Source: a virus. Taken from it: a DNA stretch of 64,000 nucleotides. How positions within the stretch are numbered: position 1 is the stretch's first letter; each line of letters opens with the position of its first letter. The notes under the pieces were generated by a model. The model was not told where the DNA came from. It made no database searches and worked only from the letters and a program-made list of their open reading frames with translations. The DNA lies in the IMG/VR virus record IMGVR_UViG_3300033978_000437, one strand, 5' to 3'. Below are positions 1 through 64,000 of this stretch, in pieces. The translations under genes were made by a program, and so were the position numbers.

Positions 1-1995
1 CTGCCATGGGATATAGGCAGTGCGAGCATTTCGGCCTAAAGCCATTGTTCCAGTACTGTCCGTGAAGTTAGAGCTAGCTAATAACTGATTTGGTCTAAAT
101 GTGTCACCGGGTTTAACTGCGGCAGTTTGATGAAAAAAGGTTTTACGATTGAAAGGAAAATTATGATAAAGTTCGTGCGTTTCTTCTGTTCCGTCTGCAT
201 TACGCACTTTAATCTCTTCATCCGTCACCGAGGTAACTGTACCTCCTTGTGTTGCCCTTAAAGCTCCCATCCCAGATGAGTATAGCTCTTCATAACTTTG
301 TTTACCGCCTGTGTGCGGAACTGCAGACTGTACCAAAGGAGCTTCAGGAGAAGCTAAAGGTAATGCTTGTGTGGTCATACGAGATGCCATCACTAATCGC
401 TGACCTTTTACCTGACTCTTCATGGGGATGACATTAGAAAGAGGATTAAATGCTTCTTCCATGTCAGGAAGCTCTAAATCAATGCTTGATTTAGGTACAT
501 GTAACATCTTACCGCCACGCATCGCCACTACACGGGCATCTTCACCATCTTGGCTTCCGGGAAAACCAACGGTTAAGTCTGCTACATCTTGAGGAGTTTT
601 AAAAGTCATTTCCCCGCTACGCAGATCCTTAAACTGAGCATAGAGCTTACCATCGCTTCCTTTACGAGATCCCCTAGCTAGATATGTGTCCACCCCTACA
701 CGACCCGACTCGGGAGTACGCACAGGATCCACATAACCCAACATGCTTGACTGTACATTTCTGGATTCCATGGGAATTGCATCCATAGAACCAATACCAC
801 CCTCACCCACTCGAGTAACAGACATTGTCTTTTCATAAATGTCTGTAGGATTAATTTCTTCAATCGCTTGCCCTAGCCCGCTACCGAGCAAAGCACTTTT
901 TAACTGTTTTTCTAATGCTGAAGACGGCATCGAATCCAAATTACCTTTGCCTGACATCTTCCACAGTAGGTTACGGCGAACCCCGCCTTTATCTCGTGCA
1001 ATACGCTCTGAAAACAAATCTTCTGGACCTACAAACTGCTGAAAATGCAGTGCATCTCTATCATCCGGATCCGCTTCCTTTCTATTAACCTTTATCAGCT
1101 TTTTGGTAATGTCCATCAATGTGTCTAGTGTGACACCTGAATGTGGGTTTCCCAGCGTGCGACGATTTACCTCGGGATCCATTTCCATCTTAGAAAACTT
1201 AGCAAGCAATGCTTGTTTTTGTTTTTCTTCTGGTTCAGCTAGTTCTTTAGAAGAAAGAAACATGCCTTTAAGTCTTGTATACTCAGATGCATCATCCGAA
1301 TTGTAATTAGAAGCGAATAGATCTTTACCCCAAGCTTCCTGCGCCTGCTCCGAGGTAACTCCCATAGCTTTTAACAAAGGAGTTAATCCAACTGAAGCTT
1401 GCCCAACCTTAAGCTTAAATTTGCCTTTCTCAGGGTCTAAGAAATAACGCTGTGATACGCCTTTTCCAGGCATCACATTAACATGGGATTCAATTTCACC
1501 ATTGTTCCGTGTGCGGGTGTAAACTCCGGGCAGTAACCGCTGTTGATTTCTTAAAATGTACTCAGTGCCATTGTTAATAAAGGTACCACGCTCCGTTAAG
1601 TGTGGGACAGTGGCAAGAACTGATTTCTTGGAGGCTATCACTTGCTGTGTTGCATTATCCATTAACTCCCAAGTTCCTTCTAACCTACGACCTTGAGACC
1701 TACCATTAAGAATAGCAGCTTTCTGCTCCTGCTTGCTGGCGGTATCCCCATCACGATAGTTTACTCCAGTTAAACTAAGCGTATGTCGGTCATTAGATAT
1801 AGGTTGTACTTGCTGTGCTGCTTGCAACACTCTGTCATAAATAATAGATTTGACTTTTTTGGTGTCGTGAAATTCATGAAAACTAGGCAATGGAGCTGCA
1901 GGCTGCATTGTTTGTAGAAGCTGTGCCTGTTGTGGCACCCCGCCTAGCAACGAGATGTTAGCAGTATCAAACAAATTAGACGAAAGTGGAAGCAT
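1..1995 (-). CDS. rpoB: Multi-subunit RNA polymerase beta-like subunit (5' part; runs off the left edge of the window)
   Basis: Missing from the ORF track because it has no stop in the window. Manual translation from ATG at 1995 gives an open frame to base 1 with RpoB motifs: TFINNGTEYILRNQQRLLPGVY, ESRNVQSSMLGYVDPVRTPESGRVGV, QRLVMASRMTTQALPL (cf. RALMGANMQRQAVP), TMALGRNARTAYIPWQ (cf. LALGRNxxVAFMPW). Confidence 0.9.
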   Translation of the reverse strand, partial: MLPLSSNLFDTANISLLGGVPQQAQLLQTMQPAAPLPSFHEFHDTKKVKSIIYDRVLQAAQQVQPISNDRHTLSLTGVNYRDGDTASKQEQKAAILNGRSQGRRLEGTWELMDNATQQVIASKKSVLATVPHLTERGTFINNGTEYILRNQQRLLPGVYTRTRNNGEIESHVNVMPGKGVSQRYFLDPEKGKFKLKVGQASVGLTPLLKAMGVTSEQAQEAWGKDLFASNYNSDDASEYTRLKGMFLSSKELAEPEEKQKQALLAKFSKMEMDPEVNRRTLGNPHSGVTLDTLMDITKKLIKVNRKEADPDDRDALHFQQFVGPEDLFSERIARDKGGVRRNLLWKMSGKGNLDSMPSSALEKQLKSALLGSGLGQAIEEINPTDIYEKTMSVTRVGEGGIGSMDAIPMESRNVQSSMLGYVDPVRTPESGRVGVDTYLARGSRKGSDGKLYAQFKDLRSGEMTFKTPQDVADLTVGFPGSQDGEDARVVAMRGGKMLHVPKSSIDLELPDMEEAFNPLSNVIPMKSQVKGQRLVMASRMTTQALPLASPEAPLVQSAVPHTGGKQSYEELYSSGMGALRATQGGTVTSVTDEEIKVRNADGTEETHELYHNFPFNRKTFFHQTAAVKPGDTFRPNQLLASSNFTDSTGTMALGRNARTAYIPWQ

Positions 1996-2015
1996 TCATA
2001 AAACTCTAAATAAGA

Positions 2016-2810
2016 TTATATGGCATGAGGAATAGCATAAATTTCAGGAGGCTGTACTAATGCCTGCCGACGTGCTCTTTCCTCCACAGCCTCATCCAAT
2101 ATCGCACGCCTGCTATTCTTCTTCATTGCTTTATTGACCAAATAGTAACCAGCAGGAACACTTGATAATAACCAAGTTAAAGCTAACCCTTTGCTAATAC
2201 CAGAAGCGTTTGGAAAAGTAGAATTAAATGTGTCAGAGATAGCTCCAACAGGATCTAATGCCGACTTTTGACTGTACCCTGCAAATGCTCGATCTAAATA
2301 ATCATCAGTTCCTTTCTTATATGCGCCTAATAAAGCTTCCTCATACTTCTTTTTTGAGGCTTCAAGTTTTGCTTTGCTTTCTTGTTCTTTTGCTCTGTTT
2401 AACAAAAGATCCACACCTTTCCACCCGCCATAAGCAGCAAGCGGAGCTCCTAAAAGCATACCAGGCAAATAATAGTCTAAGCCATAAGGAGAAGTTGCTC
2501 TAGAATTCGAATCAATAGCATTTTTCTCTTTTGGGTAAGCTACTGGCATATCAATTACGCGTGGCCCCTTTTTAGGATTTTTTGTATTATCAAAAAGTCC
2601 TGTAATCCCTCGAACTGCAGCTCCTGCCCCTACGCCTAATGCTAATGTTTTAAGAATACTTTTAATTGCATCAGCTTGCATTTGCTGATTAACTTGAGTT
2701 CTGAGGTCTTCACCAATTGCACCTACTGGAGTAACAATGGGGGTTGCTGCAGATTTTTCAACTTTAATTTGTTTCAATAACTTTTTTGCACTTGTCTTAT
2801 TCATGTCCAT
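2016..2810 (-). CDS. Putative virion/internal protein with glycine-rich hydrophobic segments and KxA motifs
   Basis: 264 aa; EKSAA, KNAID, QKSAL motifs; hydrophobic stretches LALGVGAGAAVRGITG, YYLPGMLLGAPLAAYGGW, GLALTWLLSSVPAGYYL. Confidence 0.55.
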   Translation of the reverse strand: MDMNKTSAKKLLKQIKVEKSAATPIVTPVGAIGEDLRTQVNQQMQADAIKSILKTLALGVGAGAAVRGITGLFDNTKNPKKGPRVIDMPVAYPKEKNAIDSNSRATSPYGLDYYLPGMLLGAPLAAYGGWKGVDLLLNRAKEQESKAKLEASKKKYEEALLGAYKKGTDDYLDRAFAGYSQKSALDPVGAISDTFNSTFPNASGISKGLALTWLLSSVPAGYYLVNKAMKKNSRRAILDEAVEERARRQALVQPPEIYAIPHAI

Positions 2811-2814
2811 ATCC

Positions 2815-3189
2815 TTATGGGGTAGAGGAAGAAGGCATCAAGCAAGGATTACCATCTTCTAAGAAATATTCGAGCCATTCTGCATAGATATAATGATGCT
2901 TATCCTTCTCTTCTCGCCATCTCTCGATAAATACCAACTGATACCAAGAATTTGCCACACCATCCATGACTTTTAAATACGCTTGATTCTGTTCATTGTC
3001 TCCAGTGTAAAATGTAGCATTTTTAGGGTCTGCTACTCGTACTAGTCTATCTTCATACTCTTCGTTTTTATAAAGAGGTGCTTGATGCCCACGAAAAGGC
3101 AAACCATCTACATCCGCACGATCCCAAAATAATTGGCCTCGTTCGTTACCTTCTTTGCGATTCGTAAACTTCACTAAACTATTCGCCAT
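2815..3189 (-). CDS. Hypothetical protein
   Basis: 124 aa ORF, tightly packed, normal composition. Confidence 0.7.
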   Translation of the reverse strand: MANSLVKFTNRKEGNERGQLFWDRADVDGLPFRGHQAPLYKNEEYEDRLVRVADPKNATFYTGDNEQNQAYLKVMDGVANSWYQLVFIERWREEKDKHHYIYAEWLEYFLEDGNPCLMPSSSTP

Positions 3190-3204
3190 CTTAGCCTCTT
3201 CTAG

Positions 3205-3630
3205 TTACAGAAAAATACGCCCAGTACTTTTACGCTTTGCTTTATAATCTTGTCGTTCTTTCTGCCTTTGCAGCTGTCCTGCTAATCTTTCATAAGTGTC
3301 TTGCAACTCTTGCCGTTTAATGTTTTCAATTCCTCGGCTACCTTCTGTGTCTGCAGCTTGGTTAGCAAAGTAAGCAGCAATACCGCCAATGGCCGGAGGA
3401 ATTGCTAAACCTGCCATCAAATAAGGAGCAATAGATCCAGCTGCGCTTACAGCGTTATTAACTTCACCCATGGGGCTAAACAAACTTGCAGCCATTTTAG
3501 ACAAACCATGTGTCTGCTCAGGGCTCATTCCCTCTTCAACACACCTAGACAAAAACCCAAGTTTAAATGCTTCGTGTACTTGCATTAAATAATCTCCTAG
3601 AACGCAACACTTTTGCCACTGGTCAAACAA
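3205..3630 (-). CDS. Putative virion membrane-associated protein (likely start 3585, MQVHEAF)
   Basis: AFKLGFLSRCVEEG motif, SKMAAS KxA motif, one Gly/Ala hydrophobic segment, then a coiled coil. The annotated start overlaps the upstream gene; the ATG at 3585 follows an AGGAG SD. Confidence 0.6.
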   Translation of the reverse strand: MFDQWQKCCVLGDYLMQVHEAFKLGFLSRCVEEGMSPEQTHGLSKMAASLFSPMGEVNNAVSAAGSIAPYLMAGLAIPPAIGGIAAYFANQAADTEGSRGIENIKRQELQDTYERLAGQLQRQKERQDYKAKRKSTGRIFL

Positions 3631-3995
3631 GATGGCATAATTACAGTGACAGGCAAACTCATCGCCTTGTGTCTCTGCACCGTAGGATCATCAGGGGCAC
3701 CCTGCTCCCTTGCTTTATGTACTAAGTCTAATGCTTGTTCGATGAAACGCATATGCCGTTCCACCTCATCTTGGTGCATAAAACCTTCATTATCTTTACT
3801 GCGACCATTAGACATCATATCGTTGATGCCTTGCAATCGCAGAAGAAATTCTCGAATAGACACCACTCCATAGCTGTTGTTCCGAGAATCTTCCCAATGG
3901 AGTTGCCCTCGTTCCGCCCACCAACGAACCGCTTTTGGGTTAGTTCGAGGACCAAAGAAAACAACCCCATTATTCGTTCCAAGCAATACAGTCAT
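3597..3995 (-). CDS. Hypothetical protein
   Basis: 132 aa ORF in the operon, preceded by the dyad motif. Confidence 0.65.
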   Translation of the reverse strand: MTVLLGTNNGVVFFGPRTNPKAVRWWAERGQLHWEDSRNNSYGVVSIREFLLRLQGINDMMSNGRSKDNEGFMHQDEVERHMRFIEQALDLVHKAREQGAPDDPTVQRHKAMSLPVTVIMPSCLTSGKSVAF

Positions 3996-4003
3996 ATCAC
4001 ACC

Positions 4004-4020
4004 TTAAAATCTAGAATTTA
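4004..4020 (-). promoter_or_regulatory. Dyad motif copy 1 (TAAATTCTAGATTTTAA)
   Basis: Ends 8 nt upstream of ATG 3995 and overlaps the upstream stop codon; matches AAWTC-YR-GATTTTA. Confidence 0.5.
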
Positions 4021-4449
4021 GAAAATCATAACAGGCTTAGCCCTTGCTGCCATTTTAACAGCTTGAGGCTCGTTACTAGTATCTTCAGCTATCCAGCCCA
4101 TCTTTTCAAACACATTAAATATAGAATCTGTAGCCCCGTCAATTGTGGAAAGTAGCAATGACTTTATAGTGGAATCCACCATGGGCTCAAGCATGTTAGG
4201 AACACCAATGATATCGATTGGAGCAATCACGGTATCGTAGAACTTATCCAGCCCAGCTAACACTAGCTGCTTTTTTTCCTCACGGCTACCCTGCCCTGCT
4301 ATTTCTACAAGTCGCACAAGGGTGGCTGCCCCGTTGTACAATAACCCAAGCACTTCTGAATAAGTTATTTTTCCGTCTGCTGTATACCCCTTATAGCGAT
4401 CAACCATCGCAAGGATTGTTTGTTCCAACTGTTCTTGTACTGTAGCCAT
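4018..4449 (-). CDS. Hypothetical protein (helical)
   Basis: 143 aa; AGGAGATAG SD upstream. Confidence 0.7.
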   Translation of the reverse strand: MATVQEQLEQTILAMVDRYKGYTADGKITYSEVLGLLYNGAATLVRLVEIAGQGSREEKKQLVLAGLDKFYDTVIAPIDIIGVPNMLEPMVDSTIKSLLLSTIDGATDSIFNVFEKMGWIAEDTSNEPQAVKMAARAKPVMIF

Positions 4450-4465
4450 AACTATCTCCTTATAC

Positions 4466-5581
4466 TTAGTTAAAAAGACGAGGCACTATACTATTAATCA
4501 CACCTAGGGTAGCCCCAGTTTGCCCTAATGTAGCTTGCGTTCCGCCAGGCATGCCAGTTAGTAATCCAAGGCCATAACCAACTGTACGCCCAGTAATGTA
4601 ACCTTTAAGTCCGCCACCTGCGGCACCCATGGCCATACCAAATAACCCAACTTGGTGTGGGGTTACCATTCCTGGGCTTGAATTGGGATCTTGCATTTGC
4701 CCTGCCCCATATACTGCTCCCATTGTCATAGCTGTGGTTTGAGGACTTGCATTAGTCCCCCAAAGAACTTGCCCAAGCTCGTTTGTGCGGATCAAGGGCA
4801 TTTCAGTAAAAGAAGGACCACCAATAGTCCCAAAGGCATCACTAGAATGCTTAGATATAAAGTTTGCCACCGCCTCCTTATACTTTACGGAAGTAGGCAA
4901 CTTATCTTCAAATCCGTCTTCGGGAAAACCTTTAAAAAGAGTTGGATCATTAAATTCTCGACCTTCGTGCAGATTTATTAAACCGGGTACTGAACCTACT
5001 AAAGCTCCACCTGCTCCGCCTAATAAAGCCAGCCGTTTTCGTAAAGTACCTTTAGTCTGTGCCCAGTCTGGCAATACTTGTTCACCTAACCAACCTGCCC
5101 CATACCCAAGACCTGTACCTATAAGCCCGCTGGCAACCATAGCTGCAATAGGTCGTCCACCATAGCCGGGAATGTCTTTGCTTGGAAAAAATTGAGCTAG
5201 TTCTCCTAATCGTCGTATAGTTGGGGAGTAAGCTACCTTTACCCACCAGTCATGTAAATCGTAAGGTGTCAAAGGCTCAGAATGCACTCGGTCTGTTCCA
5301 AGCTTTTCTGTTAAAAGCCGTAGACCCCAATCAAACTCTTCTTGGTTTAGTACTGGGCGTACATACATGCCAGCCTTTTCAAGAGCTGGATTCCAGTAAA
5401 TACCTATATCTGTTTTTGTGTATAAAGGAGACACTATCCGTCTTATGATTTGAGCCGGAGCAGCACACTTCTCGGCCAAGTAATCAATAGTGCCGGGAAA
5501 ATCAGCGTATAACCCTAAATCTAGAGTCTGTTCGACATTTAAATTAGGTAACTCGCTATCGTATGCCACATGCTTATCCAT
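4466..5581 (-). CDS. Putative virion protein with glycine-zipper segments and KxA motifs
   Basis: 371 aa; GLIGTGLGYGAGWLG, ALLGGAGGALVG, GMAMGAAGGG; EKCAAP, VKVAYS, SKHSSD. Confidence 0.55.
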   Translation of the reverse strand: MDKHVAYDSELPNLNVEQTLDLGLYADFPGTIDYLAEKCAAPAQIIRRIVSPLYTKTDIGIYWNPALEKAGMYVRPVLNQEEFDWGLRLLTEKLGTDRVHSEPLTPYDLHDWWVKVAYSPTIRRLGELAQFFPSKDIPGYGGRPIAAMVASGLIGTGLGYGAGWLGEQVLPDWAQTKGTLRKRLALLGGAGGALVGSVPGLINLHEGREFNDPTLFKGFPEDGFEDKLPTSVKYKEAVANFISKHSSDAFGTIGGPSFTEMPLIRTNELGQVLWGTNASPQTTAMTMGAVYGAGQMQDPNSSPGMVTPHQVGLFGMAMGAAGGGLKGYITGRTVGYGLGLLTGMPGGTQATLGQTGATLGVINSIVPRLFN

Positions 5582-5597
5582 TGAGTTACAAGTACAA

Positions 5598-5625
5598 AGC
5601 CATGCGTCAAAGATGACACATGGCT
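5598..5625 (-). terminator. 12-bp hairpin downstream of nrdJ (terminator-like or processing stem)
   Basis: Minus strand AGCCATGTGTCA-TCTT-TGACGCATGGCT followed by TTGT; the G-U pair works only in the minus sense. Confidence 0.5.
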
Positions 5626-5672
5626 AACTATCTTACTCCATTTATACCCTGCATAGCTAGACTAAGCTAGGC

Positions 5673-7952
5673 TTACAAAGCACAAGCACCGCCTGCGCAC
5701 GCAGTCTGCTGATGCAAATCTGTCATGTCGGATCGTTCATAGCGAACTAGTTTAGCCCAGTTGATCTTGGGCATAGCTGCAACTCTACGGTCGAACTCTT
5801 CTTGAGAAATCGCTTCATAAGGGGCTAAATGATACATACCCCCATCAAAGGGCAAGAAACTTAAGCCTCCCACAATATCCCAGTTGTCATAGACCCATTT
5901 GCCCACTTCCAACCATTCAGTAGGTCGAATGTAAATAGTGACGCTAGGATTATGCTCAGTCCAATGCACCTTGAAGGTTTTCCATTTTTCCAACTGGCTA
6001 AGAGCTGTTTGAGTTTCTAACAGCACTCCACCTTTAGGAGCCTTCATAGGAAACTCTAATACCAAGCCACTACCATCGTAATCGGTTAAGCAAGGTACAC
6101 CTTCATCTTTCAACATCTGTGCTACTGGATTAGTAGAGTTTGCCCTAACTCGCCTAACATACCATTCCCCGTGATGTCCTTTGAAACCTGCAGGCGTGTT
6201 GAAAAACACACTGCTATCCCCCGAAGGCTTAATACAAGTTGTGGCTGCAGAGACATTGATACCAAATCGTGCTGCCCATTTAGCATTAACTTCGTTGACT
6301 AAACTTAATAACTTAGCTAAAGTTCCACCAGCTTTTGCGTTGTCTTGGAATAGCGGGTGATCAAGAAAACCAAGCAAATCTACACCCAGTAACCTCTCTT
6401 CTTCACTATTCTTTTTCCATTCTTCTCCAATGTACTTAAAGCGAGTCATCGTAGATTGAAGCGTGCCCCAAATTGTAGCTAACTCCACTTTACGAGCAAT
6501 CTCTTCATAAGTGTCCGTGACACGAATAACCGCAATGGATAGGTTGCAGAACTGCTTGTGTCTCAGAATAATTTCACCGCAAGGATTCGTCCCAAAGAGG
6601 TGGCCATGGTGTTTGCGCCGTTTGGGAAACTGACTTTTCAACCCGCCTCGATTGAAGATACCACGCTCACCCGAGTTTGACTTGGCCATCGATAACCATT
6701 CTTCCATCCAAATCAATTGATCAGGTTTTTCGTTATAGACTGCAGAGTTGTTAGCCTGATTGCGTTGCTCATTGGTAGTCCAGAAATCTTGTTGCTTGCA
6801 ATCTCGCATTTCACGATCATGCAGATCTGATAAAGATATACCGCTAGCCCTACGCACCCCACCCATACGCACAATTCGATGAGCAAAACAATTAATGTCA
6901 TGAAGATCCAAGCTAGACAGATACCGTCCTTGTCTTGCTAAGATTCGAGCTTTAGAAAACTCTAACAAGTCTTTTAATGGACCTGGGCCAGAAGCTCTTC
7001 CACCTTTGATTTTAAGTGGAGCACCTGATTCTCGGATATGACTGTAATCAAAGTGGATATCTTCACCTGCCCACCATGCGTCTAACCCTGCCTTATACGC
7101 ATCACACCAACCTTCTGTGCTGTCTTCGATTACATAAGTAATAGGTTCACTATGCTTCTTTTGTCGTTTAACTCGAGGAAACTCTTCTACGCTAAACTCT
7201 TTTTCTACTGAAAATCCAACACCCGTGCCCTGCATGAGTACATAGAGTTCCTCTGCCAAATCTGTAGTATTTTGCAGCATTTGAAAAGAACAGTTGTATA
7301 CTCCGACATGACATCGTTCTAAAGCAGGTCCAGCCATCTGCACGCAACGCATGGAAGGAGCAGACTCTAACCGCAAAAGACTTTGCTTAAGCTTCCCCCA
7401 TTCTTCTTCAGTTACATTGTGGTTTTCACGCTTGCAATGTGTTTGAAAAAATCCGATAACCCGATCCACTGTTTCAGGCCAAGTCTCTCTGCGCCCTAGC
7501 TCGGGAACAAAACGAGCAAACTTGTCTAAAGCTTGGAACTTCTGCAGCTCGTTATCAAAATAAGTGTCGTTTTCTTGAAATGCAGCAACTACCGCTTCGG
7601 GCAATGGTGCGTTTTCTCGTTGCTGTCTTTTGACTTCTCGAAAGAGAATATACTGCTTGGCCACGAGGTATAACCCATTAGCCATCAATTGGGTTTCCAC
7701 TAGATTCTGAATCTCTTCCACATCTACTACTTTGTTGCTGCTGCACACAATGTTGTATACTTGCTCCCCAACTAGTTTGCTGATGCGAGCTGCCTCGCCT
7801 TCATCGTATTTTAGCTCACTTACTAAGCAACGATGTAAGGCAGTGTAGATGCGAGCTTGATCAAAGTTCACCACTTTCCCGCTTCGCTTCTTAACCGTTA
7901 AATCCACATGACTACGAGCTGAAGCATCTTTTTTAAAAGAAGTAATTTGCAC
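5673..7952 (-). CDS. nrdJ: Class II (adenosylcobalamin-dependent) ribonucleotide reductase with N-terminal ATP cone
   Basis: ATP cone (VKKRSGKVVNFDQARI), GGRASGPGPL, GGVRRASGISL, catalytic GTNPCGEI, TCIKPSG, C-terminal ACAGGACAL redox pair. Confidence 0.9.
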   Translation of the reverse strand: MQITSFKKDASARSHVDLTVKKRSGKVVNFDQARIYTALHRCLVSELKYDEGEAARISKLVGEQVYNIVCSSNKVVDVEEIQNLVETQLMANGLYLVAKQYILFREVKRQQRENAPLPEAVVAAFQENDTYFDNELQKFQALDKFARFVPELGRRETWPETVDRVIGFFQTHCKRENHNVTEEEWGKLKQSLLRLESAPSMRCVQMAGPALERCHVGVYNCSFQMLQNTTDLAEELYVLMQGTGVGFSVEKEFSVEEFPRVKRQKKHSEPITYVIEDSTEGWCDAYKAGLDAWWAGEDIHFDYSHIRESGAPLKIKGGRASGPGPLKDLLEFSKARILARQGRYLSSLDLHDINCFAHRIVRMGGVRRASGISLSDLHDREMRDCKQQDFWTTNEQRNQANNSAVYNEKPDQLIWMEEWLSMAKSNSGERGIFNRGGLKSQFPKRRKHHGHLFGTNPCGEIILRHKQFCNLSIAVIRVTDTYEEIARKVELATIWGTLQSTMTRFKYIGEEWKKNSEEERLLGVDLLGFLDHPLFQDNAKAGGTLAKLLSLVNEVNAKWAARFGINVSAATTCIKPSGDSSVFFNTPAGFKGHHGEWYVRRVRANSTNPVAQMLKDEGVPCLTDYDGSGLVLEFPMKAPKGGVLLETQTALSQLEKWKTFKVHWTEHNPSVTIYIRPTEWLEVGKWVYDNWDIVGGLSFLPFDGGMYHLAPYEAISQEEFDRRVAAMPKINWAKLVRYERSDMTDLHQQTACAGGACAL

Positions 7953-8072
7953 ACCTATCTCCTAGATAAATTAAAAACTAATAGACTCTTGTTTAAACAT
8001 GGCCATACTATCGATACACAGCGCAAGATGCTGCGTCAACTTAAAAATTTGAACAGCTTGCAGCACCTAACT

Positions 8073-8519
8073 TTATTGTTCGTGATCGTTGTTTTTTTCT
8101 ACATAATCAGAAAAGTCAGTAGAAGGTACATCTTTGCCATTCCACATCATGCGAGAACGAGGCCCAAGCTCTCGAGAAACTTGTGCATAATCCGCTACAA
8201 TTTCTTGATCTTTGCTAATTTCTCGCTTTGCTACTAAATCAATTTGATCCTTATCTTTCTTTATGTCAACATTTGCTTTCCATTGATGGTTACAGTAACG
8301 AGCTAATTCTGTTAAATTCCAGATTTTAGACCCAAACTCATCTTCTCCGCCAGCAGTCCCAGCACTACCAATGCTCTCTCCTTCTTTGTAATCTTTATCC
8401 GCAAATATACCTTTCCCTTTTATATGGGATTCCCCTATATACCAGCCATTATGGCTAGAGGCCATTTTGTCAGTAAATCGGATAGGTACTGCTCGTAATC
8501 GCTGAAGAAACGCTTCCAT
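8073..8519 (-). CDS. SET-domain protein (putative lysine methyltransferase) with a KxA-ending leader
   Basis: SHIKGKGIFA (GxG), RYCNHQ (RxxNHS), LVAKREISKDQEIVADY (ELxxDY); leader ends DKMASS. Confidence 0.8.
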   Translation of the reverse strand: MEAFLQRLRAVPIRFTDKMASSHNGWYIGESHIKGKGIFADKDYKEGESIGSAGTAGGEDEFGSKIWNLTELARYCNHQWKANVDIKKDKDQIDLVAKREISKDQEIVADYAQVSRELGPRSRMMWNGKDVPSTDFSDYVEKNNDHEQ

Positions 8520-8531
8520 GATAACTCCTTA

Positions 8532-8560
8532 TTGACTTGCTTGCATAAAATAAGTATGGT
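8532..8560 (+). promoter_or_regulatory. Sigma70-like promoter for csrA
   Basis: TTGACT-17 nt-TATGGT, 43 nt upstream of the csrA ATG in the only divergent intergenic region. Confidence 0.5.
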
Positions 8561-8603
8561 GATCGAATTCCAAGCATTTTAACTTCAAGGAAGGACGATT
8601 CAA

Positions 8604-8816
8604 ATGCTAGTATTAAGTCGAAGAAAAGGCGAGAGCATTAAGATCAGTGATAACATCACTATCACCATAGTGGACATTCGTGGGGATAAAATTCAAATAG
8701 GAATAGAAGCTCCTCGTGAAGTTGCCGTACACCGTAGCGAAATAGCGAAGTTAATTGAAAATAAACTCAAGGCAGAGTCCAACTTGGAAGCTCCTGAGAA
8801 TCCTTCTGCTTCGTAG
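8604..8816 (+). CDS. csrA: Carbon storage regulator CsrA/RsmA homolog
   Basis: MLVLSRRKGESIKISDNITITIVDIRGDKIQIGIEAPREVAVHRSEI matches the CsrA signature; SD AAGGAAGGA. Confidence 0.95.
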   Translation: MLVLSRRKGESIKISDNITITIVDIRGDKIQIGIEAPREVAVHRSEIAKLIENKLKAESNLEAPENPSAS

Positions 8817-9351
8817 ATTTACTCGTAGCATTGGCAGTGAGTACCCCAGTTTTACGCACTGCCACTATTATGGAAAAATCAGAATCACCTTCAACTTTGG
8901 TAGGTAACCCGTAGCTACGGCGTAACTTACCTAGTTCTGGCGATTTGATTCGCATGTGCCAGCAAGTAGAAACACCGGGCCAACCTTTGGCAGATGTTTC
9001 TTCAAGCCCATCAAGGTAATAGCTAAAAGCTTTACCTCGCTCGCTTATCTTCTCAGTACCACCTATTTGCTTTAATTCTTCGGGGGTCATAACCACGATA
9101 CCTGCACGCAAAGCCCCGCCATCTACAGAAGTGGGTAAAGAAATACCAGGTTCGTGCATTGCGTCGAAAATACCACGGACTAATGCAGTAGGTATGCCAA
9201 CTATCAAGTAACTAGGAGCTGCACATTTTGAATTAGTGATTTGAAGCAAACCCGTCATTTTAACTTCCGCCCATTTCTCGGGCATTTGCAAAACATCATA
9301 GAGCAATAAATGCCGATAATCTGGAATATCAGCTGTAGAGATCAGACTCAT
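8767..9351 (-). CDS. 2H-phosphoesterase-like protein with both HxT/S motifs apparently lost
   Basis: Spacing and flanks resemble phage 2H proteins (LRAGIVVMTPEEL...SPELGKLRRSYGL...DFSIIVAVRK), but the positions expected to be HIS/HIT read GIV and SII; KCAA motif. Confidence 0.4.
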   Translation of the reverse strand: MSLISTADIPDYRHLLLYDVLQMPEKWAEVKMTGLLQITNSKCAAPSYLIVGIPTALVRGIFDAMHEPGISLPTSVDGGALRAGIVVMTPEELKQIGGTEKISERGKAFSYYLDGLEETSAKGWPGVSTCWHMRIKSPELGKLRRSYGLPTKVEGDSDFSIIVAVRKTGVLTANATSKSTKQKDSQELPSWTLP

Positions 9352-9366
9352 AAAAACTCCCTTAAC

Positions 9367-9720
9367 CTATTTCATAATTGCGGCATAAACTGAAAATGAA
9401 GAAAGCAACACAGTAAGAATCATGCCAGACAAACCTACAACTAACTGTGTTCTAGTGAGCATGCGAGAAGCGGTCATAGAATTGGCATATTGGCTAATTT
9501 GTTCTAAGTCTTTAATCTGACCTTCTAATACTGTCTCTACTTGAGCTAACCGCTGCATAATAGACGGCTGACCATTACCATCTCGTACCAACTTACACAG
9601 GATATGAATGTCCTGACTCATATGATCCACTTTAGCTTCAACTGATGCCACTTGTTGTATTAATCTTTCTTGAGTTAATGCTAAGGCGTGATATTGAGTA
9701 GTTGTCATGCTTCTCGGCAT
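9367..9720 (-). CDS. Small coiled-coil membrane protein (holin/XhlA-like)
   Basis: Coiled coil, VRDGNGQPS motif, single C-terminal TM (LVVGLSGMILTVLLSSFSVYAAIM); alternative ATG at 9708. Confidence 0.45.
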   Translation of the reverse strand: MPRSMTTTQYHALALTQERLIQQVASVEAKVDHMSQDIHILCKLVRDGNGQPSIMQRLAQVETVLEGQIKDLEQISQYANSMTASRMLTRTQLVVGLSGMILTVLLSSFSVYAAIMK

Positions 9721-9749
9721 CCTTGTAAGAGAAGAGAAATAGCTAAGTG

Positions 9750-9986
9750 GCCCCTTGAGATCCCCTTCCTCAAGTCCAGTGCGGAAGCGTTCCGCTGGTA
9801 ACAGTCATAAGGTGCGACTGGAACTCCACCAGCTGGCTGTTTTTCACTTGCCCAGCAATCCTAATGCAAATTGCGGCTATCCTAGCTGCGCTGCATTTCC
9901 TAACCTATCGGCACCTGCGATAAAGCCACTTGGGCTGATTATACCTCTTAAGTAGAGGCAACAGCAAGAGTAGGAAATTTGTTAGG
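9750..9986 (-). ncRNA. Candidate structured, GGA-rich RNA or 5' leader (CsrA-site/CsrB-like)
   Basis: Intergenic with at least six hairpins (+ strand: CTTGAG/CTCAAG 9754-9774, GCGGAA/TTCCGC 9781-9795, CAGTC/GACTG 9802-9820, AATGCA/TGCATT, GCGGCTA/TAGCTGC, CCTCT/AGAGG); 8 minus-strand GGA in 9761-9900. Strand is uncertain. Confidence 0.4.
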
Positions 9987-10712
9987 TTAGCTGGCATCTT
10001 TTTTATCCCATAGCCTTTTTAAAAGTTCCCACAAATCGGATTGTAAGTTCTCTTCCTTGTTCTCTACCATCCACTTTTCTACTTCCTTAGCTGTCTCCAT
10101 CATTCGGTCTAAACGCAAGGCACCTATACTGCGAAGCTCTGACACCAAGGTAAGCAGTAACACCCCAGCAGAAGCCGGCACATAGTCTTCTGTTTTACCT
10201 TTTTTAATCTTTATCTCGTCCTCATCCGCTTTGAAGGAATCTTCAACTGGAAGGTAAGCATCGTCATCAAAGATGATTTCTTCGTCATCATCGTCGTCTT
10301 CTTCGTCGCTACCTTCAACCCCTTCCCTACCTTTGTGCCCTTCGTAATTATGGCACTCCTTGTAGTTCTCCTTGTAGTTCTCCTTATATGTATTATCTGT
10401 AGCCAGTTTGCTTTCCAACGAAGAAAAGAAATCAAGCAGATTTTCCGGTCCTATTAGCTTTACTAGTTCTTCTGCATTGTCTGTATACACATAGCAGCAG
10501 GCAATTTCAGCGTGGGTTACGGAATCAGAGTTTTGGCTTAAAGGTAATAAAGTCGTGTACACGAGGCAAGGATAGGATTCTGGGCTTTTAGGTAACTGTA
10601 TCGACAACGAACTGCCATCTGCAGCCATATTCAATTCAGTTATCATATCTTTCTGATAATGCTGCCACTCTTCTTTATTATGAAGCATAACCGCTTTTTT
10701 AAACTTACTCAT
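9987..10712 (-). CDS. Hypothetical protein with an acidic tract
   Basis: 241 aa; SDEEDDDDDEE tract; KENYKENYKE microrepeat (12-nt unit at about 10356-10386). Confidence 0.7.
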   Translation of the reverse strand: MSKFKKAVMLHNKEEWQHYQKDMITELNMAADGSSLSIQLPKSPESYPCLVYTTLLPLSQNSDSVTHAEIACCYVYTDNAEELVKLIGPENLLDFFSSLESKLATDNTYKENYKENYKECHNYEGHKGREGVEGSDEEDDDDDEEIIFDDDAYLPVEDSFKADEDEIKIKKGKTEDYVPASAGVLLLTLVSELRSIGALRLDRMMETAKEVEKWMVENKEENLQSDLWELLKRLWDKKDAS

Positions 10713-10730
10713 GTAGGTCCTTTCTTTGGT

Positions 10731-10940
10731 TTAACCTTCCGTCCACCCCTGTTTGTAGCCCCACAATCCCACCTCTAACTTAGAGGAAAGATTTAGTTTT
10801 TTACGGATACGTTTAACATAAGTCTTAATTGTTTCATAGCCAAGATTAAGCTTTACTGCAATGTCTTTGTACTTTAAGTTTTTACTGATTAGTATGACTA
10901 TTTCCCGTTCTCGTGCCGTCAACCCTTTGTCTTGCTGCAT
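10731..10940 (-). CDS. Stand-alone LuxR/GerE-type HTH regulator
   Basis: LTAREREIVILISKNLKYKDIAVKLNLGYETIKTYVKRIRKKL. Confidence 0.9.
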   Translation of the reverse strand: MQQDKGLTAREREIVILISKNLKYKDIAVKLNLGYETIKTYVKRIRKKLNLSSKLEVGLWGYKQGWTEG

Positions 10941-10961
10941 GTTTTTACCTTACTATCCTAA

Positions 10962-11738
10962 TTAAAATAAAGTGGTACTATCCATGTATTCGAGCACATC
11001 ATGAGGCGCCGCACTTTTCAGCTCGGTCCAATTCATCACTCGACTGCGAACATCCCTACGCTGTACTCGTTTTTGGTTGGGCAAACATGCTGGGCTAAAC
11101 TTTAACTCCAAAAACTCTAACAGATTCTCTAAGACACCTCGAAAGTCTAAAAGTAACTCATGATAGGGAATAACAGCTCGGTCTGGGCAAAGCCTATTAA
11201 CTTTAGACATAGCTGCAGTGTGGTCCCGCACAAATTGCGTTAGTTCTGCAGGTTCAATGCAAATTGCAGGTAAGCGGTCACTACTACTAATTTCCACATT
11301 ACCCTCCCTTTGCTGCTGCTGTTTCCACGCAACATAACAAGCAATAGGATTACGCACAACATGCACTAAACAGAAATCGCCACGGCGACAACGCTGGTCC
11401 GTATAATCCCACAAATCGTAATGGCGTAAGTGTTCGTAATTGACCTTTACCCCGACGGCCTTTTCGCCATGCAGTATGTTGTCAAAAATCTTGTTATTGA
11501 AGTATTGTTCAACGCTTAGATGGGTGGGATCAAAATGGTCAATGATTTTACCAGTAGTCCCAAAGTACATGGAATGTTCGACTTTTCTAACCTTGTCATC
11601 ATCGTGAAGCAGATCGCCATGACAAACTATGTCAGGGTGTGCAGCTAAAGAAGACTGTAATAAACCATACCCCGAATGCCGATTTCCGATCACCATAAAA
11701 TTAAGAATTTCTGCGTTTTCTCGGTTGTACCAAGCCAT
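10962..11738 (-). CDS. Stf0-like sulfotransferase
   Basis: FMVIGNRHSGYGLLQSSLAAHPDIVCHGDLL (5'-PSB loop, RSGS-like), GVKV, HVVRNPIACYVA (3'-PB), IPYHELL. Confidence 0.7.
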   Translation of the reverse strand: MAWYNRENAEILNFMVIGNRHSGYGLLQSSLAAHPDIVCHGDLLHDDDKVRKVEHSMYFGTTGKIIDHFDPTHLSVEQYFNNKIFDNILHGEKAVGVKVNYEHLRHYDLWDYTDQRCRRGDFCLVHVVRNPIACYVAWKQQQQREGNVEISSSDRLPAICIEPAELTQFVRDHTAAMSKVNRLCPDRAVIPYHELLLDFRGVLENLLEFLELKFSPACLPNQKRVQRRDVRSRVMNWTELKSAAPHDVLEYMDSTTLF

Positions 11739-11817
11739 AAACCCTCCGTGGATTTTACATTGATCATCCTAAAGCAGATGGGTTTGTACCCACTTAAGGG
11801 GACACAGTCAACTAAAT

Positions 11818-12252
11818 TTAATCAATTATTTTTGAGACATACGCTCGCCAGACCCGAGCATAGCACTTACCCCAGCTGCTACGATGGGGCTCTCCAGTTA
11901 CCCCATGTGCTACTTGGTCTAATGCGTGTGCCCACTCATGAAGAAGGGTATCAATAGCCGTAACTGGGGCTAAATTACTGTCTACTTCAATGACAAAACG
12001 AGTTACTTTGCCATTATCATCCAAATAAGCTATGCAGCATCCGCATAGCTTTTCTCTGTTTAGATCTTTACTAATTACTTTGATAGGGCGGGCTATTTTG
12101 CATTCTTTGCGTAACATGCGTAAGACCGCACGAAACTTTGCACCTTGTCCATCTGTTCGCTCAGCCATGTCACCCTCCTTGGCACTTTGGCATAAAACAA
12201 CAGTTACTTCCACGGATGTAGTTGGCGGTAAGCCTTCACCTCTTCCTGACAC
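11818..12252 (-). CDS. Small zincin-like metallopeptidase (likely start 12168)
   Basis: IDTLLHEWAHA (HExxH) plus downstream EPHRSSWG (SprT-like); ATG 12168 follows AAGGAGG. Confidence 0.7.
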   Translation of the reverse strand: MSGRGEGLPPTTSVEVTVVLCQSAKEGDMAERTDGQGAKFRAVLRMLRKECKIARPIKVISKDLNREKLCGCCIAYLDDNGKVTRFVIEVDSNLAPVTAIDTLLHEWAHALDQVAHGVTGEPHRSSWGKCYARVWRAYVSKIID

Positions 12253-12620
12253 TTTTTGTTAGTGATTGTCCAGTTACCCGAATGACCTAGAAAAAAATGA
12301 TGCTTGCGACATAAGGTAATTAAATTATCCGGATCCAGCTCCAACTCGGGATTGTTTTTAAAACTAAAAATATGATGCACATTGAGGTTTTGCGAGCTAC
12401 CGCAAGCTTCACAGCAAGGGTGCGCCTTGATAAATCGCTGGCGCACCGCAGGCCACTTCCCCGAGCGAGGGCCCTCGAATACCGCATGGTCATGCGATAC
12501 CATCTCAGCTTGTTGTTCAACTGGCTCTAGCGGAATTTCCAGTTCATAGAGGGTGGGGAAATTCCCCCACCCCAATAAACAGCCGAAAAACAACAAAAGT
12601 ACTAACCAAAAGAACTTCAT
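12204..12620 (-). CDS. HNH endonuclease with N-terminal signal peptide/TM anchor
   Basis: MKFFWLVLLLFFGCLLGWG hydrophobic leader; CEACG...LNVHH...NLITLCRKHH. Confidence 0.8.
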   Translation of the reverse strand: MKFFWLVLLLFFGCLLGWGNFPTLYELEIPLEPVEQQAEMVSHDHAVFEGPRSGKWPAVRQRFIKAHPCCEACGSSQNLNVHHIFSFKNNPELELDPDNLITLCRKHHFFLGHSGNWTITNKKCQEEVKAYRQLHPWK

Positions 12621-13991
12621 TTACTTGCCCTTCTGGGGAAAACCCACACCCGTGGGCTTCCCCGTGTAACTATTGAGGTTTACCTGCAATCTTGCTACTG
12701 GGCCAGTATCGTGATCCCATACAAAGGCCATAGCACCCCGTTGCTGCCAGTTAAATCCTTTTAATCGATGCCAAGCATTAGGAGGAGTTAAAGCGGGTAA
12801 ATACTCAACGCCAACCCCTTGCTCCTCCATTACTACAGGACTTCCAGTTCCTTTGCGGTGCTGGTCTCCTAAATGCCACTCCCTAAAGCTAGTGTCTGCC
12901 CAGTGCTCACGGCATTCGTGTGCCATCAAGGCAGCCAATCGAATGGACTTAATATGATGCCCATGATCAAACCCAATCAAGTTAGTACCGAAACGATAAA
13001 ACTTATAAGGGCTTGGAGTTACATCTACTGTAACATTATCGTCGTTGCGATAGTAGGCTTTTAACACCTGTCCTAGGCTAAACGAAGCTTGCTGGTCGTG
13101 ATTACCAGAAACTTGAATTACCCTAACCGGAGCTAGTGCCGTAAGCTTGTCCACCATGGTAACTGCAAGCTTAATTGCATTCTCGTACACATGCTGGAAG
13201 GACAGACCTTCTGGCTGAAGTGTTCCCCTCGTGGTGGTGTGCATTGCGTTATCATGGTGGAGGAAGTCATTCCCAAAAGGAAAGACAATCTCTTCAAACT
13301 TACCATACAAGTGGGCTTGGGCTAGCAGCGAGTCAATTGCCCACAGACACATGCGACTGCATTCCTCTAAGCTCCAATTGTGATCGCTTTCACCCTTGTA
13401 GCATTGCATGCCATAGTGCGGATCCATGATCGATACTTCAAGGGCACGACGAGCTTTCTGCTTCTTGTCTTTAGGATATTTAATCTTCAGCGTAATAGGC
13501 GAGTTATCTTCTAGCTGCTGAAGCACACGATCTACCGCCACTCTTTCATCTCGCTTACGCCTTAGCTGTACCTTAATCTGCTTTAGCCCAGTCTTCCAGA
13601 TCCCGCTGGTGGGCTTAGCCCCTGCAACTTCCCAGTTGTTGACGGTGATGCGTTCCACCTCATACAACTCCATGTCAATTCCGGATTTTAAAAGAAGTTC
13701 TTCTGCAGTGTTAATCTGGTCGCCCACGTAATCAACTTCAGTAAATTGACCTCGTTCATTGATAGTTAGTTTTTCTTTGGCAGACTTTGCAATATTCTGA
13801 CCAGGCTTTGGCTTTATGCTGGTCATTGCCCGCATGCGTTCCATTAGCCCAGCTTTTTTAAGCCTTGCACCAACAGTGGAACGATAAGGTATACCTAGTG
13901 CTGTGGCTGTTTTAGCCAAGCTACCACCACAGCTTATTGCCGTATCAAAGATAACTTGAATGGGAATATCATACTTAGGCTTAACTGGCAT
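12621..13991 (-). CDS. Calcineurin-like metallophosphoesterase with N-terminal HTH
   Basis: IMDPHYG, FGNDFLH, VSGNHD, FDHGH, HLGDQH; N-terminal GGSLAKTATALGIPYRSTVGARL HTH. Confidence 0.8.
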   Translation of the reverse strand: MPVKPKYDIPIQVIFDTAISCGGSLAKTATALGIPYRSTVGARLKKAGLMERMRAMTSIKPKPGQNIAKSAKEKLTINERGQFTEVDYVGDQINTAEELLLKSGIDMELYEVERITVNNWEVAGAKPTSGIWKTGLKQIKVQLRRKRDERVAVDRVLQQLEDNSPITLKIKYPKDKKQKARRALEVSIMDPHYGMQCYKGESDHNWSLEECSRMCLWAIDSLLAQAHLYGKFEEIVFPFGNDFLHHDNAMHTTTRGTLQPEGLSFQHVYENAIKLAVTMVDKLTALAPVRVIQVSGNHDQQASFSLGQVLKAYYRNDDNVTVDVTPSPYKFYRFGTNLIGFDHGHHIKSIRLAALMAHECREHWADTSFREWHLGDQHRKGTGSPVVMEEQGVGVEYLPALTPPNAWHRLKGFNWQQRGAMAFVWDHDTGPVARLQVNLNSYTGKPTGVGFPQKGK

Positions 13992-14094
13992 ACAGAGTCC
14001 TCCATGACATTGCGATGCTAGTGAAATTTAGCAAACAGAGCTTATTTGACTTTAAAGAGCGTATGCCGCTTATGTAAATGAATCAAGACATGAT

Positions 14095-14919
14095 TTAATT
14101 AAGCTGCGGAAGTATACCTGTAGGAGCTACTTTTTTTGAAAAACCACCTAGTAGTTTTTTACCATAATGCGCAAGTAAAGGGGTTGCGGCTAGAGCTCCG
14201 TAAGTAGGTAATCCTATAGAAGCACCCCAGCGAGACTGACCAAGTCTTTTTAATAAAGCACCACCTCGCACACTTGCATCTACTTCTGCGGCAAGTAATG
14301 GAATGTGTGCGGAGCTACCAAGCAACGCAGCATTTCTTGAATTGCCCTCGTCACTGGACAACAAAGCTCCCCAAGTACCACCAACAGTACCCAACCTGCT
14401 TGCAATTTGGCCCGACGAAAGATTATTCGGTGATAGTAATTTTTTAGGTGTTAAAGAATGCCCTATTTCGTGTGCAAGGATAGCGGGTGATTCATTTACC
14501 CCAGTCCTTATCAAATTGCTTCTGGTATCATAAGAATAACCTAGATTATTAGATTGAGGTGCAAAGTCTATACCTCTAGATAAAGCCAATCTTTTTAAAG
14601 CTTGCGTAGCCTTCACATTCTCTGGCTTAGGACTAAAATTGAAGAGCTGCGGGTTATTGTGTGCGGCATAATGCTTAGATGGATTTGCATTTCCAGATGT
14701 GGCTTTTTCAAAAGGAGTCATTACTTTGTGTGCATATGCGGTTGTTGCTAAGAGGGGAGTCAGCAACGCAGGAGGGATTCCAAGCCCCCACAAGTAGTCT
14801 AAGCCCCGAGATGCTGGTTTAGCTGAGTCTTCCAAAGTATTAGAAGCAGCAGTCTTTGCCAATGCAATTATCGAGGCATAGTGCGTCATTGTTTGCCCAA
14901 AAGTTGTCAACATTTTCAA
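14095..14919 (-). CDS. Putative virion zinc metallopeptidase with glycine-zipper segments
   Basis: AILAHEIGH plus downstream AEVDASVRG (gluzincin-type third ligand); leader YASIIALAKTAAS; hydrophobic Gly-rich segments. Confidence 0.65.
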   Translation of the reverse strand: MKMLTTFGQTMTHYASIIALAKTAASNTLEDSAKPASRGLDYLWGLGIPPALLTPLLATTAYAHKVMTPFEKATSGNANPSKHYAAHNNPQLFNFSPKPENVKATQALKRLALSRGIDFAPQSNNLGYSYDTRSNLIRTGVNESPAILAHEIGHSLTPKKLLSPNNLSSGQIASRLGTVGGTWGALLSSDEGNSRNAALLGSSAHIPLLAAEVDASVRGGALLKRLGQSRWGASIGLPTYGALAATPLLAHYGKKLLGGFSKKVAPTGILPQLN

Positions 14920-14928
14920 CAGAAAAAC

Positions 14929-15696
14929 TTAGACAGTAGCCCTACCCCGTGTACCCGGATTATATAGTGGGTAGTTTGGATTAGGATAATACGGGTTTAG
15001 CGGAGGAAAGGACGGAGTGTAATTAGGATTTGTGTTAGGCGCGTTATACTGTGTACCAGGGGCTACTGAATCTGGATTGATTTCCATAATTATAGGCGGT
15101 TTCTGGCGTACATAAGGTTGCAGCCCAGTCCCAGGTTTAGCACTTTCTATCACTGTTCTAGATTTATTTACACCAGGGCTTGAGTAATCAGTTGTGGAAT
15201 CAGAGTTGAACGCATCAATACCCCTACGAAACTTATTTAGCACAGCGCCTATTCCACTTTCGGATTCATTGTATCTCTTTTTAGCTGCTTCAATTACATC
15301 GCCTGCGAATGGCAGACCAATTTCTTTGATACCAAGGGCACCAGCACCGCCACCAATTATGCCCGCAGCGGGATTAGCTCTAGTAAAGTCAACTGCCGTT
15401 CTTCCAGCTACTCTAGTTCCCTTGCTTATACCAGAACCTAAACCTTTAAGCCCAGCCCAGCCCATCCCGCCAGCACCATATAATAAATTCCCTAAAAGCT
15501 TTAAAATAGCTTTCTTCTCTATCGATGCTTGCTTCTTCAACCCAAGGTAATAAGCACATGCTTGCTTGTTCCTTGTAGTAGGATACTCTGCAGCTTGCTT
15601 AATCAAGCTGGCAGGATTATAGCGAGCAAGCTCTGCATTTAAAATACGCAAACGATTAGCTTGTTTAATCAATAAATTTGACATGATATCCCTCAT
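14929..15696 (-). CDS. Putative virion protein rich in KQA motifs
   Basis: IKQANR, IKQAAE, NKQACA, KKQASI, EKKAIL, followed by a glycine zipper; Pro/Asn/Tyr-rich tail. Confidence 0.55.
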   Translation of the reverse strand: MRDIMSNLLIKQANRLRILNAELARYNPASLIKQAAEYPTTRNKQACAYYLGLKKQASIEKKAILKLLGNLLYGAGGMGWAGLKGLGSGISKGTRVAGRTAVDFTRANPAAGIIGGGAGALGIKEIGLPFAGDVIEAAKKRYNESESGIGAVLNKFRRGIDAFNSDSTTDYSSPGVNKSRTVIESAKPGTGLQPYVRQKPPIIMEINPDSVAPGTQYNAPNTNPNYTPSFPPLNPYYPNPNYPLYNPGTRGRATV

Positions 15697-15709
15697 AAGA
15701 AACTAAGTA

Positions 15710-15740
15710 GAACCTAGGCTACAAATAAGTGCCTAGGTTC
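15710..15740 (-). terminator. 10-bp hairpin between virion genes
   Basis: GAACCTAGGC-11 nt-GCCTAGGTTC; weak U tract. Confidence 0.4.
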
Positions 15741-15759
15741 AATTCAAGATTGTAACTAA

Positions 15760-17253
15760 TTAAAGTCCTCTGCGTCTTTGTATACGCATCTGCCTATTAT
15801 TTTGCATTGCTTGTAAAGGTGCTCCGCTACCAATTACTGTTTGGCGACCCTGTGGCTGCTGAGGCTGTGATTGCCGGGCTACTTCTTCTTGCCCTGTACT
15901 TCCTGTGCTCCCTGCAGCTCCACTGACAGAATATGTGGGAGCGGTAGGCTCTATGCTCTTCATGTAAGCATCTTCGTCACCTTGCTGCTTCGAGGCATCG
16001 CTGTATCTCTGGCTTTCAGCTATTTGGCTGTCGTAATCATTTTGTGCAGGAGCGGATGCAGCTGCTGGAGATGCCCCATAGGCGGATTGAGATGCAGCGT
16101 AACCTGTGCTTGGAGCCTTAGCCCCACCCATAGCATTACTTGCACTATTAACCGCATTAGCTGTAGTCTTACCAAAATTACTCATGAAGTTGCCTATGCC
16201 GCTAGCTATGTTAGTAGCTTGCTGCCGGCCCGCACTTTGCGCAGCACCTTGGTTTAGTTTCTTCGAGTAAGCTGCTTCCACAGGATCTTCTGTGTAGGAG
16301 GGTTGAGCAGCACCTTGTGCTTTTGCGTAAGCAGCGGAATTTGCAGCAAATGGATCACGGCTAGGCTTTGCTGCAGGAGTAGATTTACCGGTTATATCGT
16401 TGAAGGTGTCTGGGTTAACCGGCTTAGCAGGGCGCTTAGCCGCTCCTTGTACTCCGCTTGCCCCTTGTGCTCCAGTTGCCCCTTGTGCTTTTGCATAAGC
16501 AGCAGAGTTAGCTGCGAATGGATCCGCACTACCTGTGGCTGCAGGTTTAGGAATTACACTTGCTGGAGTTGGCTTAGCTGGAGTTTTAGCTACGGCTTTT
16601 GCAGCAGTGACTGCAGGAGCACCCCCAAAATTACTAGGTACTCTTTCGTTGTCTGCAAACGAAGGTACACCAGACTCTAAAGCATTCGAAGCATTGGAAG
16701 CAGCAATTTGTGCATCTCTAACAGGGTCAGCCGCATTAGGGTTATAACGAAGAGATCCGCTTGGAACTTGAGGGGCAGGTTGTTGCTTTAACGAACCCCC
16801 TGCTGTGAAGCCGTCCCTAGGAAACTTTGGGGCTGCCGCTTCAGTTCGCAGCCCAGGTATGCCATATATAGATTTTTTTTGCGCTGGGTCCATTGGCTTA
16901 GGCGTAGGTAATAACCCAGAAAGATAGTTGCCAGCGCTGCCGGCTGCGTTAGAAATACTGTTACCCAGCCCCGTTAGCCCTAGACTATCACTTATACCGC
17001 CAAACCCTCTCCGAGATGCTGCTGTTGGTGCACTTCTAGCCACATTGCCGAGCTCTTCTATAGATCGCTTTTCAAAAAGCAAAGCAGTGTGCAGCGCTGC
17101 GTATTTCAAACAAGCTTCCTTGCTGTGCCCAGTAGAAGCAGCTTTCAACAACCCTTCGACATTGTAGGTGTCCATTTCTCGCTTTAATGCAACAATATTG
17201 AGTAAATGGTGTGCGGTCTTAATTCGGTGCTGACTTGCTAAACTTCTACGCAT
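15760..17253 (-). CDS. Low-complexity Ala/Gly/Pro-rich putative virion protein with KxA leader
   Basis: IKTAH, LKAAS, SKEAC, LKYAA, EKRSI; internal repeat DPFAANSAAYAKAQGA x2. Confidence 0.55.
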   Translation of the reverse strand: MRRSLASQHRIKTAHHLLNIVALKREMDTYNVEGLLKAASTGHSKEACLKYAALHTALLFEKRSIEELGNVARSAPTAASRRGFGGISDSLGLTGLGNSISNAAGSAGNYLSGLLPTPKPMDPAQKKSIYGIPGLRTEAAAPKFPRDGFTAGGSLKQQPAPQVPSGSLRYNPNAADPVRDAQIAASNASNALESGVPSFADNERVPSNFGGAPAVTAAKAVAKTPAKPTPASVIPKPAATGSADPFAANSAAYAKAQGATGAQGASGVQGAAKRPAKPVNPDTFNDITGKSTPAAKPSRDPFAANSAAYAKAQGAAQPSYTEDPVEAAYSKKLNQGAAQSAGRQQATNIASGIGNFMSNFGKTTANAVNSASNAMGGAKAPSTGYAASQSAYGASPAAASAPAQNDYDSQIAESQRYSDASKQQGDEDAYMKSIEPTAPTYSVSGAAGSTGSTGQEEVARQSQPQQPQGRQTVIGSGAPLQAMQNNRQMRIQRRRGL

Positions 17254-17393
17254 TGTAATGCTCCTTGTTATTTTCTTATGTCATCAACTATTAGTAATAC
17301 CTAATGTTGGTAATCTGTGTCAACAGATTCAGCCTAAGCTGCACTGATATTCTAGCAGCAGCATAGATTGTACCTCTCTACCCTTGTTAGTTG

Positions 17394-17918
17394 CTAGAGC
17401 AGCCAATGCTTATTCGGCTTTTCCCACCAAAAAGTTAAGTCTTCTTTGGAGTCATCGTAGTATCGCCCTACAAAGTCTGACTTGAATTTACTTTTAAAAT
17501 TCTCAAACAAAGTAAGGGTGTATATCTCTTGGGTTAACTTAAGCTGCTTCCTAATTATCTCATGAACTTTGGTGTAGTTACCACCTCGAATAACACCCGC
17601 TTCCACAAGAAGGATTTTCTTGTTTCCGATATCTGCAAGGTTTAAGTAGAACAAAGCTAAGATAGCGTTAACAAACTTGTCATCAAACTCTTCATCAGGG
17701 TAGGGGACATCCACGCCAAACCCCTCACATATTTCGCCGTCGTGAGATAACTGGTGCCTAAGGTACTGAGCAACTACGGAAGAGTAATCTGTGGACACTG
17801 CAACTACGACTGCGTTGGACGCATTTATATTTAACTTAAGTAAGTTGTCTCTGAGCCTATTCATTAGCTGAAGTTCAAGAGGCCAATCTACATGTAGTAT
17901 TTTACGTGTGTTTAACAA
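17394..17918 (-). CDS. Type I phosphoribosyltransferase-like protein
   Basis: KILLVEAGVIRGGNY resembles the PRPP-binding loop (VLLVDDxxxTGxT). Confidence 0.5.
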   Translation of the reverse strand: MLNTRKILHVDWPLELQLMNRLRDNLLKLNINASNAVVVAVSTDYSSVVAQYLRHQLSHDGEICEGFGVDVPYPDEEFDDKFVNAILALFYLNLADIGNKKILLVEAGVIRGGNYTKVHEIIRKQLKLTQEIYTLTLFENFKSKFKSDFVGRYYDDSKEDLTFWWEKPNKHWLL

Positions 17919-17923
17919 CGATT

Positions 17924-18715
17924 TTACCCTTTAGCTATTGCTCGTACTTTGTCAAACAAACAACGCAATGACTCTTTTCGCTCAACTCCACGAATATCCC
18001 CATAATTTTCTGTAGCAGTTTTTCCAGTATATAAATGCAATATGTAGCCTGCCAACCTCGTTTGGTCCCCTTCAATCTTAAGATGCCCAGTTAAAGGAGT
18101 TTGGTCATGCCCAAGGCGGAACAATAAATCTAATTTATCCCTATCTCCAAACAATATATTTTCATTAAAGCGTAGAGAAGAATCTTCTCGGAAGACTAAT
18201 TGACTTTCCTCTAAAAAAGTATTTAACTTTTGCCCATAGTGCTCAAAGGGTATGCGTGCCATAGGTAAGCTATAATACTGGCTAGGATGTTCTTCTGTAG
18301 TTTGTTTAAATTGATTCCAACCTTCTTGATCAAAAATACAATCACCATCTAGTATAATTGCATTTGTGGCAAACACATGACCATAGTCTATAGCCGTATT
18401 TCTTGCAGAATTAATACCAATTACTTCTAAGTTAAAAGCTTCGTTTGAAGCTTTGGACTGTTGCATTATTTTAAGCTTATCCCAATGTAATGGCAATTCT
18501 AGGTAGCGTACACGATGTTCCAGCAACAAGTCTTCTAGCTGTTTTTGAAAAGGTAAATCTACAAAACGATTTAACAAAAAAAGTTTAATTGTGTCTGGAA
18601 AATAAGGTTCATTTTTTAAGGTAAATTCTAATGCCTTCAGTCTGGCTCCTGGCGTATCTCTAGGCGGGTTCTCATTACCAAGGATACGAACAATAGCAAA
18701 TTTATAGTTTTTCAT
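17924..18715 (-). CDS. GT-A glycosyltransferase-like protein
   Basis: GINSARNTAI...AIILDGDCIF (DxD). Confidence 0.6.
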   Translation of the reverse strand: MKNYKFAIVRILGNENPPRDTPGARLKALEFTLKNEPYFPDTIKLFLLNRFVDLPFQKQLEDLLLEHRVRYLELPLHWDKLKIMQQSKASNEAFNLEVIGINSARNTAIDYGHVFATNAIILDGDCIFDQEGWNQFKQTTEEHPSQYYSLPMARIPFEHYGQKLNTFLEESQLVFREDSSLRFNENILFGDRDKLDLLFRLGHDQTPLTGHLKIEGDQTRLAGYILHLYTGKTATENYGDIRGVERKESLRCLFDKVRAIAKG

Positions 18716-18716
18716 T

Positions 18717-18734
18717 TTAAAATCCAGAATTTAA
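18717..18734 (-). promoter_or_regulatory. Dyad motif copy 2 (TTAAATTCTGGATTTTAA)
   Basis: Immediately upstream of ATG 18715. Confidence 0.5.
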
Positions 18735-18739
18735 AGTCA

Positions 18740-19042
18740 AGCTAGGCAGTCGCACCCGGTCCGGCGTTTCCGCTTTTCCTCGTCGAAACGTGACACTCTG
18801 TAATGTGTCAGAGGTCTCAAGTTATATGGTGGTAGGGCGAAAGGAGACCTGAGGCATCGTGGACCCTTTAAAACAGCCACCATTCCAACTGCCCGAAACA
18901 CTGATCGCAAGGAATTTTCCTCAGCAGCGTTCTGCGCATTTGCCTACTAGAAACAAATGCACCCAGCTGCTAGGGATGATTCGGGGAACTTACCAACCCG
19001 CCTTGCGCCCTACACAGCCACTTACTCGACACACAGATTCAT
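18740..19042 (-). ncRNA. Candidate ~300-nt structured RNA
   Basis: Intergenic; long-range helix 18832-18844 with 19001-19013; hairpins GCATTTGTT/GGCAAATGC, AGGTCTC/GAGACCT, TGACAC/GTGTCA, GCG-GAAA-CGC; G-U pairs favour the minus sense. Confidence 0.5.
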
Positions 19043-22000
19043 TTAATTCTTTGCAAAGTGACGCAGAAGCCTTACGGCTCTGTCACCAGCTGATTTTTTT
19101 GAGAAATTCTCTATAATCCGGCCAGTTATGGGATCATATTTTTTTGCGTTGTCTATGGCTTGCCTAATCCCGCCCTCTATAGAGTTATTAGGGAAAATCT
19201 GGCTAGTAGGACTAGCCAACCTTGGATCTCTAGTCCGCGCCGCAATTTGCTTGTCTGCTTGTTCTCGCTCGTATTGTTGATTTTGCTGTGCGTAGTCAGG
19301 ACGGTGTGTGGTTGCTTCTGGTGCATGCAAAGGATTAGCTTTACCCCCACCAAACATACCATTCTGGTGCATCATGTAGAGAGCGGGTAAGCTAAGCCCA
19401 CCGAGTGCCGCACCTTGGCCACCGCCAATAGCACCACCCGCAAGAGCACCGCCACCAGCTAACAATGCAGGCATTAACCAATGTTTGTTCTCTTCAAAGA
19501 ACTGGCCTATCCCACCCATGCCGCCACCAAGATCTTGACGGATGCCCGACAAGTTATTGTGTGTTTCATTACGCAACATATTCATCTGCGCATTCATTCT
19601 TTCGGATGCATCATTTATGCCACTGACAGCCTTGTTGCCTATGTAAGCACCAGTGCCAATACCGGCAGTTCCTAATCCTATCCCAGCTGTAAGCCCCTTA
19701 TTAGCTTTCATTGCGTCAAGTGCCGGGCGTACATTAGGTTTAACAAATTTCGTATAGCCATTACCTATGAGGCTAAATGGGTCTAGCTTATTCAATGCGG
19801 TTACCGTGTCACCTTGTGTACCAGGTATCGTCCATCCGAGACCAGCACGAGCATCGGTACCACCTGCGAAACGATTAGCCCTTGCTCCCAGAAACTTAGG
19901 CATTTTTGCAGGTGATATTCCTGCCCCTAAAAATCCAGCTTTACCGCCTAAGCCACCTGTATCAATGCCAAATGCCCCTGCCCCAAGATCCGCCGTAGAA
20001 CCGGCTAAACTACCAGCGTACATACGCTTCATTACATCTTGCACACCTTTGCCACCAAGAAGACCTGCACCTGCTCCGGCTAACGCACTTCCGCCAACTC
20101 GAGCGGCATAATCACCCCAGCCAGCATTCGGGTCATCGCTCGGAGTAAACGCACCAGTGAAGGGATTTGTTGCCCCAGTTCCTGCACCAGTCCACATTTG
20201 GCTGCGCATAGTCTTATCGTTCAATACTCCTTTTATTCCTTTGCTAATACTCGGCATCGAAGGACCAGCAGCCCCCGCACTATTTTTAGCAGCGTCATAA
20301 ACACTTTTTACAGCCGCACCCGGTCTAGCCAAACCCGTGCCTAAGTAATTAGCTGCAGATCGCGCCAGCCCTGCCCAATTAACAGCTTTCTTTTCATGAC
20401 TTTGCTTGCCCATCCCATTACCTGTGAAACCACCACCAAGACCATTAGCTCTCACCATATTCTGCGCACCAGTTGCCATATTTCTAAGATGCTGCATACC
20501 TACGCCAGAAGCTCCGCCCACTCCTGCTCCTGCTCCTGTCATCATATTTCCAAAATGCTGCATGCCTGCGTTAAGTACATTTTGGAATGGGTTACCACCG
20601 GTCGCAGGTGCACGTGACATCACAGCTTGCATAGGATTGCCTATTGCATTATTCATGAAATTACCTGCGCTATTAATTGCATTATTACCCACATTCTCTA
20701 CCCCTTGCTGCATTCCTTGCTTCGCTCCAGCTTGAACCGCTCCAGGCATTTTAGCTGCAGCATAACCTGCACCACCTAGTGCACCACCTAAACCGAGTGC
20801 ACCTGCTCCCATCATAAGACCTTTTCCCCAGTTGCTTAGTTTTTCTAAGCCACGATTTAACTCTTTACCTACTTTGTACCCAAACTGATCCCCTGCTTGT
20901 TTAATCGCTGCATACATCTCGTGTTCGTTTCTACCTTCTTGAATCAATCGACCAAAGAAGTTACTTTGGAAATCGTTCAATCCTGCTTTCTTCGCCATCC
21001 TCAAATACTTGTCTAACGAGTCAAACGCAGCCGTGCCTGTTGCATGGTCTTCGTTCTGCTGTTTGTACTTCACACCTTTGCTATCCCCTGCAGCTGAGCG
21101 AGAAGGTGAGCAATTATCTTGCGAGGCAAGTTTATCTTGTGCAGCCTGTTGTATCCCAGCTGTATCTGCTTTTTTAGCAGGTGGCTTACCCGCATAAACA
21201 TTAGGCTTCTTTTCGGGCAATGGCATACCCGCAGTAAATACGGGCGGGGTTGGCCATTCAGCAAACTTAGTTTTATCCTTAGATAGCTTTTTGCCCTTTC
21301 GCAAAGCAGCTAAATCTGCTGCTTCGATTTTACCATTATCATTAACATCAATTTCTTCTTGGTTTCCGGTAAGCGGAGGTGTAAACGCACCTTCTTTTGC
21401 TGCCATCTCACGGAAAAGATTAGCACCTGCATGCGTACCTATGGAATTACCAACTAAACCACCAGCAGCAGCCCCACCAAGAGGACCGCCAAGACCAAGA
21501 GCTAAAGACGCACGAGGATTAAGTTTACCTTTAGATAACAAGAGTGCTAATAGCGCACCACCAGTTCCTACAGTGGCACCACCAATACCGCCAAGAAGCC
21601 CGCTAGAGGCACCAAATCGACTAGCCATCTGGCCTTCACCCATTGCGCTAACAAGTCGTCCTCGTCCAGGTATTGGATTAAAAAATCCATCTAGACTTCC
21701 ACCAACTCCCGGAACATAGGCTAACCCAGAAGCAGCACTATCTTTAAGTTTACGACCACCCTCTCCTAAAGCCTTTGTGGCTTTCTCTGCCAGATTTTCC
21801 ATGGGTTGGCCCCTCAATGACTCTACAGTTTTGCGAGCAGATTCAGGTAGGGCAGCAACTCCATCACCTATAACTTGTTGTGCTTCGGGAGGAAGGGCTG
21901 AAACTCCATCGTTTGCGGAAGAGCCTCTAATCTTTTGTAATAGGCTCATAGCTCCGTCTGCCACTGAGTTTTTTGCGTTTCTCAATGAGTCCATTATATC

Positions 22001-22051
22001 TGCATTTTTTTCGTACATGATTATCTCCGTAAAATCGAAACAAAACCGCAA
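19043..22051 (-). CDS. Large Gly/Ala-rich putative virion polyprotein with glycine zippers, an EF-hand-like loop and KxA motifs (likely start 22018)
   Basis: EKNAD, AKEGA, AKKAD, AKKAG, IKQAG, EKKAV, KKSAG; DVNDNGKIEAAD loop; multiple GxxxG arrays. Confidence 0.6.
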   Translation of the reverse strand: MRFCFDFTEIIMYEKNADIMDSLRNAKNSVADGAMSLLQKIRGSSANDGVSALPPEAQQVIGDGVAALPESARKTVESLRGQPMENLAEKATKALGEGGRKLKDSAASGLAYVPGVGGSLDGFFNPIPGRGRLVSAMGEGQMASRFGASSGLLGGIGGATVGTGGALLALLLSKGKLNPRASLALGLGGPLGGAAAGGLVGNSIGTHAGANLFREMAAKEGAFTPPLTGNQEEIDVNDNGKIEAADLAALRKGKKLSKDKTKFAEWPTPPVFTAGMPLPEKKPNVYAGKPPAKKADTAGIQQAAQDKLASQDNCSPSRSAAGDSKGVKYKQQNEDHATGTAAFDSLDKYLRMAKKAGLNDFQSNFFGRLIQEGRNEHEMYAAIKQAGDQFGYKVGKELNRGLEKLSNWGKGLMMGAGALGLGGALGGAGYAAAKMPGAVQAGAKQGMQQGVENVGNNAINSAGNFMNNAIGNPMQAVMSRAPATGGNPFQNVLNAGMQHFGNMMTGAGAGVGGASGVGMQHLRNMATGAQNMVRANGLGGGFTGNGMGKQSHEKKAVNWAGLARSAANYLGTGLARPGAAVKSVYDAAKNSAGAAGPSMPSISKGIKGVLNDKTMRSQMWTGAGTGATNPFTGAFTPSDDPNAGWGDYAARVGGSALAGAGAGLLGGKGVQDVMKRMYAGSLAGSTADLGAGAFGIDTGGLGGKAGFLGAGISPAKMPKFLGARANRFAGGTDARAGLGWTIPGTQGDTVTALNKLDPFSLIGNGYTKFVKPNVRPALDAMKANKGLTAGIGLGTAGIGTGAYIGNKAVSGINDASERMNAQMNMLRNETHNNLSGIRQDLGGGMGGIGQFFEENKHWLMPALLAGGGALAGGAIGGGQGAALGGLSLPALYMMHQNGMFGGGKANPLHAPEATTHRPDYAQQNQQYEREQADKQIAARTRDPRLASPTSQIFPNNSIEGGIRQAIDNAKKYDPITGRIIENFSKKSAGDRAVRLLRHFAKN

Positions 22052-22100
22052 ACTTAGTTATTACTTTAACTTTGTTTGTTAACTTTAGCAATCGTTAGGA

Positions 22101-23621
22101 CTAAAGTTCCTTAAGCAAATCTAGAAACTTGTCATTTAGCTGCTGCTTACGATTACCCGCCGCAATGAGGTAATCATCGGTAGCAGATAAAGGATTAACT
22201 TTAATTCCGATGTAGCGTAGTAGAGACTTTAATCGACTTGGGGCTGTTCTAGCTATATATCTCTCTATCTTTACTTTCCTATCTGCAAGAGGAAGGTGGG
22301 CATGACTGTCATACCTTAATCCTCTACCTTCACTCTGCTCAGACCTAACATTATTCCAATGCGGATCCAATAGCTGCATAAGCTTCGTACCCTTAAACGA
22401 AAGTCCCTCAGTACCAGACGGACCAAGCAACGCTACCTTCAGCTTATCTGAGTTGTAGTCGTCTACCAGCTTCTTTCGTTGTTTGTCTGATAGTGCACCT
22501 GTGAAGGACGCTGCAGGGATACCAGCTTTGTCCAACGCAGCTTGATAAGGGTTCAGTCCTGACTCAATAAAGTTAGAGAAGATGAGAGCTTTACCCTTGG
22601 GATCCTTTTTAACCAACTCATTAACTCTTCTAAATGCTTCTGTTAGCTTTGGGGAACTGTTGAACGCAGCCATAGGGTCAGCTTTGTCTTGTGTGAATGT
22701 GCTAGTAGATAAACCCAGCTGTCTTGGCCCAGTCAAAAAGCTAACCATCTTCTTAGACTCTGCATCACTCAGCGGGTAGTTTAATTGCAACTTCCATTTG
22801 AGCAAGGCGGGTAGCTTACCATACATTTGTGAGTTTAGGTCCGTCTGATCCCTAGTCATCTCTGTAATCACATCTTCCCTATTGATCTCTGCTTGAGGCT
22901 TAGCTGGTGCAAAGTAATCTACCTTGCCTCTTAAGTTGTTCTTTAACTCCTCTACATTCTTTAAACCCGGATCGGGTGCCTTTAGATTAAAGAAACGGCG
23001 ATACAGCGAAGGTTGTGGGTCATTGTCTACATACCTAGCACTAAACTCTTCTGGAGTCGTATCCTTGCCGGTAAGCACGCTGTAAGGCACTGCAAAATCC
23101 GCAGGCGAGTTCACAATAGGAGTACCGCTTAGCATCACCACTTGTTTTGCTTTTCTAGCTGCGTCTAACAAATTCTGCGTCTGCGCAGATTGAGCGTTTC
23201 TAAACCGATGTGTTTCATCAATAAGCAACGAATTAGGATTCGCTATAGGAAGTCCTCTGCCTAGCCCAGTATGGCTCATAATGCTGCTAGGCACTGCCGT
23301 ATCTTGGTCGATGAACTTCTCTTGCTCTTTCCTTAGATTGGTACGGAGAGCAGCGGGTACGATTGCGGTGTAGGGGAGCTTCGAGCTTTCAGCAGCCGCT
23401 AAACCACCTAAGGTCTTACCCGAGCCCAGCCCTTGATACAGTAGCAATCTAACCTTGTCCTCAGTAGCAAGCTGATTTTGCACATTGCGTACAACTCTTT
23501 TTTGATGAGGTTGCAGCTCAATTCCAGAATTTAAATCTGCACGCTTGGTGAAACTCAACTTAGCAGCTTGCGTTGCTAAATAGGCAATTGCGTCAAAGGT
23601 ATTACTGGAGCGTTTAAACAC
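22101..23621 (-). CDS. SNF2/SF2 helicase-like ATPase with a KxA-type leader
   Basis: QGLGSGKT (I), LIDETH (II), LSGTPIVN (III), SEQSEGRGLRYDSH (VI); leader KRSSNTFDAIAYLATQAAKLSFTKRAD. Confidence 0.85.
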   Translation of the reverse strand: MFKRSSNTFDAIAYLATQAAKLSFTKRADLNSGIELQPHQKRVVRNVQNQLATEDKVRLLLYQGLGSGKTLGGLAAAESSKLPYTAIVPAALRTNLRKEQEKFIDQDTAVPSSIMSHTGLGRGLPIANPNSLLIDETHRFRNAQSAQTQNLLDAARKAKQVVMLSGTPIVNSPADFAVPYSVLTGKDTTPEEFSARYVDNDPQPSLYRRFFNLKAPDPGLKNVEELKNNLRGKVDYFAPAKPQAEINREDVITEMTRDQTDLNSQMYGKLPALLKWKLQLNYPLSDAESKKMVSFLTGPRQLGLSTSTFTQDKADPMAAFNSSPKLTEAFRRVNELVKKDPKGKALIFSNFIESGLNPYQAALDKAGIPAASFTGALSDKQRKKLVDDYNSDKLKVALLGPSGTEGLSFKGTKLMQLLDPHWNNVRSEQSEGRGLRYDSHAHLPLADRKVKIERYIARTAPSRLKSLLRYIGIKVNPLSATDDYLIAAGNRKQQLNDKFLDLLKEL

Positions 23622-23626
23622 TTAGT

Positions 23627-26600
23627 TTACCTTCCTTGAGTCGCCCAACTTGGTAGATCGGAAGAAAACCTAGAAGTAGCATAGGTGTTAGAAGGAGCCT
23701 TAGGTGCAGGAGCTTGTGCCATAGCAGTTGGTTTAACTGGATTAATTATATTAACACCGCTAGGTGACCAAGTTTTCCCGCTAGCTAGGGCCACACGCTG
23801 TTCTTTTTTAATGTCAAACATCGCTTTGTTGAGTGCAGTATGTTGAGGATCTTCTCCAGGCGGTGCAACATAAGTATTAGAAATGGATGCCGGTGCTTTA
23901 GCTAGTTCGGCAGAGCGTGGTCCATTTTTAGCATAGTGCTCTCCACCTTCGTTCATGGAGCCCTCTGGCAACCCTAGTTGCTTCTCTTTCTCTCTTCGCT
24001 CTCCACTAATGTCTATAGGCTTCCAAGTATTTGCGGGCTTAGGTGTAGCAGTTCTAAAACTTCCGCTAGTTGCGCTTGCTCGTGAATTACCAGAAGCACC
24101 ACGCTGCTGGTTAAATGCACCAGTGTTCGCATCAATGTTTGTTGTCACATTAGTAGGGCCGGGTTGTGTCTGCAAATCACCACGATAGAAGTTCTTACCA
24201 TTCCTTGTTTTTTGAGTTCCTGAATCGTAGGTAGAGGCCCCAGTTAGAATATTACCCATGCCACCATACTGAGCCCCATTCAATATTGAAGAGCCAAGAT
24301 TAGCTGCTGCAGCATTTCCGGGAGTTAAATAGCCGGGGGTTTCTGGCGCAAAATTAGAAGGGGGTGAAGCTTCAGGATTAGAGTCAATCAAATTAGTTGA
24401 AGGTAAGTTTTTGGGTGTAAAAGTAGCAGTATCGGGTTGAATTTTACCTCCGCTAAAAACTCCTTGGTGCGTGCCATTACCAACACCACCTATAGCGTTT
24501 TGTAGCTGCTCCACCTTAGTCCTATCTGTAGCCATATCATTAAAGTCTTCTTTAAACATGGAGCTATTACTAAGACCATTGCGTCTAAACGCAGGATGGT
24601 CACGAAGGCTACTAATAGGTGCAGAAGGAGGCACAGTACCGCCTTTTGGAGTGAAAGCTTGACCTGATTGCGCTGGGGCAGTCCTAAGCAAAGGATATGG
24701 TAACCTGCCTTCTGCTCCGTTTAGATACTGCGAGCCAAGCCCAGTATAGGGTATTGGTGGAGTAGCTGCAGGGGGAGTAAAGTTGTAAGTAGGGTTTTCA
24801 ACTCTATCTGGGAATACATGCCCACCCCAGCTATGCGTACCATTCCCAGTTGGGTTAGGAATACCTGAGGCAGCTCTAACTCTTGCAGCCTGATCTTTCA
24901 TTCTAGCTGTATCCTGTTCATTTAAAGCTACTACTCTGTTTAAGTAAGATCCTCCAGCTTGAGTCGCTGCCTGCTTAGCTAATGCAGCTATATAATCACT
25001 CGATTGTTTACCTATGTAAGGCTTACCAATCAGAGAAGGTAAAATTCCGGATTTTGGAAGACTAGCGTAGGGAGTAGCCTCGGGAGTAAGAGCAGGTAAC
25101 ACATTTGAGTTGAGAGCTTTGCGTATCTTGTCTACCATACTTTGGGTAGCTGCTTCTGAATTTGCAGCATCTTGACTACCACCTAGATAACGCATTGCCA
25201 GCCCGCTCCCTACTACGGGTAAGGATAACATTGCACCTATCCTAGACTTAGCTGCTAATCTTCCTAGATTTGAAACTCCCCAATTTAAAATTCTTTTAGG
25301 AGCAGCAATAGCGTTGCTTAAATTACCATAAGAATTTGTTCTAAATGCTAAAGATGTTGGATCCCCAAAGGAACTAGTCATACTCTGTCCGAGCGGAGTT
25401 CTATGCGCATAATCCACAAGCTTTAACTGTTGATCTCTGCTCAGACTCTCGAGTCCTCTGCCTAGACTGCTTGCAAATTCTGGCTTAGATTTGGCTAGTT
25501 GAAGCAGCTCGTCTTGCATTGCATTACGTGTAAGCCCATACTTATCCCCAGGTAAAACTGGAGCTATTGAGTTAAGTATGCGTTCTTTAGATGCATCCGC
25601 TAGCCCAGTTAAATGCTGTTTTAAAGCATCACCGGATAGGTTGTTGCCGTTAGAAATTAGCTTATTTTTTATAAAATCTCCTCGGCTATTTAACTTATTT
25701 ATTATCTCGTCTTGAGGTGCTAGGGACTTCTGACTAAACTCATTCATTCTATCATGACGCAGCTGCAATCTAGGTCTAAACTTAGAAGCCCATGCATCTT
25801 CCCTTTCGCCCAGCAACCCTTTACCTCGTAACCTTTCAATAAGGTTCTCCACTTTAGACTTTACTTTCCCCTGCATGGTATCCATTTTGCGAGCTATAGC
25901 TGCCCTGTCTGCTACAGCTTTTGCTGTATTGACATCGTTACGCGCAGCTGCTGTTCCTAACAGCGAAATTTTGTTGTTTCGAGCTGCCTCGTGTAGCGCA
26001 AATTGTCGCTGAAACATCGGTCCCTGTATCGCATCATCTCCGAGAAGTTCTGCACCCAACTGTGCATAAGCTGCAGCTGGCCCTTTATTGAATTGTCCGT
26101 AGTGCTCTGATAGTGAAGGACTCCATTTCATATTAGGCTGAGATCCGTCAGCTATCATTGTGGTAATAGGATTCTTGTAAACCTGTTCAATCATATCGCG
26201 CCCAATAAGTTTAGTACCATCGGGCCTCGTCCATACAGGTTGTTGAATTAAGTCCGTACCATGCTCAACATATGCTTTCAATTTTTCAGCAGCATTTAAT
26301 GTTGGAGAATTCATTTTCGTATTAAATTGATCCACTCGGTTCAACAAATTAGGTTCAAACTGGTCATACCGCTGCAGAGCTGGAATGCCTTTGTTCGCCC
26401 CGTAATTCACCGCTAAAGAGCCAGCACCTGCAATACCGCCTCCGGCCGCAGTCAAGTTACCAAGTCCTGTCATTATCCCAGATTGAGAAGGAGCAGAATT
26501 GATTACAAAGATAGGTTGTTGTTGTGGTTGCTGCATCCACTGCTGCTGGGGCTGTTGTGGCTGCTGCGGAGAATAAACAGAATCCATCGCTGATTTAGCT

Positions 26601-27505
26601 AATAAAGCAATTTGTTCAAATGCATCACTGCCACACTTCCACTTACGCAGTGCTTTGTTGATGCGGCTATCGGGATCATTAGCCGTTGCACTAGAAGTGA
26701 GCTTAGCCTTCATACCACCCATGCGTGCACAGAAGCTATCTTTACGAGATCCACCTTCGGGCTGAGGTCGTTTGATGTCGTGTCCTTGTGCCTTTAAGCT
26801 GGCTCGACCTTTATCATTTAAACCGCCTTCGGGATTCTTACCTTCAGCAGTTTGCCAAGCTGCACCGCTTTGCTTCTCTGCCTCTTTCTTCTTACCTGTA
26901 GGCCGACAAGATCCGGGAGTTAAAGCTTTAGTGCCTGGTACTCGTTCGTAACCTTCCCAGCATTGCGCCTTCTTCTCAGAGATCGCCGTTACCTTGTCCC
27001 AGTTCTTAGAATCTGGATAGTCTTCGTCCCCAGGCTTGGCAGTAGTTTCGCCCCTGCGCTTCTTAGCTCTTATGTTGGCCCAAAGGCCCGGCCGTACTGC
27101 TGCTACCTTAGCTAACAACGCAGCAAATCTTGAAGGCTGGCTAGTCTGAACACTGCTTTTCTTTTCAACCTTTTCCATTTTTGAGTAGTACTTAGGCTCT
27201 TCGGTAAGATGATCCACCGCAATCTCTGTAGCTACATCCGTATCATTAGTATGTTCTTTTTCTTCTTTAATTCCGGAATTTAACTCTGCTTTATCTAAGT
27301 CCGCAGGATTCTTATTATCACCAACTCCGCCTTTCAGCTTATTGGTGATTCCTAGTGCCTTCTTCTCTGTTTGGTCTTCTACATGCTCTGGCAACTTCTT
27401 ACCTCCTGTAGCTTCGGACCATTCAGAGCAGTCCCACGAACCTGCCTGACCTTTGCCTTTGAGAAGGTAACATAACTTACGCTGAGCATCAGATTTGAAT
27501 GGCAT
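23627..27505 (-). CDS. 1292-aa putative virion polyprotein: a chain of small conserved phage modules separated by KxA/S
   Basis: FKSDAQRK, EKEHT..VATEIAVDHL.E.PKYY (DUF5661-like), GLWANIRAKK, CWEGYERV, GGLN.KGR..RKDSFCARM..SRINKALRKWKC (DUF6321-like); eight KxA/S junctions. Confidence 0.6.
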   Translation of the reverse strand: MPFKSDAQRKLCYLLKGKGQAGSWDCSEWSEATGGKKLPEHVEDQTEKKALGITNKLKGGVGDNKNPADLDKAELNSGIKEEKEHTNDTDVATEIAVDHLTEEPKYYSKMEKVEKKSSVQTSQPSRFAALLAKVAAVRPGLWANIRAKKRRGETTAKPGDEDYPDSKNWDKVTAISEKKAQCWEGYERVPGTKALTPGSCRPTGKKKEAEKQSGAAWQTAEGKNPEGGLNDKGRASLKAQGHDIKRPQPEGGSRKDSFCARMGGMKAKLTSSATANDPDSRINKALRKWKCGSDAFEQIALLAKSAMDSVYSPQQPQQPQQQWMQQPQQQPIFVINSAPSQSGIMTGLGNLTAAGGGIAGAGSLAVNYGANKGIPALQRYDQFEPNLLNRVDQFNTKMNSPTLNAAEKLKAYVEHGTDLIQQPVWTRPDGTKLIGRDMIEQVYKNPITTMIADGSQPNMKWSPSLSEHYGQFNKGPAAAYAQLGAELLGDDAIQGPMFQRQFALHEAARNNKISLLGTAAARNDVNTAKAVADRAAIARKMDTMQGKVKSKVENLIERLRGKGLLGEREDAWASKFRPRLQLRHDRMNEFSQKSLAPQDEIINKLNSRGDFIKNKLISNGNNLSGDALKQHLTGLADASKERILNSIAPVLPGDKYGLTRNAMQDELLQLAKSKPEFASSLGRGLESLSRDQQLKLVDYAHRTPLGQSMTSSFGDPTSLAFRTNSYGNLSNAIAAPKRILNWGVSNLGRLAAKSRIGAMLSLPVVGSGLAMRYLGGSQDAANSEAATQSMVDKIRKALNSNVLPALTPEATPYASLPKSGILPSLIGKPYIGKQSSDYIAALAKQAATQAGGSYLNRVVALNEQDTARMKDQAARVRAASGIPNPTGNGTHSWGGHVFPDRVENPTYNFTPPAATPPIPYTGLGSQYLNGAEGRLPYPLLRTAPAQSGQAFTPKGGTVPPSAPISSLRDHPAFRRNGLSNSSMFKEDFNDMATDRTKVEQLQNAIGGVGNGTHQGVFSGGKIQPDTATFTPKNLPSTNLIDSNPEASPPSNFAPETPGYLTPGNAAAANLGSSILNGAQYGGMGNILTGASTYDSGTQKTRNGKNFYRGDLQTQPGPTNVTTNIDANTGAFNQQRGASGNSRASATSGSFRTATPKPANTWKPIDISGERREKEKQLGLPEGSMNEGGEHYAKNGPRSAELAKAPASISNTYVAPPGEDPQHTALNKAMFDIKKEQRVALASGKTWSPSGVNIINPVKPTAMAQAPAPKAPSNTYATSRFSSDLPSWATQGR

Positions 27506-27528
27506 AATTAAACCCTAATTTTAATGAT

Positions 27529-27843
27529 TTAACGGCGCAACAATGCACTGAGGATTTGTTTATCTAAAGATGTCTTCCCTAACCCAACCTCAGTGTTTGG
27601 AGGTGGAGAAGTACTTGCATTAGGGAGCAAAGCTGGATTAGCAAGCTTCTTAGGTTGCCGAGCAAATTCATAGCCCGCCATACCACCTAGACCAGCAGCT
27701 GCAGTAGTAAGCGGGGCACGAGATGCCGCTCTAAATAAGGGGCCTAACAATGCAGCAATGGCACGTTTTTCTCTAGTGCTGGCAATAGCTTGTTTTTCTA
27801 AGCGGTTAAGCATATTGCGTAGCTTTGCGGTTTTGTAAAACAT
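27529..27843 (-). CDS. Small KxA protein with one glycine-zipper segment
   Basis: YKTAK, EKQAI, EKRAI; TTAAAGLGGMAGY. Confidence 0.6.
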   Translation of the reverse strand: MFYKTAKLRNMLNRLEKQAIASTREKRAIAALLGPLFRAASRAPLTTAAAGLGGMAGYEFARQPKKLANPALLPNASTSPPPNTEVGLGKTSLDKQILSALLRR

Positions 27844-27851
27844 AATGCATT

Positions 27852-27904
27852 TCCCTATGCTATTTAAACTAACTTCATTGGTTTTAGTTTAAATAGCATA
27901 GGGA
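27852..27904. repeat. Perfect 21-bp inverted repeat with an 11-nt spacer
   Basis: TCCCTATGCTATTTAAACTAA (27852-27872) is the exact reverse complement of TTAGTTTAAATAGCATAGGGA (27884-27904). Confidence 0.95.
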
Positions 27905-27921
27905 TTAAACGCAAGGGTAGC

Positions 27922-28584
27922 TTAGTTAGCGTTATTTTTACGAAACATATCACCATTTGTACGCAATGACTTATTAACATCCTTCTCGACAAAATTCTCA
28001 GTCCGCTTATCGTTACCATGTGGGTTATGATAAACAGATAACTTTTTTGCATCAATAAACCGATGAGTCAGCCCCTGTTTCCTTAACCTAGCGTAAATGT
28101 CAGTGTCCTCAAAACTATAATTAACAAAACGCTCATCAAACCCACCAACAGCCCTAAAATCAGCAGTTCTAATGTACAATAAACCATGAAGATATTTCAT
28201 AAAACCTAATTTATTGTCAAACACCTCCATCCTGTAGTCACCAGTAAAGAAATCTTTATCACTAAGCTTATGAATATCAAAAAAATTAAAGTAAGGATTT
28301 AAGATGTAATCGACATCCATTTTTAAAACAAACTCGGTATCGACATGTGAAAAAGCAATATTCCAAGCTGCGGCCACATGGTATGTGTCTTTGTTATCAA
28401 CTCGCTTAAATTCGATCCTATTGTCTAGAAGACAAAAAGACTTTACAAAATCAGCAGATAAGTCGCTGGACGACCAATCTACCACAATGATTTTAGTAAC
28501 CTCTTTATACTTCAACCAAGACATTAGGCTGACCCGCAGCATGTCAGCCCTATTCATCACAGCAGAAACAATAGTAATACTCAT
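27922..28584 (-). CDS. GT2/GT7-like glycosyltransferase
   Basis: IVVDWSS, LKMDVD (DxD), VGGFDERFVNYSFEDTDIYARL. Confidence 0.85.
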   Translation of the reverse strand: MSITIVSAVMNRADMLRVSLMSWLKYKEVTKIIVVDWSSSDLSADFVKSFCLLDNRIEFKRVDNKDTYHVAAAWNIAFSHVDTEFVLKMDVDYILNPYFNFFDIHKLSDKDFFTGDYRMEVFDNKLGFMKYLHGLLYIRTADFRAVGGFDERFVNYSFEDTDIYARLRKQGLTHRFIDAKKLSVYHNPHGNDKRTENFVEKDVNKSLRTNGDMFRKNNAN

Positions 28585-28626
28585 TTTAAATACCGATGTG
28601 TTTGAAATGGGTTAATAGCTGCATTC

Positions 28627-28980
28627 CTATTTATTTTCATAAAGCTTTTTAAGCCTATACAATTCAGCTTCGGCTTTAAAGAATGCTGTTTGATACTTTT
28701 CAATTCCTTTTAAAGGAAGATCATTACCAACTTTGCTAAAAACATCGATTATCCAATCTTTACTTACATTTTTAGGTATTCCTAGCATCTTTAATTTTGC
28801 ATTTAATCGGGCAATACCCAAAGATTCCGCTGTTTCTTCGAACTCCAACATTGCAGCTGCAATCGTGTCCAAATCTTTTGCGGTAGCCTCTACAAATTCA
28901 TTTTTAGCAATGCTGCGCAACTTATCCTTGTGCTTCATTTTTTCAGCAAAAGCAGCTTTATTTGAATTATTCAGCTTCAT
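28627..28980 (-). CDS. Hypothetical Lys/Ala-rich protein
   Basis: 117 aa; strong SD AAGGAGAA within the duplicated leader. Confidence 0.75.
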   Translation of the reverse strand: MKLNNSNKAAFAEKMKHKDKLRSIAKNEFVEATAKDLDTIAAAMLEFEETAESLGIARLNAKLKMLGIPKNVSKDWIIDVFSKVGNDLPLKGIEKYQTAFFKAEAELYRLKKLYENK

Positions 28981-29031
28981 AATATTCTCCTTTTAGGGGG
29001 AAACATAGTTTGTATAACCACAGATTATTTT
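28978..29031 (-). promoter_or_regulatory. Duplicated promoter/RBS cassette, copy 1
   Basis: Minus strand AAAATAATC..GGTTATACAAACTATGTTTCCCC..AGGAGAATATTATG; 23-nt core 28997-29019 identical to 29844-29866. Confidence 0.7.
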
Positions 29032-29827
29032 ATTTCTTATGCCATTTACTATTTTTAAATGTAGCAATATATCGAGTGTATCTATCCTCTGTAAAAGGAC
29101 CAACTGCAATCTTTAGCATTTGATTTGCTACTCTTTCTGCTTCTACATAAAATTCATACATGTCACCTGCATACTCATTAATAGAAGCTTTTATCCTTGC
29201 CACTTCTGCTTTTTCAATATCTAACATTGATTTAAGTACTGCGTGGTTTTTATGTTCTTTGTCTGATTTTTTGCGAGCTTTGGCTTCCATACTTTTCAAA
29301 TGCTCTAATTTTCTGCGTCTCAACTCGTAAAGAGTAGCTAGCTCAATCTTCTCTATCATTTCATCTTCTTTGGCAGCTTCAATAGAATCCTCGATATCTG
29401 CGTCTTCAGCACGAGCTATAGAATCATCTTCTTCGGCTTGCTCTTTGGCAGCTTCAATAGAATCCTCGATATCGGCTTGCTCTTTGGCAGCTTCAATAGA
29501 ATCCTCGATATCTGCGTCTTCAGCACGAGCTATAGAATCATCTTCTTCGGCTTGCTCTTTAGCTACACGCACTACGACTTCGTAAGCGCAACAAGACTTG
29601 CATATTGTTTCAATTTCTAATTTATACTCACCTATGATATGAGCAGCATCGTGCTCTATGCAATCTCTGCATACTATATCTTGGCAGTAGTAACACTGCT
29701 CCCCCTCATCTTTGTCCCGGTGATAGCTGTCAACTCGAGGAAATTTATCACTGCATACACAGCATTTATCTGCATTGTCATATCCATCCCATTTAGTTCC
29801 GCTTTGTTTCAAATCTGATGCTGACAT
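29030..29827 (-). CDS. Hypothetical protein with an N-terminal Cys-rich zinc-finger-like domain and acidic tandem repeats
   Basis: CCVC..CYYC..VCRDC..CKSCC; EQAEEDDSIARAEDADIEDSIEAAK repeats; coiled coil. Confidence 0.75.
   Translation of the reverse strand: MSASDLKQSGTKWDGYDNADKCCVCSDKFPRVDSYHRDKDEGEQCYYCQDIVCRDCIEHDAAHIIGEYKLEIETICKSCCAYEVVVRVAKEQAEEDDSIARAEDADIEDSIEAAKEQADIEDSIEAAKEQAEEDDSIARAEDADIEDSIEAAKEDEMIEKIELATLYELRRRKLEHLKSMEAKARKKSDKEHKNHAVLKSMLDIEKAEVARIKASINEYAGDMYEFYVEAERVANQMLKIAVGPFTEDRYTRYIATFKNSKWHKK
29367..29560 (-). repeat. In-frame tandem repeat (75-nt A, 39-nt B, 75-nt A)
   Basis: Nucleotide-identical units encoding AEEDDSIARAEDADIEDSIEAAKEQ / ADIEDSIEAAKEQ. Confidence 0.9.
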
Positions 29828-29879
29828 AATATTCTCCTCCTAAGGGGAAACATAGTTTGTATAACCGAAGATTATTTTA
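29825..29879 (-). promoter_or_regulatory. Duplicated promoter/RBS cassette, copy 2
   Basis: Same leader as 28978-29031, ending in AGGAGAATATTATG. Confidence 0.7.
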
Positions 29880-29928
29880 GCCCCCTTTGGGGAGTTGTCT
29901 AGCTAAATCTTTATCCATGATTAAACAA

Positions 29929-29944
29929 GATTGAACGTTCAATC
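29929..29944. promoter_or_regulatory. Perfect 16-bp palindrome GATTGAACGTTCAATC (candidate operator)
   Basis: Intergenic, about 50 nt upstream of cassette copy 2. Confidence 0.45.
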
Positions 29945-30027
29945 CTAATTTGCTGCTTGGTGCTGATCTTTGCGAAACTCTGCACTTCTCTGCGAACCTT
30001 AATGAACCTCTATGAATCGAAATTTAT

Positions 30028-30753
30028 TTATTGAAAACAATTTTTGATAAGTTCTTCTGCGGCATTGGTAGCAATAAAACATTCCATTTGTTTAATTTTA
30101 TTGTGCATATGCCCCGCAAAATTCATGAAGTGATAGATCTTCCCATCTTCAAACTTGTCCCACTCTTTAGCAAACAAAACAAACTTATCTGTCATACAAT
30201 GCCAACCTTCATATTTGGTTTCATACAGAAATAGATTGTACATGGATTGCTCTAAAGGAGGAAAATATTCATTTCTAATGCTGATGTTTGCATGCATGTG
30301 CTTGGCCATCGCTAAGCCAGTCTGTTTATCTACGCTGAAAAACCCTGAGTTGGCTCCTTTATGCTCCGCCGTAGGCACAAAGGGCCAGCCAGTACTGCAC
30401 CAAGTTGTGTTAAGAAGTGCAACATCTTTACAATATTGGTTTATATAAGGGTTGAAGTCGTTGGCAAACCATAGAATATCACTGTCTAAGAACACAAAGT
30501 GGTCATAGTCTAAATCAAAGACAGTCTGGGTGTATTTCAAATCCAACACCCCAGGCCAGCTAGGATTGACCTTTGCCACAGGCAGCAGCAAAGGGTGGAC
30601 ATCAAGGGGATACAAACACTCACTCCCCTGAGCTACGACTATCTTAAAATCAATGTTGCCCAGTTTCTGCACTAAGCTTTTATGCATGAGCTTGGTGCAG
30701 GCTAAGGCAGAAGCGTCGGGAGAGGAGATAGTATAGTATAATGTTTTAAGCAC
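30028..30753 (-). CDS. GT-A (GT8-like) glycosyltransferase
   Basis: FVFLDSDILW, ANSGFFSV, LEQSMYN, IYHFMN; GTG start. Confidence 0.7.
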   Translation of the reverse strand: MLKTLYYTISSPDASALACTKLMHKSLVQKLGNIDFKIVVAQGSECLYPLDVHPLLLPVAKVNPSWPGVLDLKYTQTVFDLDYDHFVFLDSDILWFANDFNPYINQYCKDVALLNTTWCSTGWPFVPTAEHKGANSGFFSVDKQTGLAMAKHMHANISIRNEYFPPLEQSMYNLFLYETKYEGWHCMTDKFVLFAKEWDKFEDGKIYHFMNFAGHMHNKIKQMECFIATNAAEELIKNCFQ

Positions 30754-30756
30754 GGT

Positions 30757-31470
30757 TCACTTTTGCCTTTCAAATATTTGCTTAAGCTCCGGAAACAGTT
30801 CAAATAACTTTGTAACTAAGTAAGTTCTATGGTCATAGTGCCCTTCAATTTGACAAATAGCTGCAGGGCATGGCAACTCTTGAAGTTTCAAGTTATGCCT
30901 TCGGTTGAACTTCTTCGTCTGTAGCATTGCAACAATGCTTAGAAAGATGTCTTCCCCATTCCATATTGGCTTACAGTCTTGCACATAAGGTGCAACTATA
31001 GGTGCCAGCTCCATCACTTTCTTTATAGTAAGGCTAGAGGTCATAGCAAAGTGGGGCAGTATCACTGGAACATGGGCAGAGAGTGCGTTCTTAGGAATGT
31101 AGGTAGTCTCTGTTATAACTCTACCCGTAACTCCATGAATTGAATGCTTGTCCTCTAGCCACTGTTCATAACAAAACTTGATAGAAGCGTTATCCACTAC
31201 GAAGTCATCGTCTTGGAAAGCAATACACTCGGTGGTAGCTCTCTCTGTGGCTAGGAACCTACAATACATCCCTACTTTTTTCTGCTCTTCAAAGTTTTTT
31301 AACTGCAGCAACCTATCGTTGTATACATAAGTATCAAAGCAAGTCTCTCTTAACGCATGCGACACTATTATCTTATCGATTAGCTCGTTCTTCAATAAGC
31401 TTGGGAGAATGTGTTCAACTAGGTTTCTTGGTCGCTTGTAGTTTAAAAGGACGAAAGTTATCTTGCTCAT
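30757..31470 (-). CDS. GT64/EXTL2-like glycosyltransferase
   Basis: VLLNYKRPRNL, IAFQDDDF, WNGEDIFLS. Confidence 0.75.
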   Translation of the reverse strand: MSKITFVLLNYKRPRNLVEHILPSLLKNELIDKIIVSHALRETCFDTYVYNDRLLQLKNFEEQKKVGMYCRFLATERATTECIAFQDDDFVVDNASIKFCYEQWLEDKHSIHGVTGRVITETTYIPKNALSAHVPVILPHFAMTSSLTIKKVMELAPIVAPYVQDCKPIWNGEDIFLSIVAMLQTKKFNRRHNLKLQELPCPAAICQIEGHYDHRTYLVTKLFELFPELKQIFERQK

Positions 31471-34394
31471 TTAAACTCAATATATTTAGAAGGTATCTTC
31501 CCCATAGGTGTAACAACTTGAGCATGCGGTACATCCGATGCGTAATACTTACCTTCTGTGTCCTTAAAGTCTTTCCACATGTCTTTCGGGTTTTGACCCC
31601 TAGTTAGCAATGCCTTAATTTCGTCCAATGATAATGTATGGTGCCGTTTATTTACAAATTCATTCCTACCTTTTTCGTCTAAGGCAGCATAAGTCGTGTC
31701 TGAGAATGGAATCAATTCGCTGCCTTCCATCTTTGTAGCGGGGTAGTCCCTCAATAGCTCACGTAATTTAATTACAGCCCTAGTTGTATCAAACTTCTTA
31801 ATTGGGTGCTTATCGTGGATTTTCTCAGCATCTATATCACCAAAGAAAGCAGAGGGGCCATTGTAGGAGTTTGTCCACGGAGACTTAGCTAATCTTGCAT
31901 CCCTTTCTTTAAGCCACCTGTCTGCATCTCCATCCGGTCTAGCTATATCTAACAAGTGCCTATTTTCAGGCTTTGCTAATTCGTTTCCTGATAACAGTCC
32001 ATGCTTTTTTACATGCTCGATAGAACCATTTGGAATGTAAGAGTATAAGTTCATTGGAGCAGCTGACTTTTCTTTAGCTGCTGCCAAGAAGCCCCTACCA
32101 CTCTTTAACGCCTTGAATAATCTCTGTTGTTGCTCCATAGGCATATCACTTAATGCCTCGGCTTCGCTACGAGTCCTTCTGGCAGGCATCATGCCCGCAT
32201 ACATGGGCCTAGTACCCAATAACTGCTCTGCTGCCCTACTTGGAACTGTACCAGTTAGCCCTCTTTTGTTCACTTGTAATCTAAACCTATCCGCAAGCTT
32301 CTGCTTAAAGGTGTCGTTAGGATCCATAAGCGGGTCAGCTGGGTCATACATGTTAGACATGCGATACGCCAAATGATGGATAGCATTAAGCCTCTCTGAG
32401 TCTTTGTTTGATAACTTCACTGGAGTTGAAGTCTGAGGAACAGTAGTAGGAGCAAAGGTTACAGGATGATTGGTCTTAGCCCTAATCCTTGCAGCTAGCT
32501 CTTTGAACACTTCTTTCCTTCTTGCCTCATCTCCATCGAAGGACAACTCCACATCGCCCGTGTCCTCGTTGTTGACTCCTAAGCCAGTTAGCCCACGCTC
32601 GTCTAATAAAGAGTGATACAACTTCCTAAGCCCAACACCTTGCACCTTATTACCTGAGGCGGTGAAGACTCCTGCACCTTTGGTTAAATTAGGTGGTAGT
32701 ATCTTTGAGTCGATCCAATCCATAAGCTGACCCGGCATAGCTTTAACCCGCCTTGGAATATCTCTAGGGAAGGAAAGAGTGTTGTGCACCCATTGTTCAG
32801 TTGGGGTGTATTTAGGTGCGTAAGCGCGAGCACGCCAAGGATCTGTAGCGAAGCTTATGGCCTCCCCAATCTGTCCTAAGGGAGTTCTACTCATAGCCGC
32901 ATTTGCATTCATTTCCATAAGAAAGTTACTCCTATTCGGAGCCACTTTACCTCTAACAGTAGTCCAACCAGATTCAGGTTTAATAGGAAATTTTGTGCCT
33001 GTGATCAAGGTATGCAGTGAGTTAAAGTTGTTGGGCAATTGAAATTGAAGACCATGCGTAAGTTCATGCCGCATGAATTTATTATTATTTGGAGTAAAAT
33101 TAACAATAGCATTAGTTCTTGGAAGATAATGAGCACCTGGAGGTGTATATATCTCGCCCCAAGGTGCATGTTTGAAATCAGCTGTTGCTTGATTTTTTGC
33201 TACAAATCCCGAATAAGTCCTCTGTAGCGGAGTTCCAGACATCTCAGTCGTTATCTTATCAAATACGCCTTCGGGAGTTTGATTCTCTGGGACCATTGTT
33301 TTAAATTGACTTCTCAATGCTTTAAAAGCTGGAGAGTTTTCACCCCTAACAGCAAAAGTCGGAATGTCACCTACCCCAGTTGACGGAACAACTGTCTTTA
33401 CCCTACCAGTAGCCCGCAACGCTTCTCTAACCGCAGGAAAGCCTGGGTAAAAAGTGTTCTTAACAAAGCTAGGAGTAATAGGACTTTTTATGAGAGTGCT
33501 CAATACTCGGTTAGCTATGTCTGCTATTCCGGCTTCTTTATCTAAATCAGCTGCTGATTTAAGAATCTCTGGTGGGAGCTGAGCACCTGCAGGCAGCGTA
33601 CCAGTCTGTAATAACTCCCGTCCTTTAGCTGTTGCGGGAAGTACTTGGCCGTCAAGTAAAACGGACTGCAGTTGGGATGGCTTTACTAGTGTTTCATATC
33701 TGTTTGAGGTATGATAGAAGAAAGGTTGAAACACTTCTGGGATTGGATTTTTTGGGGTAATAGAAGTCAATTGGTGTTTACGAATATGATTCTTTATCTT
33801 CATTGAATCTTGCCATGCCCTATAGGCATAATTTAACCCTCTAGTTGGATCAATTCTATCATGACCCATCAGCTGAGTTCGATCTCGTTCAAAGCCATAA
33901 TCAGGCATATATCTTTGATTTTTTGTTGTTCCATAAACACCAACTAAACTTTTAGGGCTGTAAACAGTGCCATCATAACTGTCAGGGGGAACATAGTTAG
34001 AACGTGGCCCTAACAGTCTTGGTTGCTTTATTCGACCATATGCCGCAGCAACGCCTTTAAATGGGGTAGCATGAAGATAATCAGTAGAATAACCTCCACG
34101 AGTCAAATCAGCTACATTCCCGCCACGAAATACTTGAGCAGGTTCTGCAGATCTTGAAAAACCTATAGTTGCACCTGCTGGGCCGCTAGGCAGGCTATCT
34201 AATGCCTTAGCAAACCCTTCTCCTGGTAATTTTATGCCTTGTTGCTTTGCTGCTAATTGCAATGCTCCAATTCGTGGATACTCTGCAACAACATCTTTAC
34301 CCAACAAAGCAGTTAAGCCTTGAACTGTACGCCAGCGTGACGCAGTCTTCTCCATCCGAGCAAGCATCAATCGCAGTTTAGGAATGTTAGCCAT
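31467..34394 (-). CDS. 975-aa multi-module putative virion polyprotein (ART-like, HExxH peptidase, acylphosphatase, ART-like)
   Basis: Modules start after EKTAS, LKSAA/DKEAG, TKGAG and EKSAA; VFRGG..HATPF..AAAYG; RHELTH..MEMNANA; GNKVQGVGLR..GVNNEDTGDVE; LYSYIP..HVKKHGLLS. Confidence 0.6.
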   Translation of the reverse strand: MANIPKLRLMLARMEKTASRWRTVQGLTALLGKDVVAEYPRIGALQLAAKQQGIKLPGEGFAKALDSLPSGPAGATIGFSRSAEPAQVFRGGNVADLTRGGYSTDYLHATPFKGVAAAYGRIKQPRLLGPRSNYVPPDSYDGTVYSPKSLVGVYGTTKNQRYMPDYGFERDRTQLMGHDRIDPTRGLNYAYRAWQDSMKIKNHIRKHQLTSITPKNPIPEVFQPFFYHTSNRYETLVKPSQLQSVLLDGQVLPATAKGRELLQTGTLPAGAQLPPEILKSAADLDKEAGIADIANRVLSTLIKSPITPSFVKNTFYPGFPAVREALRATGRVKTVVPSTGVGDIPTFAVRGENSPAFKALRSQFKTMVPENQTPEGVFDKITTEMSGTPLQRTYSGFVAKNQATADFKHAPWGEIYTPPGAHYLPRTNAIVNFTPNNNKFMRHELTHGLQFQLPNNFNSLHTLITGTKFPIKPESGWTTVRGKVAPNRSNFLMEMNANAAMSRTPLGQIGEAISFATDPWRARAYAPKYTPTEQWVHNTLSFPRDIPRRVKAMPGQLMDWIDSKILPPNLTKGAGVFTASGNKVQGVGLRKLYHSLLDERGLTGLGVNNEDTGDVELSFDGDEARRKEVFKELAARIRAKTNHPVTFAPTTVPQTSTPVKLSNKDSERLNAIHHLAYRMSNMYDPADPLMDPNDTFKQKLADRFRLQVNKRGLTGTVPSRAAEQLLGTRPMYAGMMPARRTRSEAEALSDMPMEQQQRLFKALKSGRGFLAAAKEKSAAPMNLYSYIPNGSIEHVKKHGLLSGNELAKPENRHLLDIARPDGDADRWLKERDARLAKSPWTNSYNGPSAFFGDIDAEKIHDKHPIKKFDTTRAVIKLRELLRDYPATKMEGSELIPFSDTTYAALDEKGRNEFVNKRHHTLSLDEIKALLTRGQNPKDMWKDFKDTEGKYYASDVPHAQVVTPMGKIPSKYIEFK

Positions 34395-34410
34395 GGTTAG
34401 TCTCGTTAAT

Positions 34411-35070
34411 TTAAAGTCTCTTTAGCACTTCACGCACCAACGGATGGCGAAGAGACTCACCCTCCGTAAAGGTGTGTGTGCATGCTGTGGGCATAGAGGA
34501 CAATCGCTGCATCACAGACAGTATATCACAAGGTGTGTTGTCAGGGTTGTGTGGTTTAACATCAGTTTGTTCGGGGTCACAGGAGATGAGTACCTTAGAG
34601 TTGTTACCCACCCTAGTCAAAAACATCTTAAGTTGGCTATAGGTTGCGTTTTGAGCCTCATCAAGGAACAATACAGTGTCTTCAAAGGTATCGCCCCGCA
34701 TATAGGCTAAGGGCTGAAACAACACAGCTTCCTCAGGCAACTTATAAGTTAAGCGTTTGATCAATCTTCGGATTGGATCGAAGTAAGGACTTATCTTCTC
34801 TTCCACGGTGCCTGGGAGGAATCCCAGAGTATCTCCAACCTCTACAATGGGCCTAACCACAAGGATCTGCTTCTTTTCACCAGCTAACAGCTCTTGCAGT
34901 GCACAGGCTAGGGCACAATGAGTTTTGCCGGTTCCAGCGGGTCCGGTGAGAAATATGAGGTCATGGGTGGGGTAATCTTTAGCAACTTTGATCTGAGTCG
35001 GGTTTGCAGGTTTGAAGTGGAACACAGTTTCTTGTAATGATGCAGTTGTATTAGGTTTCTTCTTGGCCAT
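34411..35070 (-). CDS. phoH: PhoH-like ATPase
   Basis: GPAGTGKT, LGFLPG, LAYMRGDTF, LDEAQN, DPEQTD, RHPLV. Confidence 0.95.
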   Translation of the reverse strand: MAKKKPNTTASLQETVFHFKPANPTQIKVAKDYPTHDLIFLTGPAGTGKTHCALACALQELLAGEKKQILVVRPIVEVGDTLGFLPGTVEEKISPYFDPIRRLIKRLTYKLPEEAVLFQPLAYMRGDTFEDTVLFLDEAQNATYSQLKMFLTRVGNNSKVLISCDPEQTDVKPHNPDNTPCDILSVMQRLSSMPTACTHTFTEGESLRHPLVREVLKRL

Positions 35071-35527
35071 GGTAAGACTCCTTGTTAAAGGTGAATTGTT
35101 TCCAAGGTCGGTATATTCGGTTTAAGTAATGGAAGCAGAGATAATCTTCACTAGCTTGCGTACACACAGGGCGGTACAGCAATACTTCAGTCTTAGGCAA
35201 CTGTACTAGTATGCAGTGCTCATGCCCTAGCATGCTGAACTTCTTAATCCAGTGGCATAACGACTTTCTTTGACCTGCTACTAGGTTCACAGATAAGCAG
35301 TTAAATTCCGGATTTAAGTTACAGTGCCAACCATTACACACTAGGTCAGATAGCCCCTTAGAGCTCATATCTTGAAGCGTAGCCTTCTGTCTACAACGAC
35401 TTATCTGCATTGATACAGGCCATGCTGTCAGATGCGGGGCTGAAGCGATATCGGGTAGGGCTTTGGCTGTTTTCATAGTGCGTCTCATAAGATATGAGTC
35501 TACCCAAGACATGCCTAAATAGTACAC
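35051..35527 (-). CDS. Hypothetical protein
   Basis: 158 aa ORF filling the gap; overlaps the phoH start by 20 nt; start uncertain. Confidence 0.4.
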   Translation of the reverse strand: MYYLGMSWVDSYLMRRTMKTAKALPDIASAPHLTAWPVSMQISRCRQKATLQDMSSKGLSDLVCNGWHCNLNPEFNCLSVNLVAGQRKSLCHWIKKFSMLGHEHCILVQLPKTEVLLYRPVCTQASEDYLCFHYLNRIYRPWKQFTFNKESYHGQEET

Positions 35528-35563
35528 AGCAGCATTACAAATATGATCAAAGTTATTAATATT

Positions 35564-35592
35564 ATCGCCAGCCTACAATATAGACTGGCGAT
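35564..35592 (-). terminator. 12-bp hairpin downstream of the cytochrome-like gene
   Basis: Minus strand ATCGCCAGTCTA-TATTG-TAGGCTGGCGAT (one G-U); no U tract. Confidence 0.4.
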
Positions 35593-35625
35593 GCTTCCAT
35601 ATCTCAGCCTAACAGAGATATAGTG

Positions 35626-36333
35626 CTATTTTTTAGGTATCAGACTGATTGGGGTCAGCGAGAACACTGTGTCGCCACCACGGATCCTAATACCATAGCC
35701 ATCTTGGCTACCAGTCTTACCGTGACAGGACATACAGGACTGCCCCGCACCAGTGAAACCACTAGGGGCGCAATCAACATCGGTGAATATTACTTTGGAT
35801 GTCCATTCATCTTCACCTACCTTCTCTCGCTTACGCACCTCAAAGGTTTGTTTCTTGTGCGTTAGCATGTCAATGAAGATAGAACCCTTGGGCCAACCCC
35901 ACTTGTGCATGGGTAATGCCCTTCTTGCCCCTGCATCCACATGTTCAATGTAGAGGTTTACTTCCGCATCCTTGGGGAACGAGACTCCCACATAGGATAC
36001 AAAGTCGGCTAGATCATCTGTACCACCCGAGGTTGCCCAAGGGAACTTGCGGTTAGGATTAGTTTCCCTTGCAATGCTGTCATCTTGGCTGGTAGGTACC
36101 CAGACATGGTGATCCAGTCCATTGGTGATGGTGAGTCGCTGGCTGTAGTTAGATCGGTTGTAGAAGTGTAGCCTGTCGGGGAATGCTAATCCCTTGGGCC
36201 ACATCTTATGGATCCTTTGTTGTTCCGCTAAGGATAAGTATTGATCTTGGCCCGCATTGGGGAAAGAAACTGCTCCCTGCAGGGGCAGTGCAATTAAAAC
36301 AAATACGCAATTAAACATGAGAATTCCTTTCAA
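35626..36333 (-). CDS. Exported protein with a single CxxCH heme-binding motif (c-type cytochrome-like)
   Basis: Signal peptide MFNCVFVLIALPLQGA; QSCMSCHGKTG near the C terminus. Confidence 0.6.
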   Translation of the reverse strand: MKGILMFNCVFVLIALPLQGAVSFPNAGQDQYLSLAEQQRIHKMWPKGLAFPDRLHFYNRSNYSQRLTITNGLDHHVWVPTSQDDSIARETNPNRKFPWATSGGTDDLADFVSYVGVSFPKDAEVNLYIEHVDAGARRALPMHKWGWPKGSIFIDMLTHKKQTFEVRKREKVGEDEWTSKVIFTDVDCAPSGFTGAGQSCMSCHGKTGSQDGYGIRIRGGDTVFSLTPISLIPKK

Positions 36334-36347
36334 GAGAGTTTATAACA

Positions 36348-36698
36348 TCAACTAATGTCTTTTCTAAAGCCTTTGGTTATCGGTTCCACCTCTCGATCTA
36401 TCCATAGGACATGTACAGTAACACTACGAAGATTGGGCCATTCCAGCTTCTCGAAGACAAAGCCTTCCTTACGGAGCTTTTCCATGTCTTCCTCTACAGC
36501 TTCCATCGCTCCAACTGAGCATTCCTTGGAAGTGTTTCGCCTAGCGAATCGGGCAGCAAGCTCTTGGCTCGCAAATGTAGGGACAGTCGGTTGATCCTCC
36601 TTCTGGTACACCAGCAGAGGACATACACGATTGTTGCGAAGTTCATTTAGAAATTCAGATTTGTTTAATTCACCACCATCCGATAGTGCGAACCACAT
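36348..36698 (-). CDS. Hypothetical protein
   Basis: 116 aa, SD AAGGA, preceded by the dyad motif. Confidence 0.7.
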   Translation of the reverse strand: MWFALSDGGELNKSEFLNELRNNRVCPLLVYQKEDQPTVPTFASQELAARFARRNTSKECSVGAMEAVEEDMEKLRKEGFVFEKLEWPNLRSVTVHVLWIDREVEPITKGFRKDIS

Positions 36699-36715
36699 AC
36701 ATGCATCCTTGCAAG

Positions 36716-36733
36716 TTAAAATCCGGATTTGAA
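36716..36733 (-). promoter_or_regulatory. Dyad motif copy 3 (TTCAAATCCGGATTTTAA)
   Basis: Intergenic, 17 nt upstream of ATG 36698. Confidence 0.5.
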
Positions 36734-36744
36734 ACTAAGTTTCA

Positions 36745-37083
36745 TCACTTAATAAAAACCGGTTTATCGGGCATGCCACGTTTCTGCACCTGTTGCTCTA
36801 GCTGGTGTGCTAGATCTCCCAAGGTTTGGTGCATGCCATTGTCTAATATAGCTTTGTCTATGCCCCAGCGATCTTCAATCACGAACCATAGCTCCATAGA
36901 GCTAAGACTGTCTATTCCTAACGAATGGAAGGTATCGGTAGCTCGAATGCGGTCCGCAGCTATGTCCAAATGCTCCGCCACGATGTCCACTAAATTGCCG
37001 TATAAGTTAGCCATTAGCTCGTCCTTTCTCCATCTATTCTGATATCCGTCACAATATCGGCCTATTTCAAGGGTATTAGCCAA
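36745..37083 (-). CDS. acpP: Acyl carrier protein (likely start 37014)
   Basis: DTFHSLGIDSLSSMELWFVIEDRWGI with the phosphopantetheine DSL serine; ATG 37014 follows AAGGA. Confidence 0.85.
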   Translation of the reverse strand: MANTLEIGRYCDGYQNRWRKDELMANLYGNLVDIVAEHLDIAADRIRATDTFHSLGIDSLSSMELWFVIEDRWGIDKAILDNGMHQTLGDLAHQLEQQVQKRGMPDKPVFIK

Positions 37084-37111
37084 ATAAGGGTGTTCGATAT
37101 TGTAATTTATG

Positions 37112-37684
37112 TCAAGTGCCTTTTCTAACTAACCAGCTAGTATCATTGAAAACAACATCTGGCTCCCCATAGATCTCATTCACAGCCTTATCGACATACC
37201 CTACCCAGCCACCACCATAATCATGCCCAGCTACAAACCCACCTTTACGAACTAAATCCCTATAGTTCAATATGTCTTTCTTCACTTGTTCATACTGGTG
37301 CATGCCATCTATATACACAACATCAAAGCAGTGCACTACTGGGTTATTCATTAACTCTTGGATCGCATCATCAGACTTCTTTTTTATTAGTTCGTAATTA
37401 TTGTATCTACCCATTCTCGCACAGAATTCAACGTAAATGGCAGACATGGGCACACCCTCACTACAGACTCTATCACTACCATCGTAGTCGTCTAAAAAAG
37501 GATCAACAGTAACTACAGTTTTGAAGTTTTGGCAGAAGATAGCGGTGGATTCACCTGTGTAAGCACCTATCTCCAATAACCTCATGTTTTTGATTGGGGA
37601 CCTTTTATCTATATACGCTATCATGTCCCTCAAACCTTGCTCATACTGGCCCACTCTCATTTGAATAATGCTAGATACGATCAT
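37112..37684 (-). CDS. Class I SAM methyltransferase (Methyltransf_24-like)
   Basis: LLEIGAYTGEST, FDVVYIDGMHQYEQVKKDI, GGFVAGHDY. Confidence 0.9.
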   Translation of the reverse strand: MIVSSIIQMRVGQYEQGLRDMIAYIDKRSPIKNMRLLEIGAYTGESTAIFCQNFKTVVTVDPFLDDYDGSDRVCSEGVPMSAIYVEFCARMGRYNNYELIKKKSDDAIQELMNNPVVHCFDVVYIDGMHQYEQVKKDILNYRDLVRKGGFVAGHDYGGGWVGYVDKAVNEIYGEPDVVFNDTSWLVRKGT

Positions 37685-37685
37685 G

Positions 37686-38228
37686 TTATTCCTTTTCAGT
37701 TTTTCTTACTAACCAGCTTGCGTCTCTGAATCTCATTTGAGGCTTACCCAAGCACTCATTAACTGCTTGTTCTACGCCCGGCCAGCCATCTTCATAATCA
37801 TGCCCAGTAATAAAGCCATTCGGTTTTACTAGCTTTTGATAGTTTAATATGTCTTTCTTTACATAGTCATAATCATGATTACCATCTATGTACACCACAT
37901 CGAACTGTCGATTTGCTAACTCTTCAAAAGCATCATTAGAGGTTTTTCGTATTAAATTATGGTTAGCATAGGGCTTCATCCTAAAACAGAATGCACCATG
38001 AACCTCATTGCCATCAGCAAATTTGGAATCAACTATATTGTGAGGATCTACAGCGGTAACACTTTCAAAGTGCTGGCAGAAGACTGAAGTGGATTCTCCA
38101 GTATATGACCCTATCTCAAGTAGTCTCATGCTTTTAGTTGGATATATGTTATTTATGTAGCTTATAAGGTCTAACAGCCCTTGCGTTAGGTTCTTGTCAC
38201 CACGCATTGACCTATATTTAGCACCCAT
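37686..38228 (-). CDS. Class I SAM methyltransferase (Methyltransf_24-like), tandem paralog
   Basis: LLEIGSYTGEST, FDVVYIDGNHDYDYVKKDI, NGFITGHDY. Confidence 0.9.
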   Translation of the reverse strand: MGAKYRSMRGDKNLTQGLLDLISYINNIYPTKSMRLLEIGSYTGESTSVFCQHFESVTAVDPHNIVDSKFADGNEVHGAFCFRMKPYANHNLIRKTSNDAFEELANRQFDVVYIDGNHDYDYVKKDILNYQKLVKPNGFITGHDYEDGWPGVEQAVNECLGKPQMRFRDASWLVRKTEKE

Positions 38229-38250
38229 TTTGTAATTCCTTTGTGAGTTA

Positions 38251-38285
38251 AAACAGCGGGTTGAATCCTTTCATTCCCGCCGTTA
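38251..38285 (-). terminator. Intrinsic terminator
   Basis: Minus strand AACGGCGGG-AATGAAAGGATTCAA-CCCGCTGTT followed by TTAAC. Confidence 0.55.
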
Positions 38286-38298
38286 ATAAGGCAAAATA

Positions 38299-38604
38299 CT
38301 AAGTATTAAAGATAGCAATCGATGAATCTGGGCTCGACATTGTACCCGCTACGGCTTTAGTTGCAGTTACATCTGGACTGATTTTAAGTCTTTGTCCATT
38401 TGACAACATGATGCCATAGTTGTTACTTACACTGAACACTTCTACTGGTCTCTTTTCTGACAATAGCTTCTTTGCCCAATCAAGGAACTTATCAGAGTCA
38501 TCAGAAATACTTGTAGGTATCTCATATGCCTTACGATACTCTGTTTCCAAATAACTGAGCAAGTCTACCAATTCTCCAGACATCTTGCTTATAGTACTAT
38601 TCAT
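38299..38604 (-). CDS. Hypothetical protein
   Basis: 101 aa directly after the tubulin gene; SD AAAGGA. Confidence 0.7.
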   Translation of the reverse strand: MNSTISKMSGELVDLLSYLETEYRKAYEIPTSISDDSDKFLDWAKKLLSEKRPVEVFSVSNNYGIMLSNGQRLKISPDVTATKAVAGTMSSPDSSIAIFNT

Positions 38605-38616
38605 ATCAATCCTTTC

Positions 38617-39912
38617 TTAATCATTCACACCGAGGAACTGAGCTAACCCACTGGTCAGCTGACTTTTAGAAATGTTAGCTTCTTTTGCCAACTTAGCCAA
38701 GGTAGGCAAGGGTGGCTTAAGATCACTAATCATAGCATAGGCTTGTAAACCGGGCGATGAGCCAATGTACACACCCCTATGCACTACACTAGTACCACCC
38801 TTCAATGTACGATTCATTTGCGTGAACCCTGCATCGAAGTATTCCAAACCAAGGTTGTCTAAGTGGTTTTGATCTCCCACAAACAGACAAGCACCCTTAG
38901 TTCCTTGCTTCAGATCTACTTCAGCTAACACATTGTTAGTGAGCTGATCTCTAATCGCTGCAGAAATGTCTGCAGGACTTGTAATGTTTTGTAAGCTAGC
39001 TGCACCCATCACACAAATACCATGATCCAGCAACTGAGCTAGCTCACTGCGATCAAAGGTGATTAAAGGGCTATGTACCGCAGCCAATTGGTTAAACAAA
39101 TGGAATAGCTGACTGACTGTGCTATTAGCCACATTGTACAGCTGTGCCATGCCTGGGCGGTACAATTGGTTAATGCGGGCATTGTCAATCAAGATTAATG
39201 GGCTTACTTTGAGCTCCATTAGTCTTTGGAAAGATGTAACTGCATTACGACATACTTGCTGACCTTCCGTAAAAGCCGGAATTGAAGCTATCACTCCAAC
39301 TCGAGGTGGCTTGCCCTTAGACTCTAAGTACTCTCTAGCCACTTGCACCAGCTTACCACTAGTACCAGAGCCAGTACCACCACCTAAACCTACACAGATT
39401 AGGCCATAGTCCACATCGTTGCCCCACGAGCGTTGCAACAGATCCCAGATTTCCTCTTCGTGTCCATTTATTGCTTGTTCCGCAAACCTCGCATCTTTTG
39501 CAGCTCCACCCAATTGCAGCGTATGTCGCTGAATCTCATCGGGTAATCCTTGGAAGTCGCTCTCTGCGGTGTTGAATAAGGCCACTCGTCTATAGCCTAA
39601 AGACCAGAAGCTGGAGGCTAAGCGAGCACCGCCCTGCCCAGACCCCAGAAATGCCATGTTAAATGCGACATCATAAGGAAAGGCATCGTTTACCACTACT
39701 TGGGTTGCCGCTTGCTTATGGGCAGCAGGATTCAATGCTGCAGCGATGTTACCTATGTGCACAACGCCGGGGGCTGCAACTGGAGGTGCGATTGAAGGTG
39801 TGGCGACAGGGGCAACTGGGGCAGCAATGGGAGGGGTGGCAATGGGGATGCCCGATGCCTTGCTCAACGATGCCTTCATTTGCTGCTCAATCGAACCATC
39901 TGAATTACTCAT
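38617..39912 (-). CDS. Tubulin/FtsZ-family GTPase (PhuZ/TubZ-like)
   Basis: FLGSGQGGARLA (G1), FNTAESD, GGAAKD, GLGGGTGSGT signature, LIDN, DRSEL; Pro/Ala-rich N-terminal extension. Confidence 0.9.
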   Translation of the reverse strand: MSNSDGSIEQQMKASLSKASGIPIATPPIAAPVAPVATPSIAPPVAAPGVVHIGNIAAALNPAAHKQAATQVVVNDAFPYDVAFNMAFLGSGQGGARLASSFWSLGYRRVALFNTAESDFQGLPDEIQRHTLQLGGAAKDARFAEQAINGHEEEIWDLLQRSWGNDVDYGLICVGLGGGTGSGTSGKLVQVAREYLESKGKPPRVGVIASIPAFTEGQQVCRNAVTSFQRLMELKVSPLILIDNARINQLYRPGMAQLYNVANSTVSQLFHLFNQLAAVHSPLITFDRSELAQLLDHGICVMGAASLQNITSPADISAAIRDQLTNNVLAEVDLKQGTKGACLFVGDQNHLDNLGLEYFDAGFTQMNRTLKGGTSVVHRGVYIGSSPGLQAYAMISDLKPPLPTLAKLAKEANISKSQLTSGLAQFLGVND

Positions 39913-39936
39913 TGCGTTATCCTTGTTTTAAAAACA

Positions 39937-40527
39937 TTAAATAGAAGTTAGAAACTTATCTAAATTCTCAAACTGATTGTCTTTAACTTCAGAGTTTGTC
40001 ATTGTGAAAACTTTATTAAACAATTTCAAGTGCGTATTGTACCTCTTACGGTAACAATTGCAGATAGATTTTATGTAATCAGGATTAAACGAACCCTTGG
40101 TCCAACGTGTAATCATAGCTGCATCTTCAGCCTCTGTTGCTTGTACATCTATTACAATATTAGTTATATTAACCCACAAATCTAAAAATGGAGCCATTGT
40201 TGTGCCCGAGATAACTGCAGGACTATTGAATTTAGCAATAAACTCAGCTGGGCCAGGAAATGGAGTAGGGTAATAAAGAGGAATCTGATCACTTAAACAA
40301 CTAACTCCATGGTTTTCACAAATATCTTCATGAATCCTCTGTGACTCGTAATTTTGAAAATCATGTTCAAAATAAAAATTAACATGTGGCATTTCTATGT
40401 CTTGATTAGGCCACAACACTGCCCAGCCAAAATTGTATAATCTTCTAGCTACTTGGTTTACCCAAGCTCCGGGAGTACCCGCTACCAACACATGCTTGGT
40501 TACACAAACTCGTTGCAAATGAACCAT
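39937..40527 (-). CDS. Degenerate sulfotransferase/P-loop-like protein
   Basis: HVLVAGTPGAWVNQVARRLYNFG resembles the N terminus of small sulfotransferases, but the PAPS loop is altered. Confidence 0.35.
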   Translation of the reverse strand: MVHLQRVCVTKHVLVAGTPGAWVNQVARRLYNFGWAVLWPNQDIEMPHVNFYFEHDFQNYESQRIHEDICENHGVSCLSDQIPLYYPTPFPGPAEFIAKFNSPAVISGTTMAPFLDLWVNITNIVIDVQATEAEDAAMITRWTKGSFNPDYIKSICNCYRKRYNTHLKLFNKVFTMTNSEVKDNQFENLDKFLTSI

Positions 40528-41564
40528 TCAAAAGCTTTCTGTTTCTTACGCACATACTCTGCTGTAACCAGCTGCATGGACTCTAGTAACTCTGTGGGAA
40601 CCTCAGCTAACTCCGACAAGGCAATTTCCACATCATCTAAAGACACTTCGGCAATAGGAGCTGGCTGTTCATCTAACCCACACACAATTAGCTTACCATT
40701 GGAGTCGTCCACCAAATGGGCTCCCACTGGAGGAATATCATGACAAGCCAAAACTGAGGAACTACTAACCAAGGCTGCCATGACCGACCCATAAGTATAT
40801 CTAGTGTTCGCCATGTAGACCCAATCATGCTGACGAGCTAGATTACTGTAGTCATAGTAAGGCGGGCTGGTTACACAAGCAACTCTATTAGGATAAGCCT
40901 GTTGAAGCTGCTTGATATCTGTACGATATCTGCGAGGCATGGAGTGTTCTAACAAAAAAGTAAATCTAGTCCCACTGTAATTGTCTAAAAGCGAATAAAA
41001 TATATCTAACAGTTCTGGTCCCATATCTAATTTTACTGACTTAGATAAAACAATTAAAAACTGTTGAAGGCCAGGCTGTACCCACCCACACTTTGGAGAT
41101 AACAATTTATCCGGAACTACCAAGTTAGCCCAAGTGCGATTAGGCAAAACCCTGCCTTGATGCTTGTCTAACCAATTAGATAAGTCATGGCTTAAACAAA
41201 TAATTCGATCTGCCATTTTTAGAAATGTTGAGTTATCTTCATTCCACATTCCCCAATAAGGGAAGTAATAATGTAAAGTCTGATACTTTGGGCTAAATGA
41301 ACTTACTAGCTTAGCTTCTTGTAATGCCCATATGCTAGGGCTAAACCAGCACAAATGTGTTGCTTGAAAAGCCCAATGATGTATCGAATCTTCGTTTGCT
41401 CGTTTAACCTTACAATCCCATATAGGGTGAATGCCCTTTGAAACCTTACCATCAGCTAGAAATTCTACTTCAATACCGCAACGCACTAACCAGTCTGCTA
41501 TTTGCACGGCTGCTAAAGTGGTTTCGTTGCGAACATAGGGAGCAAAAATTCCAACTTTGAGCAC
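40500..41564 (-). CDS. GT-B (GT4-like) glycosyltransferase-like protein
   Basis: ADRIICLSHDL; YTYGSVMAALVSSSSVLACHDIPP resembles the GT4 C-terminal E-x7-E region, but degenerate. Confidence 0.45.
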   Translation of the reverse strand: MLKVGIFAPYVRNETTLAAVQIADWLVRCGIEVEFLADGKVSKGIHPIWDCKVKRANEDSIHHWAFQATHLCWFSPSIWALQEAKLVSSFSPKYQTLHYYFPYWGMWNEDNSTFLKMADRIICLSHDLSNWLDKHQGRVLPNRTWANLVVPDKLLSPKCGWVQPGLQQFLIVLSKSVKLDMGPELLDIFYSLLDNYSGTRFTFLLEHSMPRRYRTDIKQLQQAYPNRVACVTSPPYYDYSNLARQHDWVYMANTRYTYGSVMAALVSSSSVLACHDIPPVGAHLVDDSNGKLIVCGLDEQPAPIAEVSLDDVEIALSELAEVPTELLESMQLVTAEYVRKKQKAFEWFICNEFV

Positions 41565-41587
41565 GATAACTCCTAGGCTTGAATTAT

Positions 41588-42337
41588 CTATTTTGAATGA
41601 ATCATGTGATGGAAAAAATTAGATTTATCCCGCCTTCCTGGAATTAGACCATATTTTTGCTTATTTTTCCATGCTACATAATTAAAACTCAATTGATCCC
41701 TATAGCTGTTGTGCTCTATCTCGGCCCACCAATGCTTATTAAATTCCGTAGTTGCTTCCCCTTGCTTGCGTAGTAAACAAGCTGTCTCTACTAACCCGTT
41801 GTAAGCTGGATAACCTTCTTTTCGATAGTTTGCAATTTGCTGCTGCATCAATGCTTTGTTGTCTTTTTTGTACTTTATGCATGCGTTCAGTTCTTGATAA
41901 ATACAAATACGCTCAGGATGCTTGAAAGTAGAAATAAAATTGTCTTTTAAAAAAGGCAGCACACTATCTACTAATTTTACATCTTCTTTGATGATTTGAG
42001 TTCCATCCAACCAGAGGGTGTGGGTTATATCATCAGTACAAAAGATATGGGGGTTAACTTTGCAGAAACGAGCTGTGCGCCTTTTACACAAAGGGTGCGT
42101 CCAAACTAAAGGCTTTATCTGCCAAACAATACTTCCATTAGGTGCTTGATACTGATAACAGTCTTGGCTTATTTTAATAGCATTTTTAATTGTTTGATCG
42201 GTATATAAGACATACTCTACATCCTGTTCTGTAGGAGCAAGCGAAGATAACAAGCTTTTTGTAACATTATCATGTTTACCCGCAACGCAACTGTAGACTA
42301 GCGTTTTACTCATGATTGCCGGTACCATCTTCCCCAC
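41588..42337 (-). CDS. DUF616/TOD1-MUCI70-like glycosyltransferase
   Basis: VYSCVAGKHD, VLYTD, ARFCKVNPH, LWLDG, FKHPERICIYQE, RDQLSFNYVAW. Confidence 0.8.
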   Translation of the reverse strand: MGKMVPAIMSKTLVYSCVAGKHDNVTKSLLSSLAPTEQDVEYVLYTDQTIKNAIKISQDCYQYQAPNGSIVWQIKPLVWTHPLCKRRTARFCKVNPHIFCTDDITHTLWLDGTQIIKEDVKLVDSVLPFLKDNFISTFKHPERICIYQELNACIKYKKDNKALMQQQIANYRKEGYPAYNGLVETACLLRKQGEATTEFNKHWWAEIEHNSYRDQLSFNYVAWKNKQKYGLIPGRRDKSNFFHHMIHSK

Positions 42338-43197
42338 TTATATTTGTCACCTCTAGAAACAGATCGATAATGAAAAATAAAAGTGCTTAAAACAACACCG
42401 GATTTCATTCCTTTTTTAGCCCAGCGTGCTTGTAGCTCATCTTCATTTCCGGTCATCATAGGAGTTGGATTAAGCCTACCATAGACATAATATTTATTTT
42501 TAGGTCTGAAAAAATGACGCTCATCAAACTTTCCATCTTCCCAAGCTTTTAAAGTTGCCATTAAGAAAAACCCATTGATTTTTCTTTCTAAAATTTTATT
42601 AAAGTGCATTTGCTTTAATTGCGTTGCGACTTGCTCAATTTCTACCGAATCATCCGTAAGCTTGTAATTAGGTATGTAGGCTTCCACATTCTGTCTACCT
42701 TTGGCTGTGACTCCAGGAGCGTTAGAGATTGGGCCAACTAGCGAATAACCATTAGCTAAAGCATATGTCATCCCTTCGTGCCAACCCGCCGAGAAAATGA
42801 TGTCATTATTCCCCGCAATAACATAGTCTAATTTTAGTTTTGAAGCTAACGCAAGCCCTGCATTCCAGCTTCGAGTCAGTCCTGCAGATTCAGTGAAATT
42901 TAAAATATATAAAGAAATGGTGGGGTAGCTATTTGCTAGCTGCTGCAATGACTGCTCATAATCATTGCTCCACCCAGCTTCTCCATCGTTTACGACGATA
43001 GCTACACCATTTGGAGTAGTATCAAAAAAAGACTTTAAAGCTTTTTGAGTGTAACTTGCAAAAGCTGTCGCATTGTATACGGGGCAAATGAACCCAATTT
43101 TAAGCATAATATTTTCTTTAGCTGCCTCCGCCGCCCTGCTGTAGTTGCTGCTGTAACATAGCCCCGCCTTGCATACGCATCTGCCTACGCTGTTCAT
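42310..43197 (-). CDS. GT2-like glycosyltransferase (likely start 43107)
   Basis: FICPVYN, IVVNDG, GLTRSWNAGL, GNNDIIF, GNEDE. Confidence 0.8.
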   Translation of the reverse strand: MNSVGRCVCKAGLCYSSNYSRAAEAAKENIMLKIGFICPVYNATAFASYTQKALKSFFDTTPNGVAIVVNDGEAGWSNDYEQSLQQLANSYPTISLYILNFTESAGLTRSWNAGLALASKLKLDYVIAGNNDIIFSAGWHEGMTYALANGYSLVGPISNAPGVTAKGRQNVEAYIPNYKLTDDSVEIEQVATQLKQMHFNKILERKINGFFLMATLKAWEDGKFDERHFFRPKNKYYVYGRLNPTPMMTGNEDELQARWAKKGMKSGVVLSTFIFHYRSVSRGDKYKWGRWYRQS

Positions 43198-45034
43198 CTA
43201 GCTTAGTGCGAGTAATTGAATGCAATGTAGGATTATTTGCTTTAAGTTTGCGCAATTCAGAATCTTTGACGGATTCAGGAATGCCTAACAACTCTTGTGC
43301 AAGCTGTTCTGCTGCTGACTGTAGATCATTAGGGGTAATGGCTGCATTCGGTCCCATTGAAGCCAAATAAGTCGTGACGGGGGTTGGAACACCGCCACCA
43401 AGTGCACCGCCTGCACCCGCTGGGGCAGGTCCGCCACCGGCTGGAGGGGCACCGCCCGCTGGAGGGGCACCACCTGGAGGAGGAGCACCTGCCCCAGCTT
43501 CTGGGTTAATACCTTTAGACACTTGAGAAGCGAACCCAGCTTGCTCTGCTTCTTCCGCTTGACGAGCTTGCATTTTCTGTTGTTTGCTTGCTTCTTCTGC
43601 AAGTAACTTCTGTTCTGCGTCCCAACTGTAGCCCATTGCTCGAAGTCCAGTTGTACCAGACAACTGTTGCCCCATCATTAACTGCAACGCAGCCATCTGT
43701 TTCTGCATATCATCCGCAGTAGTAACACGCTGTAAGCTGCACTCCACTGTTTCCCAAGACATGATTTGACTAATAGCAGTGCACATCCACTGCAGAAAGG
43801 AGTTTGCATCTGTAACCAGCTGACGATGGGTGCTTTCAAAAAGGCGAAGGGCCACAGGGGCAGCTTGTAGCGACAAGGAACCTTGATAGAACTCCACAGG
43901 TGTACCGCATTCGTTTAATAACTCTTCAGTACCTTGTTGAATCAACTCAGTGGGAGCTAGTTGTTTCGCATCTCCCCCAAGGATCTGGTAGTTAACTGGA
44001 AAAGGCAGAAGCTGCCAAGCTGCTGGATCTCGTCTGCGTCTGTTGATCATTTGTCTGACTTGAGATCGAAAGTCACCAGCTGAGTAAATAGACATGGGGT
44101 CTTGTGTCGCCACACTACCTGCATTAGAGCCACCACTGCGGGCAGCAGGGGTAATTAAACGGAAGGGGATAACATAGTCCAAGGCGATGGCTTCATTGTA
44201 CCTACGAAGGACCTGCACATACCATATTTGGCGATAGTTGGTTAAACTGCGTGGTAAACCCCAGCCTAGGTTACGAATACCCGCTAAGGTTGGTTCTTTC
44301 ATATGAAAAATGGCATCTGGATTAAATCTAAACAATTTGTCTGTACGAATAGCTTCAAGCACTTGCTTACTTGCTCGCTCGAGATGAAATAGATTCCCAT
44401 CTTTAATCATTTTCTTGTAGTACTCGGGAATACGCCATAGATAAGATACTTCGTCTGTGTAGGGGTCATGCAAGATTTCAATTTCGTGGGGACTCCATCG
44501 CTTTAAAATTACATGCTTTGATTCTTCTCTGGCCTTATCTTCAACAATCCAAGCACCACGCCATTTAGTCTTTGGGCAAGTAGCTTCAAATTTGAAATCT
44601 TCTGTAAACTTGAAATCAAAATTATCGTATACATATTTAAGTGGGTAGATATCTCCGGTCTTTGGATTGCGAAGAAACCTACGAAATGGAACAACTACGC
44701 TAGAAAAAGAATTTCCATAGCAAAGGCGGTCTCGCATAATTTGCCCAAGGAAATCTAACACATGCAATTGTTTGTTTAAAAAGTCAGAATACTTGTTTTT
44801 TTCGTCGTCACTAGTGTCTCCCCCTATTTCAATATCTGTGATGAAATAGCTGACAATGCGTTCCATTGCCATGCGGTAGGTGCCCTGCACAGTCCAAATG
44901 TACTCAGACCACCACAATGCCGACTTCATAGTAGTCGGCATTTGCGTAGTGGCTATGTCATTAAAAGGGTCAGCAAAACCGGTATTAGTGGCACTGCGAT
45001 TAAAGAATTGGCTGCCCGAAGACATCATTGACAT
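43118..45034 (-). CDS. Probable portal protein with a Gly/Pro/Gln-rich C-terminal extension
   Basis: 638 aa; portal-like organisation (helical N terminus, IFHMKEP..GWGLP stem/clip, coiled-coil crown); identified by resemblance only. Confidence 0.5.
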   Translation of the reverse strand: MSMMSSGSQFFNRSATNTGFADPFNDIATTQMPTTMKSALWWSEYIWTVQGTYRMAMERIVSYFITDIEIGGDTSDDEKNKYSDFLNKQLHVLDFLGQIMRDRLCYGNSFSSVVVPFRRFLRNPKTGDIYPLKYVYDNFDFKFTEDFKFEATCPKTKWRGAWIVEDKAREESKHVILKRWSPHEIEILHDPYTDEVSYLWRIPEYYKKMIKDGNLFHLERASKQVLEAIRTDKLFRFNPDAIFHMKEPTLAGIRNLGWGLPRSLTNYRQIWYVQVLRRYNEAIALDYVIPFRLITPAARSGGSNAGSVATQDPMSIYSAGDFRSQVRQMINRRRRDPAAWQLLPFPVNYQILGGDAKQLAPTELIQQGTEELLNECGTPVEFYQGSLSLQAAPVALRLFESTHRQLVTDANSFLQWMCTAISQIMSWETVECSLQRVTTADDMQKQMAALQLMMGQQLSGTTGLRAMGYSWDAEQKLLAEEASKQQKMQARQAEEAEQAGFASQVSKGINPEAGAGAPPPGGAPPAGGAPPAGGGPAPAGAGGALGGGVPTPVTTYLASMGPNAAITPNDLQSAAEQLAQELLGIPESVKDSELRKLKANNPTLHSITRTKLDEQRRQMRMQGGAMLQQQLQQGGGGS

Positions 45035-45069
45035 TGCTGATTCTCCCTAGCAATTTTGCACAGCTATAA

Positions 45070-45279
45070 TTACTGAGCTGGTTTACTGCTATCTTTAACT
45101 AATTCTACTGCTTTTTTAATTAAGTCTTGGTCTAGATTGTCTGCAATTTCCTTAGTTTCTGGAAATAACAAAAGTTGTTTTGCACCAGCTGTTTTAGTTT
45201 TACAGCTGCAATTACCACCACAGCCGCAACCACCGCCACATCTAGGGGTGTTTGTTGTAATAGCTCCATTCTTTTCCAT
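45070..45279 (-). CDS. Small Cys-rich protein
   Basis: RCGGGCGCGGNCSCKTKTAG. Confidence 0.65.
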   Translation of the reverse strand: MEKNGAITTNTPRCGGGCGCGGNCSCKTKTAGAKQLLLFPETKEIADNLDQDLIKKAVELVKDSSKPAQ

Positions 45280-45283
45280 TGCA

Positions 45284-46285
45284 TTAATCCTCCTTATATC
45301 GAATTAAAATAACGACATCTAAACAACCAAGTGACCAATGCAGCCCAAGTGAAGAGCACAAATAAGTTTCTTTGGTTTTGGGAACAGAAATTGAAATCTG
45401 TTCTTCCCCTAGATTTGGAGGTAAATATTGAAATCCATCTTCAAATCTAGTGTCATAAACCAAAGCAACACAAGCATCCCCAGCAATCACTGCATGGTAC
45501 CTTGCAGACATTGTACCTAACTTTGCCATTTCAAAATAGACTTCATATAGCGGTCTCTCTGGTTTAACTCCAGAAAAGAATGGAATTTGTAGCTTAGCAA
45601 AGGCTGTCTGTATAGAATCAGGCATTTCTTTGTGCTCAACGGAAGCAGCACTTAGCCTATTTACTCTACCAACGAGCGCGTTTAGCAAGTTAGTCTGGTC
45701 AGCTAATTGCTGAGGGTTAGATGTTGACGACAGGGCGGCAATTGCCGCTTCTGTTTGCAACTTACGAGTTTGAAATTCTAATTTTGCATTTTGTACCCTA
45801 GGCATTTCTACTTGTAATAGGTTTTGAATTTCATCTGCAAGTTTAGTAGTTGGATTATTTTCAAATCCTAGAGAGGGAGCTGCTAACATATCCTCGCCAG
45901 AATCATCATTTGAATTAAGAAAATTTAAAGGTTTAAGAGGTTCATCCACACGCAGCTCCTTTTCGTTATAGTTTGTTTTTTCATCTAAAACCGGCACTTG
46001 CTGACTCAACCCTTTGTAAAAAGAATGTACATCATTGACTACACCACTACGCTTCGCTTCCGAATTAAACTGAGGTCTAGAGGAAGATATTGCCTTTAAA
46101 TCTAAAATAAAACCACCACCTTCTACTCCGGGATCTACTATTACAGTCTGGGGCTGATTAGGGTCAAATCCTAAAGATTGACCATCAGCTCCAGACCGAG
46201 GTATCATGGTGCCAGTCATGCCTGACTGGTTAGCGTGGTAACGTGTTGGGTCTGGAGTGTTAGATCTAACTGAGTTATCTGCCAT
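45284..46285 (-). CDS. Hypothetical protein
   Basis: 333 aa; central coiled coil, C-terminal beta-rich domain. Confidence 0.75.
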   Translation of the reverse strand: MADNSVRSNTPDPTRYHANQSGMTGTMIPRSGADGQSLGFDPNQPQTVIVDPGVEGGGFILDLKAISSSRPQFNSEAKRSGVVNDVHSFYKGLSQQVPVLDEKTNYNEKELRVDEPLKPLNFLNSNDDSGEDMLAAPSLGFENNPTTKLADEIQNLLQVEMPRVQNAKLEFQTRKLQTEAAIAALSSTSNPQQLADQTNLLNALVGRVNRLSAASVEHKEMPDSIQTAFAKLQIPFFSGVKPERPLYEVYFEMAKLGTMSARYHAVIAGDACVALVYDTRFEDGFQYLPPNLGEEQISISVPKTKETYLCSSLGLHWSLGCLDVVILIRYKED

Positions 46286-46315
46286 AATTGTTGTCCAATA
46301 GCTAAAAAAAAAGAA

Positions 46316-46909
46316 TTAGTCTTCGTCTGGTTCTTCTGAAAACTGGTCATCATCCACAAAACCAGGCGTGTAAAACTGTTGAGATTCTAAATATAAAGGA
46401 TTACCAAGCCATCCTGTTTCTTCCAAAGTTGTCGGGGGCAACAATGATTGCTCCATCATTTGGTAATCTTCCTTGTTACCCACAGTAACCGCCATTTGAT
46501 TAGGCAACAACAAATAACGCTGCTTATCTCCATTTGGTTTAAGGATTGGCTTAGTCAACTGTAAAGGTATACCATACATTGCCCACACAGCGGTTTCTTT
46601 TCCTTCTCGTTTAGCAATTGCTTCGCTTAAACTTTGCAAATTTGGGTAAATATGCACTCTAGGAAAATCTCCTTCTTGCATGTCACATAGACACCAATGA
46701 TGCGTAATACTAATATTGGTTCCAGCTTCACCGCTTTCTTGTTTTATATCTTGCATCTGTGCTGATACATCTGAAGGCAATTTTTCTTTTAATGAATTGT
46801 ATTCCATGTCAGAGTCAGATAATGCCGTAAGTGCTGGTTTTAACAAAGAGTCTAAGCCGGGTACAGCAACTTTATAAGCTTCCCATTTCTCGCCATTAGT
46901 CTTAGCCAT
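46316..46909 (-). CDS. Hypothetical protein
   Basis: 197 aa, acidic C terminus. Confidence 0.75.
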   Translation of the reverse strand: MAKTNGEKWEAYKVAVPGLDSLLKPALTALSDSDMEYNSLKEKLPSDVSAQMQDIKQESGEAGTNISITHHWCLCDMQEGDFPRVHIYPNLQSLSEAIAKREGKETAVWAMYGIPLQLTKPILKPNGDKQRYLLLPNQMAVTVGNKEDYQMMEQSLLPPTTLEETGWLGNPLYLESQQFYTPGFVDDDQFSEEPDED

Positions 46910-47141
46910 TTGTTATCCCTTCTGCTGCTTCTACAAAAGTCAAACTCAATACTACACCTTCTGATGTAATAACTACTGGGCCAGGTATAGCAATAATGTT
47001 ATTGGTTTGTTTCACCCATGTATTAATTTGCGTATCAAGTTGTTGTAAATCTTTTGCTTCAAAAGTCTTTAACTTTACAGTTTGATCCGGCAGCATAAAT
47101 TGGCGTAATGATTGTAATGGAAATTCTACAGATTTACTCAT
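46902..47141 (-). CDS. Hypothetical protein
   Basis: 79 aa, translationally coupled to both neighbours. Confidence 0.65.
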   Translation of the reverse strand: MSKSVEFPLQSLRQFMLPDQTVKLKTFEAKDLQQLDTQINTWVKQTNNIIAIPGPVVITSEGVVLSLTFVEAAEGITNG

Positions 47142-47839
47142 GGTTTACCTTTCTTTATATTTTGTTTTTGATAAGCCAAATCTTGTTCACTAATCAAGAT
47201 TTCTTTATATCGAGAAAATGCTTTATCTTGAGTCAGCTCTGGGTAAGAAAAAAGCCGATTAGCTGCTTTTATATGTAAAGGATCTGGCTTAAAACTAGAA
47301 ACAGATGGAAGTAACCGCACATCTTTATTCCTAACATCAAAAGCATATTGTTGCTCATTACTTAATACAGCAAAAGCATGCACTTTAACTGTAGGGGTTA
47401 AGCTAGAAACAACTCGCTGCACATCTACAGCTAAAGGATCATATATGGTTAATTGCTGTAAAGCATATTGATAAAGCTTTGAGTTTTGAATGTCAAATTG
47501 AACAGATTCGAGCATGCCGTCTACAAGACTACCCCACTGTTCAACACTTGAAGCCCATAAGACATGATTCCAACTAGGATCGTCATTAAACTTAAATCCA
47601 TTAAAAACTGGCTTCTCAAATTTGTACCAAAATATCTTTAAATTATGTTGTTGCACTAAGTCTGCTAAGTTGGTGTCGGTGTACCTACCCCATAGATACA
47701 AAGCAGCAGGAGTGTACCAAACATAACCAGGAACATCTTCGAGCCTCCCTGCCCGTTGAAATTCTATACGGTACTTTGGTACACGAAATGCTTTAAACTC
47801 ATAGAATTTGTCATCTTTTGGTTTAAATGGAGAATCCAT
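47138..47839 (-). CDS. Hypothetical protein
   Basis: 233 aa, aromatic-rich. Confidence 0.75.
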   Translation of the reverse strand: MDSPFKPKDDKFYEFKAFRVPKYRIEFQRAGRLEDVPGYVWYTPAALYLWGRYTDTNLADLVQQHNLKIFWYKFEKPVFNGFKFNDDPSWNHVLWASSVEQWGSLVDGMLESVQFDIQNSKLYQYALQQLTIYDPLAVDVQRVVSSLTPTVKVHAFAVLSNEQQYAFDVRNKDVRLLPSVSSFKPDPLHIKAANRLFSYPELTQDKAFSRYKEILISEQDLAYQKQNIKKGKP

Positions 47840-47842
47840 GGT

Positions 47843-48520
47843 TCAAAACCCTAATTTAAACAATGTAGCAACTAGCAAAGAACTATCACGATCAGCACTA
47901 GCTCCTATGCCCATCCAACCTTGTGTTAATCCAGTATATTTTTGCTTGTTCTCCTCAATAGGCTCTGTAAAAGCACAAGCTTCCATTAAATCTCGTACTG
48001 AGATTGCATCCGCTATTTCTAACTGCGGGCTGTCCATCCATAAAGCCGATGGAAGAGGTTGTCCTAGTGCCCCGCATGCGTAAGCAAATCGTTGCATAAA
48101 ATTCTTTAAACCTTGCATGCCTATAAATGTAATGTGCTTAGCCTGTGAGTTACCTACCCATTCACCGGGAAAGGTGTTTAATAAGAAAGCACGAGCTGCT
48201 AGGCTTACCGCCAACTTATTATCTCCAGGTACTCTCTTGGCAAGTTGGTAAGTCACCACTTTTTCCAAAGCTGGAACAACAAATCGAATTGCAAGAATAT
48301 TACGATTGAGCGGGTCTAACTGTGCGAACGCACTTTCTTGCTGTTTCATGGTTTGCAAGTATTCGTGATACTCTGGAAGACACAGAGTAGGAGCTAATGT
48401 AGCTGCAAATTGTTTATCCTCTGCAGCTTTAGACTTCTTAGCTTTTTCTACCCAATCTAATCGAGCTGTCTCTGCTTCTTCCGCAGTTGTCACATCTGCC
48501 CAACTAACAAATACACGCAT
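47843..48520 (-). CDS. Hypothetical protein
   Basis: 225 aa; SD AGGAG. Confidence 0.75.
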   Translation of the reverse strand: MRVFVSWADVTTAEEAETARLDWVEKAKKSKAAEDKQFAATLAPTLCLPEYHEYLQTMKQQESAFAQLDPLNRNILAIRFVVPALEKVVTYQLAKRVPGDNKLAVSLAARAFLLNTFPGEWVGNSQAKHITFIGMQGLKNFMQRFAYACGALGQPLPSALWMDSPQLEIADAISVRDLMEACAFTEPIEENKQKYTGLTQGWMGIGASADRDSSLLVATLFKLGF

Positions 48521-48528
48521 AAGTTCTC

Positions 48529-49656
48529 CTAAGCGATAATGATTTCACTAATGTGAAAATTAGATAGTTCTGCAGCTGTAATTTGTGCAACTTCGTGCTG
48601 CCCAACCCATATCTTGACATGAGGAACTTCGTTTACCATACAAGGTTCGGCTACAACTCCTCGAATGACATTATGGACTCTCAGAGTTTCGTACTCCGTC
48701 CCATTTAATTCGTTTGCTCGTAGCTCTCTGTCTAAAGGTATACACCCAAGAACTAAAGCTCCAGCTTTCTCTCCCCAGTTTTTAAATCTACGCTGTGCTT
48801 CGTTTGCAATGCTTGTAATAGGTATAGAAGTCATGCCTTTGCAAGTTTGCATCAAGTTATCAACTATCAGTAGATCTACTGGTTCATTAAGCTTGGGATA
48901 GACAAAAAAGTCATAAATCTTTTGAAACCCTGCGTTACTGCTTGCACAGTTCTCCCACACATCTTTAGGAATGTTAACCAAATGTGAGTCAGTAATCTTA
49001 GGTGCACCTTCTAACAACCTAGTTAGCTGCGTTGCACCACTTCCGGGAGTTAAAACACTTTCAGTAATTCGATGCAATAGCCAACGGACTGCATCTTGTT
49101 TGCCAACCAACAAAACAGGTTTATGCCGATTGATCGCATGCGTTTCAACTGCTTCGTTTTCTGCATAAAATTGAAATCCAAGATTGATAGGAGTAGAAAC
49201 ACGCAACTCTTCTCTTTGTTCATTACCTTTCTTCTTCTCTGCAGCTTGATGCTCACTGTGTTTTTTAACTACAGTCTGCATCCAAGGGAATACAGTTTGA
49301 GTCATTCCAGCAAATAGAACTTGCTCGTCAAAGGGCTGTTGAGCTTGTACAGCAGCTGCATTAATTAGCACTTCTTTAAACATGATCATCTGCTGGTCTG
49401 TCATGTCTGCAAGGGCAGTGTCTACAGCACTAAAGTCAGTGTCTCGACAAAGCCAATCCAGTTCATAAAGGCACATAGCATACAGCTGCCTAGATGCAAG
49501 CATGCTTGCTATAAGCTGGGTGAAACCAGGATGACTACCTACTAATTTATTGGCGGTTGCTGCGACTAACTCCATGTCAGTAACGAGCTGCGGATCAATT
49601 GCGTCGGCAACTGGGTTAGTGGCTGTCTCTGTGGGTTTGAGTTCTTCTTCTGACAT
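48529..49656 (-). CDS. Hypothetical protein; C-terminal half resembles a degenerate RecA-fold domain
   Basis: 375 aa; PVLLVGKQD and VDLLIVDNL (Walker B-like) without an intact Walker A. Confidence 0.55.
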   Translation of the reverse strand: MSEEELKPTETATNPVADAIDPQLVTDMELVAATANKLVGSHPGFTQLIASMLASRQLYAMCLYELDWLCRDTDFSAVDTALADMTDQQMIMFKEVLINAAAVQAQQPFDEQVLFAGMTQTVFPWMQTVVKKHSEHQAAEKKKGNEQREELRVSTPINLGFQFYAENEAVETHAINRHKPVLLVGKQDAVRWLLHRITESVLTPGSGATQLTRLLEGAPKITDSHLVNIPKDVWENCASSNAGFQKIYDFFVYPKLNEPVDLLIVDNLMQTCKGMTSIPITSIANEAQRRFKNWGEKAGALVLGCIPLDRELRANELNGTEYETLRVHNVIRGVVAEPCMVNEVPHVKIWVGQHEVAQITAAELSNFHISEIIIA

Positions 49657-49668
49657 TACAATCCTTTC

Positions 49669-49686
49669 TAAAATCTGGATTTTAAA
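49669..49686 (-). promoter_or_regulatory. Dyad motif copy 4 (TTTAAAATCCAGATTTTA)
   Basis: Fills the gap between the resolvase stop and the SD of the next gene. Confidence 0.55.
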
Positions 49687-50097
49687 TTAAACAATCACTA
49701 CACCGGTATCGTTTGTTGGCTGTCGCTGAGACAACACCTCTTGCAACGCAATAGAAAATGCTTCGATGTCATCTAAACGAACTGTAACCAACCAAGGTTT
49801 GTGGTTCCTACGATGAAACACCGCAGGTATTTTAACAGACTTTGCATCAGTGACCGCTTGTTCTACTGCTTCGTAGATGTTCAGTTTTTCTACACGTTTG
49901 CTTTCTACATGGATATTGCCCAGCCCTACAACATCTTCTCCTTCTAACCCGCTATATTGCTGCCCTCTTCGTGCCTTTGCACCAAACAGTCTATTTAATT
50001 CCGCAGCTAGTTCTCTTTCACCAACTGCACCTTTGTTACGAGAATTCTTTCTTTTTGCCATATTTGTATTTCCTTTAATAATAAAAGTTATATTCAT
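49687..50097 (-). CDS. Holliday junction resolvase (Hjc-like PD-(D/E)xK)
   Basis: SRNKGAVGEREL, EDVVG, HVESKRVEKLN, PAVFHRRN. Confidence 0.85.
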   Translation of the reverse strand: MNITFIIKGNTNMAKRKNSRNKGAVGERELAAELNRLFGAKARRGQQYSGLEGEDVVGLGNIHVESKRVEKLNIYEAVEQAVTDAKSVKIPAVFHRRNHKPWLVTVRLDDIEAFSIALQEVLSQRQPTNDTGVVIV

Positions 50098-50103
50098 TGA
50101 TTC

Positions 50104-50817
50104 TTATTTGAACCTTACGACAATTTCCCACTCTTCAACAACCGGCTGTTTAAATTTGACATCTAATGGTTTTGGACCATGACTAGGTTCATACTTTTGA
50201 GTATCTATTGGTGCATTAATAGGGACTACACGAGAATTAGCCATGTTATGCACAAGACTTGAAGGTCTCACAAATAAATCATATGCCCTACTTGGCACTT
50301 CCTTAGCCCAAGTCGCAATAGCTTCGGTGCAGTCTTCGACTAACCAGTGGGTTGGATGTCCTTGCCAAAAAGTCCAAGTAAACCGCATACCATGTTGCCG
50401 AAGCACACCCTCTCCGTTTTCAGTATCCTGCTGAAAACTAGGTAAACGAAACCAAACTAAATGTTTGGCATTCTTCAATGACTCCCATACTAGTTTTCGA
50501 GCCCACTCTTTGTTTGGTACATGTTCAAGAAAATGCCAAGCAAGATAAATTTCTGATTTAGGTAAAGCTGCAATAGATTCGTCCACTGCCAGATCCGCAA
50601 TACGAAAATTGTAATTCTTTTTTTCAACAATTGTTCGATATTTTTCCATCTCTGGTCTTTCATATCCAACGCAACGGCGTGGCTGTAGTTTATCAAACAA
50701 ATCTTTATTTTTTAGATACATGTTACCTATTCGACGGCATTCATCCATTGCCCATCCATGTTTAGTACCAAGATCTACAATATCAAATTCGGGATTCATT
50801 CTTATACCCCCTTTCAT
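50104..50817 (-). CDS. Methyltransferase-like protein
   Basis: IVDLGTKHG (motif I-like), YLAWHFLEHVP. Confidence 0.6.
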   Translation of the reverse strand: MKGGIRMNPEFDIVDLGTKHGWAMDECRRIGNMYLKNKDLFDKLQPRRCVGYERPEMEKYRTIVEKKNYNFRIADLAVDESIAALPKSEIYLAWHFLEHVPNKEWARKLVWESLKNAKHLVWFRLPSFQQDTENGEGVLRQHGMRFTWTFWQGHPTHWLVEDCTEAIATWAKEVPSRAYDLFVRPSSLVHNMANSRVVPINAPIDTQKYEPSHGPKPLDVKFKQPVVEEWEIVVRFK

Positions 50818-51665
50818 ATTAAGCGCTGTCGCCGTGTCGGGTTACGCTGCCTTAAATCTGATTGCGAAGAATTAGCCACAAGTATCGACTTAGGCTTTGT
50901 TTCTTGCTTTTTCTGCATCTGTGCTCGAAACTCTTCCATAATCCAATGCAAGCATAACGAATCAAAACCTGCACTATGCATTTGTTCTGGGGAAACATTG
51001 TGCTTAGCTATCAATCCATATTGTTCCAAGATTAATGGCAATGACCATTTAATTCCGGCTACTTTTATTCCGATTACTCGTTTAAAGTAACTTTTTAAAT
51101 CGTCTGACCTATAAGGTAATACGGTTAATCGATAATTAGCACAGTTAGAATTTGAAGATTCCCATATCTGTGTAGCCTTATAAATGCCACCCACATCAAA
51201 GTAATTATCAGAAGGTAGTTCAAAACCTTTGTTTAAGAATCTATTAAAGTTACCACGAAGCAACCTTTCATCTGCGTTCTGCCCATTCTGAGCTACAAAT
51301 GGAAGATTTCTGTTATTCCATGCGTCAAACAACTTGTAATAGAATTGTAAGGCTTGTAAAGGATTGATGCCTTTTTTCTTCACATAGTCCGGTAGTAGTT
51401 GCCAGCCTTCCCCTATGATAGATCGCATGGTATTTAACTTGTAGTCTAACCAATCTTCTGTGATGGAAGGATGATCATACCAGTTAAGGACAAGACTAAG
51501 CTGATCAACAACTTTGCCATCTTCAACTATTGTGTGACCAATCTCCATGATTAGATCAGTTTGTTCGCTACTCCCAGTAAACTCTGTGTCGAAACACAAA
51601 TAGCTTTTAGGTAAAGTATTGCCATACTTTGTAGCGAACTCTTGCCCCCATGCATCAATAATCAT
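50814..51665 (-). CDS. DEDDh 3'-5' exonuclease (DnaQ-like)
   Basis: CFDTEFTG (Exo I), VAQNGQNAD (Exo II), MHSAGFD (Exo III). Confidence 0.8.
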   Translation of the reverse strand: MIIDAWGQEFATKYGNTLPKSYLCFDTEFTGSSEQTDLIMEIGHTIVEDGKVVDQLSLVLNWYDHPSITEDWLDYKLNTMRSIIGEGWQLLPDYVKKKGINPLQALQFYYKLFDAWNNRNLPFVAQNGQNADERLLRGNFNRFLNKGFELPSDNYFDVGGIYKATQIWESSNSNCANYRLTVLPYRSDDLKSYFKRVIGIKVAGIKWSLPLILEQYGLIAKHNVSPEQMHSAGFDSLCLHWIMEEFRAQMQKKQETKPKSILVANSSQSDLRQRNPTRRQRLI

Positions 51666-51679
51666 TTACAATTACTTTC

Positions 51680-52189
51680 TTACTTTGATAAGGCCGAAAA
51701 GCTAGCGTATATGCGTGCTTTCCATTTAATAAACCAGCGTTGCCATCTGGACATACCAGCGTACTTACGAAAACGTTCAGCATGTTTCATTAAATCACCA
51801 ATGGTCTGCATTGGACCTTCACTGGCAATCGTGGCTTCTCTTATGCCTGCATAATGTAGCCCAGCATAACATGTACCAATCATAGCTAGAACAGCTACTT
51901 GAGCTCCTGGTTTACATTGGAAGAACTTGCTCTGAGCTAAGCTTTCAAACATAGACAAAGTGGGAAAATCAACAGCATTGGCTAGATAACTGCAATAAGC
52001 TCCACAAGCTTCGCCTAAATCGTCCATACTTACTTTTTCTCGCCGAAGTATTTCTTCCAGCTCGGGCCAACTTTGGTCTTCTAGTCTAGCTGCTACTAGC
52101 TCCATAACTTGTTGAAAATTATGAGCAACATCTCTACTTGGGTTATAAAGTCGGCGATCTTCTGCACTCATTCTAGCTTGTAGTGTCAT
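51680..52189 (-). CDS. Hypothetical protein
   Basis: 169 aa, coupled (ATGA overlap) to the upstream gene. Confidence 0.75.
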   Translation of the reverse strand: MTLQARMSAEDRRLYNPSRDVAHNFQQVMELVAARLEDQSWPELEEILRREKVSMDDLGEACGAYCSYLANAVDFPTLSMFESLAQSKFFQCKPGAQVAVLAMIGTCYAGLHYAGIREATIASEGPMQTIGDLMKHAERFRKYAGMSRWQRWFIKWKARIYASFSALSK

Positions 52190-53100
52190 GACTTCCTTTC
52201 AGCATCTGCACATGCGATACATACCCCAATATGATCCATTTCTGCAGGATTCAAAAAACTTAACTGGTTACACCTTTTACACTTACCCTTTTTATAAGTT
52301 AATAGATGCGTTGCCAAAGGACAATTATCTGTACCATAAGGGCAACGAAAACATTCGTGTGTCTCTGGAAATCCTTTCAAACACGGTGTCTGACTTCTAT
52401 CTCTCGCCACAATCAGTTGACGATTGTGCGTCATTGTAGCATGACTGTGTCCAATTTCTATTACAAAAGGGTCTTGCTGCGAGCGTTTTGGGTCAAGTAA
52501 TAGAAAACATTGCAACCCATAAAATTGTTGGACATCAAAATATAAACCTTGGCTGCGTTGCTCTCCTCTACTATTTATGCGAGATCTATTAAACCCAAAC
52601 CCTAACCCTTTGGCATTACGATAAGTTGCCAGATACTGCGTCTTTTTTAAAGACCAAGTTTGCGTTAACTTCTTAGGAACTACAGTCCCTGCTAAACTTT
52701 GAAAAGTAAACGCATTTACAAACTGTTTACCTTGCCTATGTGTGTATACATCACATATGCGTGCTGGCACCCATTCAAAACAAATTTGACGTAGCCACTG
52801 CGTAACCGGTCGCTGACAAGCTAAAGCGGGTAGATTCCCAGCCATACGCCAGCAAGTGGCTACTAATAACTGGCGAGTCAACTCTCTGCCGACTAAGCTT
52901 TTCACGCTTGCATGCACTGTAGCTTTAACAATGTTATTCGGTAAAGCAGTATGCAGCTGGGATACAAAAGATGCAAAATTAGTACCTACTAGTGTAGTAC
53001 CTATAAATGGGGCTAAAGTTCCAACTAATCTATCTCTAGCCGCCAATACTCGTTTGATTGACATCTCCGGTAAAGGAGGATGTACTTCTGCAATAGTCAT
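52186..53100 (-). CDS. Hypothetical protein with a C-terminal Cys-rich zinc-binding region
   Basis: ECFRCPYG..CP..KCKRC..CIAC. Confidence 0.7.
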   Translation of the reverse strand: MTIAEVHPPLPEMSIKRVLAARDRLVGTLAPFIGTTLVGTNFASFVSQLHTALPNNIVKATVHASVKSLVGRELTRQLLVATCWRMAGNLPALACQRPVTQWLRQICFEWVPARICDVYTHRQGKQFVNAFTFQSLAGTVVPKKLTQTWSLKKTQYLATYRNAKGLGFGFNRSRINSRGEQRSQGLYFDVQQFYGLQCFLLLDPKRSQQDPFVIEIGHSHATMTHNRQLIVARDRSQTPCLKGFPETHECFRCPYGTDNCPLATHLLTYKKGKCKRCNQLSFLNPAEMDHIGVCIACADAERKS

Positions 53101-53915
53101 TCAACCCCTCCATTTTCGTATCTAGTTATTTTTAAATTAAATACTTGATGTTCAAGTGATGGAGTAACATTCCCATCTTTCCAAAGAGTTTGTTCAGAGG
53201 TTTTACCTATCCCTCGTCTACCATTTCTACCCCCTACATTGATCCTAACTACTGCGTTTAATTTTATGTAACTTTTAAGACAACTATCGCAACAGCATTG
53301 TACTCCTTTGTGAAACTCACCTACGCTGCCACCTTGCTGCCTTATCAACTCTCCTAAAATAGAATCACCACCATTGTGATATAAGTCTGCAAAAGGATAA
53401 TCCCATTTAGCTAAAAAAGCAGTATCCGCAACCCACCAACCACCTGTGGCAAATAAAAAAAAGCTACGGTTATTAAATGGTTTTCCTGTAAACCAAGGTT
53501 GTTTAACAATTACTTCATGCTGCCGGCCTTGTTGCAACATTCTATGTAAAGATCCAACTTGAGTATATTGCTGACTCATCGCTAAAGCCTTATCCCACCA
53601 ATCCGTGTAAGTTGCGTCTAAAAAACTATCGTCGTCAAACCACATTGTTTTAGCTGCTAACTGTCTATCTTTAAACATCTGTCGCATCAAAGGATACTTG
53701 CCTAGGTTTTTGCCATTCTCTTCTTCATAGAGATAAACAGGACAGCTACGCATTTGTTTTGTTGCCCAGCCTTCTACATACTCCTTAGTTTCTTTGCTAA
53801 CTTCATTTAAACCGATACGAATATCTTGTATATGTGCGGTATATCTAAAAGAACTTAACAAATCCTTCGCCAGATTAAGGTAGTCTCCATACAAGAGTGC
53901 GCACACAGAAAACAT
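53097..53915 (-). CDS. GT-A glycosyltransferase-like protein
   Basis: NLGKYPLMR, TMWFDDDSFL, ATGGWWVA, GGDSILG. Confidence 0.65.
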   Translation of the reverse strand: MFSVCALLYGDYLNLAKDLLSSFRYTAHIQDIRIGLNEVSKETKEYVEGWATKQMRSCPVYLYEEENGKNLGKYPLMRQMFKDRQLAAKTMWFDDDSFLDATYTDWWDKALAMSQQYTQVGSLHRMLQQGRQHEVIVKQPWFTGKPFNNRSFFLFATGGWWVADTAFLAKWDYPFADLYHNGGDSILGELIRQQGGSVGEFHKGVQCCCDSCLKSYIKLNAVVRINVGGRNGRRGIGKTSEQTLWKDGNVTPSLEHQVFNLKITRYENGGVE

Positions 53916-53940
53916 AAAATAACTCCTTTTGATGATAGCT

Positions 53941-53980
53941 AAAAAAAAGGCCCACAGTTGTTATTACTGTGGGCCTTTTA
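53941..53980 (-). terminator. Intrinsic terminator (potentially bidirectional)
   Basis: AAAAGGCCCACAGT-7 nt-ACTGTGGGCCTTTT with a U8 tract on the minus strand. Confidence 0.9.
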
Positions 53981-53992
53981 TTTTAATTAATG

Positions 53993-54949
53993 TTAGCGGG
54001 GGGACCGTCCTCGTAATTGTTTCTTCGTTGTAATAGGAGGCTCATCAAATTCATCAATCATTTGAATCGTTTCAGGTAACTCTGGAAGTTCTTCAACTGA
54101 CTTCTTAGCAGCTGAAGCCATTACATTCTTATTTAGTGGCAGTTGAGCTTGTTTAATCAAAACACTCTGGGAACGCTCAAGCACTTTGGAAAGCTTTTCC
54201 ATTGTGCTTACTAATTGGTTTTTGGTTCTACCAATCCGCTCCATGGTGTTTTTGATGTTGCTCACAAACTGCTCAGACACATCTTGTGGAGGCATTTCCA
54301 TAAACATACCATCAAGAGGCTCTGCCACTGCTTCCAAGTAGTTGTCAGCTAATTGGATAGTGGTGTAAATCTTCTGAAGCATCGCAACAGGGGTCTTTGG
54401 CAGCTTAGGCTTTCGACCACCAGCCCTCTTTACTTCAGCTTCCTTATTGCCTTGCAACTCTAAGGCTAGCTCATTTGCGGATAAGCATTCCCTACGCACT
54501 TGCTTAAGCAATGCCAACTGTCGCTTTTCAGAGCTAACCTTTTGCAATTCCTTAAAGTGATTCCACGTCAGATAGCCACCATTGGACATCTTCTCTTCAA
54601 CCTGTGCTTTAACAAAATCACGGGTAAAAGCAGCCGAGACATTACACAGATCATAAATCGTAGCTGGAGTTAAATTAGGCAAGTTCCAATACGCTGCTAA
54701 CTTTCGTATCTCAATCTTTTTCTGTGCTTCATTCAAATGCTCTTGATTAAGCAAATTTAAGCATGATGTGCCAATATCATGCTGCACTAACAGTGCAACT
54801 TGAAATCCTACTTGAAGCTTTTTCCCAACTTCTAAAGCAATCGCTTGTGTCGTGGGGTCCATTTCCGAGAAAATGGCTTCTCTATCTTCCTGCTTCTTAA
54901 CGTCTAACCTTGCTACCTTGTTTGGTGTCACTGATTTTGTCTTACTCAT
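53993..54949 (-). CDS. Putative DNA-binding protein (DUF1016-N/KorB-like helical domain plus coiled coil)
   Basis: LTWNHFKELQKV..RQLALLKQV..LSANEL resembles the YhcG-N LSWSHYxxL motif. Confidence 0.5.
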   Translation of the reverse strand: MSKTKSVTPNKVARLDVKKQEDREAIFSEMDPTTQAIALEVGKKLQVGFQVALLVQHDIGTSCLNLLNQEHLNEAQKKIEIRKLAAYWNLPNLTPATIYDLCNVSAAFTRDFVKAQVEEKMSNGGYLTWNHFKELQKVSSEKRQLALLKQVRRECLSANELALELQGNKEAEVKRAGGRKPKLPKTPVAMLQKIYTTIQLADNYLEAVAEPLDGMFMEMPPQDVSEQFVSNIKNTMERIGRTKNQLVSTMEKLSKVLERSQSVLIKQAQLPLNKNVMASAAKKSVEELPELPETIQMIDEFDEPPITTKKQLRGRSPR

Positions 54950-54959
54950 AGTTCGTTCC

Positions 54960-54979
54960 TTAAAATCTGGATTTTAAAA
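54960..54979 (-). promoter_or_regulatory. Dyad motif copy 5 (TTTTAAAATCCAGATTTTAA)
   Basis: Fills the gap between the upstream stop and the SD of gene 54949. Confidence 0.55.
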
Positions 54980-55534
54980 TTATTCTTTCCATGCGAGAAC
55001 ATCTCGTACATGGTCGATGAATCCACTGTACGGCTGTACAATTAGATTCATCTCTCTTTTTTTACCGCTTTTAAATACATGACAACTGGCTTGCAGCGGT
55101 GCGAACAATTCCCAGTCACCATTATGAATCAACAATCCTTGTAAGAAACCCTTCCTTGGGAACACCATACCAATAGGGCGATCTGGATACTTTGCTAACA
55201 AAGGTTCCAGTTGTTCTTCGTAGCGTTCCACAAAGGGAAGCCCACGAAAAGCTTTAAACCAAAAAGGATGAATAGTTCTAGGGTCCCGATGAATTGGAGG
55301 AACATTTAATAACGGTTCCGCAAATAGGTACATCGGAAAGTTAACTACTCGATTATACGCTTCAAAAGAGTAGTAAGGTCCTAGCTCTAGAATTTCTTTT
55401 CGTTTCTTTTCTAACTTCAGTCTGCGTAAAGTCCATTCTACTCGATTGGATTCCCATTGTTTACCATGTGTATCCACATGCTCAAACTTAGCGATTTTGC
55501 TGAGCAGTGGATTTAATGGGTTTATCTTATCCAT
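54980..55534 (-). CDS. Hypothetical protein
   Basis: 184 aa. Confidence 0.75.
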   Translation of the reverse strand: MDKINPLNPLLSKIAKFEHVDTHGKQWESNRVEWTLRRLKLEKKRKEILELGPYYSFEAYNRVVNFPMYLFAEPLLNVPPIHRDPRTIHPFWFKAFRGLPFVERYEEQLEPLLAKYPDRPIGMVFPRKGFLQGLLIHNGDWELFAPLQASCHVFKSGKKREMNLIVQPYSGFIDHVRDVLAWKE

Positions 55535-55537
55535 GGG

Positions 55538-57001
55538 TTACTCCGCTGATTTTATGTGTTTAGCCACAATCTCATCATACGGCCTATCCAGCTGGTATCT
55601 GCGTTTAATATTCAACGCATCCCGAATGCCTTCGCATACCTTAGGGTTATCTTGAATAAGTTGCCCTACTTCTTGAAAGGGCAAATATTCATCTTTACCC
55701 ATACCTATAGCTCTGAAGTTTGCTAAACATTCCACATCAGCAGCTGGTGATTTACATTTAATTACTAATTCACGATCCGTCAACCTTACCTTATGAATTC
55801 CATCCATCTCATTCAGCAAGGTACATAGGGCCCAATTCCAGTCCCACAAGAACATGTCACGAGGGTGACCTGTCTCGGGTTCATCTTCGATCCACCAGAG
55901 AAACCTAGTTTTAAGAACACGACCTGTAGGACCAAATGAGTTTTTAGCACAATGGATTTTAATGCCTAACCCTTCAAACTGTGCGTTTTTAAACTTAGAT
56001 TTCCACACCGAATTTCGAAGCTCAAAGCTTTCATGAAAGTTAAAGCTTTGCCCACCCAGCGTGTATTGATGGGCATTACCTCGGTCATCTGTCTTTTCCT
56101 TGAGATGATTAACAATCAAAAGAGTGAAAGGCCAGTTCTCAAACTGTTTTTTGATGCCAGTCAAATAGTGCGTGTTCTTCAATGCATTGATTGGATGAGT
56201 TCGATTCGCATTACCTTCCTTAATAATCTTCTCTTGAATCTCTTCTGAGGTTGCCCCCGCAAGAGAATCGATACAAAAGCAACATGGGATGGTTTTGCCT
56301 GGGCCAGGCTCAGTAGCCGTACCTACCAGCATTTGCTGCACTTCTCTTAGATAATGCGTGAGGATCTGCTGCATCTGCTCTACAGAGTTTGCTCGGTTAG
56401 ACAAAATCGGAATAGCATCTCGTTCTACCCGCATGATGTCGCATGCAAAATCTGCATCAAATTTATCCTCGGTATCGATATGTACCGCTAAACCTCGTTG
56501 CTCGTAGAACCAGCGAAAGAACTCATAAGCCAACGCAGACTTACAGCTACCCCAGCTACCTGCAAGCATCATCACACTTGACAATGGGAACACATCATTA
56601 GCAATCAAGTATTCAAATGCCAGTGAAGGAGTAGGAATACCAATTGCAAGTTGTCCTAACTCTTCTCGTGAACCGAACACTCGATCTGCCCCAAACTTAT
56701 CTCGAGCAGTTGAGAACAATGTGTTCATCATCTCATTACGGCTTTCCCCGCTCTTCTCTCTAGACCAGCGTGCTCGTAAAGTGTCTTTACCTTTATTAGT
56801 TAACTTAACCCCACCCGACAAACCTATAATCTTTTTCTTAGATTCAAGTATGTGAGCCATCTTGTGAGGGGGAGGAGCAACGACTTTGGCTTCAGTTGGT
56901 TTTTCTTTAGGTTTAGGTTTAGGTTTAACTTTTGAGTGCTCTGCAACTGGCGGATTTAAAACTGAATCTAGCAAGTCATCTGTCTCATCTGACATAACCA
57001 C
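55538..57001 (-). CDS. RecA/UvsX-like recombinase
   Basis: TPSLAFEY, Walker A-like GSWGSCKS, HIDTED, Walker B CIDSLAG, IVNHLKEK, TLGGQSFNFHES, KNSFGP. Confidence 0.85.
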   Translation of the reverse strand: MVMSDETDDLLDSVLNPPVAEHSKVKPKPKPKEKPTEAKVVAPPPHKMAHILESKKKIIGLSGGVKLTNKGKDTLRARWSREKSGESRNEMMNTLFSTARDKFGADRVFGSREELGQLAIGIPTPSLAFEYLIANDVFPLSSVMMLAGSWGSCKSALAYEFFRWFYEQRGLAVHIDTEDKFDADFACDIMRVERDAIPILSNRANSVEQMQQILTHYLREVQQMLVGTATEPGPGKTIPCCFCIDSLAGATSEEIQEKIIKEGNANRTHPINALKNTHYLTGIKKQFENWPFTLLIVNHLKEKTDDRGNAHQYTLGGQSFNFHESFELRNSVWKSKFKNAQFEGLGIKIHCAKNSFGPTGRVLKTRFLWWIEDEPETGHPRDMFLWDWNWALCTLLNEMDGIHKVRLTDRELVIKCKSPAADVECLANFRAIGMGKDEYLPFQEVGQLIQDNPKVCEGIRDALNIKRRYQLDRPYDEIVAKHIKSAE

Positions 57002-57024
57002 TCCTCAGATTAAATTACATAGAA

Positions 57025-57057
57025 AATAAGAGTGAGGCTGATAACCCCACTCTTATT
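57025..57057 (-). terminator. Intrinsic terminator after the SSB-like gene
   Basis: Minus strand AATAAGAGTGGGGTT-ATC-AGCCTCACTCTTATT-TTCT. Confidence 0.7.
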
Positions 57058-57077
57058 GAAATTAACAGTAGTGCCAA

Positions 57078-58928
57078 TTAACGTGGACGCTTTTTCTTAA
57101 CAGGAGAAGGAGCGGGTGCTTCTTCTTTTGCTGGAATAGGCGCAACTCGTTTACGGCTTCGAGCCAGTCCTTTCGCTTTGGCCAAGCTGTTGTTCAGCTG
57201 GTCATTTAGCGTTTCGCTGGCTTCTTCGTCTTCATCGAAGTCTTTGGACTTGCTGTTTTCTTCGTCTTCGTCAACGAAGTCGTCATCGTCTTCGCTGTCT
57301 TCGTCTTCGCCGTCTTCTTCGGGGTCAGCTTCTTCGCTGTCGTCGTCTTCTTCAAGCTCGTCTTCGTCGAATTCTTCGTCACCGAAGTCTTCTTCTTTGG
57401 ACTTACTTTTGCTGACTTTCGCATTCCCGTTAGATCCGTTGTCAAACTCATCATCAGACTCCTCGTCATCCAACTTATCCTCGTCGAGTTCTTCATCAAA
57501 CTCATCTACGAGTTCTACTGCGGACTTTTTGCCACTGGATGGTTTAGCAAGGTTAGGGCTGTTGGTAACGCCCGCCTTGGCTGCAACCACCTTTGGTTTA
57601 GCCACAGGATTAACCTTTGGATAAACCGGCAATTCCTCCTCACTATCCTCCTCGACCGCAGCAGCAACCCCCGAGGTCACTACACGGTTGTTTAGGATGG
57701 CAGCTACCGCATCGTAATTTAAATACTCTGGGTGGCTCATCCAACCAAACTCAAGGAGTCGGGGTATTTGTCGAAATGCTTTCGCAATCAACACGCACCT
57801 TTCTTCAATCGTTGGCTCATGCAGCAGATAAGAATCAGCAGGGTCACCTGCATTTTCTTTCCACAAGAACACATTCTTACTAAGAATGTGATCCACTTGC
57901 TCACTGTTCAAGTCTGGAGTCAAAACTCCAGTAGGACCTGAATACTTCGTGGACACTGCTGCTTCGTATTCCACAGCCATCTTGCTGGTTGCACCACCTG
58001 CAAATGTACTGTGCTTTTCTATTACTGTTTGAGTAGGGTTATAAATCGTAAAGAATAACCCACCTTTAACAGTTCCTGTTTTAGCATCAAAGATGCCAGT
58101 AGGATCACCATACTTAAATGGAAGGGAAGGATTTGCTAGTTCATCCCCTGTCCAGTCTTGTTTTTCAATACAGCAAAGCTTCAGTAGGTTTCTACCGGCA
58201 GACACAGACAAGGGGAGCACAACCAGTGGATCATTCTCGCCTTCGCCTAATGGTATCCCATTTCTTGGGATATCTTTTGACACTTCCTTGCCTTGTTGCT
58301 TGTACGAGATGTGTTCTCGTAAAAGGTCAAGCGAATCACCATTCTCGTACACAGAAGCAATTACAAAGTACTTCTGAGTGAAAGCCCCAAGTGCTGGCAT
58401 TTTAGCACTCATTAAGCCATTCCAACGAGGATCGTAAACACCACCATAGCCAAAGTCTTTACCTTCAAATGCCTTCTTTACTGTCATGTAAAGCTTTACA
58501 TATGGCTCGTTCCAGAAAGTTACACCTTCGTAAACAGAACTCTTATTTCTCGCAATGATGTAACTGCATTGTTGAAACTCTCCATTACCACCGAAGTGTG
58601 GAGTGTCTCTTTTAATACCAGCATACTGGATAGTGTAAGCAGGTTCTGATATAGACATACCACCAAGTCCCGCCATATCAATGGCAGATAGCCTACCATT
58701 CAACAGCTTGTTACTTGGATCTTCTGGATCCAACATAGGCCACACACGCAACACTGTTTTGCCACCGGTGTAGCAGCGCAAATTCTCAAGTCTCACACTG
58801 GTAAGACTTGGATTGATGCACACATTACCCATAGGAACTCCCCTACGAGTTGTGTCTTCCTTGGCAGGATCCATCTGCCTATTTAAGGAAGCTAAGGTGC
58901 GGGGAACTAACGATCTTTGCTTACGCAT
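57078..58928 (-). CDS. Putative single-stranded DNA-binding protein (gp32-like role) with a long acidic tail
   Basis: Lies between polA/tmk and recA; KTVLRVWP; about 100-aa D/E tract. Function is inferred from position and composition. Confidence 0.45.
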   Translation of the reverse strand: MRKQRSLVPRTLASLNRQMDPAKEDTTRRGVPMGNVCINPSLTSVRLENLRCYTGGKTVLRVWPMLDPEDPSNKLLNGRLSAIDMAGLGGMSISEPAYTIQYAGIKRDTPHFGGNGEFQQCSYIIARNKSSVYEGVTFWNEPYVKLYMTVKKAFEGKDFGYGGVYDPRWNGLMSAKMPALGAFTQKYFVIASVYENGDSLDLLREHISYKQQGKEVSKDIPRNGIPLGEGENDPLVVLPLSVSAGRNLLKLCCIEKQDWTGDELANPSLPFKYGDPTGIFDAKTGTVKGGLFFTIYNPTQTVIEKHSTFAGGATSKMAVEYEAAVSTKYSGPTGVLTPDLNSEQVDHILSKNVFLWKENAGDPADSYLLHEPTIEERCVLIAKAFRQIPRLLEFGWMSHPEYLNYDAVAAILNNRVVTSGVAAAVEEDSEEELPVYPKVNPVAKPKVVAAKAGVTNSPNLAKPSSGKKSAVELVDEFDEELDEDKLDDEESDDEFDNGSNGNAKVSKSKSKEEDFGDEEFDEDELEEDDDSEEADPEEDGEDEDSEDDDDFVDEDEENSKSKDFDEDEEASETLNDQLNNSLAKAKGLARSRKRVAPIPAKEEAPAPSPVKKKRPR

Positions 58929-59604
58929 TTGTAAAACCTTTCAAAAGGGAAACAACACGGGTGTGTATCTCATTGCCAATTACCGCAATTGACAAAAGTT
59001 GAGAACCACCCATACAGTCAACTATCTCAAACCTAGTCTTCGGATGATAATCCATTAAATCCGATGTGTAGAAAGATCTAACTTTCTCTAGATACACTTC
59101 ATCTTCTTCGTGAAGATCTTTCGGTTTAGCAGTGTAACCACGGACATTTTTTTGTGCAATGTTTTTAATTGCAAAAGATGTGGGAACATCCAAAAAAAAC
59201 ATTACATCTGGAACTGGCATCTGCCATAAGCCATATTCCAATTTAACAAAATGCTTGATTAGTTCATCTCGTTCTCCTTCCTCCGTTTTCATTGCGGAAT
59301 AACACAATGCTGAAGGTATGTAACGATCTGCAATAACCACATCGTTGTTTTTAATTAACGATTCTAGGTATGATTTAGATTCGTAGCGGTCAATGGAAAA
59401 TAAAGTGCTGTGTAGGTAAGGATGTGTGTTTTTTCCAAAATCACCATTCAGATACCGACCTACTAACTTTCCATAAAGAGTATCTGTGTACCTAGGAAAA
59501 CTAATCGTTTCAACAGTCAAGCCTACTTCCTGCAAGCTTGACTGCAATGCCTTGGTTACAGAACCCTTGCCCGATCCATCAATGCCTTCGATTACGACAA
59601 ACAT
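58921..59604 (-). CDS. tmk: Thymidylate kinase
   Basis: VIEGIDGSGKG, ISFPRY, DRYES, VIADRYIPS, PDVMFFLDV. Confidence 0.9.
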   Translation of the reverse strand: MFVVIEGIDGSGKGSVTKALQSSLQEVGLTVETISFPRYTDTLYGKLVGRYLNGDFGKNTHPYLHSTLFSIDRYESKSYLESLIKNNDVVIADRYIPSALCYSAMKTEEGERDELIKHFVKLEYGLWQMPVPDVMFFLDVPTSFAIKNIAQKNVRGYTAKPKDLHEEDEVYLEKVRSFYTSDLMDYHPKTRFEIVDCMGGSQLLSIAVIGNEIHTRVVSLLKGFTNA

Positions 59605-59620
59605 TACAATACTCTTTTAT

Positions 59621-62600
59621 TTAATCAGGTTTACTGTAATTGACAACACAACTTTCAACTCCACCAACTCCAACCGGCAATCCAAGTTCTCGAGCCTCTG
59701 CTGCTGTTAAAAGTTCACCCCAATGCTTTACCACTTCCATTTCAATGCCCAGATAATAGGGACCAGCTCCAGTAGGTAGCCCATCTAAACTAGAAGGGTA
59801 GATTGGAACTGCATCACGCATAAAAGTCGGCAAAACATATTCACACACATGCTTAACATGTTCGTAAGGAACTTCAAGCAACACGGCATCGTGAATTTGC
59901 AACAAGACTTTGAATAGGTCTCGTCCTTGCTTCAACTGCTTTTCCTTGTAATCGTGGATATAAGCTAAAGCACGGCTGACCGCTGATGCAATCATGGATT
60001 GAATCGGGTAGTTCATGGCTTGTCTTTCAAACTCACCCGCCAACCCTCGGTCAAAGTTGGCATCTGGAAATCTACGAAACCTACCATAGCAATTGCATAA
60101 GTAACGACCAGCCACTGTAGTGCCGGTCAGTGGGTCTATGTAGTCTCCAGTTGCACGCTGTTTGCATTCGTTGAAAAACGGACTTAACCTTGGATACATT
60201 AGAAAAATTGCATCGATGACTGCTTGTGCTTCATCTACTTCAATTTCGATACCTTGTTCTTTTGCTGCGATAGCAATTGCTTTAGGACCTCGACCATAGG
60301 CAATACCGAAGATTACAGATTTGGCCACGATCCTAATATGCTTCTTGCCGATAGCGGCTAACCCGCTTTTTGTCGGAGGACAAGTTAGTTTAAATGCAAA
60401 ACAAGCTACTTGACTGTGTATGTCATAGTAATCTGGATGAGTTTCAGGCAGTTGATTTCGCAACGCATGTTTAATCATATTTTCGTCACCAGACATAACC
60501 GCCATACCAAATAGCTCTGCACCTACATAATCTGCCTCTACCATCACATGACCAGGTGAAGCCTTTAAAACACTACGCAAAGTGTATTTGTAATCTTCAG
60601 CCCCAAGTAATCGTTTGTAGTCGGGATCTCTCTGCTTACTAATATTTTGTAAGTTAGGGCGAGCACTAGACCACCTTCCAGTTTCCTTGGTTTGATAGAC
60701 ATGAGTACGAACTTTGCCATCGTCACAGCATAAAGAAGCAAGACCATCATCATACTCTAGGTTGCCGTCATCATCGTACATGGACTCTTCTGTTGCATCA
60801 TCACACGCTGGAGGATGTAACACAGTCTTAAGCACTTGATCTAAAAAGCGGTAATCACGCAGCTGATTTATTAGCTTTGCTTTACCCTCGTTAGTAGTTG
60901 ATTGAGCTAACAGAGATAAAATCAGTTTGTTAGTAGACGGAGCATGCTCCGCCATCCTACCTGACTTTTTAACTTCACTCCATGGCTTGGGTGGTTTACT
61001 TGTGTCAAACAATGGATCTAAGTTTAAGCTAACTGCACCCTCTGGTCGCAATCTTATTACATCTCCAGTCTTCTTATCTTTCTTACCATTAAGAAGATGA
61101 CCATAAAGTAATTCTCGCACATGCTGTGTAGACCTAATGTTAAACTCAGGCCACTTGATTTCTGTGCGTATCTTTACTTCAAGTGTATTCTTTGCGTTCA
61201 TAAATCGCTTGGTTAAAAAATCAATACGATCTTTGTCCACAGTAATTCCGGTGCGATGTATCTCCAACACTGCAGGAGTTGCTATTTGAGATTCCCAGAA
61301 TGCTTCTCGACAGTTATTACCTTCGTAATCCTCGTCAAGTAACACAGCTAGTTTGTAAAACAAACGCAAAGTAACATCAGCATCGTACATACCATAAGGC
61401 AGCAAAATTTCATCGGGACATTCACCATATCCGTCTAGATCCGCATTCATTATACCTTTTGATTTGCAGTAAGATATCTTCCAATGCTGCAACTCTTTAT
61501 CATATCTCGGTGCAGAAGTATAACGCATTGCCAGAGTTTCCAGCTTATAGCTAGCTGTCTCCTCAATAGCATGTGTCATCAAACCTGTATCTGCACCGCC
61601 CTCAAACTTAGTGCGATACCACGCAGGTACTATTTCTTCTTCTGTAAACCCTTCTTTCTGATAAAGTTTAAACAACTTCTTATCCGCATTTTCTGCCTTC
61701 ATCTCGTAGTCAAACAATTGGCAAGAGAAACAAGCTTGGATGTTGATTCCATAATCTAACAACCACTCTAAGTCTGCATTGAAGAAATGACCAACAACTC
61801 GTTTACGCCTAAACTTAATTTCTTTGATCTCTTCGGCATCTTTGTATTTAAAGACACCACCAAGAAAGAACATGTTTAGAAGTTTAAGAGTTTTGTCGGG
61901 TAACTGCCTTGCTCTGCTAGTAGCAAAACCGGGAGTCATCTCACCCCCAGCCTCGTGAAACTTGATACCAAGTGCTTTCTTCTCGTACCAAGAAATCTGC
62001 ATAGTTCGCATGTAAGCATTTTTATTAATAGGATGCTTTCCATGCCACTCTGCATCTACTGCAATCAAGCTGTCTCTCTTGTCCTCGTCCTTCTCAATGC
62101 TGATGAGTTGTTGTAATAAATCCCAATGGTTGTCCACCACTCTATGATCTATTACTTCTGAAGCTCCAATCGTTACTCCCTTAGTTAAAGCGATGAAACG
62201 AGATATTCCGTTTTCTAACTGCCTACCCGCAGATTGATCTCGAAGCACTTGTCTAGGGTGAACTACAGTCATGACCTGTGCTTCTTTCCAATGCTGCTCT
62301 TGGTCTCTAGCAGTAAAGGCAACATTGTAGCGTAGTTTTTCTACTCTACCTTCCATCTCGCCTACACCCGCCGTACCTCCAAGCAAAGCTTTACTAACAT
62401 CGGCACCTAGACAAAGAATGTACTTGGGCTGCACAATCTTTATCTCTTGATAGAGCAGATGCATACAGTCTTTAATCCAGACTGCTTTCAATGTAGTTTT
62501 GTAATCTGGAGGACAAAATTTAACTAAATTCGTTACATAAAATTTAGTTAAATTAAAAGCTTTTAACTTACGGAATGTTTCAATCAATAAGGAACCATCT

Positions 62601-63112
62601 GCACCCGCCATGCACCTCCTTCTTTTGACCTCTTCACCCCAAGGATTACGACTGATGATCATTACATCTGCGGGCACCGGCCCGCTAGGATCAATTGATC
62701 CTAACAAATGGCCTAGTACAAATTCTGCTTCTTTATACTGATGAGGTCCAACTTCTACATCTAAAGTAAAAGGAGAAACTCGTAATGATTCACGGATTAA
62801 ACCCATTAATTCATTACTGTATTCCAACCTCTTTGCTTTAGTTTTTTCACCATCAGCATTTGTTATCGTTTCTTCAACCAGCTTGGATTCGATGTCCCCT
62901 AGACCTAATACATGTCTAAGAAACGCAGAGTTAGAAGGTAAAGGAGGCAAGCCGGGAGCTGCTAAAGGGAATACAGCTCCGCCTAATTGCACTTCATGCA
63001 ATCGTTTTTTATACACCATCTCAACTGCTGCAGAAGAAGTTTTAACCGCTGGAGTAATTCCACCTCCTCCCGCTATCTTTATCTTTCGTGCCATTTCTAC
63101 CTCTTTTTCCAA
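59621..63112 (-). CDS. polA: Family A DNA polymerase with an N-terminal UDG-like domain and a 3'-5' exonuclease
   Basis: UDG4-like VMIISRNPWGEE..YVTNLVKFCP..ILCLG..VHP; Exo VDAEW, GHFFNADL, YDADVT; Pol TGRWSSARPNLQN, DYVGAEL, AKSVIFGIAYG, LQIHDAV. Confidence 0.95.
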   Translation of the reverse strand: MEKEVEMARKIKIAGGGGITPAVKTSSAAVEMVYKKRLHEVQLGGAVFPLAAPGLPPLPSNSAFLRHVLGLGDIESKLVEETITNADGEKTKAKRLEYSNELMGLIRESLRVSPFTLDVEVGPHQYKEAEFVLGHLLGSIDPSGPVPADVMIISRNPWGEEVKRRRCMAGADGSLLIETFRKLKAFNLTKFYVTNLVKFCPPDYKTTLKAVWIKDCMHLLYQEIKIVQPKYILCLGADVSKALLGGTAGVGEMEGRVEKLRYNVAFTARDQEQHWKEAQVMTVVHPRQVLRDQSAGRQLENGISRFIALTKGVTIGASEVIDHRVVDNHWDLLQQLISIEKDEDKRDSLIAVDAEWHGKHPINKNAYMRTMQISWYEKKALGIKFHEAGGEMTPGFATSRARQLPDKTLKLLNMFFLGGVFKYKDAEEIKEIKFRRKRVVGHFFNADLEWLLDYGINIQACFSCQLFDYEMKAENADKKLFKLYQKEGFTEEEIVPAWYRTKFEGGADTGLMTHAIEETASYKLETLAMRYTSAPRYDKELQHWKISYCKSKGIMNADLDGYGECPDEILLPYGMYDADVTLRLFYKLAVLLDEDYEGNNCREAFWESQIATPAVLEIHRTGITVDKDRIDFLTKRFMNAKNTLEVKIRTEIKWPEFNIRSTQHVRELLYGHLLNGKKDKKTGDVIRLRPEGAVSLNLDPLFDTSKPPKPWSEVKKSGRMAEHAPSTNKLILSLLAQSTTNEGKAKLINQLRDYRFLDQVLKTVLHPPACDDATEESMYDDDGNLEYDDGLASLCCDDGKVRTHVYQTKETGRWSSARPNLQNISKQRDPDYKRLLGAEDYKYTLRSVLKASPGHVMVEADYVGAELFGMAVMSGDENMIKHALRNQLPETHPDYYDIHSQVACFAFKLTCPPTKSGLAAIGKKHIRIVAKSVIFGIAYGRGPKAIAIAAKEQGIEIEVDEAQAVIDAIFLMYPRLSPFFNECKQRATGDYIDPLTGTTVAGRYLCNCYGRFRRFPDANFDRGLAGEFERQAMNYPIQSMIASAVSRALAYIHDYKEKQLKQGRDLFKVLLQIHDAVLLEVPYEHVKHVCEYVLPTFMRDAVPIYPSSLDGLPTGAGPYYLGIEMEVVKHWGELLTAAEARELGLPVGVGGVESCVVNYSKPD

Positions 63113-64000
63113 GAAATAATTACACCTTTATCACCAGCTTGCTTCGTAATATATTCACGAAGCATTGTGCGGGCTAAGGAACCAGGGTCGGTTCCCTCTG
63201 GAAGTTGCACGCTGCAAAATCCGGATTTTAACCGCTCATTTAAATCAGCTTCGATTTCGTTAACCTTTAACGCAAGCTTGTCTTTAACATCTGGATCAAA
63301 CAGCAACACTCCAGAGTAATCTTTGAAATGCTGTCTAAAGAGAGTTTGTTGTTCATTTGTTAAAGTTGCACCTAAGGTGCATACAGCTTGAGGTCCCACT
63401 CGCCACACATCTGTTACCCCCTCGACAATAATACCTACTTCATACTGGGAAGCATTCCCAAGGTTGTAAAGAATATTTCGTCTAGGTGTTCCAGGTGCTG
63501 TGTAATACTTAGGCAAGCTAGATTTCTTCCAATCCGTCTCGAAAGCAGCTCTAGCTTGCCACCCCACCATCTGCTTGTCATGGTAGATAGGAATGATTAA
63601 ACGATTCCTACATATGTACCGGTCACTAGTGTGACACCAATGCACATTGTAAAACCGACCAATCTTATCTGGGTCAAATCCTCGTCCGGCTAGGTACACA
63701 TTGGCTTCATGTGTGCTTGGAAGCTTATCAATCCTAGTGACTTCACCGGGCCAGCTTGTCCTTATTTTTGAAACATCAACTGTTCGTCCTTCACGCAGCT
63801 GAGCTTTGCGAAGATCTACTAAATGACGGCCCACCAGCATCTGCTCTAACTCCTCATAAATATGAGCAGTTTTAAGCGACAGCGGACAACCTCCATTAAA
63901 ACAAGTAGCAAGATGAAGCTGAGGTTTCCCCCATTGATTTTCAGATCCGTAGCAATGGTTAATATAACAACGAAACCTTGTATCGTTGCAGAAGGGACAA
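63097..64000 (-). CDS. dnaG: DNA primase (zinc ribbon plus TOPRIM), truncated by the right edge
   Basis: The frame continues beyond the track's ATG to the window edge: CPFCNDTRFRCYINH..LATCFNGGC; RLIIPIY, WQARA, IIVEGVTDVW, LFDPD, TDPG. Confidence 0.9.
   Translation of the reverse strand, partial: CPFCNDTRFRCYINHCYGSENQWGKPQLHLATCFNGGCPLSLKTAHIYEELEQMLVGRHLVDLRKAQLREGRTVDVSKIRTSWPGEVTRIDKLPSTHEANVYLAGRGFDPDKIGRFYNVHWCHTSDRYICRNRLIIPIYHDKQMVGWQARAAFETDWKKSSLPKYYTAPGTPRRNILYNLGNASQYEVGIIVEGVTDVWRVGPQAVCTLGATLTNEQQTLFRQHFKDYSGVLLFDPDVKDKLALKVNEIEADLNERLKSGFCSVQLPEGTDPGSLARTMLREYITKQAGDKGVIISWKKR

Follow-up and report, generated by a model that had tools for sequence, protein, structure and literature searches.

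An E-K-x-A motif as the most likely cutting signal of a T4 gp21-like head protease in a clade of large phages

The tetrapeptide E-K-x-A (EK.A) is most likely the cutting signal of a T4 gp21-like head protease in an uncultured phage of ~179 kb and its relatives. In the reading that we favor, to which we assign a probability of roughly 70%, this protease cuts (E > V/T/I)-K-x-A sites in the head, thereby processing itself, the scaffold, the major capsid protein (MCP) and cargo proteins encoded in the window, by which we mean the whole 64,000-nucleotide stretch of DNA analyzed here. The core idea of a processing code is supported because enrichment of the motif is confined and replicated, because its sites are selected and lie at module edges, and because the protease carries sites of its own. 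From these observations we infer cleavage at the motif, the position of the cut, and the packaging and injection of the window proteins.

Phages of ~155-235 kb make up the large clade to which the source phage belongs; the cultured Salmonella phage Arash is a member, and Bacillus phage G a more distant one. These phages have a multisubunit RNA polymerase (RNAP) in common, along with an HK97-type capsid protein. The head module of the source phage maps to genome 123-135 kb, beyond the window, with the MCP encoded at genome 133774-134721.

Results

Definition and enrichment of the motif

A first-pass annotation of the window had proposed that 13 ORFs between positions 2016 and 34394 (the finding region) carry a K-x-[A/S] head-protease code. 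All 13 ORFs were present at their given starts, on the minus strand, and the eight pentapeptides quoted from them lay at the positions reported. As defined, the K-x-[A/S] motif was not enriched in these ORFs (80 occurrences vs. 78.0 +/- 7.3 expected from within-protein shuffles, z 0.27), nor was K-x-A alone (52 vs. 48.8 expected). The sub-motif EK.A, which the annotation had described as frequent, was strongly enriched in the same ORFs (13 vs. 2.0 expected from within-protein shuffles, z 7.9; 18 vs. 3.3 for EK.[AS]). Whole-region tests took in all ORFs, countering the selection bias in the choice of the 13, and yielded 13 EK.A vs. 4.0 expected over the 33 ORFs of the finding region (z 4.5), a count reached in 0 of 2000 shuffles. 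The head module, outside the window, held 18 EK.A vs. 1.7 expected (z 12.9), and EK.A was at expectation in the four other genome regions. Seven of the 13 sites of the finding region fell within the first 40 residues of their proteins, which make up 12.9% of residues (binomial p 5e-4).

The finding region also encodes plainly cytoplasmic proteins, and its 21 other ORFs (RNR, exonuclease, glycosyltransferases and others) contained zero EK.A, so that the contrast drawn earlier with replication and glycosylation genes holds; between 34.4 and 64 kb of the window, two EK.A were found among 34 ORFs. Tail genes downstream of the MCP harbored no sites in any relative, and the portal protein, given here for context only, has zero EK.A and zero [VTI]K.A:

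43118..45034, minus strand: portal protein (24% identity over 494 aa to Arash portal gp204, E 1.5e-50)

In the site profile, Lys and Ala are strict, a preceding Glu is preferred 7.2x and V/T/I about 3x, the motif Ala is followed by A/S, and the flanks carry no information. The final Ser allowed by the first-pass annotation found no support, EK.S being enriched only 1.3x in relatives vs. 7.2x for EK.A. The true motif is (E > V/T/I)-K-x-A, in which Lys and Ala are both strict and Ser does not substitute for Ala. Most of 23 control patterns, 17 of which contained E, K and A rearranged or differently spaced, were near 1x; the highest, EK..A and KEA, reached about 3x vs. 7.2x for EK.A and follow from the EK.A motif itself. 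Codon usage at EK.A sites matched the background, and the DNA pattern of the motif occurred 46 times in frame vs. 2-4 times in each other frame. The EK.A signal is neither a composition nor a DNA artefact. No paper on this E-K-x-A motif was found.

The enrichment was replicated in relatives. Within the 20 kb flanking the MCP, EK.A ranked first of 8,000 'ab.c' patterns in five diverged ones (L016, L022, L025, L029 and L032; 21 vs. 1.4 expected in one example) and second to eighth in five others; it was not enriched in relative L072. Likewise, the complete relative G001 had 18 EK.A in its head module vs. 2.0 expected, and enrichment was also seen in Arash (34 vs. 15.3 expected, clustered in gp218-gp225) and in phage G (12 vs. 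4.4 expected, p 0.001).

A candidate prohead protease with a gp21-like fold

The prohead protease sought elsewhere in the genome has a candidate with a gp21 fold in the head module:

genome 129915-131393 (L001:17915-19390): candidate prohead serine protease, 492 aa, gp21-like fold

The gene lies 2.4 kb upstream of the MCP gene in a syntenic order that relatives and Arash (gp222 to gp226) share, and core/scaffold-like proteins are encoded beside it. As modeled (pLDDT 80.8, pTM 0.81), the N-terminal 240 residues adopt the fold of T4 gp21 and herpesvirus assemblin; the C-terminal half forms a tail of ~250 aa that is helical, variable and scaffold-like. VIA-align matched the domain model to T4 gp21 (5jbl_A, Z 10.9, rmsd 3.2, 150/165 aligned), the sole hit at Z>=8 among 48,161 chains, followed by VZV assemblin (Z 6.2), with CMV protease at Z 4.4. 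The top three Foldseek matches of the domain were gp21 chains (prob 0.97-0.99), and BFVD matches of the candidate included prohead proteases and phage G gp19. The putative catalytic residues H103 and S166 do not vary among 11 clade members, and Arash gp222 retains both; their order and spacing resemble those of known prohead proteases. Searches of Pfam and PHROG at E<=0.01, and of PDB sequences, gave no match for the candidate; because it is a structural relative only, we call it gp21-like and do not assign it to S77.

A K-x-A lies 8-15 residues past an RPAD-type motif in 13/13 protease homologs, the tails of which contain 5-7 EK.A each. By analogy, the K-x-A behind the catalytic domain appears similar to the release site of assemblin. 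Some EK.A are clearly structural rather than sites of cleavage, for example a conserved E-x-EK[IL]A found inside the protease domain, ten residues before the putative catalytic Ser. In the MCP, the first site (EKLA at 21) is not conserved, and conservation is limited to the second K-x-A.

Conservation of sites and their coincidence with module edges

In HSPs of <90% identity, both Lys and Ala were kept at 12/12 sites; these K/A residues were kept in 24/24 cases vs. 395/653 (61%) for other K/A (Fisher p 8e-6). Judging from these alignments, the motif sites are under purifying selection. Further sites were kept in G001 orthologs and some failed there (ORFs 4466, 8073 and 19043). In sequence comparisons, the sites coincide with the edges of swapped modules and with the ends of short basic leaders. 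In RNAP beta', for instance, TKLA|MDSV stands where the polymerase ends and a 650-aa tail starts. The leaders of ORFs 31467, 27529 and 2016 end at residues 15-18 and have similar basic amphipathic sequences, and ORFs 22101, 8767, 14929 and 15760 have sites at residues 10-61. The motif of the window leaders also occurs in the protease, scaffold-like and MCP proteins. About eight of the 13 ORFs proposed as substrates are credible:

31467..34394, minus strand: candidate cargo polyprotein, 975 aa
34341-34352, minus strand: site ending the leader of ORF 31467, MANIPKLRLMLARM-EKTA
32673-32684, minus strand: TKGA of ORF 31467, just before an acylphosphatase-like segment
32061-32072, minus strand: EKSA of ORF 31467, preceding a conserved C-terminal module
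27529..27843, minus strand: 104-aa ORF with a Shine-Dalgarno-like sequence at its start
27787-27798, minus strand: site ending the leader of ORF 27529, MFYKTAKLRNMLNRL-EKQA
27760-27771, minus strand: EKRA, second site of ORF 27529
23627..27505, minus strand: multi-module protein, 1292 aa
27356-27367 and 26966-26977, minus strand: EKKA sites of ORF 23627
26588-26599, minus strand: AKSA|MDSV of ORF 23627, then a Q/P-rich linker and about 900 aa without assigned fold
22101..23621, minus strand: SNF2-family helicase (Pfam and PHROG helicase matches)
23538-23549, minus strand: TKRA|D, end of a ~25-aa N-terminal extension of the helicase
15760..17253, minus strand: 497-aa protein whose leader module spans about 66 aa
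17212-17223 and 17062-17073, minus strand: IKTA and EKRS (EKRA in the sibling) of ORF 15760
14929..15696, minus strand: 255-aa protein with IKQA (15658-15669), IKQA (15592-15603) and EKKA (15508-15519)
8767..9351, minus strand: 2H-phosphoesterase-like protein, 194 aa, with an N-terminal EKWA (9268-9279)
2016..2810, minus strand: 264-aa protein with a good Shine-Dalgarno sequence at its start
2748-2759, minus strand: site ending the leader of ORF 2016, MDMNKTSAKKLLKQIKV-EKSA
2517-2528 and 2259-2270, minus strand: EKNA and QKSA of ORF 2016

The only parts that ORF 31467, which has a Pfam acylphosphatase at residues 580-634, has in common with its 382-aa sibling ortholog are a 19-aa leader (EK.A at 15) and the C-terminal module; an identical EKSAA precedes that module in both proteins and the middle is replaced. 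Homology of ORF 27529 to an internal segment of a sibling 590-aa protein starts exactly at a site (residue 25; residue 295 in the sibling). The order of ORF 23627 is EKKA, DUF5661, EKKA, DUF6321, AKSA, the Pfam domains (75-116 and 222-289) lying between sites; the sibling carries sites 47 and 177 unchanged, and the module common to the two proteins stops at residue 303, which is the AKSA site. Helicases of the clade retain [T/C/L/D]-K-[Q/R]-A-[D/E] before an LQPHQ motif, and Arash gp217 (32% identical to ORF 22101) begins where the predicted cut would leave the mature end. Only residues 1-66 of ORF 15760 are common to its sibling ortholog (83% identity), the body being replaced. Its N-terminal ~100 aa are paralogous to ORF 14929. 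The latter has a sibling homolog of 46% identity that retains sites 32 and 60 and in which the module is internal (residues 187-402 of 414). In ORF 8767, the Pfam 2H-SAK match is below threshold (23.8 vs. 27 bits) and EKWA aligns with EKRA in a 57%-identical G001 ortholog. ORF 2016 sits directly upstream of RNAP beta; in its 43%-identical G001 ortholog, EKNA corresponds to EKGA, QKSA to EKAA, and the leader ends in IKQA. Pfam matches in the large window proteins were restricted to DUF5661, DUF6321 and the acylphosphatase-like segment, with no peptidase domain, and these proteins had no atlas match above 0.8.

Of the remaining ORFs proposed as substrates, two are doubtful (19043 and 4466) and three are unsupported (8073, 3205 and 14095):

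19043..22051, minus strand: 1002-aa protein, fold not assigned, with TKFA (21260-21271), IKQA (20894-20905) and EKKA (20384-20395)
22001-22012, minus strand: EKNA, the 'leader' site of ORF 19043 in the first-pass annotation
4466..5581, minus strand: 371-aa protein with EKCA (5462-5473) and VKVA (5231-5242)
8073..8519, minus strand: SET-domain protein (Pfam SET)
3205..3630, minus strand: 141-aa ORF
14095..14919, minus strand: 274-aa ORF

Because M12 is the likelier start of ORF 19043, its EKNA probably lies at residue 3 of the actual protein. A 52%-identical sibling ortholog retains sites 14, 261 and 383 of this ORF, of which 261 and 383 are absent from the homolog in G001, which is more distant. 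ORF 4466 has a 62%-identical ortholog in G001 in which VKVA is conserved and EKCA is not (KECS). ORF 8073 has no [EVTI]K.A site, and its DKMA at residue 17, quoted earlier as DKMAS, is not conserved in the G001 ortholog; the SET gene is present in G001 and missing from the complete Arash genome. ORF 3205 has no preferred site, no Pfam/PHROG family match and no homolog in G001, and ORF 14095 has no preferred site and no homolog in the sibling or G001. The 'membrane-spanning ejection proteins' of the first-pass annotation found next to no support, borderline Gly/Ala-rich hydrophobic stretches being present in only two ORFs.

Virion proteins of Arash

In purified Arash virions, helicase gp217 (1148 spectra), RNAP beta/beta' and gp218-225 are abundant, in a list of 116 proteins that is permissive and includes obvious cytoplasmic enzymes (PMC10585845). 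The abundance of the ORF 22101 ortholog and RNAP subunits in these virions is the only experimental link to packaging. The other candidate cargo ORFs of the window have no Arash ortholog. Trypsin also cleaves after the Lys of the motif.

Discussion

In the mechanism proposed here, the candidate protease would recognize (E > V/T/I)-K-x-A and most likely cut after Ala, with A/S/G next. It would release itself by cutting at the K-x-A that directly follows its catalytic domain and break down its own tail, degrade the core/scaffold-like proteins encoded beside its gene, and trim the N-arm of the capsid protein. It would further strip short basic leaders from fast-evolving window proteins and separate their modules, its substrates there being the SNF2 helicase, the 2H-phosphoesterase-like protein and several large proteins without assigned fold, all of which would be co-assembled into the head and probably exit with the DNA. 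By analogy, the scissile bond is probably after Ala, a position favored because assemblin sites have a small Ala followed by Ser/Ala; gp21, the closest structural relative, cuts after Glu, and the scissile bond could thus instead be E|K.

The distribution of the motif over head-interior proteins and leaders would be the same if it were an uncut docking or targeting signal that recruits proteins to the prohead, or organizes its core, by binding to a chaperone, the scaffold, the portal or the inside of the capsid; in one 10-residue leader of T4, the determinants for targeting overlap those for processing (PMC9026906). We nevertheless consider docking unlikely, as a four-residue motif with information-free flanks would make a weak docking element and as cleavage better fits the multiple copies in the protease tail, the junctions of swapped modules and the copy behind the catalytic domain of all 13 homologs. 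It is slightly less probable still that the head-module signal is real and the window ORFs are not substrates, their EK.A having arisen by chance in cytoplasmic early or middle proteins that stay outside the capsid. The 13 ORFs were picked by motif and three of them lack sites, G001 does not retain EKCA (4466), DKMA (8073) or two sites of 19043, and the region holds the cytoplasmic enzymes named above. Yet the all-ORF test remains significant, the sites are biased to N-termini, placed at module edges and conserved in fast-diverging orthologs, and the helicase ortholog abounds in Arash virions.

The invariant Lys of the motif would also suit a modification site, either methylated by the SET protein of ORF 8073, a gene of the same region found in G001 as well, or serving as a cross-link acceptor. 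This we hold to be very improbable, since Arash is devoid of SET yet enriched in the motif, and since modification leaves unexplained the coincidence with module boundaries, leaders and the end of the protease domain. Least credible of all is that the motif has no biology, E, K and A being helix formers and EKxA being common in helical, Lys/Ala-rich proteins. The broad K-x-[AS] is indeed at background and several carriers are Ala-rich and helical, but within-protein shuffles control for composition, control patterns are mostly near 1x, EK.A ranks first in five independent genomes, and sites are conserved beyond background; pattern ranking, site conservation and control patterns led us to reject this explanation.

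Cleavage of (E > V/T/I)-K-x-A by the gp21-like protease is thus the reading retained, in keeping with the lineage-specific code at leaders and domain boundaries that the first-pass annotation had put forward, albeit in the wrong form. More tentatively, and at slightly less than even odds, an entire clade of large phages, environmental as well as cultured (Arash-like phages, phage G), may have an undescribed prohead-protease specificity, E-K-x-A cut after Ala, that doubles as a capsid-loading 'grammar', with recombination at the sites shuffling injected proteins. If so, a ~15-residue basic leader in front of a module, or a site on either side of it, would suffice for the module to be loaded in the capsid and released there, and the rapidly evolving arsenal so shuffled would comprise the virion RNAP, SNF2 helicase, phosphoesterase and giant proteins without assigned fold.

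T4 gp21 cuts (L/I)-x-E sites, and capsid-targeting sequences are found on internal proteins IPI-III and Alt (PMC9026906). The system predicted here resembles that of T4 in its protease fold (Z 10.9 to PDB 5jbl), in short N-terminal leaders ending in the protease motif, in the presence of the motif in scaffold/core proteins and the protease itself, and in a poorly conserved cargo scattered outside the head module. It differs in a candidate motif with strict Lys and Ala in which Glu is only preferred and P1 is probably Ala (Glu in T4), in the ~250-aa scaffold-like tail of its protease, in the lack of a Pfam S77 sequence match, and in very large multi-module cargo. The phiKZ gp175 and SPN3US gp245 proteases cut (S/A/G)-x-E sites in numerous head and ejection proteins, virion RNAP subunits among them (PMC5694885, PMC10052503). 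These, too, are large phages packaging a multisubunit RNAP and many internal proteins, with N-terminal propeptides on many substrates, several of which have multiple motif copies within them; the motif is another one, however, the Arash/phage G-like capsid genes represent a different MCP and protease lineage, and sites here also lie between polyprotein modules. The release and maturation sites of herpesvirus assemblin follow the pattern (V/L)-x-A|S. Assemblin is akin to the candidate protease in fold class, in its fusion to a scaffold-like C-terminal region and in a site directly behind the catalytic domain, and unlike it with regard to the Lys two residues before Ala, the Glu preference, the bacterial hosts and the much wider substrate range. 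Finally, polyvalent proteins are large multi-domain proteins of phages and conjugative elements, thought to be packaged and delivered with the DNA, in which SWI2/SNF2 ATPases and phosphoesterase-type domains recur and for which processing before or during packaging, including self-processing via their own zincin-like peptidase domains, has been proposed (Iyer et al. 2017, PMC5512222). Unlike in polyvalent proteins, the joints seen here match a head-protease motif, most modules are without recognisable family, and Pfam reveals no peptidase domain of their own; like them, the window set includes an SNF2 helicase, a phosphoesterase-type domain and large multi-domain proteins.

Genomic setting and relatives

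On a 178,753-bp phage contig, the window covers positions 50,690-114,689, read from the reverse strand (genome position = 114,690 minus window position); almost all genes of the contig are on one strand. Terminase, portal, RNAP beta and beta', an SNF2 helicase and a 492-aa head-module protein are common to this genome and Salmonella phage Arash. Coordinates and identities of several features follow.

Genome 133,774-134,721, outside the window: MCP, 29% identical to the Arash MCP and 24% to Bacillus phage G gp27
Head module, outside the window: 492-aa protein matching Arash gp222
Genome 118812-122744 (L001:6812-10744), outside the window: RNAP beta'-C, whose 1310 aa compare with 606-640 aa in relatives including Arash
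Genome 17880-19058 (L005:17880-19058:-), minus strand, outside the window and at a distance from the head module: 392-aa protein without a recognised family
Window 22,101-23,621, minus strand: SNF2 helicase matching Arash gp217
Window 43,118-45,034: portal, with an Arash counterpart

The portal gene sits amid replication genes, ~58 kb away from the MCP/protease module, and the terminase gene (genome 21831-23786) has the opposite orientation. At least 75 relatives were found in IMG/VR, with MCP identities of 57-100% and contigs of up to 235 kb; megablast with an 8.5 kb query returned no near-identical DNA from the phage collection. The SNF2 helicase of the window had no homolog in the complete 204.8-kb relative G001 (blastp, E 1e-4), though Arash and other relatives keep it. 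The window also encodes a 431-aa tubulin/FtsZ-family protein (38617-39912, minus strand; Pfam Tubulin, 8.6e-11). Phage tubulin and multisubunit RNAP recall the nucleus-forming phiKZ-like phages, whereas the capsid genes are Arash/phage G-like instead. A 1163-aa family A DNA polymerase (59621-63112, minus strand) combines N-terminal uracil-DNA-glycosylase-superfamily and 3'-5' exonuclease domains in a single polypeptide. A PhoH-like ATPase and GT2 and GT64-like glycosyltransferases (34411-35070, 27922-28584 and 30757-31470, all minus strand) are interspersed among the candidate cargo genes, and a further GT2 lies immediately downstream of the MCP (genome 135264-136484).

EK.A, not K-x-A/S, is enriched around the head module and in the cargo region

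The first-pass annotation had proposed a K-x-A/S processing code in 13 ORFs of window 2016-34394 (ORFs are named by their lower window coordinate and lie on the minus strand). Although all 13 ORFs and the pentapeptides quoted from them are present in the sequence, the broad code was not enriched, with 80 occurrences against 78.0 +/- 7.3 in within-protein shuffles (z 0.27), and Ser in place of Ala was rejected (1.3x). What survived is the narrower E-K-x-A (EK.A, the dot standing for any residue), seen 13 times in these ORFs against 2.0 expected. As the ORFs had been chosen by eye, the whole region was retested with every ORF, yielding 13 sites against 4.0 (z 4.5); the 21 remaining ORFs have none, and seven of the 13 sites fall inside the first 40 residues (p 5e-4). 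The excess was larger in the head module (genome 123-135 kb; 18 versus 1.7, z 12.9), while the remaining four genome regions were at expectation.

In an unbiased genome-wide scan, EK.A ranked 11th of 8,000 'ab.c' patterns, those outranking it being derived from a repeated Trp/Ser peptide array. This array, at genome ~31-40 kb outside the window, accounts for the strongest tripeptide excesses of the proteome (LW.L, WS.W, HI.V, DQHIL). Within the 20 kb flanking the MCP of diverged relatives, EK.A came 1st of the 8,000 patterns in five genomes (18 versus 1.7, 15 versus 1.9, 13 versus 1.3, 21 versus 1.4 and 18 versus 1.6) and 2nd to 8th in five more, the contig L072 being the exception. Counts were likewise raised in the G001 head module (18 versus 2.0), in Arash (34 versus 15.3, mostly in gp218-gp225) and in the first 40 kb of phage G (12 versus 4.4, p 0.001).

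A profile built from 148 sites of 11 relatives showed Lys and Ala to be strict, the position before Lys to prefer Glu (7.2x) followed by Val, Thr and Ile (~3x each), and Leu, Phe or Met to precede the motif and Ala or Ser to follow it; the flanks carried no information, and Ser was no substitute for Ala. Assemblin sites have a small residue after the scissile Ala. Since Lys and Ala are strict, Glu is tolerant of replacement and the next residue is small as in those sites, we favour a predicted cleavage after Ala; cleavage after Glu, as in gp21, is possible.

A gp21-like candidate protease in the head module

A prohead protease, which the first-pass annotation expected elsewhere in the genome, has a candidate in the 492-aa head-module protein. 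Upstream of the MCP across relatives, the 492-aa family carries 5-7 sites per protein, a 471-aa family 2-5 and a 401-aa family up to 4, and none occurs in any tail protein downstream of the MCP. Members of the 492-aa family share a conserved domain at the N-terminus, in which H103 and S166 are invariant, followed by a helical tail that varies. Because it has no Pfam match, the protein is called gp21-like by fold only; PHROG and Pfam yield almost no families for the head-module proteins, and when the protease family was used as a profile against PDB sequences, only noise came back. At full length the model gave too dilute a signal in Foldseek searches of the PDB, and the domain was modelled by itself (pLDDT 80.8). 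The domain model matched T4 gp21 with Z 10.9 and rmsd 3.2 over 150 of 165 residues, the only Z>=8 among 48,161 chains, with VZV assemblin second; Foldseek agreed on gp21, and the BFVD matches included prohead proteases and phage G gp19. In 13/13 homologs, Arash gp222 and phage G gp19 included, a K-x-A lies 8-15 residues behind the last conserved protease motif, the place occupied by the release site in herpesvirus-type assemblin. We read (E > V/T/I)-K-x-A as the probable cutting signal of this T4-gp21-like protease.

Sites are conserved and coincide with module joints

Comparison with a sibling genome (IMGVR_UViG_3300027782_000034) showed an identical MCP (100%), a 95% identical helicase and a 1002-aa protein (ORF 19043) only 52% identical, several cargo genes having been replaced or re-fused; judging from these sequences, turnover of the cargo region is very fast and modular. 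Lys and Ala were nevertheless kept at 12/12 sites in alignments below 90% identity with the sibling, and retention amounted to 24/24 at sites versus 395/653 at other Lys and Ala residues (p 8e-6). Sites also fall at recombination joints. The 975-aa protein (ORF 31467) and its 382-aa sibling counterpart have just two stretches in common, a 19-aa leader (EK.A at 15) and the C-terminal module that follows EKSAA; the match of the 104-aa ORF 27529 to an internal stretch of a sibling protein begins exactly at a site; and the 497-aa protein (ORF 15760) has only its first 66 residues in common with the sibling, up to EKR[S/A]. In the 1292-aa protein (ORF 23627), the shared module stops at AKSA|MDSV, and other sites bracket DUF5661 and DUF6321. 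The K-x-A|MDSV junction recurs in RNAP beta'-C, where TKLA|MDSV (residues 657-664) marks the polymerase end and an extra ~650-aa tail starts directly after it.

Conservation of the motif in homologs, checked against G001, was confirmed for ORFs 8767 and 2016 and failed for 4466 (EKCA), 8073 (DKMA) and two sites of 19043. In ~70%-identical relatives, the helicase was accompanied by no nearby counterpart of a window ORF other than a sequence matching the N-terminal region of the 1292-aa protein. Pattern searches recovered the 1002-aa protein from the sibling only, and the 975-aa protein from the sibling and one more contig, which matched just its C-terminal module. Between the 392-aa protein and its 48%-identical G001 ortholog, about ten K-x-A positions are kept (EK.[AS] four times here, EK.A four times in G001); the protein is a further candidate for extensive processing, either in the head core or as cargo.

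Alternative explanations

The window sites could be chance matches produced by the eye of the earlier reader; against this speak the excess in the all-ORF test, the N-terminal bias and the conservation of the sites. Helical composition bias was rejected as a source of EK.A, the same three residues, differently arranged, occurring at ~1x. A DNA-level motif was excluded by the frame counts (46 occurrences of the DNA pattern in frame versus 2-4 in each other frame) and by codon usage at the sites, which equals background.

Two further explanations grant that the motif is real and give it another role. EK.A might serve as a docking motif that stays uncut, which we consider improbable, or its Lys might be methylated by a SET protein, which is unlikely because the complete Arash genome lacks SET.

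Candidate cargo proteins of the window

Eight of the 13 ORFs put forward as substrates (31467, 27529, 23627, 22101, 15760, 14929, 8767 and 2016) are, on their sequences, credible predicted protease substrates; 19043 and 4466 are doubtful, and 8073, 3205 and 14095 found no support. The doubt over ORF 19043 arises from its first site, which would fall at residue 3 once the likely start is adopted. The listed TTG start of this ORF (19043-22051, minus strand) is probably wrong, ATG codon 12 having GGAG upstream and the ESM Atlas entry starting at residue 12. For the 1292-aa and 1002-aa bodies, the protein atlas gave scores <0.8 and structure TM <0.2, too low to be informative. Three leaders resemble each other (PKLRLMLARM-EKTA, AKLRNMLNRL-EKQA and AKKLLKQIKV-EKSA). 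The helicases of the clade carry a ~25-aa N-terminal extension ending in K-[Q/R]-A-[D/E], without which Arash gp217 begins, at the extension's end point. In Arash virions, gp217 accounts for 1,148 spectra, on par with the MCP and RNAP beta' (PMC10585845). The suggestion that membrane-spanning ejection proteins are among the cargo was unsupported, as the search for transmembrane segments yielded nothing beyond Gly/Ala-rich stretches of borderline character in two ORFs, 3205 and 4466.

Significance and comparison with known systems

To our knowledge, T4, phiKZ/SPN3US and HK97 are among the few model phages with a known prohead-protease motif. Knowing the motif makes virion cargo and the ends of mature proteins predictable from the sequence by itself. 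If defined for the Arash/phage G-related clade, such a motif would allow candidate injected proteins to be listed, by sequence only, in hundreds of uncultured 150-235-kb genomes, and would explain the swapping of cargo modules. The T4 capsid-targeting sequence has already been used to load foreign proteins into capsids, and a leader such as MANIPKLRLMLARMEKTA, or its Arash equivalent, is a possible short tag for the same use. With cultures of Arash and phage G available, the reading can be tested directly. No relevant paper on EKxA or K-x-A motifs came out of a search of the literature. The class of mechanism (protease, leader and cargo) is known from T4 (PMC9026906) and phiKZ/SPN3US (PMC10052503); as the general mechanism is already established, what would be new here is not a kind of system but the specificity itself, the clade that has it and the role of its sites as joints in shuffled polyproteins.

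Follow-up and report, generated by a model that had tools for sequence, protein, structure and literature searches.

A structured leader RNA at the head of a small phage operon, in synteny with viral csrA and predicted to place translation under CsrA control

The RNA described here is a folded domain of about 190 nucleotides, encoded on the minus strand of a phage genome and positioned at the head of a small operon. The core comprises seven helices, the outermost of which (P1) closes the whole domain, together with a loop–loop kissing pseudoknot. It represents an undescribed RNA family that is absent from Rfam and restricted to phages, specifically large uncultured aquatic ones. It is read here, with moderate confidence, as the structured 5′ leader of the operon, whose translation is predicted to be controlled by CsrA. 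An earlier reading of the letters alone (the original prediction) had placed a GGA-dense structured intergenic RNA at positions 9750–9986 and proposed either a CsrB-like sponge or a CsrA-controlled lysis leader. A structured RNA does lie in this gap, with redrawn borders: on the minus strand, it begins at approximately 9931 and reaches the start codon at 9708.

The window is the whole stretch of DNA that was analysed (64,000 nucleotides) and forms part of a 178.8-kb uncultured phage record (IMG/VR, IMGVR_UViG_3300033978_000437). Its minus strand holds nearly all of the genes around the RNA, which are arranged as follows:

5673–7952, minus: class II-like ribonucleotide reductase
8073–8519, minus: SET-domain protein (Pfam, E 1e-7)
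8604–8816, plus: phage csrA, convergent with the leader operon (Pfam CsrA, E 2.6e-23)
8767–9351, minus: 2H-phosphoesterase-like protein
9367–9708, minus: 113-amino acid membrane protein, the first gene of the leader's operon
9987–10712, minus: 241-amino acid protein with no assigned function
10731–10940, minus: stand-alone 69-amino acid HTH protein of the LuxR/GerE or sigma-70 region-4 type, two genes upstream of the RNA

The nearby csrA gene of the original prediction is thus real, and it is the sole plus-strand gene in the neighbourhood. The 3′ ends of csrA and the convergent 2H-phosphoesterase-like gene overlap by 50 nt, so that two convergent transcripts would be mutually antisense there. 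The closest relative has a sulfotransferase-like gene between the gene of the 241-amino acid protein and the RNA promoter (L001:4715–5300 / L002); the window has no such gene at this position, and a sulfotransferase-family gene is found instead at 10962–11738. Further along, an HNH endonuclease gene abuts, directly downstream, an SbcD/Mre11-like exonuclease gene (12204–13991, minus). A scan for tRNA and tmRNA genes found none.

Two flanking proteins led to two related IMG/VR contigs as the first relatives. In the three-way alignment, a conserved promoter-like block precedes a stretch of about 200 nt whose conservation far exceeds that of the neighbouring genes and in which compensatory changes are visible. 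The family of the 113-amino acid protein (about 42 clusters) was used to fetch 123 loci, and the search passed from nhmmer to a profile and then to a covariance model, R1. The model located the RNA in 64 of the 88 sources searched. Within the loci fetched via the membrane protein, every hit lies on the strand of the membrane gene and upstream of it. The R1 matches take in high-GC relatives and leave out loci with merely marginal membrane-protein matches. There is one copy of the RNA per genome; the window's own genome was checked and holds no extra copies.

An Rfam search, one of the checks proposed with the original prediction, returned no family match in the window at gathering score, whether to a known riboswitch class or to CsrB, CsrC or RsmX/Y/Z. 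At E ≤ 10 over 9500–10200, it gave three chance matches, none of them Csr/Rsm. Neither blastn with the nucleotide region nor tblastn with the membrane protein matched any GenBank phage, and no cultured relative came to light. When 185,579 prokaryote genomes were scanned with a degenerate pattern, there were four matches and no chromosomal or host copy; three of the matches are due to chance and have no profile support, while the other (L139) is a 175-kb phage-like contig inside a MAG.

The elements of the folded core, in the order in which they would be transcribed after the closing stem, are as follows:

9744–9934, minus: folded core, the match to R1 (163.7 bits, E 4.9e-50), with a covariation-supported consensus
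9923–9930 (5′ strand) and 9746–9753 (3′ strand), minus: P1, closing the whole domain; 97.5% of cells paired, 7 of 8 pairs changing on both sides
9906–9922, minus: P2, a hairpin whose 7-nt loop L2 (9911–9917) takes part in the kissing pseudoknot; 100% paired
9897–9905, minus: J2/3, a near-invariant purine-rich junction with AGGA; UUAGGAG or UUAGGAA in 47 of 59 distinct sequences
9864–9896, minus: P3, a long hairpin with GGA (9880–9882) in its capping loop
9857–9863, minus: J3/4, a junction with GGA (Y-R-GGA-Y)
9832–9856, minus: P4, a hairpin with a conserved GAAAA-type loop; 98.3% paired, 5 of 5 pairs covarying
9821–9831, minus: J4/5, with an invariant GG-N-GG (four invariant G columns)
9802–9820, minus: P5, a hairpin whose loop L5 (9807–9815) kisses L2
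9776–9798, minus: P6, a hairpin; 69.8% paired in a MAFFT alignment that is ragged at this point
9754–9774, minus: P7, a hairpin with an invariant loop G-N-AGGGGAU (9760–9768); 98.9% paired, 5 of 6 pairs covarying

The energy of single-sequence folding is unremarkable compared with shuffles (z = +0.57 for the minus strand and −1.73 for the plus strand). As neither value is significant, the case for structure rests on comparison. When 60 distinct sequences are aligned by the model, the proportion of paired cells is 97.3%, as against 78.8% in shuffles, and 33 of the 35 pairs change on both sides, which bears out the covariation expected by the original prediction. The covariation score is 0.73, compared with 0.35 in shuffles (none of 500 reaches the observed value) and 0.10–0.16 in slid controls. 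RNAalifold, run on 56 sequences, predicted 45 pairs, 40 of which show double changes. The frequent G-U pairs and the compensatory changes fix the strand as minus, and the earlier caveat that G-U pairs favour neither strand has therefore been set aside.

The kissing helix, formed by L2 (9911–9916) and L5 (9810–9815), is absent from the covariance model that made the alignment; it is 97.7% paired with all six pairs covarying, and one example position reads C-G in 31 sequences and U-A in 28. The loop-closing pair of P4 is likewise U-A in some sequences and C-G in others. Both of the hairpins named in the original prediction are real and covary, corresponding to P7 with its 9-nt purine loop and to the tip of P3 (9873–9889) with its GGA loop. 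The P7 loop is kept in 59 of 59 sequences, and when the P3 segment is folded alone, 47 of 53 distinct homologues have its GGA in the terminal loop. P6 is short in the window's clade; it is longer, with a CUUAGCRG loop, in other clades.

Upstream of the core lies a conserved promoter-like block:

9962–9967, minus: −35-like hexamer TTGCTG, 18 nt before the −10; TCGACG, TTGATG or TCGACA in relatives
9938–9943, minus: −10 hexamer TATAAT; TATAAT, TAGAAT or TATGAT among homologues

Almost all of the distinct homologues have the two hexamers at a fixed spacing of 17–18 nt. Among the distinct upstream sequences that were examined, most have their −10 at 1–4 nt before the first position of R1, which is itself 4 nt 5′ of stem P1. 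This placement predicts a transcript start near 9930–9932, close to the base of P1. The conserved sigma-70-type promoter is thus predicted to drive a minus-strand leader that extends to the start codon at 9708. Matches to a sigma-70-type promoter on the coding strand of the whole genome number five, against about 11.5 expected by chance, and the promoter of the RNA is one of these few. The segment 9944–9986 consists of this promoter and a spacer predicted to be untranscribed; hence the alternative pairings with 9971–9990 put forward in the original prediction lie upstream of the promoter and outside the predicted transcript. A hairpin in the promoter spacer (9944–9958) was also considered and was rejected, as it is not conserved in L003.

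No terminator-like site separates the core from the gene, and in every lineage examined the core is followed on the same strand by a ribosome binding site (RBS) and an ORF. In the window, this ORF encodes the 113-amino acid protein. Its true start is the ATG at 9708, as an upstream in-frame ATG falls out of frame in L002. The protein consists of two cytoplasmic helices with an invariant RDGNGQPS turn between them and a C-terminal membrane helix, such that it is tail-anchored. An invariant LCKxVRDGNGQPS turn and the C-terminal membrane helix are common to the family. The membrane gene of some clades is separated from the core by further genes (L057:1309–2280, L070:1956–2910 and L077/L079), which encode either a protein of 317–322 amino acids with a signal-peptide-like hydrophobic N-terminus or one of 336–552 amino acids. 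These intervening genes show that the RNA heads an operon rather than one fixed gene.

Sequence searches of the membrane protein against Pfam, PHROGs and PDB gave coiled-coil noise and only weak holin, hemolysin or XhlA hints. These consist of one XhlA-like match in an ESM Atlas feature search and stray PHROG holin/hemolysin matches near E = 0.002–0.008. The AlphaFold model (mean pLDDT 60) has two helices, the turn and the membrane helix, and is too poor for a fold search. With hints this weak and a model of this quality, the label of “lysis leader” is unsupported. The proposal of a CsrA-controlled lysis leader therefore survives in its regulatory half, through the CsrA-type site over the downstream RBS described below, and loses its lysis half.

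The RBS of the membrane gene is itself held in a hairpin:

9710–9734, minus: P8, the RBS hairpin, formed by a C/U-rich 5′ arm and a purine-rich 3′ arm, with the Shine–Dalgarno sequence in the loop
9718–9725, minus: candidate CsrA-type site CAAGGAUG (C-A-A-GGA-U-G), 9 nt before the ATG at 9708

The linker between P1 and P8 is short, being U/C-rich in many relatives, and the start codon lies directly 3′ of the P8 stem. In most of the 64 distinct tails, the consensus C-A-N-GGA-Y-G, where N is A, U, C or G, is found in or on a hairpin before the start codon. The sequence of the P8 stems varies among clades while the pairing is kept. Folding of 56 tails left the GGA unpaired and enclosed by a stem in 33; most of the others form a small U-C-A or U-G-A hairpin around N-GGA. 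P8 covaries as an independent, stand-alone hairpin, and inspection of the 64 tails revealed no conserved alternative pairing of P8 with P1 or the core.

Structural work has described the high-affinity CsrA/RsmE site as an A-N-GGA-X hexaloop placed directly on a C-G-closed stem (Duss 2014, PMC4005645). In the SELEX consensus for CsrA, ACA and GGA are invariant (quoted in PMC7652899), and the P8 site of the window matches this consensus at 10 of 12 positions. The site thus has the high-affinity context in loop, closing pair and SELEX fit, and its GGA overlaps the Shine–Dalgarno sequence. GGA belongs to the phage's normal Shine–Dalgarno sequence, which is usually AAGGAG in this genome, and GGA alone is for that reason little proof. 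An ordinary Shine–Dalgarno sequence would not fix C-A and Y-G around a free N. The full motif occurs at only about 5 of 184 gene starts. Genome-wide, the excess of the CsrA-type octamer is not significant (41 observed against 32 ± 6 in shuffles). The RBS of the membrane gene can repeat the motif where another gene intervenes after the core (L057, L051), and three csrA-positive lineages (L077, L079 and L139) have no GGA at the first RBS after the core.

Among 58 distinct RNA loci, 47 carry csrA in the flank; without exception the gene is on the opposite strand, and its end lies −4 to 1062 nt (median 544) beyond the membrane gene. Of the other 11 loci, eight run out of contig within 860 nt; where enough flank is available, the count is 47 of 50. 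This synteny persists among phages with proteins as divergent as about 35% identity. Together with the CsrA-type site over the RBS, it upholds the part of the original prediction that described a structured, GGA-rich, non-coding RNA functionally linked to the phage csrA, as distinct from its sponge reading, which is weighed below. In the remaining three loci (L091, L083 and L092), about 3 kb of flank carries no csrA.

Searches of whole records found two csrA genes in the window's own genome and in three relatives, one each in G005 (L139) and G007 (L094), and none in G004 (L091; 100% complete), G006 and G008. In G004, the core is retained (118 bits), GGA is gone at J2/3, J3/4, J4/5 and the RBS, and the four GGA that are left in the core are the fewest of any core. 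The csrA-less L083 and L092 keep a GGA-type RBS, and the correlation between loss of csrA and loss of GGA consequently rests mainly on the one genome, G004. The second csrA paralogue of the window's phage is divergent (about 62 amino acids) and lies outside the window (G000:C1:9559–9714).

The csrA gene has a leader of its own, which carries the following feature:

8586–8597, plus: candidate tandem CsrA-type site (C-A-N-GGA-A-GGA) on the RBS of csrA

At least two GGA are present in the last 25 nt of 45 of 53 distinct csrA leaders, and 33 contain C-A-N-GGA-N-G. The E. coli csrA gene is known to be autoregulated, and the tandem motif suggests that the phage csrA is autoregulated as well. A sigma-70-like promoter match (TTGACT, 17 nt, TATGGT) precedes csrA in the window (8532–8603, plus). 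R6, R44 and E46, which are conserved residues for RNA binding, are retained in the phage CsrA proteins. A csrA gene is carried by 81 GenBank phage records; searches of full-text literature turned up no cognate RNA, whether partner or target, reported for a viral CsrA.

From these features, a mechanism can be proposed. The sigma-70-type promoter would give a transcript starting a few bases before P1, the first 190 or so nucleotides of which would fold into the compact domain. The linker would then lead to P8, which would present the Shine–Dalgarno sequence as a C-G-closed A-N-GGA-X loop. CsrA bound to this loop would compete with the ribosome and so set the timing or amount of the membrane protein. 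That CsrA binds P8 and represses translation is predicted from the strong match in sequence and structure, and from a motif that the two units of the module have in common. The source of this CsrA could be the phage gene, which lies convergently about 0.5 kb beyond the operon's end, or possibly the host. A second hold for the CsrA dimer may come from one or more A(N)GGA sites of the core, namely those of the P3 loop, J2/3 and J3/4. The measured range for bridging by a CsrA dimer on linear RNA is 10–63 nt; the P3-loop GGA is about 150 nt from P8 and thus beyond it, and the GGA of the P7 loop and of J6/7 are about 41–55 nt upstream of P8 and have no A(N)GGA context.

A bolder form of this mechanism would make the folded RNA, the membrane gene and the convergent csrA a self-contained viral switch. 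In that case the core would act as a novel aptamer or docking domain for a protein, which either senses a signal or uses its A(N)GGA sites to capture CsrA, and thereby gates the access of CsrA to the RBS. This extension is tentative, being possible and well short of probable. If true, the switch module would be a new riboswitch-like class working with virus-encoded CsrA.

Several other explanations of the same region have been weighed against the CsrA-controlled leader. One of them grants no RNA element and sees a small protein gene or a DNA-level site, for which a 66-amino acid, TTG-started ORF on the plus strand (9755–9955) could be cited. This is extremely improbable in view of the compensatory substitutions in the helices, the many G-U pairs that exist only on the minus strand and the pattern of coding potential. 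As the original prediction held, the gap has no credible ORF: the 59 homologues do not keep to lengths in multiples of three, all three residues modulo 3 being represented, nearly all have stops in every frame, and no frame is open in more than 10 of the 59. The sponge reading of the original prediction supposes a CsrB/RsmZ-like RNA, whole or processed from the leader, which would soak up several CsrA dimers and time CsrA activity during infection. The eight GGA counted on the minus strand at 9761–9900 were confirmed, against a background of 2.07 ± 1.4 per 140 nt in the window, where 0.1% of 140-nt segments reach eight. Across the family, seven to eight GGA per core, three or four of them as A(N)GGA in loops or junctions (P3 loop, J2/3 and J3/4, 18–21 nt apart in the window), would suit a sponge, as would the RNA's own promoter, the tight synteny with csrA and the two csrA genes in the genome. 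The GGA of J4/5 and of the P7 loop have no AGGA context and are embedded in a complex fold. Measured against the G/A-rich composition of the core itself, however, the excess is small, with 7.1 GGA observed per core and 5.0 expected (approximately 1.4-fold). The RNA also runs past the core into an RBS and ORF in every lineage with no terminator-like site, has long invariant stretches other than GGA in a fixed, tertiary-style fold where sponges are simple series of GGA stem-loops that conserve little else, matches no CsrB, CsrC or RsmX/Y/Z model in Rfam, and keeps its core where csrA is missing. A CsrB-like sponge is accordingly unlikely. A slim chance is likewise given to a trans-acting structured RNA with a task of another kind (for example as a ribozyme, in modulating the ribosome or RNA polymerase, or in countering defence), for which the position ahead of the operon would be incidental. 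Its size and complexity are within the range of functional ornate RNAs, and it is phage-restricted and occurs once per genome; against this stand the absence of any 3′ end signal and the RBS hairpin and same-strand ORF that always follow closely after the core.

The most conserved parts of the core, namely the P7 loop, the GG-N-GG of J4/5 and the P4 loop, are not CsrA-like. These invariant parts and the kissing loop survive in the absence of csrA, which points to a function of the core's own. The core may on this account be a sensor in its own right, either an aptamer for a metabolite or ion or a platform for another protein, with CsrA acting as a separate layer at P8 or with the synteny reflecting co-regulation without contact between CsrA and the core. 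This is a possibility to be taken seriously, if one that falls clearly short of even. It fits the aptamer- or ribozyme-like appearance of the RNA, with its P1-closed multi-helix junction, kissing loop, GNRA-like loop and invariant junctions of 7–10 nt in no CsrA-like context, and its position as a complex, covariation-backed fold in a 5′ UTR at the 5′ end of the mRNA. The fold is kept in csrA-less genomes while GGA sites decay, and a combination of aptamer and CsrA sites has a precedent (PMC7652899). It would nevertheless be a sensor with no recognisable expression platform, since P8 does not pair conservedly with P1 or the core in the 64 tails inspected; the downstream genes (the membrane protein, and others in some clades) hint at no ligand, and no known riboswitch class matches.

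The preferred reading, a leader with CsrA control of translation, can be compared with systems that are already known. Leaders repressed by CsrA/RsmE, of the E. coli glgC and Pseudomonas hcnA type, also have a GGA over the Shine–Dalgarno sequence in a C-G-closed A-N-GGA-X hairpin loop, further GGA upstream and a regulator encoded in the same genetic system. They are short and simple, whereas the phage site follows a seven-helix, pseudoknotted domain of about 190 nt conserved far beyond GGA. They differ also in that the whole phage module of RNA, target gene and csrA is phage-borne and its CsrA contact is a prediction from the sequence.

By analogy, the nearest precedent for a core combined with CsrA sites would be the E. 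coli moaA leader, a Moco riboswitch aptamer with two CsrA sites (PMC7652899). Both are complex, conserved, aptamer-like 5′ leader folds accompanied by CsrA sites, with two possible inputs on one RBS (PMC7652899). The folds are unrelated, with no Rfam match, and in moaA the CsrA binds inside the aptamer and activates translation. The best candidate site of the phage leader is outside the core and on the RBS, which predicts repression.

The CsrB, RsmZ and RsmY sponges resemble the phage RNA in their number of GGA (7–8), some of them in hairpin loops, and in having their own promoter and a link to the CsrA family. Unlike them, the phage RNA has no terminator and continues into mRNA, matches none of their Rfam models, possesses a long-range closing stem, a kissing loop and invariant non-GGA segments, and persists without csrA. 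The ROOL and GOLLD RNAs of Rfam are likewise phage-borne, richly structured and covariation-supported with no assigned function. They are free-standing RNAs of 500–800 nt, in contrast to the core of about 190 nt at the 5′ end of an mRNA, which shares no sequence or model match with them.

Phage csrA genes were already known; what is new is a widespread family of structured RNA in synteny with viral csrA. The module makes the use of CsrA by viruses directly testable, in terms of which RNA is read, whether the outcome is repression and what the 190-nt fold contributes. Being large and conserved, the fold could also prove to be a new aptamer or another kind of RNA machine, and it lends itself well to structure determination.
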